Source: an uncultured Candidatus Peribacteria bacterium | Lineage (GTDB): Bacteria; Patescibacteriota; Gracilibacteria; Absconditabacterales; Absconditicoccaceae | Assembly: GCA_964483725.1 (NCBI GenBank) | Contig: CAZACQ010000003.1 | Span: 1-58,430, forward strand | Direction: 5' to 3' | DNA length: 58,430 bases | Shown here: positions 1-58,430 of the stretch, piece after piece | Numbering within the stretch: the first letter of the stretch is position 1 | How the letters are laid out: each line of letters starts with the position of its first letter | Made by a program: the position numbers and the translations under genes | Notes under the pieces: model-generated | Seen by the model: the letters and a program-made list of their open reading frames with translations, nothing else | Told to the model about the DNA's origin: nothing | Database searches by the model: none

Positions 1-136
1 TAGTTTTTGCAATTGGAAAAACTTTACTTTGTAATTCAATACCTTAGTTTCAAATAAAATTTCAAAAAATAATGAATTATATAAAATCTATGAAGAATAT
101 ACAAAGTTTTTGATCTTACAAATTTGGATGAAAAAA

Positions 137-343
137 TTAAAATCAGACCTGCAAATAAAATAAAGAAGCAAAGGGCATAGGAGTAAGATAAGCAAAAAAT
201 CAAATCAAAATCAAAATTCATCAGATAAAATACCTAAACAAAAAATGAGATTTTAACAAAATAGAAAAAATGTAATTTTTATTTACAATTTTGAATATTT
301 TATAAAGATCTTTTTTGATTTTCCTATTAAGTTTGTTTTTCAT
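137..343 (-). CDS. small basic/hydrophobic membrane protein (hypothetical)
   Basis: Code-25 ORF from ATG 343 to TAA 137 (68 aa, MKNKLNRKIKK...FIGGILILIGFF...) with 4 in-frame TGA. It overlaps the alternative ORF 24..221, so only one of the two can be real. Confidence 0.3.
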
Positions 344-402
344 ATTTAGTAATTTTTTTAATAATTTAGAAGTCATTATAAATATATAATAAAAATAATC
401 AA

Positions 403-440
403 TAAAAAAAACTCCTCCACTAGTATACTAGCAAAGGAGT
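403..440 (-). terminator. Rho-independent terminator of the GC-rich ORF
   Basis: The minus strand reads CTCC-TTTG-CTAGTATACTAG-T-GGAG followed by T8. The hairpin begins 15 nt after the TGA at 455..457. Confidence 0.6.
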
Positions 441-454
441 AAAATGTATATATC

Positions 455-727
455 TCACAAAGCAAGCGGGATTTTTTTGAATCCCGGCTTAATGCCCGTG
501 ATTTTGTTGATCATCCTGGCTGAGCTATCATTGCCAACCAGAATTCCTCCCGAATCACCACAGAATACTGGCATTCCTGCATTGTGCAGGAAATCACGAG
601 AAGCATTCCTCATCCTCCTCATGGAGAGGAATCTCTGGATGTCTTCAAAGGTGATATCACCTTCGAAGTGGTACACATAGGTGCATGCTTCCTTGCACGC
701 TGCATTGATTTCACGGAGATTATACAT
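455..727 (-). CDS. GC-rich, foreign-looking 90-aa protein of unknown function (standard-code stop TGA at 455; extends to TAG 428 under code 25)
   Basis: ATG at 727 is preceded by AGGAGG 6 nt upstream. There is no in-frame TGA and all 8 Gly use GGN. The ORF is visibly GC-rich compared with its flanks. Sequence: MYNLREINAACKEAC...GDSGGILVGNDSSARMINKITGIKPGFKKIPLAL. No family recognised. Confidence 0.6.
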   Translation of the reverse strand: MYNLREINAACKEACTYVYHFEGDITFEDIQRFLSMRRMRNASRDFLHNAGMPVFCGDSGGILVGNDSSARMINKITGIKPGFKKIPLAL

Positions 728-761
728 GACACACCTCCTGGTGTTTTGTGTAAGGATTTTT

Positions 762-789
762 CTTATAATTATTTTTTTCTAAAAGTCAA
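762..789 (-). promoter_or_regulatory. sigma70-like promoter for 455..727
   Basis: The minus strand has TTGACT (789..784), a 16-nt spacer and TATAAG (767..762). The SD AGGAGG lies at 739..734. Confidence 0.5.
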
Positions 790-860
790 ACATTTTTTAT
801 TTATAAAAATACAGGTTAAATATAATTAATATTTTATAAATATTAAAAACCAAGCACTAA

Positions 861-2333
861 TTATTTCAAAGATAAGTTTTGAAACATAGAGTATGAACTT
901 ATTTGTTCAGATAAATCAAGAATTTTTCAATAATATTGTTCTCATTCTGTATCATTTAGAAATTGTTTCCAATTTGTTCAATGATTTTGAAGTAATCTTC
1001 ATACCCTACCTTGTCATCTATTGTATGCAGTAAAAACTATATCATTTATATCATATTGATCAGAATTATAGTTTTCAAATTCTGAATACAAAAATAGTAC
1101 ATAATCAAGACCTCTTTCAATATTTTCTTTTGGATTAAAAGGATTAGTTGTCTTATCAAAAATATAATTAAACCTATCATCTCAATTTGTAGCATCTCTT
1201 CACATATAGATATTTTTAGTAGTTTGAGTTATTCATATCACTCAAGTATGAGAAATATTATAAGTTTGAAATTTAGACTCTAGCATTATCATTCAATTGA
1301 AAAGTTGGATAAATTCTCATATATCAATATATTGCTCAATTTCAGATCTCCTTGTATATATAGCATTTGTAATATAATCATTTAGTTCTAAATAGTTTTG
1401 AAATCAAACTTCATTAAAAGAATGTATTTGTTTCACTCTCAATCAAGAGATTAAATCATTTATAGATCTTTCTTTAGAAATTTCCAAAAACTCTTCTCAT
1501 GAAAGTGATGAAAAATAATCTCTAGATACATTTATCCTATGAAGTGTTGCTAAATTATCAAATAATTTTGATATATCATCATCATATCAAACAGAATAAT
1601 CTATTGTATTTGTCAAAGCATCTATTTCATTTACAATATATTCTCTTACATGATAAAGTGAATCTAATCATTTTATAGTATCAAGAGTTTCATTAAGCTT
1701 ATTTTCTAGTTTTTTTTGATATACTTCATCATCAAAATAAATAGGATTTATAGGATTACTACTATATTTAACAGTATTATCAATTGCATTCTTGAAAGCT
1801 TCAACATAATCTTGATTTATTTCAATTTGTGATTCTTTTTCATAATGACGATTATACATATCTATATTGATATCTTTATCAAAGTAATCATAAAAATATC
1901 AGTTGAAACTTGAATTATAATACAAAACATCTCATGGTAATACTAAGTTATTAGATCTTTGGAAATACAAATGTCATTCATTTAGATAAAGACCATTGGT
2001 GTTTAAAAATCTTTGTACTTCTCTTTCATCAGAACGAGATATACCAAATTGCCTTAAGATTTTATAAAATCAATCTCAATTTGAAACTTGATAAAATTCA
2101 AAATCATATATATTCAGATTAAACTCTTTGTAAGCATCTCTTTCTCTCAAAAATTCTTCATCCAATTGATAGTCATCAGTAGAATCATATCTTCATTGAT
2201 CTAATAAAGTTACAATATCATCACTTGTTTTTTTTGAAATTTCTGATACTCAATCTTTTTCTGGTCAGTCTGAACATCAAATTGATGTAGAAAGTACTCC
2301 TGCTGCCAAAATTCATTTTAGTTTTTGGTTCAT
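861..2333 (-). CDS. lipoprotein with C-terminal lytic transglycosylase (SLT/GH23-like) domain
   Basis: ATG 2333 to TAA 861 (490 aa). The N-terminus MNQKLKGILAAGVLSTSIGC carries a lipobox. The C-terminal SHTGVIGITQ ... AYNRGQGRV matches the SLT S..G..GLMQ and AYNAG motifs only when TGA is read as Gly. Confidence 0.7.
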
Positions 2334-2479
2334 TTTATTTACTATTTTTTTTGATAAATCTTGTTTTTATAAACAAATCTTGTACACAATCAAGTACAAT
2401 TTTATATAATTATTTGAAAAATTCAAATTTTAAGTTATAATATAATAGTTTATTTTATATTATATAAATAAAAATAATA

Positions 2480-3118
2480 ATGACAGAAGAAAACAAGAAT
2501 AAAACTAAAGAAAATAACGAAACAGAAGAAAATACAGCTAAATCATGAGATTGAGAAAAAAAACAAACTTGAAATTCTCAAAATGAGGACAATAAAATAA
2601 CACAAGAACACAAACAAAGAGTAATTAATGACCTAAAACAAACAGCAAAAGATATGCCTATGTTGGTAAGATGAGCATTCAAACCTGTAATTTCTTATGT
2701 AGAAAAAAAATATGAAAATATGCCTGAAGAGAAAAGAAAGCATTTAGAAAAAATGATAAATGATATCAAAAAAGAATCAAATAAATGAATATCACAAGTT
2801 AAAAGTATGGTTTCATGATTTTTTGCAAAATGACAAGAAAAAGCTGAGGAAGCAAAAGAAGAGATAAAAAAAGAAGCAGAAGACAAAAAAGAGAACCTAA
2901 AAGATAAGGTTGAAACTAAGAAAGAAGAAGTTGAACAAAAAGCAGAAAATTTTAAAGAAAAAGTTGAAGACAAAAAAGAAGAGACAAAAGAAAAAGTAGA
3001 ATCAAAAACAGAAGAACTAAAAGAAAAAGCAGAAAGCAAAAAAGATGAATTAGAAAGCAAAGTAGAAGAAAGAAAAAAGAAAGTTGAAGAAAAACTAAGT
3101 AAAGATGATGAAAGCTAA
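2480..3118 (+). CDS. Lys/Glu-rich coiled-coil repeat protein (LEA/apolipoprotein-like)
   Basis: ATG 2480 to TAA 3116..3118 (212 aa). The C-terminal half is made of repeated K.EE.KEK.E units. There are 7 in-frame TGA in the N-terminal half. The track ORF 2695..3060(-) is its antisense shadow. Confidence 0.65.
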
Positions 3119-3423
3119 AACTTATCTTTATATTTTTTGATAAAGAAATCTAAATTTGATATTTCATCATCTATTAGTGATTTATTCATATGAATATGTC
3201 AGCATTTTTGACATTCAAATTTTATTTTTATTTTTCAATTTGAAATTATATATTCCACAGGATACATATCTCAATAACATTCAGAAAGCCTGTCTCAAGG
3301 GAGTTTTTCATCTACATGCATACTAGCAAAACAATATGGACAATGATTTCTACAGGTTCATTTGGCTTTGGGCACTTCTTTTCAGCATTCAAAACAAATA
3401 AAAGATTCATTAATTTTTTTCAT
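3115..3423 (-). CDS. RNHCP domain-containing zinc-ribbon protein
   Basis: ATG 3423 to TAG 3115 (102 aa). It carries CFECGK ... GTCRNHCPYC. It converges on the previous gene with a 4-nt overlap. Confidence 0.75.
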
Positions 3424-3524
3424 ATGATATACTAAGAAAAAATAAATAAAGTTATAATAAAATATAGTATTGAATTCAAGAAGATATTTATTATAAAATA
3501 TAAATTTAAAAATAACCTTTTGCT

Positions 3525-5243
3525 ATGCTAAACTTTGAGAACTTGAAAAATTTACAAAAACACATTACTTACCTACAAGAAATTATACAAAAAGAAGACA
3601 TTTTTATAGTTTGATGATCTATTAGAGATATATTATTATGATTTGAAAAAGACCCCAAAGACATTGACATCACAGCAGGTTGAAACCCTCAAGATATTTA
3701 TGAAAAAATAAAAAAAGAAGATATTTCAATATTCAAAACGGATAAATTTGGTACTATCACTATAATACCAAAATCACAAAAGTCTATAGAAAAACTTCAA
3801 TATGAATTAACTCCACTAAGATCAGAATGAAATTATGAAGACTTTCGTCATCCTTGAGAGATAAATTGGACTAGTGATATTTTATTGGATAGCAAAAGAA
3901 GAGACTTTAGTATTAATTGTATTTATTATTACTACTGCCAAATAGATATCCAAACAGAATCTAGGAAAAAAATAAACAAAGAAAGTGAATTTCACAGAAT
4001 ATTGGATCATGAATGATATATCTTCCTAAGAGACAAGAACTGTTTGATCATCAAAGATAATGACACAATAGCAAAACTTTTTAATGATGCAAAACTTGAT
4101 AAAGATAAATTAAAAGAACTTACAAATAAGTGATATTTTTTGGATAATGATGAAAAATCAGGTTATTGAATACAAATAATAATTGACCCAGCTTGATGAA
4201 TGCAAGATTTGATAAGTAAGAAAATTAAGGCAGTATGAAATCCTGATGATAGATTCCAAGAAGATGCACTTAGAATTATTAGATGAGTAAGAATACCAAA
4301 TATTCTAAACCAGAAAATAGAAAAGAAATTTAAATCCGAATGATTGAAAGAATTAAAAACTTTTGATTATGATACACATACATGGAAAAGTATGAAAAAG
4401 AACTTTTTCTTAGTACAATTTATAGCAAAAGAAAGAGTCAAGGATGAAATAATGAAATCATTCAAAGCTAATAATCCTTTTGGATTTATAGTTTTATTAG
4501 ATGAATTAAATATTTTAAAATATTTGTTTCCAAGTTTTTATTTATGTAAGAATTCAGCACAACCTGTAAGATATCATGCATTAGATACTTTTGCTCATAC
4601 ACTAATGACATTTTACCATGTACAAAAAATAAATAAAGATACTATAGTAAGATTTGCTATGTTATATCATGATGTATGAAAACCTGATCAGTATTATTAT
4701 GCATCAATATGATTAGAAAAAGAAGAAATAAGAAAAATGCATGGAAGTTATGTAAATCATCCAATATCAGGTAAAGATATGGCAATAAAAGATTTCAAAG
4801 CTTTATGATTTTCAAAAAAAGAAGTAGAAGAAATATGATTTTATGTAAGAGAACACTTACTAATTTGAGAAGTTTTAAGTGCAAATGAAGAAAACATTCC
4901 CAAAAAAATAAAAAAACTACTATCAGAAATATGATACAAAAGACTATTGAATTTGGTAGACATATGCATAGCAGACAGACAATGACAGTACAATCCTCTA
5001 CAGTCAAGCAATATCCAACCACTTAAAAATCTAAAGAACTTGATAAAAGATATTTACAAAAAACAATGAGAATTTTCACAAAAAGATTTAGCAATAGATT
5101 GAAACGATATAATAAAAGAACTTGGAATACAAGCTTGACCAGAAGTTTGAAAAAAAATAAAAAAAGCCTTGGATTGGACGATCCAAGACATTAAAAATAG
5201 AAATAATAAAAAAGCTATTATAGATTTTCTAAAACAAAATTAA
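3525..5243 (+). CDS. cca: CCA-adding enzyme / poly(A) polymerase-family tRNA nucleotidyltransferase with HD domain
   Basis: ATG 3525 to TAA 5241..5243. The whole frame was checked codon by codon and is free of TAA/TAG (572 aa). Motifs are VGGSIRDILLG..DIDI, RRDFSINC and YHDVGKP (HD). Confidence 0.8.
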
Positions 5244-5246
5244 ATA

Positions 5247-6317
5247 TTATTTTATATTCTCTACCTCATCAGTTTGTAGTTCAAATTGATATATTTTTAG
5301 TAAATTCAATATCTTGAAGAAGATAAAACTTAATATTCAAATAACAAAAAATACAAATCTAAAAGAAGGCCATAAAAGTAAAAATAAAAGTACTATAACT
5401 GAAGCCCTAAATCAAGGTTGATCATACCTTTCTGATATTTGGTCTATGAAAACTTCACAAACTCATTGATCTACAATTTCTCTATCTTGCATTACATTAT
5501 CTACAAATTGGTTTTTCCATGAATCTATTGTTCACAATAGTCATCAAGTATATGCTTCTCATTGAATAGCTTCTAAAACTTCATCTTCTGTCATACCTTC
5601 TAAGTCTGATTCTTGTATATCTAATTCTTCCAAATCTCATGTAAACGATTGTAAATCTGAATCTTGTACATCTCATGTAAGTGATTGAAGATCTCATGTA
5701 AGTCAATCTAAATCATCTGATCAAGTTCAAGGTAGTCAAATAAGTTCACCAAATTGTTTGTTATAAAATCAAGAAATAGAATCTTTCAACTGATCAGCTT
5801 CTTGAGCTGGTAATTGCAATGGTGCAGATACTCAGTCTACAAAAAGATCCATATTTTCATTAATTTGATCACATGTAAGATTGAACTCATCATATTTTGA
5901 TATAAATGCTAATGAATAAGTCAAAGCTACAAAAACACTAAAAAGCCCTACTCAACTATTAAAAATAGCCCAAGACGACAAAGTTTTCCTATTGTTAACT
6001 TCATTATCTACACTTAAAATTAATATAGCAAATCATATATGAATTACAAAAAGTGATGAAATTTTGAATAAATCATCATATCATAAGAAAAAACTTAAAA
6101 GTAATGAAGATATAAGAATTATAAAAGCTAAATATCAAGCTCAATAATCTTTTAGTTCTATAAAAAAGAAATGCAAAGAAACAAAAAATAAAATTAAAAA
6201 TACTGATCACATAAGCCAGTATTCTAAAAAGAAAAATGAATAGACAAAAAATCAGTATGCAAAAATTGCAAAGAATATAGAAAAGAATTTTCTGAATGCA
6301 AACAAAAACTTTTTCAT
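5247..6317 (-). CDS. multi-pass membrane protein with acidic LTGD-repeat loop
   Basis: ATG 6317 to TAA 5247 (356 aa). Hydrophobic N- and C-terminal segments flank an acidic loop, ...DDLDGLTGDLQSLTGDVQDSDLQSFTGDLEELD... Confidence 0.6.
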
Positions 6318-6342
6318 TAGTTGATAATAAATTTTAAATATT

Positions 6343-6558
6343 TTAATTATGTTTCCTAATAGACTGATAGTTTTTTTCAAATTTTTCTAAGTCTTTAGTA
6401 ATTTGTCCTTTACCTCCATCAGGTGTAGAAAAAACAAAAGACATTGTTTTCTTCATTTCATTAATCGAAGAATCAAGAGTATCTTTTATATTATCATATA
6501 AAGATTTTCTTGTTTTTGACTTTTTTAATTCTTGTTCTAATTCTTGTATTTTGGTCAT
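6343..6558 (-). CDS. small coiled-coil protein (71 aa)
   Basis: The ORF is intact in both codes, from ATG 6558 to TAA 6343. It starts 3 nt after the stop of 6561..7001, which suggests an operon. Confidence 0.55.
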   Translation of the reverse strand: MTKIQELEQELKKSKTRKSLYDNIKDTLDSSINEMKKTMSFVFSTPDGGKGQITKDLEKFEKNYQSIRKHN

Positions 6559-6560
6559 TA

Positions 6561-7001
6561 TTATATAACTATTCTATTAGTTGTAAAAACAAAAACTTCT
6601 ACTTTTCCAGATAAGTTATACTTCTTTTTAACCAAAGATAAAGCATGTTTTGCATCAGCAACTCATTCTATATTTGGAAGTATAGCTCAGGTATCATCCG
6701 AATCTTGGCAAATAAGAAAGAATCAATATTTTTGGGGATCAGTTTTGAGAATATCTTCAGGATTAGTAAGTTCTTGAATATTATCAACTACATCTATCAC
6801 TGTATATTTAAGTGACTTTTCATGATCTTCAACTACTCAACTATATAGTGAATCAATACATGAATCCAATTCATCTTCTGTGTAAACTACTCAATTCGAA
6901 AAAAGTTCTGTTAAATTTTCATCAAATCATGAAAAGAAAATTCATTTTTTCTCATCAGCTGAATAGTCTTTATAAAGTACTTCTTTTATTCTTTCTTTCA
7001 T
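6561..7001 (-). CDS. hypothetical protein (146 aa)
   Basis: ATG 7001 to TAA 6561 with 8 in-frame TGA. Sequence MKERIKEVLYKDYSADEKKGIFFSGFDENL... No family recognised. Confidence 0.55.
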
Positions 7002-7078
7002 ATTAGATTACTTATTAATAAATATAATTTTGTTTTATGATATATATTTGATAGTATTTTTCAAGATATTAATTATTA

Positions 7079-9889
7079 CTAACCTTTTCAAGAAACAAAA
7101 TTCATAAATCATTTTAGTCATGATTCTATTGATGACTTAATATTAGAATATGTGGATTCATCTTCTGAGGCAATATTTCTTTGTCTTTCAGTATACCAAC
7201 TAGATATAGTTTGATGTTCTCAAGGCTCAAAATTTGAAATATTGAATTGTCCATTAATATCTACAAAATCAAATCAAAACTTATTAAGTTTATCAATTTG
7301 ATTAAACTCAGCAAAAAATTTATCTATTCAATATTCTGGTGAAAGAATTATTTTTTCTCTTATATTTTCCAATCTTTCTTTGGTAGAACCAGAGTATTGA
7401 TCAATAGTTGTATCTAAATGCTCTACAAGATGTTTTCACAGAACTTTTCAAAATGATTGAATATCTTTAATATCTAACTCTCTATTTAAATTCAATCAAA
7501 ATTTTTCCATAAATTCATCTGCTGATCAAGAAACTCTTGAAAAATCAAGTCATCTTGAAGAAAAAAATTCTCACAGAATATTTTTATTTAGATCAACTCT
7601 ATCCCTTCAAGTAAGTGTCTCAGAACTATTAGGATCTTCAGGATCATAAAATGGATTACTAGCTTCTGTACTAGATTTGTATTCAAAACTAGGCTCTCAA
7701 TTTTCATATGAAATAGCACTACTAGAAGCAGGCCAATTATTGTCTACTTCAGACTCTATCTCACTTACTTCTTGATTTTGTTCCCATTGTTCATATTTAG
7801 AAGGATTGGAATGAACTATATAATTATTGTACAATACTTCTTCAAATTCTTCCTCAGTAACTGAAAAATTCTCTTCAATATTTTTTTCATGCTCATCCTT
7901 TAAGTTTTCTCTTAAATAAGATATATCTGACATAAAATTTTCATCTGATTGAAACATAGACTTAAGCTCAGGTATTTTTTCTAAGTTTTGTGTTATTTCA
8001 AGATATGCACCCATTGATTCTGCCTTAATATACTCATGACTTATAGAATTAATTTCATCTATATCTGAAGCAGAAGATATCTTATCACGAAAATCATCTA
8101 TAGCATATCAATCTTTCATATGAGATCTTCAAATTTGTAATAATAAGCTTGATTGCAAGTAAGAAGATTCAAATCATTCTAATGATTCATTTTCTGGATT
8201 AACATAATACCTCAACATTGCAATCACCATTTCTCTATTTTCTGTGAAAAGTTCTTCTTCTCAGAAATGATCTTGAAGCATAGGAATAAATTCTCTTCAT
8301 CTATTACTAACAGCATCAATAGCTTCTTTGTCTTTTAGAGCATCCATAAAATCATCAACACTTCTAGTTAATCATAGTATTGAATTGTCTAGCTCTCTCT
8401 TATCTTCAATTGATAAGTCATGATTATTAACAGGATCCTTACTATTTATTAAATCATCTAACTTTTTAGAAAACTTCTCCAAAATTAAAATTCACATTGA
8501 CCTATAACTACTAGAGTCATTTGCACTCACTTCTTCTCGAGACTCTGTTAAAGAACGTGACACTTCTTCTCAGTCTATCCAATCATAATCTTTAAAATAC
8601 TTATCGAACATTTCTGCAGTATCTGACTGCAATATCATCATCTCAATCGATGCAAAAGTTTTATTATCCAATGTCATTTGATATATAGATTCTAGCCTAT
8701 TTATTTCAGATTCATCGAATCAAGCTTCTTCAAACTGGTGTTCAAGTAATTCAGATATATATTTGTTATCCATAAACACAGAATCATTTTCTAGCATAAA
8801 GTTTTCTATATCATCAACTGAAGCTCAGTTTTCAATTTCTTTATTTATATCACATAGAAAGTTAAATTGTGAAAATCATAATTTGCTTTGTAATGCATCA
8901 AAAGAAAGCCTTCAAGATTCCTTTAAGTCATCTTGAGATTCCAACATATTCATAACTTCATCTGAATTAACTCCTGATAGAGTATTAAACCAAATTATAT
9001 CATTAAATAAAACATTATGCATATCATCAGATAATAGTTCTCAAAACTTATCTAATTTTTCATAATAATTTAAATCAGAGCTCAAATATATATTATTAAC
9101 TTCATCTATTAAATTATTAAATTCTGATGTCTCAGAATATTTAAATATATTTTTATATGCTTCTTCATTTCTATCTATTCTATCAGAAATTATGGATTCA
9201 AAATAAGCAATTTCATAAAGATCAGGTACACTTGAATTAAAATCCTCACTATTATGAATATCTAAAAACTCATTAATTCTTCCAAGAGCATAATTTCAAA
9301 TTTCAACTAGTTTTTCATCATCTTCATTGTTTTCATCTATATCTTCTATCAGTACAGATCTTAATATATTATAATTTACTGAATTAGGTAAAGCTCAATC
9401 ATCGTAGGCAAATTTTTCTAAAAATATGTTATTCTCAGATAAATTAGAGAATTCTGAATTAATCTCACTTACTAAGTCATCATCATCAAGAAATCTGGAG
9501 ATTTCATCTTTTTGAGATAGGTTAAAAGTTAAAGAATTTAAAAAAGACAGGTTAACAGATGTTTTATTATCAAACATATGAAGGGAATTGGAAGCAGAGA
9601 AATTTTCTCTAGGTCTAATTATAGTATAAATAATTTTATTTAAGTTATCAGTTTGTTTATCATCTAGATTTGATAATCAATAATTAATATCTATATTATC
9701 TAATAGATCACTTACTCTACTATAAAGTGAAATAGGATTTTCACTTGGAATCAAAAAACCAAAATTTTCATTCATAAATTTGTCTGTATCTGATTCATAT
9801 TTTTGTTCTAAGTCATTATCAACATTTTGATTTTCATAATCAAATTTATCATTCATATAAGAAGTTGAATTTGAGGTTTCTAGTGACAT
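7079..9889 (-). CDS. large acidic protein (936 aa), no recognisable domain
   Basis: ATG 9889 to TAG 7079. Track fragments 9677..9889, 9395..9577 and 7697..8014 are all in this one frame. The gaps between them were scanned and contain TGA but no TAA/TAG. Confidence 0.7.
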
Positions 9890-9958
9890 ATCATAAATAT
9901 ATATAATTAAAATTACTAATTAATTATAGTAATTTTTTTGTAATTTGTCAAATTTTAG

Positions 9959-11545
9959 CTATTCCTCTTCTCACTTATTTTTAAGTAATGGCATAAAACG
10001 AAGATATTCCAACAACTGTAATCAAGTAAATCTACCTACCAATACATTTATTAACAATATAATAAATATCATATCTGGATAAGAAAGCATAAAAAACTGA
10101 AAGTTTGGCCAAGTAATAACAAAATATATAGTTATTGAAACTAATAAAAATTCAATAAAAGATACTATCCAACCCTTACTAAACAAAGTAAAATTTTCAC
10201 TAAATACCTTATTTGCAACAATTATAAGAAAAACCAAAGGAAATATTATAAAACTATTTGCAAAAACTGAGTAATCAATAAAGTTCCATCAAATAAAATT
10301 ATCAAACCATAAAACTGAAAAACTTATTATAAAATATATTATCATAAGCAATGATATCTTTGCACTATACAAAAGATAGATCCTCTTAGTAAAAAACCTA
10401 ATTATTAATGTAGACAAAAATGCAATAAATAAAAGTATAAAAGTTAGCTGAATTCACAAAACCAACATACTAACAGCAAACAATATTGGATTGTAAACTC
10501 CAAAAACAGAGAATCAAATAATTTGTCTAAATATAGTAACTATCAAAACTGCAACACTCAATGTTAACATAATACCCAGTAAACTTATAGGAAATTCATT
10601 ATAAATAAGAAAATCTACTACATAAGACAAAAAGTATTGTTTAGGTATTTCATCAAAAGAAACTGAAAATATTTCAAGATAATCTTTACCCTCAGCTTCA
10701 AAATCATCTTTTGAAAGATCATCCATAAAGTTTAATAAGTTATTTGAATCTACTATATATATGTTTGTAATTCAAATCTTATTTATATATTGGGACAATG
10801 TTCTTTTAATAAAATTAGTATTTGTTGAACTTACTAAAAAAAAGTCTTTTTCTGATAGATTTAGTCAATATATCCTACTTAGTTTTCACAAAAATTCAAA
10901 AATAGAAGGAAAGTTTGAATTATTAATTATTATTTTATCAGATTCTACAAAATAATATATATCATCAGACATCAATTGAAAAAATTCATCTTCAAGAAAT
11001 ATTGTTTTTTGTGGTATAAAAACTCTTTTCAAAAACAAGTCTTTTTGTTCAAAAGATGATTCTATAAGTCACAACTGATCTACATCATCTCAAATATAAA
11101 AATATATATCATCATAAGACCTAACTTTTTCCCAAATCTCATATTCACATCAATATTGATCTACTACATATGAAAAAATTTCGTACTCTCAAGTTTCAGG
11201 AAAATTATAACTTAAACTAAATCAATCTGTATCATACACCTCTTCTCAATCATAATATACTTTAATAAAACCAGAAACAGGAGAAAATATAGTAATATCT
11301 TCTTGAGGTTGTACCAAAAAATCAGAATAAACTCATGATTTAAGGTTGAACTTTCAAGACAATAAATATTTATCATCTATACATTGACTTGAAGTATTAT
11401 CATTACCTGTCATAAAATTGGATGGCATATCTCATGTCATATAATCAAGAGAATCAGTTTCTATTGACTCTACTGGAAGATCTTCTGCAAAAGCAAAAGA
11501 AAAAAATGTTATGATAATAAACAATGAAAATATTTTTTTAATCAT
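9959..11545 (-). CDS. signal peptide + extracytoplasmic domain + C-terminal ~7-TM module (membrane protein)
   Basis: ATG 11545 to TAG 9959 (528 aa). The N-terminus is MIKKIFSLFIIITFFSFAFA. The C-terminal 250 aa is a series of hydrophobic helices. The frame was scanned and is stop-free. Confidence 0.65.
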
Positions 11546-11651
11546 AGATTTTCTAAGTTAATAATATAATTAAATTGATAATTCACAAATTATGAGTATA
11601 AACAAAGATATATATAAAGATTTTATTCATTTTTTCAAATAATAAATAAAT

Positions 11652-12785
11652 ATGAAAGAAAGTAAATTAAAATTTGAAGTAATAAAAAAAAGCTGAAAAG
11701 CTAGAGCATGAAAAATAAAATTAAATTGAAAAGAAATAACTACTCCAGTTTTTATGCCAGTAGGGACAAAAGCTACTATTAAATCTATAATACTTGATAT
11801 GTTAAATGACCCAAAATACACATGAACAGATAAAAAAATATGAATAATATTAGCAAATACATTTCATTTATATTTAAGTCCTTGAGAAAAAACTGTGAAA
11901 CATTTTTGATGAATACATAAATTTGAAAATTGGGATGGATTGGTACTAACTGATAGTTGATGATTTCAGGTTTTCTCATTATGATTAGACAAAAGAAGTA
12001 GCAGAAATAAAAAATTAGTACAAGTAAAAGATGATTGAGTTTGGTTTAAATCGCCCAAAGACTGATCTGAACACATTTTTACACCTGAAAAAGTAGTAGA
12101 TATACAGTGAGATTTATGATCAGATATTATGATGGTATTGGATGTATGTAGTCCAGTCCACTGAAATAACAAGAAAAAAACTGCAGAACAAATGCAACTT
12201 ACTCATAAATGGGCAAAAAAAGCTTTTGATTATTTTTGAGATAAATATAATGATTTGAATTGAGTTCTTTTCCCTATAGTACAATGATGACTTCATAATG
12301 ACTTGAGACTTGAATCACTAGAATACTTAAAAAACTTTGCATGGGATGGTATTGCTATATGATGAGTAAGTGTATGAGAAACAAAAGAAGAAATGTACCA
12401 GGTAGTTGATTGGCTAAGCAATGATTTACCAGAAGACAAGCCAAGATACCTTATGTGAGTATGAACTCCAGAAGACCTTAAAGAGACCATCTATCAATGA
12501 ATAGATATGTATGATTGTGTATTACCTACTAGACTAGCTAGACACTGAGTAGCTTTTCATAGTAGTTGAAAAAAACTAAGAGTAAAAAATTCACAACATA
12601 AGCTAAGTAAAGAAAGTTTGGATAATAATTGTAGTTGTTTTACATGTAGAAATTTCACAAGATGATACCTAAACCATCTATTCAAAGAAAAAGAAATGCT
12701 AGTTGCAACTTTATTATCATTACATAATATTGTACATTTGCATAATCTAACAGAAGAAATAAAAGAAGATATTATTTCTAAATAA
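11652..12785 (+). CDS. tgt: queuine tRNA-ribosyltransferase
   Basis: ATG 11652 to TAA 12783..12785 (377 aa). Motifs are TPVFMPVGTKATIK, LANTFHLYLSPG, PRYLMGVGTPEDL, DMYDCVLPTRLARHG and CSCFTCRNFTRGYLNHL. Confidence 0.9.
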
Positions 12786-12830
12786 AATTTAAGAAAAAAT
12801 ATAATATTACAAAAACTAAATACTAAAAAA

Positions 12831-13361
12831 TTGACAAAAAATCTACAAAAAAAAGAATGAATAAATTTAAAACTAAATGAAAGTGATAAAACAAAAACTA
12901 GCCAATGATTAAACTTTTTAGATATATGGAATGATATACTTAAAATTTATATAGAATTAATAAATTCATATAGTAATACAAGATGAAGATTAGAAGAAAC
13001 AACAAATAAGTTAAAAACTTATTACAATATTGATAAAATTCAATACCCTAATAATTTTAACATACAGTATAAGATATCAATAGAAGCTAAAAGTGATGAA
13101 ATATATAAACTAATTGAAAGCAAAATTTCACAATATAATTCATATATTGATAAAATTAATTTATTCATAGAGAAGCTAGAAACAATCAATAAAATAAAGG
13201 ATATAGTAGATGATAAAAAACTAAATGATAAAAATTGATATATAAACATATACAGTGAGATAATAAATTTTGAAGAATTAGAGAAAATAGATCAAATTGA
13301 TAATATACTAGAAGAAATCAAAAAGAAACAAATAGAAGAAAAAATGAAAAATATAATATAA
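12831..13361 (+). CDS. coiled-coil protein, putative TTG start (no in-frame ATG)
   Basis: The frame is open from directly after the tgt stop to TAA 13359..13361. The only plausible start is TTG 12831 (176 aa). Asn/Lys/Ile/Glu-rich heptad-like sequence. Confidence 0.35.
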
Positions 13362-13388
13362 CTAATTCATAAAATAGATATAGTTAAA

Positions 13389-14189
13389 TTGGGGAAAGAA
13401 GATATAAACTTGATTGAAAAAAAACTAAACTGAATATTAAGAAAATACTGAATAGATAATGAAGAAATACTTGAAAATATACTAGAACAAATTACTTGAG
13501 TCGATATAACAGATAAAGAAATTGAAGATACAAAAGAAGAATTATCAAAATACGAATTTAAAATAAAAGAACTGAAGACACACTATGATAAATATAATAA
13601 ATTCCAAGAGAACTTAAACTCCATAAAAGTTAAAGAATATTTTGATGGATTTGAAGAAAAAATGAATGAAAATGATATAAACTGAAAGGCAGTATTAGAA
13701 GAAAATATTAAAAAGTGGAAAAATGAGATCAAAAAACTTGATTTAAATAATGAAAAAAAATACCTTAGTATTGATAAAATAAATGATTATCAAGATAAAT
13801 TAAGCTCACTAAAAGATAATTTAGCAAAAGAATACCTAAGTATTGAAAATGATCTAGAAAATATATTAGCTATCAAAAAAGAAATAGACAAGCATGAATA
13901 TAGTGCATCAGATACATTCTCTAGTATAGAAAGTAGAATAATAAAAGAAAATAATATATCTCAATCAAGTATTATTAATAAAGAAGTCCTTATTGAGGAA
14001 TTAAAAAATGAATTAAGAAAAAAATACAACAAATCAAGAAGATGAAACAATAGAATAAGTGTATCAACTAGAAGAAGATGAGTGTCTTGAAGAAGAAGAT
14101 CATGAGGATGAAGTAGAAGTAGGAGTAGATCTAGATGATGAGGAGGAGGAAGAAGAAGATGACGTTCATGAGGAAGAAGTAGATTTTAA
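13389..14189 (+). CDS. coiled-coil protein with Arg/Gly/Ser-rich C-terminal tail, putative TTG start
   Basis: It is in the same frame as 12831..13361. TTG 13389 (first in-frame ATG only at 13662) to TAA 14187..14189. The last ~50 aa read RRGNNRISVSTRRRGVSGRRRSGGGSRSRSRSRGGGGGRRRGRSGGRSRF. The end overlaps the convergent ABC gene by 4 nt. Confidence 0.45.
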
Positions 14190-15955
14190 TGAAAATCTCC
14201 AGACTGAATATCCCAAAGTTTTTTGTAATAACCTCATTTTTCCAAAAGCTCCTGATGAGTTCACTCTTGTACAATTTTTCAATTATCAAAGACCAATATT
14301 CTATCCATTTTCATAATAGTAGAAAGTCTATGAGCAATTGCTATCACTGTTCTTCATTCCATTATCTTATCCAAAGCTTCTTGTATATACTGCTCTGATT
14401 CAGAGTCCAAACTGGATGTAGCTTCATCCAAAACCAAAATTTTATTATCTGCTAATATGGCTCTTGCTATTGCTACTCTTTGTTTTTCTCCACCACTAAG
14501 TTTTACTCCCCTTTCACCAACTAATGAATCATATCATTCAGGAAGTTTGCTGATAAACTCATGACAATGAGCAAGTTTCGATGCAGTTATAACTTCTTCA
14601 TCACTTGCATCCTCTTTTCCATAAGAAATATTTTCTTTTAATGAACGATGAAAAAGTATTGGCTCTTGAGGTACCATAGAAATCTTACTTCTCAGACTAT
14701 CTTGTTTTACTTTTGATATATCTTGTCAGTCTATAAGTATCTTACCTCAGTCAAGATCATAAAATCTAAATAAAAGCTTCATAAATGTAGATTTTCAGCT
14801 ACCTGACTGACCTACAATTCAAATTTTTTCTCAAGGCTTTATACTTAGATTCAAATTATTGAAAACTTTATCTTGATTTTTGTAAGAGAAATTTACTTTA
14901 CTAAGTTCTATAGATCATTCTGAGATACTAATTTCTTTTGCATTTTCTAGATCATTAACTCAATATGGTTTTTTCAATATATCCATCATATCCAAACTAT
15001 TTCAAATATTTGTATATATTCTTCATATTATAAAAGATAAAGAAAACATTTGGTCAGTAATTATTATTTGATAAGTAACTAATAAGACAAAAACTCAAAT
15101 ACTTATAGCTCAATCAAACCAAAGATTTATTGCAAAATATAATAAAAATATTTCTCACACTGTCAAAACAAGTGAAATACTTGCAAATACTATCATATAC
15201 ACATAAATAGATTTCAACTCTTTATTTCTCCAAGATTCAATTACATCCATAAAATTAGAAAACTCTTTTTTGAAATTTCAAAAAAGTTTAACATTGAAAC
15301 TATTAGTTATAGTATCAGAAAATATTCAAAATGCCTTTGAGTTTTCATTAGCAGCAGCTTTCTCATAAGGTACTCTATACTTATTCAAAAATAAAGATAA
15401 GAAGACAAAAGAAAGCACCCAAGATGCAAAAATAATTCATAAATATATATTTTGCAATGATATAACGACTAAAATAAAAATAAAACTAATTAATATCCTA
15501 GTAATGTTAAACAAAAACACATCCAAAAGTCTTTGCATAGAATGAGTAAGTCTTGCTACTTTTCTCATTAAACTTCATCCCATATAATTCACAAAAAAAT
15601 CATAAGAATGTTTATGAAGTATAGTAAAATTTTCTTTAGTAATATTGTAATCAATTTTCACATGAGAATAAGACAAAACAAAATCAAGTAACCTCCAAAA
15701 TACAAAAATCAATATAATAGTTGATACAAAATACCAAAAAACAGATATCATTTCAACATAGGCATCTTGTTTGCTAAGATCAGAAGAAGCTATGTCAACA
15801 ATTTCTTTAAAATAAATAGGTATTGTTAACTGCAAAATTGTTAAAATTCATATTGAAAATAAAGTTAACCAAAAAAACTTTCATATAGAAAATGCTTGTC
15901 TAAAAAAATAAGAAAAAACTTCTTTAGTTGTAGTATTATAATTTTTGTCTTTCAT
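14186..15955 (-). CDS. ABC exporter, fused permease/ATPase (MsbA/LmrA-like)
   Basis: ATG 15955 to TAA 14186 (589 aa). N-terminal 6-TM domain. Walker A GQSGSGKST, signature [14 protein letters not shown], Walker [10 protein letters not shown]. Confidence 0.85.
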
Positions 15956-15979
15956 ATATATTTATATCTTTTTACTTTT

Positions 15980-16447
15980 TTAAAGTTTTGATGCTATATA
16001 GGCCAATCATAAGGCATCAGCTGCATCATCATATTCAGGTAAATTCTCTAATCAATATATTTTCATTATAAAACTTTGTACTAATTCTTTATTAGCTTTT
16101 GAATTTCAAGTTATATATTTTTTCAATTGTATTGGAGTATATTCAAAAATTTGTACATTATTTTTTAAAAACAAACTTATCAAAGCTCATCTTATTCAAT
16201 AAACAAACTCTGCATTTGCTTGATTATATTTAGTAAAGAACAACTTTTCTATTGATAATTTATCTATAGTATATTTTGTAATCATATCTTCAAAAAAATT
16301 TATTATCTTTAATATCCTTTGAAACTGATCTTCTCTATTTGGTGATTTTTGATCAAGTAATAGTATTCATGCATCCTCAATACTTAAATCTTTTTCTATC
16401 AGAGAATATCATAACTTTCTAACTCAGGGATCTATTCACAAAATCAT
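15980..16447 (-). CDS. ruvC: crossover junction endodeoxyribonuclease RuvC
   Basis: ATG 16447 to TAA 15980 (155 aa). Sequence MILGIDPGVRKLGYS ... DDAADALGLAYIA. Confidence 0.85.
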
Positions 16448-16460
16448 TTACTATTCATAA

Positions 16461-17327
16461 CTAAAATAAACTTGCTTGTGTACCAAAATTGTAAGAATTT
16501 TTTAAATTATCTATTAGATTTTCCATAGATTTGAAATTTAACTCTTCAACCAAAATCTTTTTCATAAGATCAAAATCTAAACTTACTTCTCATACATTAT
16601 TTGCATCTATATCAGGAACCTCTAATAATTGAATCAAAGCCTTGCTTTCAAAAGCTAGATCTTTGGATTCTATTAATTTTTTTTGTACACTAATTTTGAT
16701 ATTATCGATATTCTCATATATGTTTTCTATTGTTCAATATTCTTTTATCAAATCAGATGCTGTTTTTTTTCAAATTCATTTTACTCAAGGTATATTATCT
16801 GAACTATCTCATAATAAAGCTAAATAATCAACAATATTCAAAGCAGGAAATCCCATTTCTTGTTCAAAATCTTTATAAGTTTGAGTTTGTTGTTTAACAG
16901 GATCCAAGAATACTACTTTATCAGATAATAATTGTTTTAAATCTTTATCAGAACTTATAATAGTAGATTTTCACTTATAGTTTTTTGCAATAGTATATAT
17001 AATATCATCTGCTTCATATCATTGATATCAAATAAATGGTATATTAATTCTATTTATAATATCTTTTATTACTTTTATTTGATTTTTAAATTCATTTGGC
17101 ATTTTTGGTCTATTTGCTTTGTATTCTTCAAACTGTTCATGTCTTTTGGTCTTTCATCATTCATCCCAAGCTATCAAAAACTTTTCAGGCTTATCTTGTA
17201 ATATTTTCAAAAGCATTCTAAAAAATCAATATACAGCAGCTATATCCTCTCAGTTTGAATTTTTCATTTCCGGTAAAGCATAATATGATCTGAATATATA
17301 TCATGATCAATCAAGAATATAAAACAT
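16461..17327 (-). CDS. 5'-3' exonuclease (stand-alone PolA N-terminal/FEN-like domain)
   Basis: ATG 17327 to TAG 16461 (288 aa). Motifs are LDGSGYIFRSYYA, EADDIIYT and LLGDSSDNIPGVKGIGKKTA. Confidence 0.85.
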
Positions 17328-17449
17328 ATTTTATATATTATTTTTAAGTTGTTAAAAGCCTAAAATACTAACAGTACTTTCTTATTGATTTTTTGTATAA
17401 ATTCAATATAAAGATTATTGATTTGATTTTAAATTATGAAAATTATTTA

Positions 17450-18283
17450 ATGCTAGCCTGGGAAATAAAAATATGGCTTTTACTTACTTTAATAGTAATT
17501 TTAATTCCTGTAATATTCTTATTAAAAAAATATTTTTGGAACTTTTTCTGAATATTTAAAAATATTTATAATAAACGAGAACATAAAAGAAACCTAGAAA
17601 ATATAAGAAATGATATCATTGAAAAAGATAGTAAAGAGAACAAAAATAAAGAAAAAAACTTAGAAACAGAAAATAAGCAAGTAGAAGAAAGCAAAAAAAC
17701 TAATAACAAAACTGAAAATAAAGAATTAACAAATAAAAAAATTGAGAGATTAAAATATCAAGCTATTGCATTAAAAGAAAAATGAGAATTAGATAAGTAT
17801 GAACAAAAGCTAGTTGAAGCACTATCATACGATAAAGAAAACTACTGAGTAATTAGATTATTGGCAGATTATTATTTTTCAGTGGGTAATCATAAAAAAG
17901 CACTTCCATTGCTTAAAAAAATATTAGAAAAAGAAAGCAATGATCACAAGTCTATATGGCAAGTATGACAAATTTATCTAGAAAGAGAAGACCTAGAAAC
18001 AGCTAAATTATTGGTAAACAAAGCATTATTTCTAAAAAACGATAATCCTAAATATTATGTAACAATGGCTGAAATAATGTATAGCTTAGAAAATATTAAG
18101 GATGCTATATGATACATGGAAAATGCTATCAAACTAAGGCCTCAAAATGTTGATTATCTATTAGCAACGGCTAGTTTATTTGAGGATATTTGAGATAATG
18201 AAAATGCAAAGAAATATTATTTCAAAGTCCTTGAAGTAGACCAGACCAATGAAATGGCTAAAGATAAAATAAATCAAATTTAA
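17450..18283 (+). CDS. membrane-anchored TPR-repeat protein
   Basis: ATG 17450 to TAA 18281..18283 (277 aa). One N-terminal TM helix, a Lys/Glu linker, then TPR-like repeats (A..YY...GN..KAL..L.K.L). Confidence 0.7.
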
Positions 18284-18300
18284 TTCATAAAAAATATATA

Positions 18301-18639
18301 ATGGCAAGAAAAAGAAGTAAACTATTAGCATTTAGTGTTATATTTATTATAGTTGTGTTTTTATTATCTATTGTTTGAATGTGATTTTTATATCTTAGCG
18401 AACCAACAAATCAACAAACTCAACAACTTGATTTCGAATCACAACTTTGAGAAGATTTAAGTGAAGAAGAATTATTAGAACAATTAGAATGACAAGCTGA
18501 TTTTCAAGAATTTGATAATATAGAAGAAGAATGACAAGAAGACCTATTTCAAGTAGATGAAAATGAATTTGAAGTTGATAGCAATAATGACGAAATAAAT
18601 AATGATATAGAGGAAGACATAGAACTTGAAGTTGAATAG
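18301..18639 (+). CDS. small membrane-anchored acidic protein
   Basis: ATG 18301 to TAG 18637..18639 (112 aa). Sequence is MARKRSKLLAFSVIFIIVVFLLSIVGMGF followed by a Glu/Asp/Gln-rich tail. Confidence 0.6.
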
Positions 18640-18655
18640 TTTAAATTAATAAAAT

Positions 18656-18691
18656 AAAAAAGACAGAAAAGTTAACTTTTCTGTCTTTTTT
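18656..18691. terminator. bidirectional intrinsic terminator between convergent genes
   Basis: AAAAAGACAGAAAAG-TTAA-CTTTTCTGTCTTTTT is a perfect hairpin flanked by an A-run and a T-run. It sits between 18301..18639(+) and atpA(-). Confidence 0.7.
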
Positions 18692-18710
18692 ATTACAAAT
18701 TATCAAGATA

Positions 18711-20213
18711 TTAATTTATTTCTTTTAATGTCTCATCAAGTAAAGATTTTAATGTAGTTTCAATTTCTGAACTTAACTCTTTCTTTTCAAGTATCATATC
18801 TGTCAGTCACTGATAAGTAGAATCCATTTTTTCAAAGACTTTTTTCTCGTAGTCTAGAATTTGATTAATTTCCATACTATCAAAATATCAATTAGTTCAT
18901 GCATAAATAATAACAGCTTGTTTAGCAAAACTCAAAGGCGAATTAGGAGCTTGTTTCAACATTTCTACCAATCTTTCTCATCTTTGAATTTTTTTCTGAG
19001 TTGCTTCATCCAAATCAGATGCAAATTGAGCAAAAGCAGCTAATTCTCTAAATGTAGCTAATTCTAATCTTAATTTTCAAGAAACTTTCTTAACTACTTT
19101 TGTTTGAGCTGAACCTCATACTCTACTTACTGATAATCAAACATTAATAGCTGGTCTTACTCAAGAATTAAACAAGTCAGTTTCTAAGAATATCTGTCAG
19201 TCTGTAATAGAAATAACATTAGTAGGAACATATGCAGAAACATCTCATGCTAAAGTTTCAATAATAGGAAGTGCTGTTAGAGAACCTCATCAGTTTTCTT
19301 CATTTAATCTAGCAGCTCTTTCTAATAATCTAGAATGTAAATAGAAAACATCTCATGGATAAGCTTCTCTACCTGGAGGCCTTCTTAATAGTAATGATAT
19401 CTCTCTATATGCATTAGCATGTTTACTTAAGTCATCATAAACTATCAAAGAATCCTCTCATTTTTCCATAAAATATTCTCATAAAGTACAACCTACATAA
19501 GGAGCAATATATTGTAAAATAGCAGGATCACTTGCTGGTACATTAACTACAACAGTATATTCCAATGCTCAAGAATCCTTAAGTGTTTTAAGTATTCTTT
19601 TTATCTTAGAGTCCTTTTGACCAATAGCAACATAAATACATTTCACTCAAGTTCATTTTTGATTAAGTATAGTATCAATTGCTACAGTTGTTTTACCAGT
19701 TTGCCTATCTCAAATAATTAATTCTCTTTGTCACCTTCCTATTGGAACCATACTATCAATAGCTTTAATTCAAGTTTGCAATGGAGTATCCACTGATTTT
19801 CTTTCCATAACTCAAGCAGCTATTTTTTCCAAAGGAGAATCCTTTTCAGATTTAATTTCTCAAAGTCAATCAATAGGATTTCATAATCAATCAACTACTC
19901 TACCTAAATAGTCTTCTCATACTCAAACACTAAGTACTTTACCAGTTCAAGAAACAACCTGTCATTGTGCTAGTCTTGAATAATCTCATAAAATAAGAAC
20001 TCAAACAGAGCTTTCTCACATATCTAAAACTAATCATTTTGTAGAATCCTCAAATTCAACAATTTCTGAAAACATACAATTATCTAATCATACAACAGTT
20101 GCAACTCAGTCTTTGATTTCTAATATTTCTCATTTTTGTGAAAAAGAATCTGTCAAATCAACAGAATTAACTTTCTCTTCAATCTTTTTAATAATATCTT
20201 GATGAACTGACAT
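18711..20213 (-). CDS. atpA: F0F1 ATP synthase subunit alpha
   Basis: ATG 20213 to TAA 18711. All 501 codons were translated row by row (500 aa). Motifs are [39 protein letters not shown] and ITDGQIFLE. About 45 TGA fall on conserved Gly positions. Confidence 0.95.
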
Positions 20214-20250
20214 AAATAATATTAAGTTAAATTTTAAATATAATTATCAA

Positions 20251-20703
20251 TTAAGATAACAATTTATCAATATCTTTTTCTAAGTTTCTTTTATAATACG
20301 AACCTTCTCACTTTACAAAAATTCATAAGTCTTTTGATTTAAAAGAATCTAATTCACAATCTCAAAAATTTTTATTCAATGAATCTAAAACTTCTTGATA
20401 AGATACATTATCTCATGAAATTAAATCAAAGGACTTCTTATAATTAGTTAGTTCTTTAACCAAAACTATTAATTTTGAAATAGAATCAGTTGTGTATTTT
20501 CAATACTTATCCAAAAGCAAAATAAAAGAATAAATATCTTCATCAACTTCTTTAAGTAAATATGAAAAATTTGATAAAAAAACCTTCTTTCAATATTTTT
20601 TTGAAAGAAACAAAGAGACTTTCAATAAAGAAAGCAGATCATTAGGATTATCAAATCATTCAACTAAAGTTTTAGAAAACTTTTTATTAGATATATATTT
20701 CAT
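20251..20703 (-). CDS. atpH: F0F1 ATP synthase subunit delta (OSCP-like)
   Basis: ATG 20703 to TAA 20251 (150 aa). Its position between atpF and atpA supports the call. The C-terminus LGIFVKGEGSYYKRNLEKDIDKL is delta-like. The sequence is divergent. Confidence 0.65.
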
Positions 20704-20718
20704 TAAACACAATATATA

Positions 20719-21210
20719 TTATTTATTAAATTCTTGAATAAGTTTTTTAATATACTCATCTTGAAAATCTACATTTCTATCAAATAATTTTGTCAAAACA
20801 GTCTTTGTTGTATCTTTAACTGACTGCTCCCAATTATTTTCAAGATCTTTTTTGATTTTTTCTGATTCAATTTGAGCATTATTAACAATATCTTCAGCTT
20901 TTTTATTAGCAGAACTAATAATTTTTTCTTTTTCTTTTTCTGCTAACTGATTTGCTTCTGCTAATATTGACTCTTTATGTTTAGATGCTTGTTCCACTAG
21001 CTCTTCATACTTTTTATTTGCAGATTCTATAATATTTTCATATTCTTCATCTGCATTTTTAAGCTTATTCATAAGTTCCTTTCTTTCATTAATAGCAGAT
21101 ATTATTTTATCTGCAAAAAAATATTTAAAAAGAAAGAAAAAAATTATTAAATTTACAACTTGCAGTGAAACATTAAACAAGATCTGAAGAACATCATTTT
21201 CAAAAGACAT
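20719..21210 (-). CDS. atpF: F0F1 ATP synthase subunit b
   Basis: Track ORF of 163 aa, ending in TAA and free of TGA. An N-terminal TM helix is followed by a long charged helix. It lies between atpE and atpH. Confidence 0.8.
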   Translation of the reverse strand: MSFENDVLQILFNVSLQVVNLIIFFFLFKYFFADKIISAINERKELMNKLKNADEEYENIIESANKKYEELVEQASKHKESILAEANQLAEKEKEKIISSANKKAEDIVNNAQIESEKIKKDLENNWEQSVKDTTKTVLTKLFDRNVDFQDEYIKKLIQEFNK

Positions 21211-21284
21211 AATACTTTATTACAAAATTAAATCGCAGCCTCAATTTAATATAAAGACTGCATATAGATTAATTATTTAAATTA

Positions 21285-21488
21285 TTATAATATCATAATA
21301 GCAACAACTAAAGCAAAAATAGCTGTAGCTTCAGCAAAAGCAATAGATAAAATAGCTGCTGGCAGATACTTCTTTTCCATTTCAGGATTTCTAGAAAGAG
21401 ATTCCAACCAAGCTTTACCAATCATACCAATACCAATACCAGCTCACAATACTCAAACCATAGCAATACCAGCTCACAAAATTTCCAT
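21285..21488 (-). CDS. atpE: F0F1 ATP synthase subunit c
   Basis: ATG 21488 to TAA 21285 (67 aa). Sequence MEILGAGIAMVGVLGAGIGIGMIGKAWLESLSRNPE...AEATAIFALVVAIMIL. Three TGA complete the GxGxGxG motif. Confidence 0.9.
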
Positions 21489-21536
21489 TTCGATTAGAAT
21501 TTAATTATATAAAATATTAATTTTAGACAAAATGAC

Positions 21537-22298
21537 TTAATGAACAGATTCAGCCATTTTGAAATATACACACACAAGCAAAGCAAACACAAATGCCTGC
21601 AAGAAAGACACCAAAAACTCAAAAGCTATTACAAACACAGGAAAACCTACAGGTATAAATCAAATAGCAAGAGTTAACAGCACTACTCATGCAAATATAT
21701 TTCAAAAAAGCCTAAGAGTCAATGAAAACATTTTTGCAAATTCAGATATAATCTCCAAAACTCAAACAAACAATCATATAATAATATCAAAAAACTTAAG
21801 AACAAATGTCTTAAAACTATTAACTTCTTCTACAAGACCAACTCATTTATAAGGCACATACTTCTCAATAAAATGAAGTCAATTTTTTTGAAAACCATAA
21901 AATAGTGATGCCAAAACTCAAACAACAGCTAAAATAGCATTAAAAGCTATATCAGTAGCAACTGGTCTGAACCATTCATAAACAGCTGGAATAGCTAAAG
22001 CAAATAGATCTCCAAATAAACCAAACATATTCACCCAAAGCAAATAGAAAAACACAAACAACACATATCCCATCGCATATCTTGGTATTCACTCTCAAAT
22101 AGAATTGAAAAAAGACAACATTCACTCTACAAAAACTTCCACAATAACTACAAATCAGTTTTTAGGATTTCTTGATTTAATATAGTTATAAATTATTAAG
22201 AATAATATAAAAAATATTGTAGCAACGAAAGCTGTTATAAAAGATTGTGAAAGACTTAAACCAAAAACTTCTATATATTTGGGAGTAATGTCTGGCAT
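21537..22298 (-). CDS. atpB: F0F1 ATP synthase subunit a
   Basis: ATG 22298 to TAA 21537 (253 aa). It contains the essential-Arg helix ...FSLTLRLFGNIFAGVVLL. Confidence 0.9.
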
Positions 22299-22329
22299 AA
22301 ATAAACAATAAATCTATATAAATTTCAGT

Positions 22330-22484
22330 AAAAAAACCAAGGAGCCGTGGAACTTAGTATCTCTACCCCCCTATAATACAAAGTGGATAGCTCGACCTTG
22401 GCAGGACCAAGATATACCGGCTTCCTGTATTAAAATTGATGTGGAGGAGATAAAGATAAGCTCACCAACCCCTCAGATTTTTAC
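22330..22484 (-). ncRNA. candidate structured ncRNA or leader (class unknown), GC-rich rod-like hairpin ending in U7
   Basis: It lies in the 237-nt dprA-atpB spacer. A ~140-nt core (22476..22337 on the minus strand) is much more GC-rich than its surroundings. It folds into one long irregular hairpin with about 11 G.U pairs, so the fold is specific to the minus strand. A possible TTGAAA-16-TATACA promoter lies at 22518..22491, and a U7 tract at 22336..22330. Confidence 0.5.
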
Positions 22485-22535
22485 ACCTAATGTATAAAGG
22501 TTTTATCAGTTTTTTCAAGAGAAAATTAACAAATC

Positions 22536-23546
22536 CTATTTCACAATATCCCAGTGTCAAGGATAGGACTGGAAAATATATCAATTGATTTCAAGCATAG
22601 ATAATTTATTCAACAAACTTGAATCATCAAAGCCTGTATCAATAACAAGCAAATCTAGAGTATTATTTCAGTTGATTATAGAATTCACAATCAGCTGATC
22701 TTCTTTTGATAAAGAGTCAAAAAAAGAATTTTTAATTGTCTTTTCACTTCAAGTATTCAATTTAAGACTATCCTCAACAAATAAATTTAGATCATAAACC
22801 AAGTTAACTTTTCACTTTCAAATATATTCATTAATTCAAGAACTATAAACAGAATATATAGAATTTGGAGTTGCATATACTGGAACATTTGATTTATTTG
22901 CAAAATCAACCGTAATCAGACTACCTGATTTTTCTCAAGCCTCAGGCAAAAATAAAAAATCAGAAATTCATGCTATAATTCTATTTCTTTGAGGGAAGGT
23001 ATAATGAGTTGGTTTTTGTTTTATTTTAAACTCTGAAAGTATCAATCAGTTATTAGCAATTATATCATTTATGAGTGATCTATCAGAACTATTTAAAAAG
23101 TGATTAAAGCCTCATCATAATACAGATATTGTAGGAATATTATATTTTATAGATAAGTTATGTACTTTTTTATCAACTCAATTAGCAAGTCATGATACAG
23201 TAACTATATCCTTGAATCTGGATAATTTTGAAAACAATTCTTCAAGTACTTTTTCTGCATATGAAGACATTTTTCTAGGTCAAACAATAGATAGCAAATT
23301 TGGACTATTTAAAATACCATAGTTTCAAATATAATAAACAATATAAGGCTTTGATTTAATTTTTTCTAGTCTGTAATGATAGTTTTCTGTTCAATCTAAA
23401 CAAAATCATATTTTGTTTTTTTCAAAATATTCAACAACTTTGGTATATTCATAAGAATCCAAATTATAAGAATTATTTTTTAGCTTGGATATTTTAATAT
23501 CATCATACAAACTATATAAACATGCCTTTTTGTAAGAAAGATCCAT
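22536..23546 (-). CDS. dprA: DNA processing protein DprA/Smf
   Basis: ATG 23546 to TAG 22536 (336 aa). Motifs are IVGPRKMSSYA, VSGLANGVDKKVH, TISVLGGGF, FPQRNRIIAGIS and EAGEKSGSLITVDFA. Confidence 0.85.
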
Positions 23547-23690
23547 TATATTAAAATATATATAAAATAAAACTATAAATAAAGTCTTAATATAAAAAAA
23601 ATATATAAAAATCAATACTAAATTATATTGTAAATAAAAAACAAATTTGTAAAATGAAGATAATTATTTTTTAAAATTAAAAATCAAAAA

Positions 23691-25607
23691 ATGAAAATAA
23701 TATTATGACTAGTTATTACTATTTTATTACATCTGTCAAACACATATGCTAATTGGACATATCCAGTACAAGAAGTTAGTAAACCTAGTGTTGATTGTAA
23801 ATTTCAGCCTTGGAGCGAACATTCACAAGATTGTAAAGTCACATTACCAATAATAGAAAATGCAAATTATACAAGATATAAAGACAATATGGATTATCGT
23901 TTGATTTATTCTGTACTTTGGTGAGCAACATATAAATGAGGTTGGGATGTATGATATTGATGACATTGATGAATAGACATAGCTTCTGCTCAATGAACAC
24001 CACTTTATAGTATATTAGATTGAGTTGTAGAAACAGCAAGTTTTTTGGCTTGATGGTGAAATACAGTAGTTATAAGACATGAGCACAACTGATGATATAT
24101 CAGATCTGTATATACACACATGCATAATATTCAAACTAATCAATGACAAAGAGTAAGTGCTTGAGATAGAATATGAACTATATGAACAACTGGTAACAGC
24201 CGGGGTAACCATGTACATTTCCAAATTGATATAAATCAAGATTGAAATCATCCGTGGTATTATCAAAATTGTTGATGATCAAATGCTGATATAGTTAATT
24301 CAGGAGAATGCAGAGACCAGTTACTTAGAAATACTACTGACCCTATTAGATTTTTGGAAACAAATTGAGCATCATTAAGTCTACCAACAACAGAAGAAGA
24401 AGAGCAACAACTAGTTGAAGATACAAAACAAGAAGAAGAGAAAATTACACAAGATGAAATTGAAACTAGAGAAAGAATAATGCTTACTGAACTTGAGTTA
24501 TTCTTGGCTAGATATCCTATGGAAACTAGATCAAATATAAGTGCAAACACAATGAGTGTCTGAGAAAGTTGAACAATAGATTTAAGTGTAAGTTATAGAA
24601 ATAGACCATTCAACTGATCTTTACCAATGTCTCTTGAAATGGAATACAATGATGATATTATTCAAGTATCACCTAGAAAATTGATTGCAATACAAGATTG
24701 AAATAGAGAGATAAATATTAATGCAGTATCAGAATGAGAAACAAGATTAATAATGAAAATTTGATGAAAAATAATTGCTAATTACTTAATTAGAGTTGTA
24801 GAAGACTGAACTGTATTAAATGCAGCTAGATGAATAATTTATAATTTATGAACAAATTATATTTGATGAGAAAATGATTGATTGGTAGTTATGCAAGATG
24901 CAAATAATAACAATATAGTTTCTGTTCCTTATGAATGAAATTTCACTCTTGAAACAAATGAAAATTTAAAAATCTGTAATCCTGAAATAACAAGCAGGAG
25001 AGAAATTCAAAGTATAAATAACTTTGAATGCTGACCAGAAAATTGGGAAGATAGTATTAGTTTTTCATATAATGATACACTAGAATGACTATTTATATAT
25101 AAAATTAGAGCAGTAAATACATGACAGTGAATAATAGAGCTATATAAATGAAATGATAGGATTTGAAGAAGTAGTCCAAAGAATATTCAAAGACCAGTAG
25201 ATATAAACTTCAATACTGAATATAAAGATAGTATTTTAAACTGATTAAAAAGATGATTTATTGATAATTCAAGAAACTGAAATTTTGCTCCAGGTTTCAG
25301 AATTAATGAACAAGATGCAGCAAGCTGGATAAAAAATACATTCCCAGTTGCAAGAGATTATGAAGGATCTAGAGCTAAACAAATGACAAGATTAGATTTT
25401 ATGAAACTTTTAAATGAGATGACATCATTGGAAGCTCAGAATCTAGAGAGACAGTTTCGGGATATTGGTCAAGAGAATAGAAAATATTCAAACATATTAT
25501 TAGACTATTGAGTAGAACTAGATGATCATAGTCATAGATATTTTCAACCAGATAAATGAATAACAAGATGAGAAGTAGCCCATATATTAAATAGCCTGAG
25601 AAGATAA
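23691..25607 (+). CDS. secreted M23 (LytM-type) metallopeptidase with long C-terminal extension
   Basis: ATG 23691 to TAA 25605..25607 (638 aa). Signal peptide present. Motif region is GGHGGIDIA..GTPLYSILDGVV...GNTVVIRH...YTHM...GDRIGTIGTTGNSRGNHVHFQID. The C-terminal end ITRGEVAHILNSL is SLH-like. Track ORFs 24015..24550(-) are antisense artefacts. Confidence 0.85.
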
Positions 25608-25638
25608 TTTATATATTACATAAAAAAAATTATAAGAA

Positions 25639-26496
25639 ATGAAAATAATTGAAATCCTTGGAGATCCTAAAGTAAAATATAAAAAAGTTATTGAAAAAAT
25701 TATTTGCAAAGAATTGTCAATTAGTAAAGAAGAATTTTTCAAAAATTATGATACAAATATTGATGAAAATAAATACAATAAAATAATGAATATGTATTAT
25801 GAATATCAAGAAGGCAAAAAACCTCTAGAGTATATATTATGATATGTTGAATTCATGTGATTAAAATTTAAAGTAAATACAGATACACTAATTCCTCGTC
25901 CAGAAACTGAATATATGATACAAGCAATAAATGAATATATACAAAAAGAAAAAAAAGATGTGAATATTATAGATGTATGAACTTGATCATGAGTTTTATG
26001 AATAAGTAGTTCTTATCATAATAAAAAGTATGTAAATGAAGTTTTACTTATGGATATATCCGAAAAAGCTTTGGATATAGCAAAACAAAATTACAATAAA
26101 ATAATAAACACTACAAAAAATCTAAATATAAAAAAATCAAACTTACTTGAATATTTTATACAAAATTTAAAAAAATATGATAATAAAGAAAATATAATAA
26201 TTGGAAATCTACCATATATCCCAGATACAACATTTGATTCTGATGTTGAAGATAATGTAAAACTACGAGAACCAAGAATTGCATTTGTATGATGAGATGA
26301 TTGACTTGATTTATACAGACAAATGTTTGCCCAAATAATAAATATTGGCATAGACAAAATAAATTTCACTATGTTTTTAGAAATGATGACTGATCAAATT
26401 GATATATTAAGAAAAGAATATTGAGATATTTTTAGATTTGAAGAAATTAAAACTTTCCATTTTAATATAAAAATTTTAAAAGTTACTAAAGTTTAG
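25639..26496 (+). CDS. prmC: release-factor glutamine N5-methyltransferase PrmC/HemK
   Basis: ATG 25639 to TAG 26494..26496 (285 aa). Motifs are KPLEYILGYVEFMGLKFKV..DTLIPRPETE and DVGTGSGV. Motif IV reads GNLPYI instead of NPPY. Confidence 0.8.
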
Positions 26497-28315
26497 ACTC
26501 CAAAAAATCTAATAAATAATCCATATTATCAATTTCAAGAAATTTTTTTATATCATATAATATTTTATATTTATAATCAAATTCAGCTATAACTTTATTG
26601 GTTGGGTTAAAACTTGGTATAAGTAATTCAAAAGAAAGCAACGAAATAATCTGATCAACTTTTTCATTTAAAAACTTAATCCTTATTTCCTTATCATTTT
26701 TATTTGATGAATAAAGTCAAGCTTTTCTATTTTTATCAATTTTTAAAGAATTGTGAAATCAATACATAAACAATACAAACTTTTGTCTTTTTATTTCTAT
26801 CTGAAAATGGTAAACCCTTCTTAAGAAACCTAAAACATCATCTGGGCTAACTTCATCCTTGTTCATAATCTTTCATAAATATTTTTCTAAATCTTTAATT
26901 GAATAGATAAAAGACTTAAATGGCTGAATTAATAACTTATTCTCTAACAAATCTAAATTAACAGATAAGTTTTTTTTAAAATCTTTTATCATAGAAAAAT
27001 TAGTATCCCAAAATTCTAATAAAGCATCATTATCATTTTCTTCTATGCTTGATTTTAGAGCAGAATCATCAAAATTAGATATTAAATTATCTTTAAAATT
27101 TTTATGTATATTTAAAGTAATATTAAGTGGCCTAGAAACTAATTCTAAAGATTCTCTTAATTTCAAAAGAATTGATGTTTCCTGTCAATTAAGAACATTT
27201 ATTCTATCTTTTAGTTTATTACTTAATCATTTAAATCTAGAATAATCAATTAATGGGTTTTTTCATTTTGATGATATTAACTTTTCTAAAGAATCAAAAG
27301 CAAATCATAAATTATAATTTTTTAAATTTGAAAGTACTGAAAAATATAAGTTCTGAGAAAAATTATCAAAATCTCTACTGCTTATAGTTAAACCTGAAAT
27401 CAATTCAAAAGCATCGTTACTTAAAAAAGCTATTTCATCTTTTTGGTCTTTTATGGAGGATAAGGTATAATATTGTGATCTTATAAAAGAATATATATCA
27501 TCATAAATATGTAAGCTGTTCTTATAGTTTGGCTTTCTCTTATTAAATTCATCATAATAATTAGCAGCAGATACCAAAAATATTTTACCATCAGAAATAT
27601 CAGCTTCTTTATCTATAATACAAGCTCTTGCAGAAGCTCATTTTGAAAGATTTATTGGATATGCTGATTTAATAAGCTCTTTTATATAAGGTATCAAATC
27701 AAGTTTAATTTTGTTAATAGAATACTTTATAGATTCTTTTTCTACTAATCTACTTGCATTATTATAAGCTTGTATAAGTTTGGAAAATTCAGAATTACTT
27801 CACAAAATCTTCAAAAGAAACTCATTATTTAAATTATTAGGATCAATTACTATCAAATCAATATAGCTATTTTCTAGACTATTTGAAATATTATCATCTG
27901 GTAAATAATAATAATCTAAATAATTAGAAAATATTAACTGATATAAATAAAACCTTCTCTTAGGAATAGAATTTAATTTTTGCTTTGCTATAGATTTATC
28001 TAAATGTCAGCTCTTCTCTAAATCACTAGAATCTGCTTCCTTTCTTTGTGAAGAAACTTCTCTTTGACAAAGTAGAAAGTTATCTTTTTTTAATTTTTCA
28101 AGAAGCAATGAATCAATCAAAGATTTTTTTCTTTGAGATAAAGATATATACCACTCTTTTGATTGAATAACAGAAAGTAAATCTTGAGGATCTGTATCAT
28201 CAAAATTATCTATGACTTCCCTTCTTGTTTTCACAATATTTTTTACTATGTCAGTATCATTTAACTTTCTTATTTTTGTGCTTATCCTAGAATTAATATA
28301 ATCTAAATTTTTCAT
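26486..28315 (-). CDS. hypothetical protein (609 aa)
   Basis: ATG 28315 to TAG 26486. Track fragments 28007..28315, 27305..27577 and 26873..27166 share this one frame. The 3' part was scanned and is stop-free. It overlaps the prmC end by 11 nt. Confidence 0.65.
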
Positions 28316-28476
28316 ACAAAATGTTTAAATATAAATTGAATGATATATAATTATATTTTAAAATTTGTCAACCAATTGTAGATATTTAAATTATAAAACT
28401 TTTTATAAACAATTGCTTGAAGCATAACAATTTTTCATTATAAACCATATATATTTTATATTATTAATATTAAAAG

Positions 28477-28737
28477 ATGGCAGAAAAAATATTTTTTTGA
28501 AATGTAAAAGAAATGACAAATGATTACTGAACTATGTACAGTATATGAATAAGTAAAGATGATTTAGATAAATTGGTTTTCAATGAAAAATGATGGGCTA
28601 ATGTAAGCCTAAAAAAATCTAGTAAATGAAATTGGTATATGGAAATATATAATCCAGGAGGAAACCAAAGTCAATGACAACAAAGTCAAGCAAAAGAAGA
28701 AAGTAGTGTTGAAGAAGATGAAGACCTACCTTTCTAA
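28477..28737 (+). CDS. 86-aa protein with SSB-type acidic C-terminal tip (DEDLPF)
   Basis: ATG 28477 to TAA 28735..28737. Sequence MAEKIFFGNVKEMTNDYGTMYSIGISKDDLDKLVFNEKGWANVSLKKSSKGNWYMEIYNPGGNQSQGQQSQAKEESSVEEDEDLPF. Confidence 0.6.
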
Positions 28738-28753
28738 TAAAAGAATGAATAAT

Positions 28754-28786
28754 AAAAAACACTCTAAGTATTTAGAGTGTTTTTTT
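28754..28786. terminator. bidirectional intrinsic terminator
   Basis: AAAAAACACTCTAA-GTAT-TTAGAGTGTTTTTT lies between convergent 28477..28737(+) and 28785..29378(-). Confidence 0.7.
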
Positions 28787-29378
28787 ATAAAAAGATAAAT
28801 ATAATCCAATAAAATAGTATAATATCAATTATGAAAGCTAAACTCAATAATACTACTATTTTTCTATCATATGAAAATAATTTTAATAAATAAACAAATA
28901 ATATAGTATTTAATAATATTAAAAGTGAAAAAATAATATAACTAGTAATATAATCTTCTCAAGAATCTTCAACAGGATTAGTAGAAGCTACAGATACTGA
29001 ATCATCAAAACGAGCCTCTTGCATTAATCAAGCTTCTTCCTCACTTTTATCTTCTTCTAAAGACATAGTTCAAAATTGTGCCGCATCTTCAGTTCAATAG
29101 CTTTCTTCATGTGGCTGAGATAAGTCTGTAACTTCTTCTGATTGGGTATAAGTAAAATTATCAATTTGATTATCCAAATCAATATGTATGTATAAAAGAG
29201 TTAAAACTAATATAGCAGAAATTGGTACTGAATAATATTTTTTAAATTTAGCAAAAAAGCTTGTCTTTGAATTCTTTTTAAGTGAATTATAAAAAATTTC
29301 CTTTTTGTATTCATCAGAAAGTTTAATAATTTTATAATTATCTTCATTTAAAATATCTGATAATTTTATTTTTTTCAT
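28785..29378 (-). CDS. membrane protein downstream of ECF sigma (putative anti-sigma factor)
   Basis: ATG 29378 to TAA 28785 (197 aa). It has one central TM helix and a C-terminal hydrophobic segment. It starts 20 nt after the sigma gene stop. The anti-sigma call rests on position only. Confidence 0.45.
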
Positions 29379-29397
29379 AAATCATTAAAAATTATTA

Positions 29398-30081
29398 CTA
29401 TAAATCAAATTCACTATCTATCATAATTGCATCCTTAAGAAGCTCATTTTTTTCTATTATATCTTTTATCTTTTTTCTAGCTCTTGATAAATTTGTTCAA
29501 ACTGCAGCTTTAGATATTCACATAATGTATGATATCTCATCATAGGATTTTTGTTCAAAATAAGACAACAAGACTACCTGCCTATATTTATAGTCTAAGG
29601 AATCCAATATTTTAAATAAAAGCTCTTTTTTGTAAGAAGATTCCAAATCATTATCATCAAAATCCTCTCATATATTATACGAAATATCATCCAAAGAACT
29701 TTCACTTAAATTATTTTTATTTTTTCTTATCCAATCCAAGCAACAATTATGAGCTACTCTATAAAGCCAAGGTTCAAATTTTTGAGTATTATCAAATTTA
29801 TCTATTTTTTGTAAAACATGAAAAAAAACATCTTGTGTAAGGTCAGAAGTAATATTTTTATCAAAATTAAAATGATAATAAATATATCTATAAATTTTAT
29901 CTCAATATCTATCTATTATTAAATAAAAATCATTCTTATTTCATTTCAAAATTGAATCAATCACATCATTATCACTATATGACTCAAAATTAGAATCTTT
30001 ATCAAAAAAATCAAAACTAAATTTTACTATAGATCAAGAATGATATCATAAAATATCTGTAATTCAAATCTGGTAGCTCAT
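29398..30081 (-). CDS. ECF-type sigma-70 family RNA polymerase sigma factor
   Basis: ATG 30081 to TAG 29398 (227 aa). Region 2 is FEPWLYRVAHNCCLDWIRK. Region 4 is YRQVVLLSYFEQKSYDEISYIMGISKAAVGTNLSRARKKI. Confidence 0.8.
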
Positions 30082-30105
30082 TTTGAACTTAAAATAGTTA
30101 ATAAA

Positions 30106-32541
30106 TTAGACTCATACCTTATAATAAATTTCTTTTTCCACTAAATCTTTTTTTCTTCACCATTTTAAAGCAGAAATTTCTTTAATTACATCAATCTTCT
30201 CTGGATCATTAATAGGCTTAGTATAAGGATTTATTGGAGCAATACTAAAAGGTCTAGTTGGTTGGGTATCTACAGAAAGCCTCATAACTCCCTTAAATTT
30301 ATCCATATTAACTAAGTCTGACTTACTAAATTCAGGTGAAAAAACTCTTTCAAGAAATTCAGCATCTTCAGGTCAAACTTTATATGACATAATACTTCAA
30401 ACATTACCAAAAATAGCTTTTGAAAGATCTAGATCTCATCATAAACCATGAGATTTTAGCTGATCAATATATTGATGTGCAATAGTAAGTCATAACTTAT
30501 ATTTTCTTGCCTCAGAAAGTATACTTTCAATAGACTGACTTACATAATTTTGAAACTCATCTATATACAAATAAAATGGTACTCTGTCCTTTTCAGGTAT
30601 ACTGGCTCTTTGCAAAGCTGCTACTTTTACTTGAGTTGTAATAATTCTTCAAATAAGTTCACTATTAATTTCTCATAATTTTCACTTACTTAGATTAACT
30701 AATATAACTTTTCATTCTTGCATTGCATCAGCCATTTTGAAAGAAGATTCAGTCTGTCAAATTATATTTCTTATTATTGGTGTAGTAGTAAATTGTCAAA
30801 ATTTAGCTTGAAAAAAAGGAATAGCTTCGGCTTTTTCTCTATCTCACATAGCAGCATATGTTTTTTCCCACCAATTTCTTACCACAGGATTTTTTACATT
30901 TTTTAATTTAACTTTTTGAAATGCTTCATCAGCAAACAATCTAACAATCTCAACCATAGTTCAACCATCAGGTTGATCCATCAAAGTCAATGCACCATTT
31001 CTAAAATAATCCTGAATTCTAGGACCAAATATCTCATGACCATATAAGTTTATAAACATATCAACCAAATCACTAACTACAACATCTTTTTGCTCTTCTG
31101 TTTCTGCTTCAAAAGCATTAAGACCTATAGGATAATCAAAATTTGCTGCATCAAAATATATTAAATCATTAATTCTTTCTTTTGGAAAATGCGATAGTAA
31201 TCATTCACATAAATCACCATGAGGATCAATTAGACAAAATCATCTATTATTTATCAAATCATCCTTTGCTTGAACCATAAGCATAGTAGATTTACCAGTA
31301 CCAGTTTGTCATATACAATAAAAATGTCTAAATCTATCTTCAGGTTGTATTTTTATCTCTTTATTTACTCATGAGTACAAATTATTTCATATCATAAGTC
31401 AATCAGAAGGCACATTATCAGGTGCAGGTACTATTTTAAAATTTTGCCACTTAATTCTTGGGTTTTTATTAAATTTTCAATGAGGAAAATGATACAAAGA
31501 AGCTAGCTCTTTCATATTAAGTATTTGTCAATTATTTCAAGACATAATATTAGAATAGTTTGTTTGCAAACTTACAGATGATCTAGCTATATAATCTTTC
31601 ACAAATCAATCTGTATCTTTAGATATAGATAATTTTATTTTATTCAATCATGTATAATTAAACTGACTCATAGACCTTTCTAAGTCTTTTAATATATTTT
31701 TTGACCTTTTAGGATCTGGACTTATAGATAAAGCTCTAATTTTAACCATAAACAACTCTCATTCTGTTTTTGCATCAATATCCTGAGTTTGAGATTGAGT
31801 ATATTTACTCTTTTTTTCTTCTCATCACTCTCATTCAGAAGATTCAGAATAGTCAAATAATTTCTTTATAAATCAAAATATAGAAAATCATGATTTTGTT
31901 TTTGCATTTTCTACTTTTTCAGAAAACTCAGACTGTTTATCATCAGGAAGTGGTGTTACAACAAATTGCAATGCAAGCTTTTCCTCCCAGTTTACTTTAG
32001 AGAAAGAAGAAAGAATACTATCCATTGGATCTACTTCAAAATTATCATAAGTTTTAATAGGTAAAGTATCTTCTTTGGCTAATTTGATCTCTCCACCTAC
32101 TGCAAATTTTCATGCATCTAATATTTTAACCTGATCAATTTTATCTACAACAGATCATGGATAAAAAGATGATATTAGTTTTTCAAATGTTTCAACATAG
32201 TCAGAAGGAACTCATATTATAAAATTTATCATTTCCTTCTCCACTATCATTTCTAGACTTATGAAATATTGTCAGAACTTATCACTCTTAAAACTTCAGT
32301 CATATATTGAAGAAAAATTTTTATAAAGCTGATTCATTATCTCAACATTTTGTTTCATTGAAGATATATGATCATCTCATTCTCAATCAGACTCTTTACG
32401 AGGTATTTTTATTTGAAGAAATTTAAGTTCTTTTGACTTTTCTTCAATATTTTTAACAACAAAATAAAAATGTATATATTTTATAACAAAATAGGATACT
32501 AAAAAAACTATAAAGAAAATTATTAAGTAAGCTAATAGCAT
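30106..32541 (-). CDS. VirD4/TraD/TrwB-like P-loop ATPase (type IV secretion coupling-protein family) with N-terminal TM helix
   Basis: ATG 32541 to TAA 30106 (811 aa). Every codon in the frame was checked and there is no TAA/TAG. Walker A is CIGQTGTGKST. Walker B is PFYLYIDEFQNY. LTIAHQYIDQL is also present. Confidence 0.75.
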
Positions 32542-32617
32542 TTAGTTATATTTTTGACTAAAATTAATTTACATTGTAACTATTTTTATTTTTTTTTCAA
32601 ATATTTTTAATAGTATA

Positions 32618-33082
32618 TTAAGACTTGTAATACAACTTTTTATTAAGTTCCCACATAAATATAGCAGATGTTTGTCAAACATTCAAAGACTCTTTTTTTC
32701 ACAACATATCAATATGAATGATATCATCTACAAACTCCAATGTTTCTTCTAAAACTCAAGTAAGTTCATTTCAAAAAACTATTCAAAAATCATTATAATC
32801 TAAATTATAGTTTAATAAATTCTTTGAAGTTCATTTAACTATTTCAGCAGCTAACAGATTTCAATATTTTGATTTAATAAAATCATTTGCTTTTTTAGTA
32901 TTATAAAAAGTTTTTATATTTACTGATTTTTCTGAACCCAAAGCTGTCTTACTAACTCAAATCTTATCTGGTCAGGGAGTATATCAAGATATTAGCACAT
33001 CATATCACAATGCATCAGCAGTCCTTATAATATTACCCACATTATAACAGCTACGAATATTTTCTAATACTACGGCAGGCAT
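32618..33082 (-). CDS. SpoU/TrmH-family RNA 2'-O-methyltransferase
   Basis: ATG 33082 to TAA 32618 (154 aa). Motifs are NVGNIIRTADALGYD, IVFGNELTGV and IDMLGKKESLNVGQTSAIFMWE. Confidence 0.8.
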
Positions 33083-33088
33083 GTATAA

Positions 33089-33835
33089 TTAACTTATCAT
33101 ACTAAAATATGCTGTATTTTTATCCATTCACAAATCTCTAGAATGAGAATAAATTAATGGAACTATATCTCTATTCATTTTTTTTGATAATAATGAAAAA
33201 GTTTTAAGAAGAGTTAGATTATTAGTAACAGAATTATTAATTTTCTTAAGATCATGATCTACTATAGCTTCTGATAATTTTTTATCTGTTCAAGTTTTAT
33301 TTTTAAAATCATCATATAAATTACTAGAAAATATAATACCCAATGACTCATCTTTCTCAAGACTATCTTTTAGCAAATTTACAAGTTTTATATAATTTTT
33401 TTCATATCAAATAAATATAGGCAAAATAGAATCAAGTTTTTTTGAAGTTAATAAGAAAGGAAGTTGACAATCAATACTATCCATATTAATATCTTTTTCA
33501 ATTAACTCAAAACTTGAAACAGCACAAAATTTTTCTTTTAAATTAGAATTTATTCTTATATTTCATAACAAATTCATATAGTTTGAAATATTAGGTGTTC
33601 ATATTCATTTTATCTCATTTGAATTTCATATTATTATAAATTTATTTAAATTTTTATTATTTGCCAAATAGTTATATCAAGACGATATATTAGTTCAAAC
33701 ATATACATAAGCCTCATCAGGAGACAAAATAATTCTAGTATCATTCTTTGGAAAAGAATCAAATATATCATTAGTTGATAACATAAAATTTATTACCATC
33801 TCATGCAAAAGTTGTGGCGAATTAGGATAGTACAT
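33089..33835 (-). CDS. hypothetical protein (248 aa)
   Basis: ATG 33835 to TAA 33089, 7 nt upstream of the SpoU start. No family recognised. Confidence 0.6.
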
Positions 33836-33856
33836 AATATAAATTAATATATAAAT

Positions 33857-34390
33857 TTAATCTTTACAATTACTTATTAAGTTCAATACAAATTTATCAG
33901 CTAAACGGTACCTTCTGTTGAAATCTTCAAATTCCATGAAAACAACTCATACATTTTCAATATAATAATCATAAAATATCTCAGAAATATCTTGTTTGAT
34001 ACGATCAATAAATCAAGATTCACAATTTTTATAAACAACTACTATATCATAATCAATTTTATTTCAAAAAACTTTTCATAAGTAGTATTTATCTATCATA
34101 TTAAAATAAGAATCAAAAGACTTTTTAAGCTCAAACTCTAAACTATAAAGAAATATATTCCTAACCAAATCCTCTACTTCATTATTAAGATATATTGACC
34201 ACTTATTTGAATCTTTATCAATTTCTACTATTTGGGCATCTAATAAACTATCAATTTGCTTTTTAATAGCTGTAAAAGACCAATTTAAGTCAGACTCTAG
34301 AGCTCTAAGTGACACTCACTGCCTTTTAAAAAGTAAATATTTAATTATTCCTGCTCTAGTCTTACTACCTAAAAATTTTTCTATATTCAT
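33857..34390 (-). CDS. winged-helix (ArsR/MarR-like) DNA-binding protein with extra C-terminal domain
   Basis: ATG 34390 to TAA 33857 (177 aa). The N-terminus is KTRAGIIKYLLFKRQGVSLRALESDLNWSFTAIKKQIDSLLDAQIV. It extends track ORF 34076..34315 through TGA on both sides. Confidence 0.55.
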
Positions 34391-34427
34391 ATCAAAAAAA
34401 CTATTATTATATATAAAGATTTTTATC

Positions 34428-35690
34428 TTAGTCTTTCACAATATCTTCAAATATCAAGTTAGCTATAACTGCAATAGGTACAGATAAAACAATTCATACA
34501 AATCACATTAAAGAACCTCAGATAAGCATAGCAATTATTATCAATAAAGGACTAACTCATAAAGCCTGATTCATAACTAAAGGAACTAAAATATAATTTT
34601 CAAATCACTGTATTAATATGTATATCATAGCAATTATCAAAAATCAAACAAATCAATACTCTGAAATCGCAACTAAAAGTGCTGGAATAGCTCAAAGAAT
34701 AGGTCATATTATAGGTATAAATTCAGTTATTCAAGCTATCAATGCTAATGTAAACTTATTAGGTAAATCTATTCAAAACAATGCAACAGTATTTAGAAGA
34801 ATCAAAACTGTAATAAAAATAAATATACTCAATAGAAATTGTCATTTAAGCCAAAATCAAAGTTTTTTATAAAGTTTTTGTAATTTAACTATAACATAAT
34901 CTTTTTTTCAAGAAACTGAACCTATAAAATTCATAACTGAATCTTTTTGTGCAGAGAAGAATATAGCAAGCACAAACACTAATAATATTTGAAATATAGC
35001 AGAGAAAAATCAAGCAACTACACTTGCTGCTATAGAACCAACATCTCTTACAAATTCACCTCATTCAGAAATTAAGTCATTAAGGTTTTGCTGTAAATAA
35101 TCCTGAACTTCTGATATAATATCAACATTTTCTAATTGCTCAAGTATAACAGCCTGAATTAATCAAGGTAATATAGTGCTATTTTTTATCACTTCTTCTA
35201 GTCAGTAAGTTCTTATATCCTTTTCTATTCAAGCAACTATATCAATAAATGACTGCATAATATCTGCACTCTGTGCTAAGACAAAAGGAATTATAACAAC
35301 AAATCAACTAATTAATAATAACAAAAGCAATACATAAGAAAATATAATAGAAGCTATTCTAGGTATAAATTTTTGAAAAAAATCAATAACTACTTCCATA
35401 GCTATAGAAATAATATATGCAGCTATTATTAAGTACAACAATTCTAAAGAATTAAATAAGACATAAGCAATATATAAAACAAATATTCAAATCAACCAAA
35501 AAGTTAGAATATAACTTAAATCATATTTTTTTGTGGCTTCATCAATATAAGACTTTTTCTTTTCTTTAGTAACTGACTTATCTAACTGTTGAATTTCTTT
35601 AAGTTCCTGTTCTTTCTCTTTCTTTATCTTATTTGTCTTATGCCTTAAGTTCTTGATTACAGAATTAATTGGCCTTATAATTTTTCTCAT
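34428..35690 (-). CDS. AI-2E family transporter (PerM/UPF0118)
   Basis: ATG 35690 (alternative TTG 35723) to TAA 34428 (420 aa). Motifs are GLNGQ, AGITEFIPIIGPILGAIPA and QGFENYILVPLVMNQALGVSP. Confidence 0.8.
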
Positions 35691-36078
35691 TTTTTTTAAT
35701 AAAATTATTAAAACTGAAGTCAAAATTATTAATTATTTCTTTCTTTATAAGTTTTTTTTCAACTGTTTCAACTCTTTCTTTTAAATCCAATGTGTATTTT
35801 TTATTAAAAACTATAAAAATTTTATAATAGTTTTTTCAAAATCTTTTTTTTATATATCATTTTTTATTTATATAATCTACAATAGATCTTTTAATAAAAT
35901 TCCTTACAACTGCTTTTTTTGATAATTTTGTAGATAACTGTAAAGAAAATTGATTATATTTTCTGTTTGGATATTGTTTATAATAAAAAAAAGTAAAATA
36001 TTTTCAAGAAATCAAATTCTGTTTTCTAAAAAGAAAATTAATATCTTTACCATTTAATCTATATATTTTTTTTAACAT
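35665..36078 (-). CDS. rnpA: ribonuclease P protein component
   Basis: ATG 36078 to TAA 35665 (137 aa). It is a very basic protein, with LSTKLSKKAVVRNFIKRSIVDYI matching the RnpA S-KK-G-AV-RNR-KR motif. Confidence 0.7.
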
Positions 36079-36997
36079 CAATATTTTCAATATTTAAAAT
36101 AAATTCAAAAACAGCATTTTCAAAGCCCACATTATATCTTAGTTTTTCTCTTAGTGAAATTATATCATTAATAATTAAATAATATCATTTATTATAAAAA
36201 TTATATCACAAAGCATCTAAAAATAGTTCAAAAATTCAAATTTCACGAAAATAAGAAATATCTTTGAGTTTTTGGTTATATTTTCAATTAGATTGAAGTA
36301 AGTCTAATAAAGAATAGAATTTATCTCTTATCTCAGAAAATGATACAGATAAATTATTCTCTCATTTAAGAAGCTTTATTGCATATCAAATTCTTCAAGA
36401 AGAGAAGTATATAGCATCATCTATATCATCTTTTTGGAATTCTGGATATGAATCATATACACAATCTCTAATCACATCAAATTCAGGTATTTCAAACTTA
36501 ATTAGAAAAGCTCTTGATAATATTGTCTCAAGTAATATATTTTTATTAGATGTTGTTGCAAATATATAAACATTAGAAGGAGCTTCTTCAAATGTCTTTA
36601 AAAATGCATTTGCAGCATTTATATTCATCCTATCTATATTTTCTATTAATAATACTTTATACTTTCAAGTTGGTGTTTTACTCAGCCAGTCTATTATTTG
36701 CCTTGCTCAATAATCATATATATTTCACAAAGAAGGAATATCAATATAAGGATTTTTTGAATTATCAACCCTAATTATATGATTTTTTCACAAATAATCT
36801 GAATAATCTTTAATATACAAAAAGTCTGAATAATAATATTCAGACAATATTCTTTTTACATTATTTTTCACTAAAGTTGTTTTTCAAATATTACTTGCTC
36901 AAGATAAAATAAAAAAATTTATATCTAAAGAATCATCCTTTATTTTATTAAAAATATTATATAAATTATCTTGAGCTGATTTGTTTCAACATATCAT
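36059..36997 (-). CDS. holB: DNA polymerase III subunit delta'
   Basis: ATG 36997 to TAG 36059 (312 aa). Motifs are GASNIGKTTL and VLLIENIDRMNINAANAFLKTFEEAP...ETILSRA. Confidence 0.75.
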
Positions 36998-37026
36998 AAA
37001 TTTTATGAAAATATAATTATCTAAAT

Positions 37027-39318
37027 CTAGTCTCTTATTCTTAAATTAACAGTACCAACAACTCTAGGATAGTCTTCATATTCAACAACAACTCTAATTC
37101 TATAATCTCAAGCTTCATCATATGTAGTCGTAGCAGTTGCATAAGACCTTCACTCTCATGAAGCTGTTCTTCAATTTCAAAAATCCCACTGTATACTATC
37201 AATTGATCAATCAGTAGAAACTTCAAACTCTACTCTATCTCAAACTCTAGCACTTTGTGTTGGATGTGAAGGTATATTTATATCAGCAGATCTTTGTTCT
37301 CTTTGCACAAAAACCTTCTGACATATTTCTTCTGATTCTCATTCTCTAGTCCTAACTGTAACACAAGCATCATATTCTCAATCACCTCTATCGGAATCAA
37401 AACTATATGTATGAGAAATTTGTCATTGATTAGAATTAGATATGGTTTCTCAGTCTCAAAAATCCCAAGAATAATAAACTATACTATCATCAGGGTTAGT
37501 AACTCTAGACGCAGAAGCATCTAAATTTACTCTTAAAGGCTCTTCTCAGGAATCAGGTGAAAGCTCTAAGATAGGTATAACTGGCAATTCTTCAACAATA
37601 ACATCAATATTTTCACTTACCACATTTCACCTATTATCTTCCACTTCTATCTCAATATCATAAGATCATTCTTCTCATCTAAATTCGTATTCAAAAGAAT
37701 CATCTCATTCTGATAAAAATGTTTCTCAATCAAACAATACAGATAAATCATAAGAAGCATCTGGATCAGGATCAATATCATCAACCACTACTCTAATATC
37801 CGTTGGTATAACATCAATTTCTAACTCAAAATCTTCATTCAAATCTACTTGAGTATAATCTAATTCAGATCATCTTTTCAAATATATTGAATAATCTATT
37901 TCATAACTATCAACTAAAGAATAAAATTCCTCCGATTCACATGTTCAAACTTCTCAGTCAGAAGTTTCATAAGATCAATATATAATATAATTTTCTCATT
38001 CTGATAATGGGACATTAAAACTTCAATCTCTTGATGTTTCTTCTTGTTCTACAAGATCTTCTGAAAGATTAACAATTTCAATATCATAAGTTTGTGGTGA
38101 AGCAGATGCTGGAGCAGATACATCAATACTATAATTATTTCAAGATCTAGGATCATAAGAAATATTACAACTAGGAACTGATGATTCTTGTGTTCTAAGA
38201 GCTATCAAGTAATAATCATCTGAAATATCAGGAAGCCTAAAATGAACATTATTAAGTCTAGCATCTCTAAATGTATGAACCAAATTACTAGTATTTGATT
38301 GATCAACTTCTCAATCTCAAGTAAGATCCCAATCAACATTAACTTCTGGCAATCAAAGATCAGTAAACAATGATCAAGCATCAAACCTTACATTTGAAGG
38401 AGTCTGACCAATCAACATTTCAGTTCTTGATTGATTCATATCATATGATCATCAATTCACAGATATATTTATTTCTGAATCAAAAGACAAAGACATAACA
38501 TTCTCACTTAAAGAAGTATCTTGTCATTCCGACATATAATTAACTACAAGCTCTATATCATAATCTCACTGACTAGTATAAAGACACTCTCAGTCAAAAA
38601 ATCAACTATCTCAAAATATATTTCAAGATTTTTCTAGTGTCTGTCAATTATCACAATCAATCTCTAAACTACTTATATTTTGTACATTTCAAACTTCAGA
38701 AGGCAAACTATCTATAAAGACTCATTCATTAACCTGGAATCTAAAATATGATGGAGCAATTAATGGGCGCTCTCAAATTAGTTCAATTTCTCATCACTTT
38801 TTTAGTAAATATCAATTAACAAGATTGTCAGTAGCAATTTCTACTTCTCAAGTTAAATCATTAATATTAATAATACTTATTGTTCAAAAAACTAAACTAA
38901 CAAGCAAAAATATTCATCATAACAAAGATCAAATTATATATTTGAATTTTGATAATTTTACTGTGAAGAACTTATATAAATTTGACACCAAAAGGAAAAA
39001 AGAGAAAAAGAATAGTAATCAAAAGAAAAGAACAGCAAAAATCATAAGCAAATTTCTAACTGTCTCTACCTCAAGTCACACAGCTGATAAAGTATCAGGA
39101 TTAGTTATCACCCAATATAATGCTCAAATTGTAATAAGTAAAAATAAAAAGAAAAATCAAACACATCAAATTATAAATCATTTAATAGATATAGAAGATC
39201 ACCTTTTAACTTTATTTGTTTGATGTGTTTTAGAAGCCTGTCTATTTTGGTTCGTAGACTTATTATTATTAGACTGATTATTTACAGTACTATTGTTTTG
39301 TTTATCTTGTTCAGACAT
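37027..39318 (-). CDS. membrane-anchored PKD-domain surface protein
   Basis: ATG 39318 to TAG 37027 (763 aa). Three N-terminal TM helices. The C-terminal PKD repeats contain YYSWDFGDGETISN...HTY and IQWDFGNGRTASG...Y..AGDYRIRVVV. Track ORF 37041..37226 is an off-frame artefact. Confidence 0.75.
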
Positions 39319-39470
39319 TTTATATTTTTTATAGGTTATAAAATTTATAAAGAATATTATTAAAAATATCTAAAAATTCAATAGAAAAAAATAGCATCAT
39401 TTCTTTAATCTTGATTTTTGAATTCAAAACTATATAAAATAATCATTTAAAATATTAGACTAAATGATAT

Positions 39471-41585
39471 ATGATAGAAAAATTACAAATAGAAGAAAAA
39501 AGCAAGAAATTTCTATGGGAATGAAAAAATTTTGAACTAAAAACATGAAAGTTAGCTAGTCAATCAGATTGATCAGTTGTTGTAAGTTTATGAGACACAT
39601 CATTATTAGTGACGGCAGTAATGAATGAAAGTCCTGATGAAGATAAGGATTTTATGCCACTTACTATAGATTGTAGGGAATCATTTTATGCAGCATGAAA
39701 AATTTGATGAGCAATATATATTAGAAGAGAATGAAAACCATCAGAAAGAACAGTCTTAGTTTCTAGACTTACTGACAGACCTATAAGACCTATGTTCCCT
39801 GAAGGTATGATAAACGATGTAGTGATTACAATAACTCCCCTAAGTGTAGATAAAGAAAATTCAATGTGAGTACCAAGTATAATATGAGCAAGTGCAGCTT
39901 TAAAAATGGCATGAATACCTTTTGAATGACCAGTATGAGCAGTTAAAATTTGATACAAAGATTGAGATTTTATAGTAAACCCTACATACAGTGAGGTTAA
40001 TGAATGAACACTAGAATTAACATTAGCTGGAACAGAAGACACTATTACTATGGTTGAATGTTGAGCAAAGGAAATACCTGAAGATATCCTTATAGAAGCA
40101 TTTAAAATATGACAAGAAGAAATAAAAAAAATTTGTAGTAAACAAAAAGAATTTTTGGAAAAATTTGAAATTGAAGAAAGAGAGATAAAAACAAATAAAC
40201 CAAGTGAAGATTTAATTTCATATATAAAACAATTAATTGATAAAGAAAGCTTGGAGGGTCTTATACCAAGTTGAAAAAAGGAATTTAACAAAAAGATTGA
40301 TAAAATAGAAGAAAAAGTATTATCTTTAGTAAATGAAAAAATTGAAGATAAAGAAAATAATATATTTACAAAATCAAAAGTAAATTCAGCTTTATTTAAA
40401 ATAGTAAAAGAATTCATTAGAGATAAAATATTAAACAAAGAACAAAGAGTTGACTGAAGAGAATTAAATCAGATAAGACCACTTTATTGTGAAGTTTGAC
40501 TAAATAGTAGAATACATTGAATATGATTATTCCAAAGATGAGAGACACAAGTATTTTCAGCAACTACTCTAGGTGCACCATGAGATGTACTATTGGTTGA
40601 TGATATGGAGTCAGATGCTGAGGAAGTTAGGTTTATGCATCATTATAACATGCCAGCATTTAGTACAAATGAAGCAAGACCTTCAAGAGCTGCTAGTAGA
40701 AGAGAAATATGACATTGAAAACTTGCAGAAAAAGCAATACTACCTGTATTACCCAATGAAGAAGATTTTCCATATACATTAAGAGTTGTTAGTGAAGTAT
40801 TTTCTTGTAACTGATCAACATCTATGGCAAGTGTATGTGCAAGTACATTATCTTTAATGGATGCATGAGTTCCTATTAAAAATCCTGTTAGCTGAATTGC
40901 TATGTGACTAGTAAGCGATTGAGAAAATTATAAAATTTTAACAGATATACAGTGAGTTGAAGATTTTACATGAGATATGGATTTTAAGGTTGCATGAACT
41001 AAAGAATGAATAACTGCACTTCAAATGGATATGAAAATAAAATGATTAAAAATGTCAGTTATTAAAGAAGCTATTTCTACAGCAAACAAAGCTAGATGAG
41101 ATATACTAGATTTTATGTTAGAAACTATTGATAAACCATCAGAAGAATTAAGTATACATGCACCTAAGATAACTACAATAAAATTGAAGCCTAGTCAAGT
41201 TAGAGAAGTTATTTGATCTTGATGAGCTAATATCAATGAAATAACTAAACAAACTTGAGTTAAAATAGACTTTAAAGAAGATTGAACTACAATAATTACA
41301 GCTAAAGACTCTGAATCAGAAAAACATGCAATCAAAATGATAAAAGATAGTACTTGGAACCCTGAAGTATGACAAGTTATAGAAGGTACAATAAATAGAG
41401 TTGAACAATATTGATTATTTGTAGAAGTATGAAAATGAAAAACATGACTTTGTCATGTAAAAAACTTATGAAAATGATTTATAAGTGACCCTAAAACACA
41501 GTACAAAGAGTGACAAAAAATTAGAGTTAAAATAATAGGTATAGATGAAAATAGTTGAAAAATTGAATTGAGGAAAGAAGAGTAA
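39471..41585 (+). CDS. pnp: polyribonucleotide nucleotidyltransferase (PNPase)
   Basis: ATG 39471 to TAA 41583..41585 (704 aa). Motifs are [30 protein letters not shown]...[11 protein letters not shown] and [14 protein letters not shown]. The C-terminal KH+S1 region contains [21 protein letters not shown]. Confidence 0.9.
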
Positions 41586-41608
41586 TTTTATATATATAAA
41601 ATAAAACA

Positions 41609-41908
41609 ATGGCTATTGTATTCGAAGTTTTTAAATGAGTATTCTTCTTAATGTCAATCATAGTATGATTATTTTTTCTTAGATGAGATTATTTTATGTC
41701 TGAAACAAGCTTTGAGCTATACTGAACAATATTAATGCCAATATATATTATAATGGCATGAGTAATGATATGATATATAGCATCAGTAATATGGATTATT
41801 AAAGATGATATAAAAGAAGAAGCTGAAAAAAATAAAGTATATACAAAAACTTTTGCTATATGAACTTTTATTTGAGTATTATCATGAATAGTTTATATAT
41901 TTATTTAA
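41609..41908 (+). CDS. small membrane protein (99 aa)
   Basis: ATG 41609 to TAA 41906..41908. Three hydrophobic helices. Confidence 0.5.
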
Positions 41909-41915
41909 ATCAAAA

Positions 41916-42461
41916 ATGAGATTTTTAATATTAATTATATCACTAATATTTCTTAGCTGATGCTTTGGTTGATGATACGAAAAAAAAGAAATTAGCTTCG
42001 AAGATAAGTTTACTATGAATATTAATGAAAGTTTTGATAATGTATGAAAGTGACAGTTTGATTGACAGCAGATTTCAAAAAAAATAATAAAAGCATTTTT
42101 AGAACGTGAACAAGATTCCGATTTTAATGATAATTTTATAGTTACAAAAAGAGAAATAAAAACTGAGGTTACTCCAGAAGTATTTTCTGAATGAAATTAT
42201 AAAAATATTCAAAGACAGATTACTTGACTTAGAAATATATCATGATTAAGAAAACATGAATTTACTTGTAATTGAAAAAATATTATATGATACTACTCAA
42301 TGTTTAATGTTCATCAATCTATATTTGACGAAGATACAAAATACTATTTACTACAGTATTATTTTATTTATAATGATAGATGATATATATTATCATTTTC
42401 TTCTAGTGATGATAGATATGATGAGTTTATAGAAAGTATTGAAAGTATATCATGTAAATAA
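41916..42461 (+). CDS. lipoprotein (181 aa)
   Basis: ATG 41916 to TAA 42459..42461. The N-terminus MRFLILIISLIFLSGC has a lipobox whose Gly is encoded by TGA. Confidence 0.6.
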
Positions 42462-42485
42462 TTTTATATTATTATATTTAATAAA

Positions 42486-43241
42486 ATGTCAAACAATCTT
42501 GTAATAGAACCTTATAATCCAACACCAGTTTGAATGATATGAAAATTCTGAATTGGACTTATAATATGATTAATGATTGCATTTTTTATATTTATTTTAC
42601 TGATGGTATTCTGAGGTCTTTTTGATGAAGCAATAAGATCAACAATGTGAGGAAATGCTTCAGCAAATCCAGTATTATCACTTATAATAATGATAATAGC
42701 ATTTCTTGCAGCATTTTTATGAAATGTAATGGTTTGAATAATATATAACTTATTTTTCAACAATAAATACTATGATCTAGGTAAAACACTTAGTTTAGTA
42801 TCTATTATTAATATATTTCTGTTTTTCATAATGGCATTAATATATGTTGTTTATAATTCTAATGCAGAAGTACTATTTCTTGTATTAGCATTTCATATAT
42901 TTTTTGCAGTTTTCTTATCTATCACAATAATGGAAATTGCAACTAATCCAAATTATAGTTGAGTACATATGATTTGAGCAACTATATGACTTATAATTTC
43001 CATACTTATATTCCTTATTGTATATAATACATTAAATATTGGTATATGAGATTGAATAGAAATGCTATTTATACTTCCTCCATTATTATCTTATACAATA
43101 GTACCATTATTACATTCTTTATGGGAAAAATTATATTATAAATTTTATGAAGCTGGTAATAATTTCTTATACATACCAAGTATTGATGAGGTACTTGTAA
43201 ATGAAGAAGATGAAGATGATGTTAATGTAGAAAATTTATAA
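42486..43241 (+). CDS. multi-pass membrane protein (251 aa) with acidic C-terminus
   Basis: ATG 42486 to TAA 43239..43241. About 6 hydrophobic helices. The tail reads NEEDEDDVNVENL. Confidence 0.6.
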
Positions 43242-43258
43242 ACTTATAAAATTAAAGT

Positions 43259-43624
43259 ATGATATTTTATCATATATGATCACTAATAAAAATTATAATT
43301 GGACTAAGTGTAATATACTTACTATATAACTATATAAATATATATCAAGATCCATTGATTGCTATAGGTTTCTGATTTTTTTGACTATTTTTAGTTACTT
43401 GGTGAGTTAGTTTTTATATATTTTTCATATTACAAAAATTTTTTTCAAAACTTGATAACCTAAAAATATCATCAAAAAGCTATAAATTATCTTTACTATT
43501 TTGATTATTTTTATTGATTAATTTATCATTTGTAATACTAGAAGAACGAAACAAAATAATATGATTAGCAATATTAATAATCTTTATAATTTTACATATA
43601 GTTACTATGCTAGAAAATGAATAA
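43259..43624 (+). CDS. small membrane protein (121 aa)
   Basis: ATG 43259 to TAA 43622..43624. Four hydrophobic helices. It overlaps the next gene by 8 nt. Confidence 0.5.
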
Positions 43625-43919
43625 AAAAGAAAACATTATTGAAATTTTGGAAGAAGTATATGATCCAGACTTCCCTGCTATTGATATATATAATTTATGA
43701 CTTATCTATGATATAAATATTGAAAAAGATTGACTTATTTTTATTACTATGACATTAACCACCCCAGCCTGCCCATCTGCTGATTTAATAATGTCAATGA
43801 CTAAACAAGCTATATTAGATAATTATCCAGATCATGAAGTAGAAATTGAACTAACATTCGAACCACTATGGTCACCTGCAATGATAAAAGATGAAGATTT
43901 AAAAAGAATGTTTGAATAA
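43617..43919 (+). CDS. DUF59/MIP18-family Fe-S cluster assembly protein (SufT/PaaD-like)
   Basis: ATG 43617 to TAA 43917..43919 (100 aa). Sequence contains VYDPDFPAIDIYNLGLIYDI...ITMTLTTPACPSADLI. Confidence 0.75.
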
Positions 43920-43920
43920 A

Positions 43921-44889
43921 CTATAAATCATTTAAGAATTTTTTATATTGCTTTGCAACATAATAACGAAGATATATTGTAGCAAATATAGAATCAAGAT
44001 TTAATAAAACACCATGTATAGCTACCTTTGTTTGAGTATCTAAAACATCATCAGACATACGGTAAAACAAAAGATTAATCAAAAATAAAGCAATAATTAC
44101 AACTATATTTGCCCTTTGAAATGGTTGTTCCCACACTTCCTGTGATCATACTTTAAATCATTTTGATTTTATTTTTTGTATCCAAACTGAAAAAGTACCA
44201 ATTACATTATCTGCATTTGAGTATGAAGATGTATATAGTGCTTTTAATAAATCAGAATTTCAACCAGTGATATAGGAAATAAAATGTAAAAAAGGTCATG
44301 CCACAGAAGATGCCAAAAAACTACTTAAAGCATAAGTATTCAGTCAGTCCATTTTAAAATTTTTATTTTTTATAGACATTTTGAATCTTTGCAAAAATCA
44401 TCATATAGTATCTCAATTTCATGAAACCCGTCTAACAATAGCTTCAGCAATTCAGTCTTCTTTATATCATAATGCATCTGCAATCATTCAAACTCATATT
44501 CATCATGCGAATCAAGCAAACATTCAATTACCAAAATCAAGATATTCATCAATATCATTTTTTACTAAGTAATCATCTAGCTCTTTTGCTTTTAGTAAAA
44601 AATTATCATACCAAGATTGTAGTTTTTTTCAATCATCTGTATCCTTTATACTTTCCCAATAATCTCAATAAAATCAATTATAAATATTAAAATTAATATC
44701 TAAACTTGGATCTTCTTTCAAATGTTTAAAAATATATGATGTATCCTTTAGTAAATCCAAAATCAATATATCAATTGAATTCTTTCAAGATAGGGTTTCA
44801 GATAATTCTTTTCAATCAGAACTTAATAAGTCTGATAATGATATATCATTTTCTATTTTCTCAAAGAATTTACTCTCAAAAGAATACAT
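43921..44889 (-). CDS. hypothetical protein with glycine-zipper segment and C-terminal TM helix
   Basis: ATG 44889 to TAG 43921 (322 aa). It extends track ORF 43921..44136 through 13+ TGA. The central segment is FGNGMFAGFAGGIGVGMIADALGY. Confidence 0.6.
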
Positions 44890-45035
44890 AACTATAAATA
44901 TAAGGTTTAAAGTCAACTGATGTATACATAAATAAAAATAAATGTCAATTAAAAAAAAGTAATAATGATTGACAATTTTAATTTAATATATATACATCAT
45001 TAATATAATTATTTAGATTAATAAAGAAAATTTTT

Positions 45036-45824
45036 ATGGATAAAATTAAAACTCAAGAACTTAATGAAGACTTACCTAAAAAATTAGAATCAGCATGGAT
45101 GTATATATCTACTTTACTTATATGAAATGATATAAATACCCTAAAAGAAAATGAAAAACTAATAAAAGTTTTACAAAATGCAAGTGAAAAAGTAGCAGAA
45201 AACTTATGAATAGATTATTATGATATTAGTGATGAAGATATAATATGAAAGCTAGAATCCATACAAGACCTTATAGCTAAGGCGATGGAGAATTACGAAA
45301 ACAATAATTTAGACTACTCAAGAAATTCAGTTGATATAATACTTAAAACAGCTGAAAGACTTGAACATTGATTAAAAACTCCATTAGAAAAAACTGATAT
45401 ATCAGAAGAAAGTAAAAAAGAGCTAGATAAAAAGATTTTTGAACGATTATTAAAAACTCAAGAAATTTACTGAGAAGTTTTTATGAATAGAGTTTTAATT
45501 TTAAATAAACAATGACAAGAAGTATATTACCATTCATGATGAGTTGAAGAAGTTTTCCAAGAAGATATAAAACCACTAATTGAACAGCATAATAAATGAA
45601 CGTGATTAGTAAAATTAAGAGGACAAGAGTGAGAATATTTTGATATCCTTATAACAACATGATCTTGAGAGGATGCATATAAAATACTTCTTGATAATAG
45701 TGAAGGTACTATAGAATCAATAACTGCTTGAGCTGAAGAATGAGTATGGAAAAAATTAAGTTTAGAAGTAATATATTTAGCACAAGAAGTAAGTAAAATA
45801 TTAGAAAATGAAAAAACAGATTAG
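45036..45824 (+). CDS. hypothetical protein (262 aa)
   Basis: ATG 45036 to TAG 45822..45824. Helical and acidic. No family recognised. Confidence 0.6.
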
Positions 45825-45898
45825 TAATTTCTAATATTAAAAAAATAAATAACTATTATTTTATATTTATTAGAATTTTTATATATTCTATATTTGAT

Positions 45899-46576
45899 AT
45901 GGACTGAAAACAAATAAATAATTCATTAAATTTGATACAATCTTATTATAGATTTTTATATTTATGACTTTTCCTAGAAGATATAATAAAAGAAAATGAT
46001 ATAAGTCAATTTGCAAAAGATGTAAATATAAAAACTTGAGAAAATACTTCTTTCAAACTTAAACAACAAACAATTCAAAGCTTATTGAAAGAAATATACA
46101 ATAATCCTGATAAACAAAACATATTTTGATACTTTACTCAGTTAACAATGTTTAGATGAATTTCTGCAACAATGAAAGAGTTAGTTGAAGAAGAAAATAA
46201 TTTTAAGAGTTTCTTACAATCAAGCTTAAAAAGTAAATATTTTGATTTTGAACAAATAATTAGATTTATAAGGAATATACTATCACATAATATAGATACT
46301 AATATTATTATAAAACAACAAGACTATGCTAGCCAGAAAATTTATTTACTATCAAGATGAAAACATATTGTTAATTTTAATTTTAGATACAAAAAAATTT
46401 TTTGACAATATTGGACATGAGACCCAAAATACTGAATAAATATGAAGATAAATTTTAAAAAGATATCTCATAACGATAAATTCTTTAATATAATAAGTTT
46501 ACATGATTTATTTTTATTGTCAGAATTATGCTATAATTTAGTTCAAATATATAAACACAAAAAAAAGAAAGCTTAA
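45899..46576 (+). CDS. Abi-like / HEPN-motif (Rx4H) protein
   Basis: ATG 45899 to TAA 46574..46576 (225 aa). It contains ...EQIIRFIRNILSHNID..., where RNILSH is an R-x4-H motif in a context resembling Abi_2/AbiD-type proteins. The family assignment is from memory, not from a search. Confidence 0.5.
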
Positions 46577-46592
46577 TAGCTTTCTTTTTTTT
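46559..46592. terminator. bidirectional intrinsic terminator
   Basis: AAAAAAAAGAAAGCT-TAAT-AGCTTTCTTTTTTTT. The TAA of 45899..46576 sits in the loop. The convergent gene 46591..49272 ends in the T-run. Confidence 0.7.
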
Positions 46593-49272
46593 ATTTAACT
46601 TCTAATACTATTATTTGAGAAGAAGAAGATATACTTTGATTTATTAATCATTGTATAGTACTATGATATTGCTGTGGTTGTTCTTGATAAAGTGAGTATA
46701 AGTCAATAAAGTTCAATAAGACTTCTTTATCACCCTGCTCTAATTCATTAATTTCATTTATTATTTCAATATTTTGATGAGCAGTTCAATCAATAAGTGC
46801 TTCAGCATATTTTGAAAGTGCATCAGCATCTTCTAATGTAATTCAAGACATATCGGCTAGATCTGAAACAGCTTTAAAATTAGATAATCTATGATTAAAT
46901 ATATCAATTATAGGTTCTATAGAATTTGGTCAAGACCAGTATCTTGCAGTAGACATACGAGCACGAAGAAGTTTTAAATCTGCAGGATCTGATTCTCACA
47001 ATACTGATTCAAGTTCACTATTACTAAGATAAAAAGCATATTTAGCTCATATATTATTACTTGATACATAATCAACATATCATTCTTGAGCAAGTGCAGC
47101 CAACATACTTATTGATCAATGATCAATAATTTCTCAAGTTTGCTCATTAAAGTTAGCAAAAAACCTATGGAACAAACTTACATTACCATCTCACATAACT
47201 ACTGTTCCAATATTTGGATCAAGAGCAATATAATTTATTCACTGATCCTTAAGTCTCAAGTAAGAATTACAAACATCATTATCTGAAAACATTTCCCAAA
47301 GCCATGTAAGAAACTGATCATACCTAACATTATATTGATTCTCTACAAAATACCTTGCATAGGTTCATGCTATATAAACTCAATCATCTTCATGTCTATT
47401 GTTAACCTTATCTAAGAATTTATTATAATGACCAAATTGTATATAAAATATATCATCTGCTCTATATGGAGAAATTATCTCTTGTGAAGTTTGAACTCAG
47501 GTAGGTCAAAGCAATTCTTCTATTTTATTTTCTACTCATACTCACTGCTTATACCACATAAAAGGTCAAGCTCATCATTGTCATGATATTCTTAGGAAAT
47601 TAAGAAATATCATAAAGAATGATATAAAAATAATTATTCATATGAATATATTAAATAATAATTGATTATTTTTATTATCTCAAACATCGACCGACAATCT
47701 ATATACAAAAACCAAAAAAGAAAGTATAATCCAAATTATAAGTCATAATCAATACCACAAAATTCAACCTCAAATAAAAAACCAAATAGTCCAAATCAAC
47801 AATGTAACTGAACTTATACCAATCAAAAGCTTATCAAAAATGAATATTCAATAAAATAATCAAATTATTATTAAGAAAAGTAATATTAACCATATATATC
47901 AAACATCTGTATAAAAACTACTCTCATTTTGCAAAGACCAATTAAAAGTCATATTAAAAGGAACAAGATAAGAATATGGAATATATAAATCATTTTGATT
48001 AATGATATCTCATCTTGCTAATTCTTCACTTTCATAAACAACACAGTTTTCATCAACATCAGTTCACTCGCCCACAATACAAACATTTTCTATATATATT
48101 GAATTAGATTGATAATACTCCTCTATACTTGATATCTCTTCGCTAAACTTATTAATAAGGTAAGATTCTGATTCTGAATCAAATCATTCATAACTAACAA
48201 TTTCATGCAGATAATCATATCATGCAGATCATCAAGATAATTGGTCATATGCTTCAAGAACATAATCTTTATTCATATTTTGGATGTGTGATGAATAAGT
48301 ACACAATATATTTGAATCTCAGTTAGGTCAAATACATGAATTTCAAGAAGGAAAAAATGTCTGCCACCAAGGATTCTCAAAATGTCTCCATCAATAACCA
48401 ACATATCTTCACACATCTTCTGCATAAGTATCTCAAGGAGCATCTCTAAGTCATTCATATAAGTCATCACTATCTTCTATTCAAGACAAGGAACATGAGT
48501 TATCGTTTAATCAAGCCATACTAGTTGAAGCAAGCAAAGGAACAGAATCATCTATGTTAGAGTCAAATTTATCTTCTTTAATTTCAGAATTTTGAGATAA
48601 AAATATATCTTCAACAAATCTAATAGAATCAAATTCTCTTCATCTCATATGATCTTCATATAAAATGTATGATCACTTAAAAATTACCAAAGTTAGAACA
48701 AAACTAAGTCACCAAAATACCATCAAAAGTAAGTATGAAAAGAAATTTTTTGTAAACTTAAGGAATACAGAAACAAAAAATCAAGCAAATCAAATAATTA
48801 TAGAATACAATGAGTTAGCATAAGATATATAATCTCTGATACCCCTAAACTCAACAAAGGAAAGAAGTCATATTATAATTATAAATATTGAAATAACAGC
48901 TATTCATCAAATCCACAACCATGTAAGAAGCAATCAAAATCAAACTGCATCCAAAAAAGCAGTAGGTTTACTCATAACTGCAACTGCAAATAAAAATCAA
49001 CTAATTACAAAGTAAATCAACAAATTATAATTAATCTTTATATTTCTTAATTTAGTAAGTTTGCCTTTATTATCATTGTTTTCTTCATTATTTCAAGCAT
49101 TTTCATTGGTTTCTTCTGGTGGTATTTCTTGTGTTTTTTTAATTGCCACAAATCAACTATAAATAGCTAATATAACTATAGCCATAACTCATAAGTCTGT
49201 TTTATTGTCAACAAAAACCAAAAATGCTCACATTCAACTAGTAAGCCATAGTAATACAAACAACCAAGACAT
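46591..49272 (-). CDS. large polytopic membrane protein (893 aa), unknown family
   Basis: ATG 49272 to TAA 46591. The frame was scanned row by row and has many TGA but no TAA/TAG. Two clusters of TM helices are separated by Cys/Asp-rich soluble regions. Confidence 0.65.
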
Positions 49273-49377
49273 ATTAAATATTAATCAAGAATAGTTTGAA
49301 ACTGATTTTATTCTATCAGATATATAATTAATTACTTCTTTAAGTAAAGCTAGAGAAAAAAGTAGAACAAATATTCA

Positions 49378-49980
49378 ACTAAAAAAGTTTCAAACAATAG
49401 CATAAGTATCTGCAGATATCCAGAATAACCTCTCTAAAGGAAAAGCCAAAGCAAACCAATATGCAATATAACTATACCAAAGTTGAAATCTAGTACTCAT
49501 CTGAGATTCATCCCAATAAAATCATTCATTAAGTACCCACATTTTTGGGTAAAACATATATGCATGATTAGCATCCCAAGCAGTAGGATATGGAATATAT
49601 GCTAAAATAAATCAAAAGTAAAAATATGCTATTGAAAACAATATCAAAACAAGAGAAAATATATAAGTTCACTTATTCTTATTATTTTTATATCATATAG
49701 AGTCTAAAATATCCAATAAAATTTTTCTTGAATTTGAAATAGAATCTCTTTGAGGAAGATATAACAATAATAATGCTATAAAAATCAACCAAATAAGCCA
49801 AGAAAAAATAATTCAAAAAGACATTAATATAAAAACAAAAATCAACAAAACACTTAAACCAATTCAAAAAGAAAGAAATAATTCAAAAATGTTTTCGGTT
49901 TTGAGCTTAAGAAATCTCTCCTTAATATAGTTTCAAAGAAAAAATACTCAAAAAATAAATAAAGTAGAAAAAAACAACAT
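49378..49980 (-). CDS. polytopic membrane protein (200 aa)
   Basis: ATG 49980 to TAG 49378, in the same frame as 46591..49272. It ends right after an A7/T7 run. It contains ...AYIPYPTAWDANHAYMFYPKMW... Confidence 0.5.
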
Positions 49981-50157
49981 AATAACAATATTTAAAAAGA
50001 GTATTATGTAGTTACCTCATACTCATCACTTTGTTGAAATAAAATATATAGAAAAAAATAATAAACCAACAAACAAAAAAAGAAAAAACAAACTAAGTGT
50101 TTTTTTCTTTGAAAAAATAAGATATAATAGCGGAATTCAAGCAAAAACCAAAGAAAT

Positions 50158-50298
50158 TAAGAAAGGGAATAAGTGAGAAGTACTAGATAAATAATCAAAA
50201 TAATATCAATGATTAATTAAGTATCAATAAATTATTTGACTTCAAATTAATATAAGAAATGAAATGGAAATTAGTAAAAATATAGTAGTTCTCTTCAT
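50158..50298 (-). CDS. possible 46-aa membrane peptide or remnant
   Basis: ATG 50298 to TAA 50158 (MKRTTIFLLISISFLILIGSQ...), in the same frame as the two ORFs downstream. Confidence 0.25.
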
Positions 50299-50328
50299 TA
50301 AGTTTAATTAAATAAAATAAATTATGTA

Positions 50329-51978
50329 CTATTTATCATCATTAGAAATAGATTCAAATTTAGAATAAAGTAATATAAGCATAATCTTAGTTAGAGGAAC
50401 AACAACAGTAAGTATAAGCATTATATTAACTAACATCATAGTACCAAATCACCTAAATATATTAGTTCAAACCATAAATAATAAAAGTCAAATTAATCAA
50501 GTTGTAAGATTACCATCTCTAATAGCAGACAAACTCCTAGCAAATCAATCTTGAATTGAAAGCATCGTTCACTTTCAAGACTTCATTTCTTCTCTAACTC
50601 TTTCAAAAATAAGCACATTAGCATCTACTGCAATTCATATACTCAAAATTATAGCAGCTATTCAACTTAATGATAAAGCATATCAAAGTACTTTTATCAA
50701 TCAAAATAAAATTGATACAAAAACCAAAAGAGTCGTTATAGCAACTAATCACTTAACTAATCAATAAAAATATATCATAAATAAGAATACAAGAAAAAAT
50801 CAAACTGCAGCAGCAATAATTGCAGCACTTAAAGCATCAGCTCAAAGAGTTGGCGAAACCATTTCCTCATGAGATAATATTAATGGAGCTGGCATAGCTC
50901 AATCATTTAAATCATCAACCATTTCTCTAGCTTCAGTACGAGTGAAATTTCAAGTAATTTGAGATGTTCATCAACATATTTCTTCCCTTATAACAGGATC
51001 AGTTATAAGTTCTCATCAAACAAATATTGCCATTTGTTCTCAGACATTTTGAGAAGTTATATTACAGTATATTTGAGCTCACTGCCTATTGAAATGAACT
51101 AATACACTAGGATCTCAAGTCTCAGTTGTTCAAACACTAGCATAATTAAAAAAGGCAGCATTAAGCATTTGTCAACTAGCTGGATCAGTAGCTGTCACCC
51201 AAGTTGGAAAGTAAGATATAGAAAGCACCTCAAAAGAATATATATCTTCTTCTTGTCATAAATATCTAACTATATCCCATCTTTCTTCTTCATCATTAGA
51301 TAGCAAACTAGGATATATATTACCTTCTCATGCTTCAATTAAGGAATCAAAATTATCTTGTAAAAATGATGGAAGATCATCAATTTCAGAGTCATAATTA
51401 TTATAATGATAATCATTATCGATATTATCTTGATATATTTCAGCAAGAGATAATTCATCATTTACAGTTGAAATCAAAGCTTCTTCTGCTAAAACTTTCC
51501 TAGAATCTCTAACTTCTTCTTCATCCTCTCATTCATATTTTAATTTGAATTCTAACTCAACTGTCCTTCATATAATATCTTTTGCTGCATCAGTATCTAC
51601 AACTCAACCAATTTCAACAACTACATAATCATCCTGTCAAATAGATTGAATATAACTTGTATAATCACTTACTCAAAGTGCAGAAATTCTATCATCAATA
51701 TTCGAAAGTATTATTCACTCTATTTCAGATTTAATTTCATTAAGCTCAGCTTGATCAGTATAAATTTCTTCATACCTTGAATAATCAATTCTATATGTAA
51801 GCCTAACTCATCAAGCAACATCTAGTCACTTTTTAAAACCCTGCAATCACTGACTTGTAATTGTCATTGATTCTTCTCAAGTATCTTCATCAAAATCAAT
51901 ACCAACAAAAAATATTAAAAATAAAGATACAAGAAAAATTATAAGATATAAAAAAAATGATTTAGCAACTCAGTACAT
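50329..51978 (-). CDS. secD: protein translocase subunit SecD
   Basis: ATG 51978 to TAG 50329 (549 aa). Motifs are GLDVAGGVRLTY, AIFVGGELITDPVIRE.I.GG.SQITGNFT..EA, GAMPAPL and SGIAAIILSIGIAVDANVLIFERVREE. Confidence 0.85.
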
Positions 51979-52008
51979 AATAAACTGTTAAATTTTAAAG
52001 ATTAAATT

Positions 52009-52449
52009 TTAGTTAAAGAAACTTTTATTTGAATCGTTTCTTTTTTGCATAGTAGAATATATTATATCCATAATATTAGGATAAGATTTCAAAAAGGAAT
52101 CAAAAGCATCAACAGGAATTTGTCGAACATCACTATCTTGTATTGCAACAACAGAAGCCATAGCTTCAGTTCATTTTAGATAAGACATTTCTCAAAATAT
52201 TTCTCAGTCTCAAATAGTTCATAGAACTTTTGATGATAGTCAATTAGCTTTCCTAGCTTCTAATTTTCAAGATTTTAGTACATATATATATTCAGGTTTA
52301 GATCATTCAATAATCAAACGAGATCATTCCTGGTAAAATTCAAGTTTAAATGAATTTGATAATTCTAACAATTTGTCATCAGGAACATCTTTAAATATAT
52401 CAATTGATTTCAGCATTTTTAGTAATATATCATTTACAGATAGATTCAT
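52009..52449 (-). CDS. stand-alone cyclic-nucleotide-binding (cNMP/Crp effector) domain protein
   Basis: ATG 52449 to TAA 52009 (146 aa). It contains IFKDVPDDKLLELS...GTIGDGEIFGEMSYL. Confidence 0.7.
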
Positions 52450-52771
52450 TGTTTTATTTTTTAGATTTAAAAATTTGTTTTATATAAGAATAAGGTAATG
52501 ATATTATATTTTTTGCAAATTTATAATTATCAATAATGTCACTTAGCAAATAATTTATCTTTGATAGGATAAATAAAACTTTAATTAGAATAAAAAAAAG
52601 TATAATTACACATATTGCTCAAGCAATAACAATCACATGTAAACTAATCAAAAATATTAAATCAAGCATTTTTACTAGAAATGAAATAAATAATAATTAT
52701 TATAAACATAATATTGATATATATTTTATCTATTTTTTCAAGCTATTTTATTAAAAAAACAAAATATACAA

Positions 52772-53485
52772 ATGTTTTACAATGAAGAATTTATAATTAA
52801 AGATAATATGTGAAACAACTCATTTTCATATAAAGAAAGAAAAACTAATTGAAAAGCAGAAATAACAGTAGCCAAATTAGTTGAATGAAACACAAACGAC
52901 CTTAAAGTATGAAAAAATATAGCTTTTGAAGAAAAAGATTTTAACTGAAAAATTAAATGATATTATTGATTAGAAAATTTCATTAAAATTAAAAACTGAG
53001 ATAAAAAAATATATATATTTGACAATCACAATCATGCATTATATTTTTGGTATTTAGAACAAATTAAATGAAATATTGATAAAAAATCAAAACTAATACA
53101 TATTGACCAGCATAGTGATATGGAAAATTGAAAAGAATTTAATTACGACAAGCTTAACAAAGAAAATATCTGGAAATATACAAACTATGACTTAAATGTT
53201 TGAAATTATATAATTCCAGCAAAAAAACTTTGAATTGTTGATGAAATAGTTCAAGTAAGAAGCAATTATAAACTAAAAGAACTAAAAAATATAAAAATAA
53301 ATAAATCAAACACTATATTAAATATTGATATAGATTTTTGGGCTCCTGAAATGATTAGTGATAATGATTCAATATTAATAGCAAAGAATTTAATAAAAAA
53401 AAGTGAAGTAATAACTATCGCTACTTCACCATATTTTATAGATCAAAAGCTTGCTATAAATATTGTAAAAAAAATATTAACTTAA
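52772..53485 (+). CDS. hypothetical protein, possibly UPF0489-like
   Basis: ATG 52772 to TAA 53483..53485 (237 aa). It contains IYIFDNHNHALYFW...IHIDQHSD...NVGNYI...NIDIDFW. The family guess is from memory of motifs only. Confidence 0.5.
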
Positions 53486-53707
53486 ACTTGAGTCTTGTGA
53501 AATAACTCTTTTTTTCAAGTCTGATACATCATCTAAAACATTTTTTACAGCCAAATCATTTCTATCACAATTTTCATGCAAAAAATTAGCTGTATCTGTT
53601 CATAATTCTCAAGATTCTATCATTTCACAAACAGTTTCACTAATTCATTCTTTTGATTCATTATTTTCTTGTCAAGATTCTATTCTCTTATCAAAGTTTT
53701 CTGTCAT
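53477..53707 (-). CDS. small acidic protein (76 aa)
   Basis: ATG 53707 to TAA 53477, overlapping the convergent gene end by 9 nt. Confidence 0.45.
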
Positions 53708-53726
53708 TTTAATTGTTTTTATTTAT

Positions 53727-54074
53727 TTAAATATTAATATGCTTATCAAAATCTATTCATACAGCTCACATTAGATCATCTTGTTCTTTTTTTGATATAT
53801 CTAACAAGTCATTAGTAATATTGTTTTTGAATGTTGATAATTTTTCTTCATCAAAATCATCAATCATATCAGCTGCAATAGAGGAAACTTTTTTCAAAAT
53901 TTCATTGATTTTTTCATCAATAGAATATAACAAATCAACATCCTCTACCATATCTATCAAATCAATCAGATCTTGTTTTTCTTCTTCTTTTAAAACAAAA
54001 ATAGATCGAACTTTCTGTTCTAACTTCTTTTTAAGTCAATGCAATACACTTTCGTATCATCAATTTTCATTCAT
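53727..54074 (-). CDS. small acidic coiled-coil protein (115 aa)
   Basis: ATG 54074 to TAA 53727. It extends track ORF 53766..53960 at both ends; the track stop at 53766 is TGA. Confidence 0.5.
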
Positions 54075-54172
54075 TTTTTTTTATTATGATCTAATTTGGA
54101 TAAATTAATTATAGTAAAGTAAAAATATATTGCAAATATTTTTTCAAAAAAATGTTTATCATGAAAAACATC

Positions 54173-54214
54173 TAAGCACTAAGCACTAACCTCTAAGTAC
54201 TAAGCACTAATCCT
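54173..54214. repeat. six tandem heptamers TAAGCAC (imperfect) in a divergent intergenic region
   Basis: The run reads TAAGCAC TAAGCAC TAACCTC TAAGTAC TAAGCAC TAATCCT, 35 nt upstream of the dus ATG. Confidence 0.8.
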
Positions 54215-54248
54215 TATACAACTTGATAAAATAATCAAAATATATATT

Positions 54249-55313
54249 ATGGAACAATTTAAATCATTAAATCAAATAATGTATTTTGCACTAGCACCTA
54301 TGGATTGAATAACTGATTCTGCATACAGAATAGTAACTCAAGAAGTATTTGAAAAATATTCAACTAAATGAGAACTACTATTATTTACTGAATTTATGAG
54401 TGCAGACTGATATATAGCAAACCCTGAATGAGTTTTTCACCATATAGTAAAAACTAACTATGAAAAAAATCTAACTGCACAAATTTATTGATGAGACAAA
54501 GATAGACTTATTGAAACAGCAAAAGATCTTGACAATAAATATAATTTCCATTGAATTGAACTAAATATTGGTTGTCCATCACCCAAAGTAATGGCATGTG
54601 GATGAGGAGCATGAATGATAAAAAACAAATACGAAACACTAGAAATTATAAAAGAAATATCAAAAGCAATTAAGAATGATTTCAGCATAAAAACAAGAGT
54701 TTGATTGTGAAACGAAGACAAAGAAGAACAACTTAAATTCATAAAAGAAGCAAGCAAGTATTGTAAGATGATAAGCATTCATTGAAGGACATACAAGCAA
54801 TGACATTCATGACTAGTAGACTGGGAATTTATAAAAAGATCAAAAGAAGAAGTAAGTGACAAATGTATTATACTGTGAAATTGATGAATCGAATCATATG
54901 AAGACTGACTAGAACAATGAAAAGATATTGACTGAATAATGGTATGACAAGCTGCTATATGAAACCCATGGATATTAGTAGAAAAAGAAGCTAATATAAA
55001 TGATATATATGAAACAGTAATAAAACACTTAAAATACTCCGCAGGACTTGAAATTTTAAAAAAAGAAATATGGGACAGTAGAAACAATTTTTGTAAAGAG
55101 ATAAAAATAGATGATTTAAAAAATATAAAAGATAATCAGATAGAAAAACATACTCTAAGAAGTCCAATAGAATTTAGAAAACATTTGTTCTCATATATAA
55201 AATGATTAAAAAACTCTAAAGAACTAAAACAAAATATAATTCTAAAAAAGAATTATAAAGAAGTTAAAGAAAGCATTGAAGAATATTTTTTAAAACTAAA
55301 AAAAGAAAGCTAA
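54249..55313 (+). CDS. tRNA-dihydrouridine synthase
   Basis: ATG 54249 to TAA 55311..55313 (354 aa). Motifs are LAPMDGITDSAYR, ELNIGCPSPKVMACGGGAGM, SIHGRTYKQGHSGLVDW, LGNGGI and DGIMVGQAAIGNPW. Track ORFs 54485..55087(-) are antisense artefacts. Confidence 0.85.
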
Positions 55314-55331
55314 TATTAGCTTTCTTTTTTT
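55298..55331. terminator. bidirectional intrinsic terminator
   Basis: AAAAAAAGAAAGCTA-ATAT-TAGCTTTCTTTTTTT. The dus TAA lies inside the hairpin. Its arms are nearly identical to those of the terminator at 46559..46592. Confidence 0.7.
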
Positions 55332-55719
55332 AGTTCCTAACAAGTTGAGTATTGGTTTGAATATGTATAACTCTATCATTAACTGAAAGTCATTGTGGCT
55401 GTCTACCTACATTGTTTTGCTTATAAGATGAATCTTCTTGAATATCTTTCCAAACATTTCTTTTTTCTTTTAATACATCCAATTGAGCCAAACTATGTAA
55501 AAACTTCTCTTCTTCCAATTTGTTTGTTTCTTCTCTTAAGAAATATCATTTAGTAGAGCTTATATTTACAAAATAAGCATAAAGTCATATTGTAAAAACC
55601 AAAATTCAAATTGTTGTAGCAAGCTTTAATTGATTTATAAGCTTACGATTTTTTCTAATTTTATTTTTAAAATCTATATAGTTTTTTGTCAAACTTTTAG
55701 TAAAAACAAACCTATTCAT
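55330..55719 (-). CDS. bitopic coiled-coil membrane protein, FtsL-like by position
   Basis: ATG 55719 to TAA 55330 (129 aa). It has a basic N-terminus, one TM helix (IGILVFTIGLYAYFV) and a heptad region. It lies directly downstream of rsmH, as ftsL does in dcw clusters. Confidence 0.5.
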
Positions 55720-55737
55720 CCCAGCATGTAGTTAATA

Positions 55738-56613
55738 TTATAAAGCCTTTATTATTCTTAATTTTGCACTTCTAGAAGCCTTATTTGATAAAACCTCTTT
55801 ATAATGTGGCTTAATAACTTTTTTATTAACTAATTCAAAGTTATCACTAGCAGCCAAATCTTTAAATTTATACTTAACAATTCTATCCTCTATACTATGA
55901 TAAGTAATTATATAACATTTTCATCACTTAGAAATATATTTTTCAAAATTATCAAGAAAGATTTCTAAATGTCACAATTCATTATTAACTTCAATTCTAA
56001 TACACTGGAATATAACCGATATTTTTTTGTTTCACAATCAAACTGATTTTATTAAATCAACTAATTGTGAAGTTGAATATATATGTTTTTGTTTTTTTCT
56101 TTCACTTATTATTGTATCAGCAATAAATTCAGCAAACTTATCAGAAAAATCTCAATATTTTTTAAAGATTTCTGATAACTTAGATCTTGAATAAGTATTT
56201 ATCAAATCATATGCTGTAAAATTTGAGTTAGAATCAAACCTCATATCAAGCTTACCTTCTCATTTTATTGAGAATCATCTATCAAAAAGTTTGAAATGGT
56301 CCATATTTACTCACAAATCCAACAAAATTCAATCAAATGTATCAAATCAAGATTCATTTACTATTTCATCTAATTGACTATAACTCAAATTCAACAATTT
56401 ATATCTTCAAGAATATCATGATAAATACTCATCAGCTTTTGACAACATACTCTGGTCCCTATCAACACCCACAAAGAAAGCTTTATTATTATCTAGTTTT
56501 GAGATTAGATATTGACAGTGTCAAGCATGTCAAACTGTTCAATCCAAGAACTTATCTAATTTATCTGGCAAATTTTGATAGATTTCTTCAGCTAAAACAG
56601 GAACATGTCTCAT
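55738..56613 (-). CDS. rsmH: 16S rRNA (cytosine1402-N4)-methyltransferase
   Basis: ATG 56613 to TAA 55738 (291 aa). Motifs are HVPVLAEE, DGTVGHAGH, LLDLGVNMDHF..DRGFS, FQCIRIEVNNEL, TYHSIEDRIVK and SRSAKLR. Confidence 0.85.
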
Positions 56614-56845
56614 ATTTTTCGTAATTTTGACAAAATAATTAAGTTTTCAACATCATTTCAACATAGTTTCTCAAAAACCAGATAACCTCTATATAATCAT
56701 ATTAGACAAAATGTCAAAACATTGTTAAAAAATAGTAGTTGACATCTTAAAAATTATAGATATGCTCTAAATATTATACTAAAAACTTGATTTTTAAATT
56801 TTATATTTTATAATATATTTTATATTTAATAAATAATAACAAAAT

Positions 56846-57718
56846 ATGAAAAGATTAATAGTCCTATTATTGATAAGTTTATCAATGTTAGCATATACAA
56901 CAAATGCATATAGTCCAAGCGAGTCTTGGAAAAAAGAAGTTCAAAGATCAAATGACACACTAAATAGTATTCTTGAAAATAAAAGCTTAGACTACCTAAA
57001 AAATATTTTGCCTAGATTTAAGGCTGCTAAAGAAAACTTTGAAAATAATAAAGATATAAATTATGCTATATGAACCCGAACAAATACTATAAAAGAAAAA
57101 ATAAATAATTTTGAAATCGAAAATAAGGACAAGAAAAAAACAGAAGAAACTCAAGATAGTTATAAAAATTCTAGCTTTAAAGAAAGTTTTTTTGAAGAAT
57201 ATTGACAAGATATAGTTAGTGACTTAGAAGTTTCAGATAGATGCACAAAATACTTTGATGAAATTGATGAAATAGCTAAAAAAAATGATTTCCCAACTTC
57301 AATTATTATTGCAACATGGTATAGAGAATATTCTTGTATATTATGAAATCCTGATAATTGATGGTGACCATTCCAGATAACTTCTCATAGTTATGAACCA
57401 TGAGATATTAGTATAGAAGAATTCCAAGATAGTATTCAAGATTTTATAGATTTTTCAAAAGCAAAGTGGAACTACTATGATAACAATCCATCTTTGAGAG
57501 AAAGATTTGGGTCAGAAAGCATAAATATTAAATATAATGAATTTACATTAAGAGATCTTAGACTACAAAGTATATTATACAATTGAGTATTAGAATCTAC
57601 TGAATTAAAAACAAATATGTATGCAAATACAAATTTAAATGAAAATTTAAGTTGAGCAAGAGATTGAATAGTTACAAAAACACTTAAGATCATTAATTGG
57701 GAATTAGAAAATAATTAG
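56846..57718 (+). CDS. secreted protein with lysozyme-like/SLT-like C-terminal domain
   Basis: ATG 56846 to TAG 57716..57718 (290 aa). The signal peptide is MKRLIVLLLISLSMLAYTTNA. IIIATWYREYSC...GWGPFQITSHSY resembles the catalytic Glu and G.GLMQ of transglycosylases. Confidence 0.55.
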
Positions 57719-57735
57719 AAATTAATTTTTATAAC

Positions 57736-58430
57736 TTATCTTTCAAGTCTTATCAAGCCCAAACTACTCAACTTATTTTCCATAAACTTAATATACTCAT
57801 CTACTGAAAAATCATATTCCGATAGTGAGTTTATCACATCCAAAGATTTATCTACACTACCCTTTTGATGGATATTTTTACTCAAATAAGATTTGATTTT
57901 TTCAAACTCTCAATTTCAGATGATATCATCAATTCATCATAGCTCTTTGTCCATATTTTTATAAATCCAAGAGGCATACATATTACCCAAAGAATAAACT
58001 GGGAAATAACCAAATTCAGCAGCTGACCAATGAATATCTTGTAGTACTCACTCCTTTAGAGTTTTTGGCTGTATTCATAGATAATCATAATATTTTTGAT
58101 TCCAAACTTTTGGCATATCATCAACTTTTATTTTTCAAGTTAGAACTTCTCTTTCCATTTCATATCTTATGATAATATGCATATGATAAGTAAGTTGATC
58201 AGCACTTGTTCTTATCAAACTTGATTGCACATTATGAAGCAATTTCACAAAATCTTGATAATCATATCAATCTAATTCTTCAGGAAAATATTTTAATAAT
58301 TTCGGAAAAAATCTTTCCCAAAACTTAGTATTTTTGGCTATATACAACTCCCATATCATACTTTGAGACTCATGCAAAGCCAAAGATCTAATCTCACCAG
58401 CAGGCAATCAGTATTGTGATTTATCAGTTC
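57736..58430 (-). CDS. M32 carboxypeptidase (Taq-type), C-terminal part; 5' end beyond the window
   Basis: Stop is TAA 57736 and the ORF is open to the window edge. It contains ...[10 protein letters not shown]..., [44 protein letters not shown]. Confidence 0.8.

Follow-up and report, generated by a model that had tools for sequence, protein, structure and literature searches.

Sequence evidence for UGA as the main glycine codon, and for CGA as a possible tryptophan codon, in an uncultured member of the Absconditabacteria

The DNA analysed here, a stretch of 58,430 nt (hereafter the window), is with very high confidence a piece of the chromosome of an uncultured SR1 bacterium in which UGA would be the main glycine codon, read by a tRNA(UCA) in a cell without release factor 2, and in which CGA is probably read as tryptophan. 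All the tests that we were able to run support the claim, made in a preliminary description of the same DNA, that UGA is a sense codon for glycine. In the mechanism that we favor, UGA would have no stop function and only UAA and UAG would terminate translation. Judging from relatives and the literature, UGA would be decoded by a dedicated tRNA with the anticodon UCA, charged by glycyl-tRNA synthetase, and release factor 2, which otherwise terminates at UGA, would have been lost. The replacement of GGN by TGA would then have been driven by strong AT pressure (25% GC). The rare CGA codons would very probably, and the CGG codons possibly, be read as tryptophan, and the code would be table 25 plus the CGA/CGG change. 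Reading UGA as glycine is a known phenomenon, described for SR1 and Gracilibacteria (PMC8629427) and in earlier work of 2013, including Rinke et al. 2013, as cited in PMC8629427 and PMC8080830. The window adds a further member to the group, one that is new and apparently not yet annotated, and leaves what is already established for the SR1 code as it was.

Open reading frames and stop codons

Stop-to-stop ORFs were recounted over the window (1..58430) with TGA, TAG or TAA made sense. Under code 11 the window is indeed shattered, as had been noted: only three ORFs reach 130 aa and none reaches 300 aa. The longest (39686..40438, minus strand, 250 aa) lies antisense inside pnp (39471..41585), as the preliminary description had stated; the two others are atpF (20719..21210, 163 aa), whose product lacks glycine, and 38825..39223 (132 aa). 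When TGA was made sense, there were 42 ORFs of at least 200 aa instead of 2, and 22 of at least 300 aa instead of none; the longest measured 1238 aa. The control operations brought no ORF rescue, since 2 and 0 ORFs of these sizes were obtained with TAG as sense, and 5 and 1 with TAA.

A greedy gene map with TGA as sense holds 59 ORFs, in line with the roughly 60 packed frames reported earlier, and covers 94.6% of the window; 44 of these ORFs end in TAA, 15 in TAG and none in TGA. Two of them (376-732 and 18258-18620) are probably spurious. Protein lengths fit those of orthologues (AtpA 500, PNPase 704, M23 peptidase 638 vs 637-639, PrmC 285 vs 284-286 residues). UAA and UAG are thus still stop codons. 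The convergent overlaps of 4-11 nt that had been described were located at 3115-3118, 14186-14189, 26486-26496 and 53477-53485 (4, 4, 11 and 9 nt). Terminator-like hairpins were found at 20 sites, vs about 8 expected from shuffles. Among those at or beside stops, one follows atpA (18694-18653), the stem of another begins on a gene's stop codon at 28785 (28785-28754), a bidirectional one spans both stops (46557-46594), and a further one lies at or beside a stop (5189-5166). The statement that stops "often" sit at intrinsic terminators is therefore fair, whereas "always" would not be. A small, GC-rich gene on the minus strand (458-727) contains no internal TGA; its frame meets a TGA at 455-457, its homologues end within a few residues of that codon, and the next TAG lies 9 codons on.

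Glycine at in-frame TGA

The 59 ORFs contain 923 in-frame TGA and 184 GGN codons, so that TGA accounts for 83% of the glycine codons; the shares of all codons are 5.01% for TGA, 1.00% for GGN and 0.71% for TGG. Code 25 gives proteins with 6.0% Gly and 0.7% Trp, code 4 proteins with 1.0% Gly and 5.7% Trp. When TGA was read as G, X or W, the Pfam scores over 19 families summed to 2670, 2236 and 1998 bits, respectively. G was the top reading in all 19 families, and W scored under the neutral X in all but PNPase, where the two tied (22.9 vs 23.1 bits). In the same order of readings, atpA obtained 282, 248 and 231 bits against ATP-synt_ab, pnp 172, 132 and 108 bits against RNase_PH, and tgt 416.5, 357.2 and 323.1 bits against TGT. 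Alignments with E. coli K-12 proteins, 15 in all, gave 258 aligned TGA positions; the E. coli residue was Gly at 159 of them, Ala at 22 and Trp at none, and E. coli Trp stood opposite TGG four times. BLOSUM62 sums over these positions were +789 for G, +14 for A, the next best, -590 for W and -641 for Cys. E. coli has Gly opposite 37 of 52 GGN codons, and the share of other residues opposite TGA (about 38%) is not different from that for GGN (Fisher p = 0.21); the non-Gly columns would thus reflect divergence, not another meaning. The comparison of profile scores and alignment columns that the preliminary description had called for therefore ranks G over X over W and yields no Trp column, in agreement with its view that the code is not of the Mycoplasma type.

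The motifs in which TGA had been said to fall on invariant glycines were each located with TGA at Gly (lower-case g below). In atpA (18711..20213, minus strand, 500 aa, 37 TGA), the TGA codons at 19731-19733 and 19710-19712 are the two lower-case glycines of GRgQRELIIgDRQTGKT, and E. coli has Gly at 27 of the 35 aligned TGA positions. E. coli Gly faces 37 aligned TGA positions of pnp (plus strand, 704 aa, 52 TGA), and 47 of its 52 TGA are also TGA in the L137 orthologue. Further cases are tgt (11652..12785, plus strand, 377 aa, 29 TGA), with LMgVgTPEDL and ggLH; ruvC (15980..16447, minus strand), with ILgIDPg; a gene of the CCA-adding enzyme/poly(A) polymerase family with an HD domain (3525..5243, plus strand), with VggSIRDILLg; the M23 peptidase (23691..25607, plus strand, 48 TGA), with ggHggID; and a PKD-domain membrane protein (37027..39318, minus strand, 56 TGA), with WDFgDg, the W of which is TGG. 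TGA also occurs in the lipoboxes of two putative lipoproteins, LSgC at 41916..42461 (plus strand) and SIgC in an SLT-domain protein at 861..2333 (minus strand). Three TGA had been placed in the GxGxGxG motif of atpE (21285..21488, minus strand, 67 aa). Only one of them is part of the strict match; the other two are glycines that closely precede it within one Gly-rich helix (MEILgAGIAMVgVLgAGIGIG). With GGN at 5 of its 8 glycine codons, atpE prefers GGN significantly, as does just one other gene.

Among relatives, TGA and GGN replace each other in matching codon columns. In six genes compared with Ca. Absconditicoccus praedator, TGA of the window has TGA opposite it in 70 columns, GGN in 10 and TGG in none. 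In atpA, relatives have TGA or GGN opposite 27-33 of the 37 TGA columns, and four of them carry 31, 13, 7 and 37 TGA in the gene. TGG was kept as TGG in 9 of the 10 columns, a small number, in which M23 and PNPase were compared with L137, consistent with UGG remaining tryptophan.

Relatives, tRNA(UCA) and competing readings

The best named matches of AtpA and PrmC are to A. praedator, Ca. Vampirococcus lugosii and Absconditabacteria MAGs. AtpA is 78% identical to that of A. praedator, and PrmC is 64% identical to that of V. lugosii and 62% to that of A. praedator. These closest named relatives (A. praedator, CP054059.1; V. lugosii, JAEDAM01), which are predatory or epibiotic SR1 bacteria, would place the window not in the Gracilibacteria but in the Absconditabacteria (SR1), within the family to which Vampirococcus and Absconditicoccus belong. 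The earlier naming of both lineages was right in kind and is thereby sharpened. As PrmC of V. lugosii and PrmC of A. praedator share 66% identity, the window's organism would be a separate lineage, roughly equidistant from the two. The gene order M23, PrmC, sigma, DUF8128 is common to the window and A. praedator, and in both the atp operon ends after atpA. The code described for SR1 and Gracilibacteria (UGA as Gly, UAA and UAG as stops, UGG as Trp, at low GC) is likewise that of the window. It is used by V. lugosii (PMC8080830), and in BD1-5 proteomics 40 peptides support Gly at UGA vs 1 for Trp (PMC4032931). With respect to UGA the window does not differ from code 25, although the use of TGA for 83% of glycine codons is extreme.

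No tRNA gene was found in the 58,430-nt window, and no release-factor gene in this stretch, which is only a part of the genome. The tRNA(UCA) and the presence or absence of RF2 are the criteria applied to UGA as glycine in SR1 and Gracilibacteria (PMC8629427). A search of GTDB genomes for the anticodon UCA with a Gly acceptor stem pattern returned at least 120 loci, and those listed are almost all from Gracilibacteria, Absconditabacterales or so-called "Peribacteria" MAGs. The tRNA(UCA) of A. praedator (L136, 9272-9345), of V. lugosii (L132) and of contig L135 (1277-1350) carry the Gly identity set (G1:C72, C2:G71, G3:C70, U73), which argues for charging by glycyl-tRNA synthetase. Moreover, a cluster of tRNA-UCA, Tyr, Ala, Arg and Glu followed by infC is conserved in L135 and in Absconditabacterales, among them the two named relatives. 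Contig L135 is possibly from the same organism as the window, to which it is tied only by similar composition and by its IF-3, the only one whose database-source pattern matches that of the window's proteins.

Other readings of the window have to be weighed against these data. UGA is also a sense codon in table 4, which is used by Mycoplasmatales, Entomoplasmatales and several insect endosymbionts, with AT-rich reduced genomes like that of the window, but there it stands for tryptophan and not for glycine. Any sense meaning of TGA would open the ORFs equally well, and the database copies of the window's AtpA (P0001) and PrmC (P0129) carry W at every TGA, 89 of the 120 closest AtpA matches listed being likewise W-rich. 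Such copies, however, show only how gene callers behave, not how the cell translates. Table 4 would bring Trp to 5.7% and Gly to 1.0% of residues and lower nearly all profile scores under those of X, TGG is never opposite TGA in relatives, and the clade's tRNA(UCA) bears identity elements for Gly, not for Trp (see also PMC8629427). With Trp at none of the 258 E. coli columns, this reading is refuted and scarcely deserves credence. The standard code, with the in-frame TGA due to pseudogenes, sequencing or assembly errors, selenocysteine or programmed read-through, has in its favor only that TGA normally is a stop, and its probability is practically nil. It is refuted by 923 TGA that all lie in frame, in essential conserved genes without frameshifts, by the conservation of these sites as TGA or GGN in relatives, and by an independently assembled contig (Logan SRR9330139) that yields the same protein sequence. 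In addition, AtpA, PNPase, M23 and PrmC have the lengths of their orthologues, and selenocysteine cannot make up 5% of residues, the negative BLOSUM62 sum for Cys also speaking against it.

An ambiguous UGA, mostly glycine but in some contexts a stop or misread as Trp through wobble of tRNA-Trp(CCA) or tRNA(UCA), is the least improbable of the alternatives and still very unlikely. Wobble at U34 between UGA and UGG is possible (PMC8629427), the gene at 458-727 reaches its TGA near the ends of its homologues, and atpE prefers GGN. Nevertheless, no gene of the window needs a TGA stop, each of the 59 ORFs runs to a TAA or TAG close to where the orthologue ends, and glycines encoded by GGN are not significantly more conserved than those encoded by TGA. 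Finally, stop codons have other meanings in some large phages, and a TraG/VirD4-like DUF8128 ATPase is encoded at 30106-32541, as might be expected if the contig were a recoded bacteriophage or another mobile element. The chance of this is again vanishingly small, given the synteny with the complete A. praedator chromosome and a content of chromosomal housekeeping genes: F-type ATPase a, c, b, delta and alpha, PNPase, SecDF, Tgt and RuvC, together with RsmH, Dus, HolB, DprA and 6S RNA.

UGA as glycine, which we retain, has consequences for annotation. Table 11 would shatter the genes of this contig, and table 4 puts Trp at about 5% of residues and makes homology scores about 25% lower (1998 vs 2670 Pfam bits). 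In a public collection of 15 billion proteins, the contig is indeed represented only by mistranslated proteins, with Trp at every TGA, and code-4 translations of this kind would corrupt structure predictions and the family profiles built on them. The window also illustrates how far a stop-codon reassignment may reach, UGA having apparently become the default glycine codon (83%) under AT pressure.

CGA and CGG as possible tryptophan codons

The preliminary description had named the code as table 25, with tryptophan remaining TGG. TGG as Trp stands, but the account is probably incomplete, as CGA, and perhaps CGG, also look Trp-like. Table 25 does not contain CGA and CGG as Trp, whereas the window probably uses CGA, and perhaps CGG, in this way; table 25 is thus probably not the whole code, and the clade probably has a second layer of recoding that this table misses. 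Reassignment of CGA and CGG from Arg to Trp in Absconditabacteria was predicted with Codetta (Shulgina & Eddy 2021, PMC8629427). That prediction is a genome-wide inference, while the window offers a handful of columns. Both codons are very rare in the window (4.3 CGA and 3.3 CGG per 10,000 codons), and these frequencies fall in the range published in PMC8629427.

Two CGA codons of the window are informative, and they favor Trp over Arg by only +3.9 and +1.3 bits. One (26266..26268, plus strand) encodes residue 210 of the PrmC/HemK-like methyltransferase (25639-26496), which is F, Y and F in solved homologues and, among the 120 relatives listed, W in 77, R in 43 and nothing else. The codon is CGA in the window and in L137, L138 and L139, and TGG in A. 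praedator; its probable reading is Trp rather than Arg. The other (52123..52125, minus strand) encodes residue 109 of a cNMP-binding protein (52009-52449), aligned with a conserved Trp of PKG cyclic-nucleotide-binding domains, and Pfam cNMP_binding gives 65.4, 69.3 and 66.0 bits when it is read as R, W and X. On this tiny sample, CGA appears to encode Trp in the window's organism, and CGG perhaps does so. That three codons depart from the standard code (UGA as Gly, CGA and CGG as Trp) is the view towards which we lean, with some reserve. Such a combination is a computational prediction only, made for Absconditabacteria, and none of the official translation tables lists it. Columns of the window and of its relatives lend it independent codon-level support.

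No tRNA(UCG) or tRNA(CCG) that would decode these codons was found within the loci retrieved. Two CGG codons of the M23 peptidase (24201-24203 and 25458-25460, plus strand) recur as CGG in a pair of relatives; Thr is found there in other M23 peptidases, an uninformative position, and the one window CGG that leans slightly to Arg (-1.3 bits) is at such a Thr position. Across relatives, CGA or CGG stands opposite TGG or an aromatic residue in six columns and opposite AGA in one, a CGG of a single relative, and TGG and CGG are exchanged in DUF8128, atpB and atpF.

Reading frames and the amino acid at UGA

Read with the standard bacterial code (code 11), the 58,430-bp window (GC 25.1%) holds two stop-to-stop frames of at least 200 aa and none of at least 300 aa. 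Only three ORFs reach 130 aa: one of 163 aa (20719..21210), which is atpF and whose product contains no glycine at all, one of 132 aa (38825..39223) and one of 250 aa (39686..40438, minus strand), which lies within the PNPase gene on the opposite strand, as the preliminary description had reported. Taking TGA as sense raised the numbers to 42 frames of at least 200 aa and 22 of at least 300 aa, the longest of 1238 aa, and no comparable gain was obtained in the controls with TAG (2 and 0 frames, respectively) or TAA (5 and 1) as sense. A greedy, non-overlapping gene map drawn with TGA as sense comprises 59 ORFs, which together take up 94.6% of the window; the stop is TAA in 44 of them and TAG in 15. 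The convergent overlaps described earlier are present (4, 4, 11 and 9 nt), and several stops do sit on terminator-like hairpins (18694-18653, 28785-28754, 46557-46594 and 5189-5166). Moreover, every conserved motif quoted in that description was found with TGA at its glycine positions; for the GxGxGxG motif of atpE, said to carry three TGA codons, one of the three falls within the strict match and the other two encode glycines of the same helix, slightly upstream of it. The initial observation is real and far exceeds chance.

Some entries of the map need to be read with care. The ORF at 376-732 is probably spurious, and so, probably, is the low-complexity, Ser-rich ORF at 18258-18620 (minus strand), the sole ORF in the approximately 370 nt (18284-18652) that separate the end of a TPR gene from the atpA terminator. 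A Rfam scan of 18284-18652 and 405-760 gave no match except chance hits on the terminator hairpin. The final gene (57736-58430, minus strand) codes for the C terminus of a carboxypeptidase of the M32 (Taq-type) family and matches positions 278 to 489 of a Pfam profile 489 positions long; its TTG start in the map is an artefact, since the 5' part lies beyond the end of the window.

Which amino acid is inserted at UGA was approached through composition and through conserved proteins, tryptophan (code 4) being the alternative to glycine. TGA makes up 5.01% of codons (923), GGN codons together 1.00% (184) and TGG 0.71% (131). Glycine thus accounts for 6.0% of residues if TGA is counted and for an implausible 1.0% if it is not, and code 4 would put tryptophan at 5.7%. 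When TGA was rendered as G, X or W in ten conserved proteins and scored over 19 Pfam families, the summed bits were 2670, 2236 and 1998, respectively. The preliminary description had proposed this check, and glycine came out best in all 19 families, for instance for TGT (416.5 with G, 357.2 with X, 323.1 with W), RNase_PH (172.1, 131.7, 107.5) and Dus (158.8, 133.6, 112.7). Tryptophan scored below the neutral X in 18 of the 19, the exception being a near tie for PNPase (22.9 bits for W vs 23.1 for X). As a standard-code reference, 15 E. coli K-12 gene products were aligned to window proteins in which TGA was masked as X. The E. coli residue at the 258 aligned TGA positions is Gly 159 times, Ala 22 times and Trp never, so that TGA columns falling on Trp, the pattern that would have spoken against glycine, were not seen; conversely, of 21 aligned E. 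coli tryptophans four stand opposite TGG and none opposite TGA. With all 20 amino acids tried, BLOSUM62 sums at the TGA positions were +789 for G, +14 for A, -7 for S and -590 for W. GGN codons of the window face E. coli Gly at 37 of 52 positions, a match rate not significantly different from that of TGA (p = 0.21), which gives no significant support to the idea that GGN is reserved for the more critical glycines.

Relatives exchange the same codons. Opposite the 37 TGA codons of the window atpA, four related genomes carry TGA or GGN in 27-33 columns and TGG in none. In six genes compared with Ca. Absconditicoccus praedator, TGA of the window faces TGA 70 times and GGN 10 times, and the orthologues on the related contig L137 keep TGA at 47 positions in PNPase, 39 in the M23 peptidase and 9 in PrmC. 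This exchange at the codon level indicates that TGA and GGN are synonymous in the clade. As judged from these sequence comparisons, glycine, not tryptophan, is the correct reading of UGA in the window organism.

Database proteins might seem to suggest otherwise. The best AtpA match in a collection of 5.8 billion protein clusters, P0001, is the AtpA of this very contig (18711-20213), and it carries W at 37 of 37 TGA positions; it was therefore translated with code 4. The same holds for P0129, the database copy of PrmC (25639-26496), with Trp at every TGA. At least 8 Trp occur in 89 of the best 120 AtpA matches, which is the same code-4 artefact, and most of these 120 come from genomes that are themselves recoded, with code 4 or 25 used for the translation. 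Since code-25 entries would be circular and code-4 entries misleading, they were not used to deduce the amino acid, and E. coli K-12 and Pfam were chosen as evidence in their place. The code of the window is the one already established for SR1 and Gracilibacteria, here in a new and apparently unannotated member, and the phenomenon itself is not new. What our analysis adds is the extreme degree to which UGA has taken over from GGN (83% of glycine codons) and the demonstration that a major public protein collection mistranslates the SR1 clade.

Decoding apparatus and affiliation of the organism

No tRNA gene is present in the 58,430 bp of the window. We therefore searched GTDB species genomes with a tRNA-shaped pattern (anticodon UCA, acceptor G1C2G3/C70G71C72, U73), which returned at least 120 loci; those listed are nearly all labelled Gracilibacteria, Absconditabacterales or "Peribacteria". 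Of the first 60 listed, ARAGORN recognised 54 as tRNAs with anticodon UCA, under the label "tRNA-SeC", which it assigns from the anticodon alone. In Absconditabacterales this tRNA is near-invariant in sequence and comes first in a conserved cluster (tRNA-UCA, Tyr(GUA), Ala(UGC), Arg(UCU), Glu(CUC), infC-rpmI-rplT, tRNA-Leu(UAA)), also found in Ca. Vampirococcus lugosii (L132, 3332-3405 for the tRNA) and A. praedator (L136, 9272-9345), on the related contig L135 (1277-1350) and at about 20 other loci. In Gracilibacteria the tRNA(UCA) often adjoins tRNA-Gly(GCC) and tRNA-Arg(GCG).

With the IF-3 of V. lugosii as query, one entry (P0122, on L135) showed a database-source pattern matching that of the window proteins. 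L135 bears the same tRNA(UCA)-infC cluster, its tRNA reading GCGGGCA...AUUCAGC...UGCCCGCU, with G1:C72, C2:G71, G3:C70 and U73. L135 is possibly the same organism; its tetranucleotide correlation with the window (r = 0.981) does not discriminate, being close to that of V. lugosii (0.982). These loci show a tRNA(UCA) with glycine identity elements for the clade, and one may be expected in the window genome; absence of RF2 would be predicted there solely from published work on related genomes (PMC8629427). In another organism, a BD1-5 bacterium, proteomics found glycine at UGA in 40 peptides vs 1 for Trp (PMC4032931).

In glycine translation, AtpA is 78% identical to that of A. praedator, and PrmC is 64% identical to that of V. 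lugosii and 62% to that of A. praedator, those two sharing 66% with each other. Window genes 25-31 follow an order common to the A. praedator chromosome (M23 peptidase, PrmC, a small ORF, a 207-aa ORF, an ECF sigma factor, DUF8128). The gene content is of chromosomal housekeeping type (F-ATPase a, c, b, delta and alpha, PNPase, SecDF, Tgt, RuvC, RsmH, Dus, HolB, DprA and 6S RNA). Identities, gene order and gene content therefore place the window in the Absconditabacteria (SR1), as a separate lineage of the family that includes Vampirococcus and Absconditicoccus. Membership of the Gracilibacteria was rejected on the AtpA and PrmC identities and the synteny with A. praedator, and a phage origin on the housekeeping content and that synteny. 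An independent Logan assembly, made from run SRR9330139, contains the same protein sequence, which argues against an assembly error.

The 6S (SsrS) RNA (RF00013; 22330-22482, minus strand) is full-length, lies between dprA and atpB and scores 51.1 bits, above the gathering score of 46.4. DUF8128 belongs to an 811-aa membrane ATPase (30106-32541, minus strand) with a weak C-terminal TraG/VirD4 match; the gene adjoins that of the ECF sigma factor, and the pair is kept in A. praedator (L142) and on the SR1-like contig L140.

CGA and CGG codons

Shulgina and Eddy predicted a further reassignment in Absconditabacteria, of CGA and CGG to Trp (PMC8629427). Such codons are rare in the window (CGA 8; CGG 6, three of them in a spurious ORF), the other arginine codons being AGA (407), AGG (85) and CGT (25), and 14 of 18,417 codons are at stake. 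Residue 210 of the PrmC-like methyltransferase is CGA (26266-26268) and precedes the conserved EP..A..GG.DGL motif; the residues at this site in the solved structures of HemK/PrmC are F, Y and F. Among the 120 relatives listed this column holds W 77 times, R 43 times and nothing else; in the DNA, the window and three further lineages (contigs L137, L138 and L139) spell this "R" as CGA, and A. praedator has TGG. Residue 109 of the cNMP-binding protein (CGA, 52123-52125) lies opposite a conserved Trp of PKG cyclic-nucleotide-binding domains. Rendering CGA as R, W or X gave 65.4, 69.3 and 66.0 bits for cNMP_binding (Pfam) and 169.9, 171.2 and 170.3 for PrmC (TIGR03534).

In other genes of the clade, A. 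praedator has CGG opposite TGG of the window in DUF8128, and in two columns of atpB and in atpF relatives have CGA or CGG opposite TGG of both the window and A. praedator. In another gene a relative's CGG faces TAT of the window, and in one column L137 has CGG vs AGA in the other two lineages. In the M23 peptidase, two CGG codons are kept as CGG in three lineages in spite of largely saturated synonymous sites; they are uninformative because other M23 enzymes have Thr there or the stretch is unconserved, and at residue 171 the Peptidase_M23 profile slightly prefers R (90.6 bits, vs 89.3 for W and 90.3 for X). These alignments suggest that CGA, and we make the claim for CGA, not CGG, is probably read as Trp in the window organism, which would be independent support for a reassignment published but unverified.

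The atp operon and a GC-rich island

The atp operon (18653-22298, minus strand) runs atpB-E-F-H-A into a terminator with a 19-bp stem (18694-18653). After atpA there is no atpC, atpG or atpD. Among the atp loci compared (L010, L011, L012 and L014), A. praedator likewise has none of them called after atpA, whereas in three more distant relatives atpA is followed by epsilon, gamma and beta, an unusual order. The atpE gene (21285-21488, minus strand) uses GGN five times and TGA three times for glycine (p = 0.005); it is the sole gene to prefer GGN besides a small GC-rich ORF and, at 34% GC, the next most GC-rich real gene after it.

This ORF lies in an island (405-790, minus strand) whose GC content is 45-48%, against 25% for the genome. 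A sigma-70-like promoter and an AGGAGG ribosome-binding site are present, and a strong terminator lies at 440-411. The ORF spans 458-727 (minus strand), or 428-727 if TGA at 455-457 is Gly, and encodes 90 aa (MYNLREINAACKE...CGDSGG...) that, like the island as a whole, gave no Pfam, PDB or Rfam match. Its glycine codons are 8 GGN and 0 TGA (p = 6e-7 against genome usage), and the gene is "code-neutral", with the same reading under the standard code except for the last 9 residues. The mRNA folds far better than shuffled sequences (z = -7.7), from which the island was first read as a pure non-coding RNA; this was rejected, as the substitutions between homologues are protein-coding in pattern. 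L140 encodes a 93-aa homologue (43% identity) without TGA, of 33% GC vs 20%, which also folds well (z = -4.5). Between the two ORFs substitutions are protein-like and enriched at third positions, and 21 of the 37 identical residues are encoded by different codons.

What the first reader, a model, noticed from the sequence alone, without database searches (positions are those of the whole stretch)
403..790. GC-rich island carrying a gene that looks built for the standard code (no internal TGA, TGA stop, own promoter, SD and terminator)
Positions ~440..740 are visibly much more GC-rich (by eye roughly 45-50 percent) than the flanks (roughly 25-30 percent). The island holds one 90-codon minus-strand ORF with a canonical AGGAGG SD, a TTGACT-16-TATAAG promoter and a hairpin+T8 terminator. 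Unlike every neighbouring gene it has no in-frame TGA, and all 8 glycines use GGN. It ends with TGA (455..457), with the terminator stem starting 15 nt later. In the host code that TGA is Gly, so translation would add GDIYILLLC and run into the terminator stem as far as TAG 428..430. This is what a recent transfer from a standard-code donor (host bacterium, plasmid or phage) would look like, which is notable because recoding is thought to hinder such transfer. An assembly chimera would look the same. The protein (MYNLREINAACKEACTYVYHFEGDITFEDIQRFL...) matched nothing I can name.
Basis: partly seen in the sequence, partly recalled or inferred. Interest (0 to 1): 0.75.

Follow-up and report, generated by a model that had tools for sequence, protein, structure and literature searches.

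The report
Code-neutral small gene in recoded bacterium
In a bacterium that reads TGA as glycine and does not use classical ribosome-binding sites, this small but real protein gene has no in-frame TGA and carries a perfect ribosome-binding site; its relatives in other such bacteria share both traits, so it is a conserved oddity of how the gene is translated, not a recent import or an assembly error.

Summary
Positions 434-771 are a 46-48% GC island in a 25% GC, TGA=Gly genome. It carries a 90-codon minus-strand ORF with an AGGAGG SD, a terminator, eight GGN glycines, no in-frame TGA and a terminal TGA.

The interpretation (recent transfer from a standard-code donor, or a chimera) is not supported. 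An exhaustive HMMER search found a small protein family. Every member whose context I could retrieve sits in an AT-rich, TGA-recoded genome, and none was found in phage, plasmid or viral collections. Orthologues show third-codon-position substitution bias and co-diverge with a neighbouring priA-like gene. AlphaFold gives a confident alpha/beta fold with no known match.

Four traits are family-wide:
- All 52 glycine codons in nine members are GGN, although TGA makes up 63-91% of host glycine codons.
- The family gene is the only SD-bearing gene among about 90 neighbours examined.
- Synonymous GC is kept high and the mRNA is unusually structured.
- Three of six clades end in TGA followed by a terminator, which under code 25 gives an extended or non-stop product.

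Best reading: a native gene kept translatable without TGA decoding and dependent on SD initiation. The protein's function is unknown. Closest analogues are rpsU in SD-blind Bacteroidia, code-11-compatible phage genes and brfA/arfA.

The parts
434..771 (.). GC-rich island (46-48% GC in a 25% GC genome)
784..789 (-). -35 box TTGACT
   Evidence: Read from the sequence. TTGAC(A/T) is found upstream of most relatives read (TTGCAT in L011).
762..767 (-). -10 box TATAAG after a 16-nt spacer (5 of 6 matches; the last base is G, not T)
   Evidence: Not listed by the scanner because of the last base.
731..744 (-). Small 5'-UTR hairpin ACACC-AGGA-GGUGU that holds the last two G of the SD in its stem
734..739 (-). 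Shine-Dalgarno AGGAGG, 6 nt before the ATG. No other long ORF in the window has one.
458..727 (-). 90 sense codons of a conserved small basic alpha/beta protein. There is no in-frame TGA and all 8 Gly are GGN.
455..457 (-). Terminal TGA: a stop in the standard code, Gly in the host. It sits where relatives have TGA, TAA or TAG.
428..454 (-). Read-through extension DIYILLLC plus TAG 430..428, which lies inside the terminator stem
403..440 (-). Intrinsic terminator: 13-bp stem 440..411 plus T8 410..403
444..456 (-). 3' arm (GAGAUAUAUACAU) of a predicted long-range helix with the start-codon region 727..716 (AUGUAUAAUCUC). It closes the whole coding region. This is a prediction only.

Best explanation
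The island is a genuine, native, monocistronic gene for a ~90-aa basic alpha/beta protein. The protein belongs to a small family that, as far as sampled, is confined to TGA=Gly (code-25-type) AT-rich bacteria.

Shown:
- The ORF is protein-coding and under purifying selection.
- In one group it is inherited vertically.
- The family keeps four traits that its neighbours lack: a strong SD in otherwise SD-less genomes, a reading frame free of TGA although TGA is the main Gly codon of the hosts, raised synonymous GC with an unusually structured mRNA, and its own -35/-10 boxes and intrinsic terminator.

Inferred mechanism: the mRNA is built so that its translation does not depend on the two peculiarities of the host. 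It initiates by SD/anti-SD pairing and it can be decoded to the end of the conserved domain without tRNA-Gly(UCA). So the protein can be made, or is made preferentially, when normal host translation is altered. Examples are ribosomes with a free anti-SD, as for rpsU in Bacteroidia, or impaired UGA decoding.

In the window the host reads the terminal UGA as Gly and stops 9 codons later inside the terminator stem, giving 99 aa with a hydrophobic tail. In two other clades the terminator precedes any in-frame UAA/UAG, so the product would come from a non-stop mRNA. As with brfA/arfA, this could tie its level to trans-translation and to the efficiency of UGA decoding.

The biochemical function of the protein is unknown.
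For: Coding and native:
- Homologues have E-values down to 8e-13. Pairwise tblastn between clades gives 1e-8 to 1e-27.
- L004 and L007 differ at codon positions 1/2/3 by 7/5/32, with 24 synonymous and 11 non-synonymous codon changes. Third-position excess holds in all ten pairs tested.
- AlphaFold2 on nine sequences gives pLDDT 88.4 and pTM 0.80.
- Gene order next to a priA-like gene is kept in L004-L008, and the identity ranks match: 89/89, 72/47 and 54/36%.

Hosts are recoded: TGA is 3-6% of codons and 63-91% of Gly codons. MutL and CCA-enzyme motifs use TGA for Gly.

TGA avoidance:
- 52 of 52 Gly codons in nine members are GGN. There are 0 in-frame and 82 out-of-frame TGAs.
- P(no TGA) is 1.8e-6 for the window, 8.3e-8 for L006, 1.9e-2 for L002 and 1.6e-2 for L004. 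My arithmetic gives a product of about 5e-17.
- In L006 the non-Gly GC3 is only 0.14 against a host value of 0.07, yet all 7 Gly are GGN. The avoidance is therefore not a by-product of GC content.
- Neighbouring genes all use TGA, including L25, RecA, GreA and small genes.

SD: none of the 49 neighbouring genes in four loci and none of the 44 long ORFs in the window has an SD core. Every family member has one, though L011's AAGGA is weaker.

GC3 stays at 0.34-0.46 in one clade although 51-63 of 96 third positions differ. The host value is about 0.1.

mRNA structure: CDS-only z-scores are -5.6, -4.6, -3.0, -2.0 and -1.9, against about 0 for control gene pieces. The whole transcript gives -8.0.

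Terminal TGA followed by a terminator occurs in three clades. The tail after the TGA is not conserved and changes frame between L004 and L007.
Against: - No expression, proteomic or ribosome data are available, so the 'why' is inference only.
- The anti-SD of the host 16S rRNA could not be checked because there is no rRNA in the window.
- Three clades end in TAA or TAG, so read-through or non-stop regulation cannot be the general rule.
- Predicted RNA folds differ between clades. RNAalifold on four sequences gives no net covariation (+0.25 kcal/mol).
- The family is tiny (about a dozen clusters), so sampling is thin.
- Short contigs called with code 11 could hide members that carry TGA. However, most of the loci were called with a recoded table.
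Confidence: 0.6

Rival explanations
1. Recent horizontal transfer from a standard-code donor (bacterium, plasmid or phage), not yet adapted to the host.
For: GC is 46% against 25%, and non-Gly GC3 is 0.53 against 0.13. The gene has an SD, a TGA-free frame and a TGA 'stop'. The window and L002 copies are not next to the priA-like gene.
Against: No homologue was seen in any standard-code context among 1.84 billion representatives, nor in GTDB genomes, phage records, plasmids or IMG/VR. All readable contexts are recoded genomes. The traits persist across clades that are only 30-45% identical, and through saturated synonymous sites. The gene co-diverges with a neighbour.
Confidence: 0.06
2. Assembly chimera or contaminant fragment.
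For: The composition changes abruptly at both edges.
Against: A second contig (L001) is identical across the right junction and about 16 nt past the T-run on the left. The same promoter-SD-ORF-terminator design sits within AT-rich recoded DNA in at least eight other assemblies.
Confidence: 0.01
3. A structured non-coding RNA gene whose ORF is incidental, as is usual for GC-rich islands in AT-rich genomes. A softer version is a dual-function RNA.
For: The fold z-score is -8.0 on the sense strand and -4.9 on the antisense strand. The only other comparable island is the 6S RNA gene. A predicted 12-bp helix joins the start and stop regions. All relatives have negative z-scores. One hairpin inside the CDS shows several two-sided changes.
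Against: There is no Rfam match even at E<=10. The ORF is kept open in all members and shows third-position substitution bias and conservative amino-acid replacements. The protein model is confident. There is no net covariation and no shared architecture between clades.
Confidence: 0.03
4. A domesticated gene from the code-11-compatible phages or other mobile elements that infect Gracilibacteria and Absconditabacteria. It would keep phage-style signals because it is still exchanged with, or co-expressed with, such elements. One example would be a defence or anti-defence gene that must be translated after a phage shuts off TGA-dependent host translation.
For: Such phages lack in-frame TGA and use TGA stops backed by nearby stops (PMC10746230). 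The window gene has a back-up TAG 9 codons on. The layout resembles a phage moron: promoter, gene and terminator with odd GC.
Against: No homologue was found in 50,697 phage records, in IMG/VR (four scans) or in plasmids. There are no integrase genes, phage genes or flanking repeats. There is no PADLOC match. The position is stable and the gene co-diverges with its neighbour. In the largest clade no back-up stop precedes the terminator.
Confidence: 0.12
5. The cassette is meant to be expressed by a standard-code, SD-using translation system, that is, in the bacterial host or prey of these epibionts after transfer of DNA or of the stable mRNA (analogous to T-DNA).
For: One cause would explain every anomaly: the consensus -35 box, the strong SD, the TGA-free frame, TGA used where a stop belongs with the terminator right after it and no back-up stop, GC-richer codons, and a very stable mRNA.
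Against: No transfer apparatus, border repeats or oriT are nearby. No such process is known in bacteria-bacteria symbioses (my knowledge). L006 has near-host codon usage. The protein has no signal of effector function. The prior probability is low.
Confidence: 0.07

Closest known systems
rpsU (bS21) of Flavobacteriia/Bacteroidia: the single strongly SD-led gene in an SD-blind, SD-less genome, autoregulated through anti-SD availability (PMC7797042, PMC9976891, PMC13000453)
   Same: The host genes lack an SD and have A/T-rich leaders. One small basic protein gene carries a strong SD that is conserved across lineages. Gracilibacteria and Absconditabacteria often lack bS21 (PMC9297842), so a non-homologous stand-in is conceivable.
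   Different: The protein has no sequence or fold similarity to bS21: it has an alpha/beta fold and no Pfam match. Ribosome binding is untested. Bacteroidia are not recoded, so TGA avoidance has no counterpart there.
Code-11-compatible genes of phages predicted to infect Gracilibacteria/Absconditabacteria (Liu et al., mBio 2023, PMC10746230)
   Same: Genes that work in both codes: no in-frame TGA, and TGA allowed as the terminal codon with another stop downstream. The window has TAG 9 codons later.
   Different: This is a chromosomal, syntenic, vertically inherited single gene, not part of a phage. No phage homologue was found. In other clades no back-up stop lies before the terminator.
brfA (B. 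subtilis) and arfA (E. coli): small proteins translated from non-stop mRNAs, kept low by tmRNA tagging (PMC6881298)
   Same: Under code 25 the reading frame of the P0007 clade and of L011 runs through an intrinsic terminator before any UAA/UAG. This is the brfA layout.
   Different: There is no homology. The family protein is a 90-aa globular domain rather than a short tail-binding peptide. Three clades have ordinary TAA/TAG stops, and the window copy has an in-frame TAG within the terminator stem. RF2, the partner of ArfA and BrfA, is absent from these lineages (PMC6851277).
UMP kinase (PyrH), central segment
   Same: A profile of the family hits 3ek5_A residues 86-176 at E = 2.7e-4, and other UMP kinases follow weakly.
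   Different: Foldseek finds no kinase and nothing below E = 0.1. The aligned kinase helix falls on a predicted strand and loop of the model. The N- and C-terminal nucleotide-binding parts are missing. I treat this as a weak lead only.
Phage 'morons' (a promoter-gene-terminator unit with composition unlike its neighbours; my knowledge)
   Same: An autonomous transcription unit with deviant GC.
   Different: It is not in a prophage. It is conserved in place over long divergence.

Membership tests
Recently transferred standard-code gene | Close homologues in standard-code genomes, phages or plasmids | tested here: not met
   none found. All readable contexts are recoded.
Recently transferred standard-code gene | Absent from relatives of the recipient, with patchy placement | tested here: not met
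   Present in at least six clades of recoded bacteria. It is syntenic and co-diverges with the priA-like gene in one group.
Recently transferred standard-code gene | Composition and codon usage unlike the host | tested here: met
   GC 0.46 against 0.25, and non-Gly GC3 0.53 against 0.13.
Known structured RNA (Rfam 15) | Covariance-model match | tested here: not met
   no match at gathering score. At E<=10 only weak matches far below their gathering scores.
Non-coding RNA in general | No conserved reading frame and substitutions not tied to codon position | tested here: not met
   The ORF is open in all members, and third-position excess holds in all 10 pairs.
Code-11-compatible phage genes (PMC10746230) | No in-frame TGA | tested here: met
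   0 in-frame TGA in nine members, and 52 of 52 Gly codons are GGN.
Code-11-compatible phage genes (PMC10746230) | A TGA stop backed by a nearby alternative stop | tested here: inconclusive
   Window: TAG after 9 codons. P0007 clade and L011: none before the terminator T-run.
Code-11-compatible phage genes (PMC10746230) | Located in a phage genome or prophage | tested here: not met
   The neighbours are dnaN, priA-like, recA, a Mur ligase, greA and an SLT protein. No phage or viral hits.
bS21/rpsU-type SD-dependent autoregulated gene | The sole or rare SD-led gene in an SD-less genome | tested here: met
   0 of 49 neighbours and 0 of 44 window ORFs have an SD, while all family members do. Whole genomes were not available.
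bS21/rpsU-type SD-dependent autoregulated gene | Homology to bS21 | tested here: not met
   No Pfam or NCBIfam match. The fold is alpha/beta.
bS21/rpsU-type SD-dependent autoregulated gene | The protein binds the 30S platform and masks the anti-SD | not testable with these tools
   Needs ribosome purification or cryo-EM.
ArfA/BrfA-type non-stop-regulated factor | An intrinsic terminator or cleavage site inside the ORF, before the stop | tested here: inconclusive
   Met under code 25 in L004, L007, L009, L010 and L011. Not met in L002 and L006, which end in TAG/TAA with a terminator after the stop; L008 also ends in TAA but its contig ends 21 nt later. In the window the TAG lies within the terminator stem.
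ArfA/BrfA-type non-stop-regulated factor | Recruits a release factor to stalled ribosomes | not testable with these tools
   Needs biochemistry. RF2 is absent from these lineages (PMC6851277).
Amino-acid kinase fold / UMP kinase | Significant sequence and structural match | tested here: not met
   The sequence E-value of 2.7e-4 is borderline. Foldseek shows no kinase, with a best E of 0.15.
Known anti-phage defence proteins (PADLOC) | HMM match | tested here: not met
   the best E-value is 0.013, for one member only.

The most novel reading that the evidence does not exclude
The cassette is written for a standard-code, SD-dependent translation system because it is expressed outside the recoded cell. 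These bacteria are epibionts or predators of ordinary bacteria. They would deliver the gene, or its unusually stable and structured mRNA, into the host cell, where TGA is a true stop. This would be a bacterial counterpart of T-DNA genes that carry the signals of the recipient.

A less radical novel reading is also not excluded: the terminal UGA together with the terminator inside the reading frame makes the protein level report on the efficiency of UGA decoding or on trans-translation.
Probability: 0.07. Interest if true: 0.97.

Novelty: new variant of a known kind. Interest (0 to 1): 0.74.

Why it matters
Codon reassignment is usually treated as genome-wide and as a barrier to gene exchange. 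Here a chromosomal gene family inside TGA=Gly bacteria has been kept free of the reassigned codon, apparently by selection. It has also kept a Shine-Dalgarno site in genomes that otherwise have none.

This gives a concrete, testable handle on three open questions:
- Do these uncultured bacteria keep a functional anti-SD, and for what purpose?
- Is UGA decoding ever switched off or limiting in them, for example by phages that avoid TGA?
- Can UGA, or non-stop translation, be used for regulation in a cell without RF2?

There is also a practical warning. Gene callers give this family three different C-termini depending on the code table (90 aa, 99 aa, or 128-142 aa in relatives).

Tried and rejected
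- Known RNA families: my first suspicion was a non-coding RNA, because of the GC island, z = -8 and the 6S RNA being the only similar island. Rfam at gathering score and at E<=10 and ARAGORN found nothing here. The codon-position test then showed protein coding.
- Word-indexed protein search with the single sequence: it found only the sequence itself. The homologues appeared only in the exhaustive HMMER search.
- Pfam, PHROGs, NCBIfam and PADLOC: no family.
- Foldseek against PDB and BFVD: nothing below E = 0.1.
- The UMP kinase lead from the PDB sequence profile: rejected because secondary structure mismatches and Foldseek gives no support.
- Synteny search with the neighbouring SLT protein in GTDB genomes: no relatives.
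- The 90-aa protein in GTDB genomes and JGI metagenomes: none.
- The A3 alignment was too diverse for locus scans. A narrower alignment gave one more locus, L010.
- Phage records, plasmids and IMG/VR: none.
- Flanking repeats or mobile-element ends: only low-complexity AT matches.
- A shared RNA architecture: MFE folds differ between clades, and RNAalifold shows no net covariation. In full transcripts the SD and/or AUG are predicted to be paired, but the partners differ.
- High expression or small gene size as the cause of TGA avoidance: rejected, because L25, RecA, GreA and 58-109-aa neighbours all use TGA.
- GC-richness as the cause: rejected by L006.
- Accession numbers of the source samples were not found in the paper library, so the taxonomy and habitat of the hosts remain inferred from the code alone.
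Full report
1. What is there.

The window is 25% GC. If only TAA and TAG are taken as stops, long ORFs cover it densely, and they carry TGA at about 5% of codons. The conserved GGxxRD motif of the CCA-adding enzyme at 3525-5243 is spelled TGA-TGA-TCT-ATT-AGA-GAT. TGA is therefore glycine, as in code 25. prfB has not been found in any Gracilibacteria genome (PMC6851277).

Against this background, positions 434-771 reach 46-49% GC. The only other island of that strength is the 6S RNA gene at 22330-22482.

The minus strand of the island carries:
- TTGACT (789..784), a 16-nt spacer, then TATAAG (767..762);
- AGGAGG (739..734);
- ATG (727..725), 90 sense codons, and TGA (457..455);
- a 13-bp hairpin (440..411) followed by T8.

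All eight glycines are GGN. At the host's usage (TGA = 81% of Gly codons) the chance of that is 1.8e-6. Reading TGA as Gly adds GDIYILLLC, up to a TAG at 430..428 inside the terminator stem. The only caveat is that the -10 box ends in G and fails the scanner's rule.

2. RNA gene or protein gene?

A GC-rich island in an AT-rich genome is classically a structured RNA. This one folds far better than shuffles: z = -8.0 on the sense strand and -4.9 on the antisense strand. A predicted helix joins the start-codon region to the bases just after the TGA. However, Rfam gave nothing even at E<=10, and ARAGORN gave nothing.

The word-indexed protein search found only the sequence itself. The exhaustive HMMER search of 1.84 billion representatives found homologues of 92-141 aa, with E-values down to 8e-13. 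Profile searches added a few more.

Evidence that these are proteins:
- Two close orthologues (L004 and L007) differ at codon positions 1/2/3 by 7/5/32, with 24 synonymous and 11 non-synonymous codon changes. All ten pairs tested show the third-position excess.
- The frame is open in every member.
- AlphaFold2 with only nine sequences gives pLDDT 88.4 and pTM 0.80 for a compact alpha/beta domain.

The proteins are basic, with pI 8.9-10.3. No Pfam, PHROG, NCBIfam or PADLOC family matches, and no PDB or BFVD fold matches. A borderline profile hit to the middle of UMP kinase is not backed by the model.

3. Where the family lives.

I retrieved DNA for L001 (identical to the window), L002/L003, L004/L005, L006, L007, L008, L009, L010 and L011.

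The loci of 2 kb or more are 21-33% GC, and the two sub-kb contigs are 33-35%. Every locus with a neighbouring gene uses TGA inside conserved genes such as RecA, DnaN, MutL, Mur ligase and the PriA-like protein. Where enough sequence is held, TGA is 3-6% of codons and 63-91% of Gly codons.

No relative was found in GTDB species genomes, in 50,697 phage records, in 72,556 plasmids or in IMG/VR.

In L004-L008 the gene lies head-to-head with a 331-aa priA-like gene. In L009 and L010 the sequence held upstream is too short to show it; both share the 5'-UTR palindrome, L009 keeps the Mur-ligase gene downstream, and the start of the ORF downstream in L010 resembles the Mur-ligase start in L009. The identity ranks of the two proteins agree: 89/89, 72/47 and 54/36%. 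That is vertical descent. The window copy and L002 sit elsewhere. No repeats or mobility genes flank them.

L001 is identical to the window from the SLT gene across the island to about 16 nt beyond the T-run. Chimera and recent import from a standard-code donor are thus both unsupported.

4. The traits are family-wide and look selected.

(a) TGA avoidance.
- Nine members hold 52 glycine codons, and all are GGN. In-frame TGA is 0 and out-of-frame TGA is 82, so the avoidance is specific to the reading frame.
- The probabilities for four independent lineages multiply to about 5e-17 (my arithmetic).
- In L006 the rest of the codon usage is almost host-like (GC3 0.14 against 0.07), yet all 7 Gly are GGN in a host that uses TGA for 90% of glycines. 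GC-richness alone cannot be the cause.
- Neighbouring genes all use TGA, including ribosomal protein L25, RecA, GreA and ORFs of 58-109 aa.
- Most of the loci were gene-called with a recoded table, so the result is not an artefact of code-11 gene calling.

(b) Shine-Dalgarno site.
- None of the 44 long ORFs of the window has an SD core upstream, and none of the 49 neighbouring genes in L002, L004, L006 and L007 has one. Their leaders are A/T-rich.
- Every family member has GGAGG, AGGAG or AAGGA a few to about 12 nt before the ATG.

(c) Synonymous GC.
- GC3 is 0.20-0.53 against 0.07-0.13 in the hosts.
- It stays at 0.34-0.46 within a clade whose third positions are close to saturation.
- CDS-only fold z-scores are -5.6, -4.6, -3.0, -2.0 and -1.9, against about 0 for control gene pieces.

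(d) Each copy where enough flank is held is its own unit, with promoter-like boxes (TTGAC(A/T) at -35 in most) and an intrinsic terminator 14-40 nt after the terminal codon (L008's contig ends 21 nt after its stop).

(e) The terminal codon.
- It is TGA in three clades: the window; L011; and the clade of L004, L005, L007, L009, L010 and P0009.
- It is TAG in L002 and TAA in L006 and L008.
- After the TGA the sequence is not conserved, and it changes frame between L004 and L007.
- In those clades no in-frame TAA or TAG precedes the terminator T-run. Under code 25 a terminated transcript would therefore be a non-stop mRNA.

5. How it most likely works.

Shown: this is an autonomous, monocistronic, SD-led, TGA-free, structured mRNA for a conserved small basic protein that is native to recoded bacteria.

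Inferred: selection keeps the message translatable in a way that does not rely on the host's SD-independent initiation or on tRNA-Gly(UCA).

The nearest documented logic is in Bacteroidia. There the ribosomes are blind to SD because bS21, bS18 and bS6 mask the anti-SD. The one gene with a strong SD, rpsU, is translated by ribosomes lacking bS21, which gives autoregulation (PMC7797042, PMC9976891, PMC13000453). Gracilibacteria and Absconditabacteria often lack bS21, and loss of the anti-SD was reported only for some Parcubacteria (PMC9297842). An SD-dependent special circuit is therefore plausible here, although this protein is not a bS21 homologue.

TGA avoidance fits a product that must be made whatever the state of UGA decoding. 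That state could be attacked: most predicted Gracilibacteria phages avoid in-frame TGA (PMC10746230). They would be immune to any block of UGA reading.

In the window the host should produce a 99-aa protein with a hydrophobic tail. In the TGA-ending relatives the layout copies brfA, where a terminator inside the ORF yields a non-stop mRNA whose product is destroyed by tmRNA tagging unless rescue capacity is short (PMC6881298). Because three clades use TAA or TAG, this can be at most a lineage-specific layer.

In predicted full-length folds the SD and/or the AUG are mostly paired, but with different partners in different clades. This hints at translational control, but it is only a prediction.

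6. Rivals.
- Recent transfer (0.06) and chimera (0.01) are addressed above.
- ncRNA only (0.03) is excluded by the coding signal. A second, RNA-level role is not excluded.
- A domesticated phage or mobile dual-code gene (0.12) fits the style but lacks any phage link.
- Expression in the standard-code host cell (0.07) explains every anomaly with one cause. It needs a transfer process for which there is no evidence.

7. Novelty and verdict.

I found no description of a chromosomal gene family in code-25 bacteria that avoids the reassigned codon and is the lone SD-led gene. I rate it a new variant of known kinds: the exceptional SD gene of an SD-less genome, and code-compatible genes. The protein family itself is new and of unknown function.

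The finding is real and more interesting than a simple import. Its mechanism remains inferred.

Noticed in passing
window 22330-22482 (-): 6S (SsrS) RNA gene: Rfam RF00013, 51.1 bits, E = 2.6e-7. It is the only other strongly GC-rich island in the window.
   Followed up: partly
window, all long ORFs; L002, L004, L006, L007: The host genomes appear to lack Shine-Dalgarno sites altogether. 0 of 44 long ORFs in the window and 0 of 49 neighbour genes in the four loci have an SD core. The leaders are A/T-rich, as in Bacteroidia.
   Followed up: partly
L004 6901-7896, L005 298-1293, L006 147-1145, L007 6879-7874, L008 2-787 (all minus strand): A 331-332-aa protein (cut at 262 aa by the contig end in L008) that corresponds only to the C-terminal half of PriA (PF18319 zinc ribbon plus helicase C region). 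It is conserved head-to-head with the family gene, and in L004 and L007 it lies next to dnaN. It may be a reduced PriA, and a functional link to the small protein is possible.
   Followed up: partly
L004 7994-8005, L007 7972-7983, L009 150-161, L010 1356-1367; L008 about 30 nt before the ATG: A conserved palindrome GTCAATTTTGAC (GTCATTTTTGAC in L008) lies between the promoter and the SD of the family gene in one group. It could be an operator or a 5' stabilising hairpin.
   Followed up: no
window 6343-6558 (-): A 71-codon ORF directly after the gene at 6561-7007. It has 3 GGN glycines and no TGA, but no SD and ordinary AT-rich codons. P is about 0.007, so this may be chance.
   Followed up: partly
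window 3115-3522 (-): A small RNHCP-domain zinc-ribbon protein (PF12647, E = 1.2e-23), divergent from the CCA-adding enzyme gene.
   Followed up: no
window 861-2366 (-): The upstream neighbour is a lipoprotein-like protein of about 490 aa with a C-terminal SLT lytic transglycosylase domain. It has no relatives in GTDB species genomes by the pattern scan.
   Followed up: partly
window 582-626 (-), inside the ORF: An SD-like run AGGAGGATGAGGAATG sits inside a predicted hairpin, at the codons for the conserved Arg-rich motif (SMRRMRN). The equivalent position in the L004 group is also a hairpin (GAAGTTTCGTTCTGAACGAAAACTTC), with several two-sided changes in L009 and L010.
   Followed up: partly
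L002 4605-7361 (-): A 918-aa protein annotated with a HicA_toxin domain lies near the family gene. That is unusually large for HicA.
   Followed up: no
window 14064-14186, 40524-40707, 50798-50908: Lesser GC-rich patches (up to 0.42 in 100-nt windows) lie inside long ORFs. I did not examine them.
   Followed up: no

What the first reader, a model, noticed from the sequence alone, without database searches (positions are those of the whole stretch)
22330..22518. GC-rich ~140-nt rod-like, strand-specific RNA structure with U7 tail in the dprA-atpB spacer
The 237-nt spacer upstream of atpB contains the only other GC-rich patch in the window, and no ORF. On the minus strand (nt 1 = 22476, nt 140 = 22337) almost every base can pair into one long irregular hairpin. 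Nt 1-11 CUGAGGGGUUG pair with 130-140 CGGCUCCUUGG. Nt 15-32 AGCUUAUCUUUAUCUCCU pair with 106-126 GGGGGGUAGAGAU(ACU)AAGUU. Nt 45-51 UAAUACA pair with 97-103 UGUAUUA. Nt 52-60 GGAAGCCGG pair with 82-92 UCG(A)GCU(A)UCC. The apical hairpin is 66-80, CUUGG-UCCUG-CCAAG. About 11 of the pairs are G.U, which would be C.A mismatches on the other strand. The fold is therefore RNA-level and minus-strand specific, not a DNA palindrome or MITE. A TTGAAA-16-TATACA promoter-like pair lies just upstream (22518..22491) and a U7 tract follows the closing helix (22336..22330), 32 nt before the atpB ATG. It could be an independent small RNA or a leader/attenuator of the atp operon.
Basis: seen in the sequence. 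Interest (0 to 1): 0.7.

Follow-up and report, generated by a model that had tools for sequence, protein, structure and literature searches.

The report
6S RNA gene upstream of atpB
The GC-rich hairpin between dprA and atpB is this bacterium's 6S RNA, the widespread small RNA that mimics an open promoter to hold RNA polymerase in check; it is an ordinary kind of gene, but found here in a poorly studied, ultrasmall SR1/Absconditabacteria genome and set unusually close to the ATP synthase operon.

Summary
The minus strand 22482..22330 folds into one long irregular hairpin (-56.4 kcal/mol, z = -4.9), while the plus strand does not (z = +0.7). Rfam's only gathering-level hit in the 58-kb window is 6S/SsrS RNA at exactly this place (51.1 bits, cut-off 46.4). 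The genome uses code 25 (TGA = Gly) and is nearest to Ca. Absconditicoccus praedator (SR1/Absconditabacteria, CPR). I found eight further clear copies in related metagenomic contigs and two probable divergent ones. All 11 have a TTGAAA-N16-TATAxx promoter and a U-tract. Across nine copies, 88.8% of pair cells hold (41-51% when slid) and 24 of 46 pairs show compensatory changes. Rfam's 6S model also hits three relatives. It is not a dedicated atp leader: in some relatives a second promoter, a convergent gene or an unrelated gene separates it from atpB. In the window only 31 nt separate the U-tract from the atpB ATG, so co-transcription is possible. Verdict: a new member of a known kind, of modest interest.

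The parts
22491..22518 (-). Promoter of the RNA gene: -35 TTGAAA (22518..22513), 16-nt spacer, -10 TATACA (22496..22491). The predicted start is near G22484.
   Evidence: Read from the sequence. The same TTGAAA/TTGTAA/TTGATT-N16-TAxAxx arrangement occurs in all 11 homologous loci and ends 8-15 nt before the conserved CUAAGG. The consensus scan alone is not significant. The start site is inferred.
22330..22484 (-). 6S RNA (ssrS-like) gene, about 153-155 nt. It is a compact 6S with a shortened apical arm.
   Evidence: Rfam RF00013 scores 51.1 bits against a gathering score of 46.4, E = 2.6e-7 over the whole window, with full model coverage 1-187. Fold z = -4.87. Lineage models R1 and R2 score 169.6 and 148 bits.
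22466..22476 (-). Closing stem, 5' strand (CUGAGGGGUUG). It pairs with 22337..22347. The 5' A-run 22478..22482 can also pair with the first U's of the tail.
   Evidence: Helix 1 is 89.9% paired over 9 sequences. The leader:tail pairing changes from AAA:UUU to CGA:UCG in L085/L101.
22445..22463 (-). 5' strand of the internal (P2/'downstream'-like) helix, GAGCUUAUCUUUAUCUCCU. It pairs with 22350..22371 and is the presumed template that a product RNA would copy.
   Evidence: Helices 2 and 3 have 11 of 19 pairs with double-sided changes. The motif YAUCUYCYYC is conserved. The template role is inferred from the known 6S mechanism (PMC8876501).
22426..22444 (-). 5' central bubble, CCACAUCAAUUUUAAUACA. 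Its first 8 nt (CNCAUCR) are conserved although unpaired, and are the presumed product-RNA start region.
   Evidence: Rfam aligns this stretch to the unpaired 5' bubble of the 6S model. The majority fraction is 0.83 for the first 8 nt versus 0.66 for the whole bubble. Pairing of the last 7 nt with 22374..22380 is not conserved.
22385..22425 (-). Upper stem (GGAAGCCG / CG-A-GCU-A-UCC) and apical hairpin (AUCUUGGU-CCU-GCCAAGGU).
   Evidence: Helices 4 and 5 are 97% paired, and 12 of 16 pairs have compensatory changes. The apical stem sequence differs entirely between lineages yet still pairs.
22372..22384 (-). 3' central bubble, ACUUUGUAUUAUA.
   Evidence: Rfam aligns it to the unpaired 3' bubble of the 6S model. 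Together with the adjacent UCC and the G-run it can form an alternative local hairpin.
22350..22371 (-). 3' purine-rich strand of the internal helix (GGGGGGUAGAGAUA-CUA-AGUUC).
22330..22347 (-). Closing stem, 3' strand (CGGCUCCUUGG, 22347..22337), followed by the U7 tract (22336..22330), which is the presumed intrinsic terminator.
   Evidence: A U-run follows the closing stem in all 11 copies. In L085/L101 it persists as a separate U5 after the extra UCG pairs. The tool's terminator scan does not call it, because the 'loop' is the whole rod.
21537..22298 (-). atpB (ATP synthase subunit a), first gene of atpB-E-F-H-A. Its ATG lies 31 nt after the U-tract. It is a neighbour and possibly co-transcribed, but is not part of the RNA.
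   Evidence: Pfam PF00119, E = 3.5e-29.
22536..23615 (-). dprA, the upstream neighbour in this genome only.
   Evidence: Pfam PF02481, E = 5.6e-56. The upstream gene differs in every relative.

Best explanation
This is the 6S RNA (SsrS) of an Absconditabacteria/SR1 bacterium. It is transcribed from its own sigma-70-type promoter (TTGAAA-16-TATACA) and ends at the U-tract that follows the closing stem. The RNA, about 155 nt, folds into a rod with a closing stem, an internal helix, a central internal loop, and an upper/apical stem. By analogy with characterised 6S RNAs, the loop and its flanking helices mimic an open promoter and occupy the active site of the housekeeping RNA polymerase holoenzyme, which damps transcription when nucleotides are scarce. 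When NTPs return, the polymerase would start a short product RNA in the conserved CNCAUC part of the 5' loop strand. It would copy the pyrimidine-rich 5' strand of the internal helix, giving a product such as 5'-(G)AUGUGGAGGAGAUAAAG. The freed G-rich 3' strand could then pair with the UCC(AC) segment across the 3' loop, refolding the RNA and releasing the polymerase. Shown here: sequence and structure membership of the 6S family, conservation and covariation of the fold, a conserved promoter and U-tract, and independence from atpB in some lineages. Inferred: polymerase binding, product-RNA synthesis, the start site and the refolding.
For: RF00013 is the only Rfam family at gathering level in the window. 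It matches exactly at 22330..22482(-), 51.1 bits against 46.4, E = 2.6e-7, with the full model aligned and both bubble strands aligned to unpaired model positions. The same model hits homologs full-length: L083 46.4 bits (E = 4e-6), L101 44.6 (E = 1e-5), L099 31.9 (E = 0.011), with no competing family. Folding is strand-specific. Eight further clear copies and two probable divergent ones come from relatives with 47-65% AtpB identity. Covariation over nine copies: 88.8% of cells paired versus 41-51% slid; 24 pairs with double-sided changes versus 7-13 slid; 0 of 500 shuffles reach the observed values. The 5' bubble start is conserved although unpaired. The cross-bubble pairing is not conserved. 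Promoter and U-tract are conserved in 11 of 11 copies. Canonical 6S features and the release mechanism are taken from PMC8414754 and PMC8876501.
Against: There are no expression, polymerase-binding or product-RNA data. Only the window and L083 reach Rfam's gathering score; five clear homologs and both divergent ones were not reported by Rfam. The RNA is short for a 6S (about 155 nt versus a 187-position model, with 32 apical positions deleted). In the window the bubble can be partly closed by 7 A-U-rich pairs, leaving it asymmetric at 12 nt against 2+4 nt. The main covariation count was made on an alignment fitted to the model's structure. On the structure-naive MAFFT alignment, RNAalifold recovers only the closing stem and different local helices.
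Confidence: 0.85

Rival explanations
1. It is a dual-purpose unit. The RNA is a true 6S RNA, but in the window's sub-lineage it also forms the 5' part of the atp operon transcript. atpB-E-F-H-A would be expressed by read-through of the leaky closing-stem/U7 terminator, and 6S would be either terminated or processed out of the longer transcript. This would tie ATP synthase expression to the 6S promoter.
For: Only 31, 34 and 27 nt separate the U-tract from the atpB ATG in the window, L082 and L083, which is too short for a separate promoter. A possible overlapping TTGGTT-16-TATAGA in the window has no equivalent at workable spacing in L083 (sequence). Both genes are on the same strand in 9 of 11 loci, and the RNA stays within 3 kb of atpB in all 11. 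There is a precedent: E. coli ssrS is the first gene of a dual-function transcription unit with ygfA (Hsu et al. 1985, cited as ref. 14 in PMC8414754; from my own knowledge of that paper).
Against: A long helix followed by U7 should terminate a good share of transcripts. Other lineages have room for, or visibly contain, a separate atpB promoter: L086/L103 have a second cTTGAAA-N16-TATATA, and the gaps are 54-154 nt. There are no transcript data.
Confidence: 0.3
2. It is a cis-acting leader or attenuator of the atp operon and not a trans-acting RNA. On this view the rod with its U-tract is a regulated terminator whose only role is to set atp expression.
For: It lies immediately upstream of atpB on the same strand in seven clear copies, and a U-tract follows the helix.
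Against: In L106 the RNA is followed by a bidirectional terminator and a convergent gene. In L001 an unrelated 391-aa ORF follows. In L086/L103 atpB has its own promoter after the RNA's terminator. No alternative antiterminator pairing competes with the closing stem. The apical and upper helices covary strongly, which a simple terminator would not require. It matches the 6S model.
Confidence: 0.05
3. It is a lineage-specific structured small RNA with some other function, for example a protein sponge or a base-pairing regulator. On this view it resembles 6S only because both are rods with an internal loop.
For: Most homologs score below Rfam's cut-off. The 6S model is mostly structural and carries little sequence information. 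The bubble is small and asymmetric in the window.
Against: There are four independent full-length hits to RF00013, with E-values from 2.6e-7 to 0.011, and no hit to any other family. The bubble strands align with the model's bubble. The unpaired 5'-bubble motif is conserved and lies next to a pyrimidine-rich template-like strand. No other 6S candidate was seen in the window.
Confidence: 0.08
4. It is a DNA-level element (palindrome or MITE) or a chance GC-rich patch.
For: It is a GC-rich inverted repeat in an AT-rich genome.
Against: The plus strand folds no better than shuffles (z = +0.70), while the minus strand gives z = -4.87. Twelve G.U pairs would be A.C mismatches on the other strand. 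There is a single copy in the window. The position is conserved, with compensatory changes.
Confidence: 0.01

Closest known systems
6S / SsrS RNA (Rfam RF00013), e.g. E. coli 6S and B. subtilis 6S-1
   Same: Both are single rods with a closing stem, an internal (P2/downstream) helix, a central bubble with an unpaired and conserved 5' strand, and an apical stem. This RNA scores above the family's curated threshold. It has its own sigma-70-type promoter. It has the potential to form a 3'-bubble hairpin once the internal helix is opened, as in the E. coli-type release mechanism (PMC8876501).
   Different: It is about 30 nt shorter, with a truncated apical arm. In the window the bubble is smaller and more asymmetric. 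The closing stem is followed directly by the terminator U-tract. The genomic context is the atp operon rather than ygfA (Proteobacteria) or rarA/uspA (Lactobacillales) (PMC9130861, PMC8414754). The host is a code-25 SR1 bacterium. No paper in the searchable library links 6S RNA with any of the CPR-related terms I searched.
E. coli ssrS-ygfA dual-function transcription unit
   Same: The 6S gene lies directly upstream of, and on the same strand as, a protein-coding gene, which makes co-transcription plausible.
   Different: Here the downstream genes encode ATP synthase, and a U-tract terminator sits between them. Co-transcription has not been shown.
Ms1 RNA of Actinobacteria
   Same: It is a rod-like RNA with an internal loop that binds RNA polymerase (PMC9130861).
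   Different: Ms1 is about 300 nt, binds the core enzyme without sigma, and is confined to Actinobacteria. No Rfam hit other than 6S was obtained here.

Membership tests
6S / SsrS RNA (RF00013) | Scores at or above the curated gathering threshold of the family covariance model over the full model length | tested here: met
   The window scores 51.1 bits against 46.4, model positions 1-187. Homologs: L083 46.4, L101 44.6, L099 31.9. Other homologs were not reported.
6S / SsrS RNA (RF00013) | RNA of about 150-200 nt forming one extended hairpin, with an outer closing stem and an apical stem capped by a terminal loop (PMC8414754) | tested here: met
   MFE rods are found in 11 of 11 copies. 46 consensus pairs are 88.8% kept, and 24 have compensatory changes.
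6S / SsrS RNA (RF00013) | Large central bubble or 5' central bulge between the two arms, resembling an open promoter | tested here: met
   The 5' strand is 15-19 nt and the 3' strand 11-13 nt between conserved helices, and both align to the model's bubble. Cross-bubble pairing is not conserved. Caveat: in the window 7 weak pairs can narrow it to 12 nt against 2+4 nt.
6S / SsrS RNA (RF00013) | The 5' bubble strand harbours the start site for product RNA (pRNA) synthesis by RNA polymerase | not testable with these tools
   The evidence is indirect only: the unpaired CNCAUCR motif is conserved (0.83 majority) and lies next to a conserved pyrimidine-rich strand.
6S / SsrS RNA (RF00013) | Binds the housekeeping sigma (sigma-70/sigma-A) RNA polymerase holoenzyme | not testable with these tools
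   This needs a pull-down or gel shift.
6S / SsrS RNA (RF00013) | Opening of the internal helix by pRNA allows a refolding (3'-bubble hairpin or bubble-collapse helix) that releases the polymerase (PMC8876501) | tested here: inconclusive
   With the 5' strand blocked, 3'-side hairpins form in L086/L103 (9 bp), L001/L106 (5 bp) and the window. The alternative hairpins are 91% paired versus 39-76% slid, but most double changes come from one lineage.
6S / SsrS RNA (RF00013) | Independent, strongly expressed gene with its own promoter | tested here: inconclusive
   The promoter and U-tract motifs are conserved in 11 of 11 copies. Expression itself was not measured.
cis-regulatory leader / attenuator of the atp operon | Always part of the 5' untranslated region of the regulated operon | tested here: not met
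   L106 has a terminator and a convergent gene between the RNA and atpB. L001 has two genes between them. L086/L103 have a separate atpB promoter after the RNA's terminator.
cis-regulatory leader / attenuator of the atp operon | Mutually exclusive terminator and antiterminator foldings | tested here: not met
   The U-tract is preceded only by the closing stem of the whole rod. The alternative hairpins found do not involve the closing stem.
MITE / DNA palindrome | Symmetric inverted repeat that folds equally on both strands and occurs in multiple copies | tested here: not met
   Fold z is -4.87 on the minus strand and +0.70 on the plus strand. There is a single copy in the window.

The most novel reading that the evidence does not exclude
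In this SR1 sub-lineage the 6S RNA gene and the ATP synthase operon form one transcription unit. With only 27-34 nt and no workable promoter between the 6S U-tract and the atpB start codon, atp expression would depend on read-through from the 6S promoter. The closing stem plus U-tract would then act as a leaky, possibly NTP-sensitive gate. This would couple synthesis of the polymerase-sequestering RNA directly to synthesis of the ATP-making machine in a minimal, host-dependent cell.
Probability: 0.3. Interest if true: 0.5.

Novelty: new member of a known kind. Interest (0 to 1): 0.3.

Why it matters
6S RNA is regarded as nearly universal in bacteria. However, I found no paper in the searchable library that mentions it together with the CPR/Patescibacteria terms I searched. 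Most copies in this clade fall below Rfam's threshold, so they are likely to be missed by threshold-based annotation. The finding shows that an ultrasmall SR1 bacterium with a recoded genome (TGA = Gly) keeps this global brake on RNA polymerase. The finding also flags an unusual and recurrent linkage to the ATP synthase operon that could be tested in the cultivated relatives Absconditicoccus and Vampirococcus. It does not change what is known about how 6S RNA works.

Tried and rejected
(1) Code 4 (Mollicutes) was my first guess from the short table-11 ORFs. I rejected it because TGA falls at conserved glycines in RuvC and AtpA.

(2) The genome-collection scan with the AtpB alignment returned mostly distant Patescibacteria, because the tblastn confirmation uses table 11. 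Only L001 was a close relative.

(3) The Rfam gathering scan of relatives' loci found no 6S. The homologs were then found by eye and with lineage-specific models.

(4) The metagenome pattern scan gave 10 matches, of which only one (L099) was a true copy.

(5) RNAalifold on MAFFT alignments of 9 or 11 sequences lost the interior helices, because indels in the apical arm misalign them. I therefore used a model-fitted alignment and flagged its bias.

(6) R2 found no copy in about 80 atpB loci of other Patescibacteria and other phyla. This says nothing about 6S elsewhere in those genomes. A 72-nt hit in L058 (19.7-21.5 bits) was not checked.

(7) L086/L103 could not be confirmed statistically as homologs (R2 15.6 bits, E = 0.63; no Rfam hit). 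I keep them as probable, on the basis of position, promoter, the CUAAG...CUUGG ends and the architecture.

(8) The pattern TTGAAA-N15-17-TAWAWW is not enriched in the window (5 matches against 8 expected), so it gives no information on promoter class.

(9) Source names for the AtpB clusters were empty. Taxonomy came from AtpA instead.

(10) The survey by Wehner et al. 2014 is not held in the library.

(11) The other GC-rich patch (411-770) is not a second RNA of this kind.

Full report
**Observation.** The region is as described. dprA (Pfam PF02481, E = 5.6e-56) ends with TAG at 22536. atpB (PF00119, E = 3.5e-29) starts at 22298. The 237-nt spacer contains no ATG-initiated ORF. The minus strand 22482..22330 folds into one long irregular hairpin of -56.4 kcal/mol (z = -4.87; 0 of 200 dinucleotide shuffles as good). 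The plus strand gives -26.7 kcal/mol (z = +0.70). The MFE has 58 pairs, of which 12 are G.U. The TTGAAA-16-TATACA pair (22518..22491) and the U7 tract (22336..22330) are present. It is one of only two patches in the window with GC of at least 0.40, against a background of 0.25.

**Organism.** Table-11 ORFs cover only 10% of the window. Reading TGA as sense restores full coding density. TGA falls at conserved glycines (RuvC 'ILGIDPGVRKLGY'; AtpA 'KDGVATVVGLD'), so the code is 25, not 4. The nearest named AtpA is that of Candidatus Absconditicoccus praedator (78% identity), followed by other Absconditabacteria/SR1 MAGs. The window is therefore from an SR1/Absconditabacterales genome of the CPR (Patescibacteria).

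**What it is.** A scan of the whole window against Rfam 15 at gathering thresholds gives exactly one hit. It is RF00013, 6S/SsrS RNA, at 22330..22482(-), with 51.1 bits against a cut-off of 46.4 and E = 2.6e-7, covering model positions 1-187. The alignment places the closing stem, the internal helix, both strands of the central bubble (ACAUCAAUUUUAAUAC and ACUUUGUAUUAUA) and the upper stem on the matching model elements. It deletes 32 positions of the apical arm.

**Homologs.** AtpB relatives form a distinct clade at 44-65% identity. Fetching their contigs revealed homologous RNAs:
- L082 and L083, seen by eye.
- L085, L100, L101, L001 and L106, found with the lineage covariance model R1 at 25.7-99 bits.
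- L099, found by a metagenome pattern scan.
- L086 and L103, a divergent type recognised by position, promoter, terminal sequences and architecture, but not statistically (R2 15.6 bits, E = 0.63).

Rfam's general 6S model, run below threshold, hits three homologs full-length with no competing family: L083 46.4 bits (E = 4e-6), L101 44.6 (E = 1e-5) and L099 31.9 (E = 0.011). The 6S assignment therefore does not rest on one borderline hit.

**Structure and covariation.** All 11 sequences fold independently into a single rod (-38 to -72 kcal/mol). The sense strand is clearly more stable in the AT-rich members. On the model-fitted alignment of nine copies (A6):
- 88.8% of pair cells are standard pairs, versus 41-51% when the 3' partners are slid by 1-3 columns.
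- 24 of 46 pairs carry double-sided changes, versus 7-13 when slid.
- 54 cells carry double-sided changes, versus 8-18 when slid.
- 0 of 500 column shuffles reach the observed values.
- The upper and apical helices are 97% paired, with 12 of 16 pairs covarying. The apical stem is a different sequence in each lineage.

This alignment is fitted to the structure, which inflates the percentage paired. The counts of compensatory pairs and the slid controls are less affected. With three sequences aligned by MAFFT alone, RNAalifold already gave the same 49-pair rod with 9 compensatory pairs. With 9 or 11 sequences, MAFFT misaligns the indel-rich apical arm and RNAalifold keeps only the closing stem.

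**The central loop.** The equivalent pairing in the relatives ranges from -4.3 to +0.1 kcal/mol, and 5-97% of shuffles do as well. It is absent in L001/L106. The conserved feature is therefore an internal loop, not a continuous rod. The first 8 nt of its 5' strand (consensus CNCAUCR) are conserved although unpaired (majority fraction 0.83, versus 0.66 for the whole 5' strand and 0.62 for the 3' strand). They adjoin a conserved pyrimidine-rich strand, YAUCUYCYYC. In characterised 6S RNAs this is where product-RNA synthesis starts and which strand it copies (PMC8414754, PMC8876501).

**Refolding potential.** I blocked the 5' strand to mimic a product-RNA hybrid. New hairpins then form between the 3' loop strand and the freed purine-rich strand: 9 bp in L086/L103, 5 bp in L001/L106, and a composite hairpin in the window. 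Independently, RNAalifold on the structure-naive alignment proposed two local hairpins: CUCC:GGAG across the 5' loop and YCCAC:GGGGG across the 3' loop. These are 91% paired versus 39-76% when slid, with 4 double-sided changes, most of them from one lineage. This resembles the E. coli-type release hairpin formed by the 3' bubble and the 3' strand of the downstream helix (PMC8876501). It is suggestive only.

**Transcription signals and context.**
- All 11 copies have TTGAAA (TTGTAA or TTGATT in the outliers), exactly 16 nt, then TAxAxx. The -10 box ends 8-15 nt before the conserved CUAAGG.
- All have a U-run straight after the closing stem.
- In most copies a 5' A-run pairs with the first U's. 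In L085/L101 this pairing is replaced by CGA:UCG and a separate U5 follows. The ends therefore belong to the helix, and the U-run is kept for its own sake, most simply as a terminator.
- The upstream gene differs in every lineage: dprA, DUF2238, trigger factor, a sulfate-transporter-like gene and others. atpB lies downstream in 9 of 11 loci.

**Not a dedicated atp leader.** In L086 and L103 a second cTTGAAA-N16-TATATA promoter lies between the RNA's terminator and atpB. In L106 the RNA is followed by a bidirectional terminator and a convergent gene. In L001 an unrelated 391-aa ORF follows it. AtpB relatives with spacers of only 60-76 nt (L088, L102, L105) have no copy near atpB. In the window, L082 and L083, however, only 31, 34 and 27 nt separate the U-tract from the atpB ATG. 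A possible overlapping promoter in the window (TTGGTT-16-TATAGA) has no workable equivalent in L083. Read-through co-transcription of 6S and atpBEFHA is therefore a live possibility, which I put at about 0.3. The precedent is the E. coli ssrS-ygfA unit.

**Comparison with the known.** The RNA meets the testable defining features of 6S RNA: model score, size and rod shape, a central bubble with a conserved 5' strand, and an independent promoter. Polymerase binding and product-RNA synthesis cannot be tested here. It differs from textbook 6S RNAs in four ways: it is about 30 nt shorter, its bubble is smaller and more asymmetric in this genome, its terminator U-tract abuts the closing stem, and its genomic partner is the atp operon rather than ygfA or rarA/uspA (PMC9130861, PMC8414754).

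**Literature.** Full-text searches found no paper that mentions 6S RNA together with 'Candidate Phyla Radiation'. None of the top-ranked papers listed for Patescibacteria, Gracilibacteria, Absconditabacteria, SR1, Saccharibacteria, TM7, Absconditicoccus or Vampirococcus mentioned 6S RNA. The main survey (Wehner et al. 2014) is not held in the library. I cannot exclude that Rfam full alignments or automated RefSeq annotation already list such hits.

**Verdict.** This is a real, conserved, strand-specific RNA gene: the 6S RNA of an SR1 bacterium. The 'independent small RNA' option is right and 'atp attenuator' is not. Interest is modest at 0.3. The points worth following are the recurrent and sometimes extremely tight linkage to the ATP synthase operon, and the fact that most copies in this clade escape Rfam's threshold.

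Noticed in passing
whole window (e.g. ruvC 15980..16447 -, atpA 18711..20213 -): The genome uses genetic code 25 (TGA = Gly). Table-11 ORFs cover only 10% of the window. The nearest named relative by AtpA is Ca. Absconditicoccus praedator (78% identity).
   Followed up: yes
window 405..770 (minus strand; ORF 428..727): This is the only other patch with GC of at least 0.40 (up to 0.49, against 0.25 for the genome). It is not an Rfam RNA. It reads as AGGAGG-N6-ATG, a 99-codon ORF and a strong hairpin-U8 terminator. It has no Pfam or PHROG match and may be a foreign gene. Fold z is -7.1 on the minus strand.
   Followed up: partly
window 18711..22298 (minus strand): The atp operon here is only atpB-E-F-H-A. 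The next genes lie on the other strand, and atpG/D/C are not adjacent. In relatives L088 and L105 even atpA is missing after atpH, with guanylate kinase or a Mur ligase following instead.
   Followed up: no
L086 2917..2945 and L103 4256..4285: A second copy of the same promoter type (cTTGAAA-N16-TATATA) lies between the RNA's terminator and atpB. The RNA and atpB therefore carry near-identical promoters in tandem.
   Followed up: partly
L106 about 300..330: A bidirectional terminator, AAAAAAGAGGCUAAUUGCCUCUUUUUUU, lies directly after the RNA's own U-tract and is shared with a convergent gene. L001/L106 AtpB translates under table 11, so this sister lineage (labelled 'Peribacteria') may use the standard code.
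   Followed up: no
window 22533..22560 (minus strand): The best promoter-like match in the region (TTGACA-16-TAGGAT, 10 of 12) lies inside the 3' end of dprA, 40 nt upstream of the conserved RNA promoter. It is probably chance, since 6 sites were found against 6.1 expected.
   Followed up: no
whole window: No tRNA or any other Rfam family reaches gathering score anywhere in the 58 kb apart from the 6S hit.
   Followed up: no
L058 3876..3947: A 72-nt match to the lineage models (19.7-21.5 bits, E = 0.01-0.05) occurs in a Uhrbacteria contig. It spans the model ends only and is probably a GC-rich terminator hairpin.
   Followed up: no
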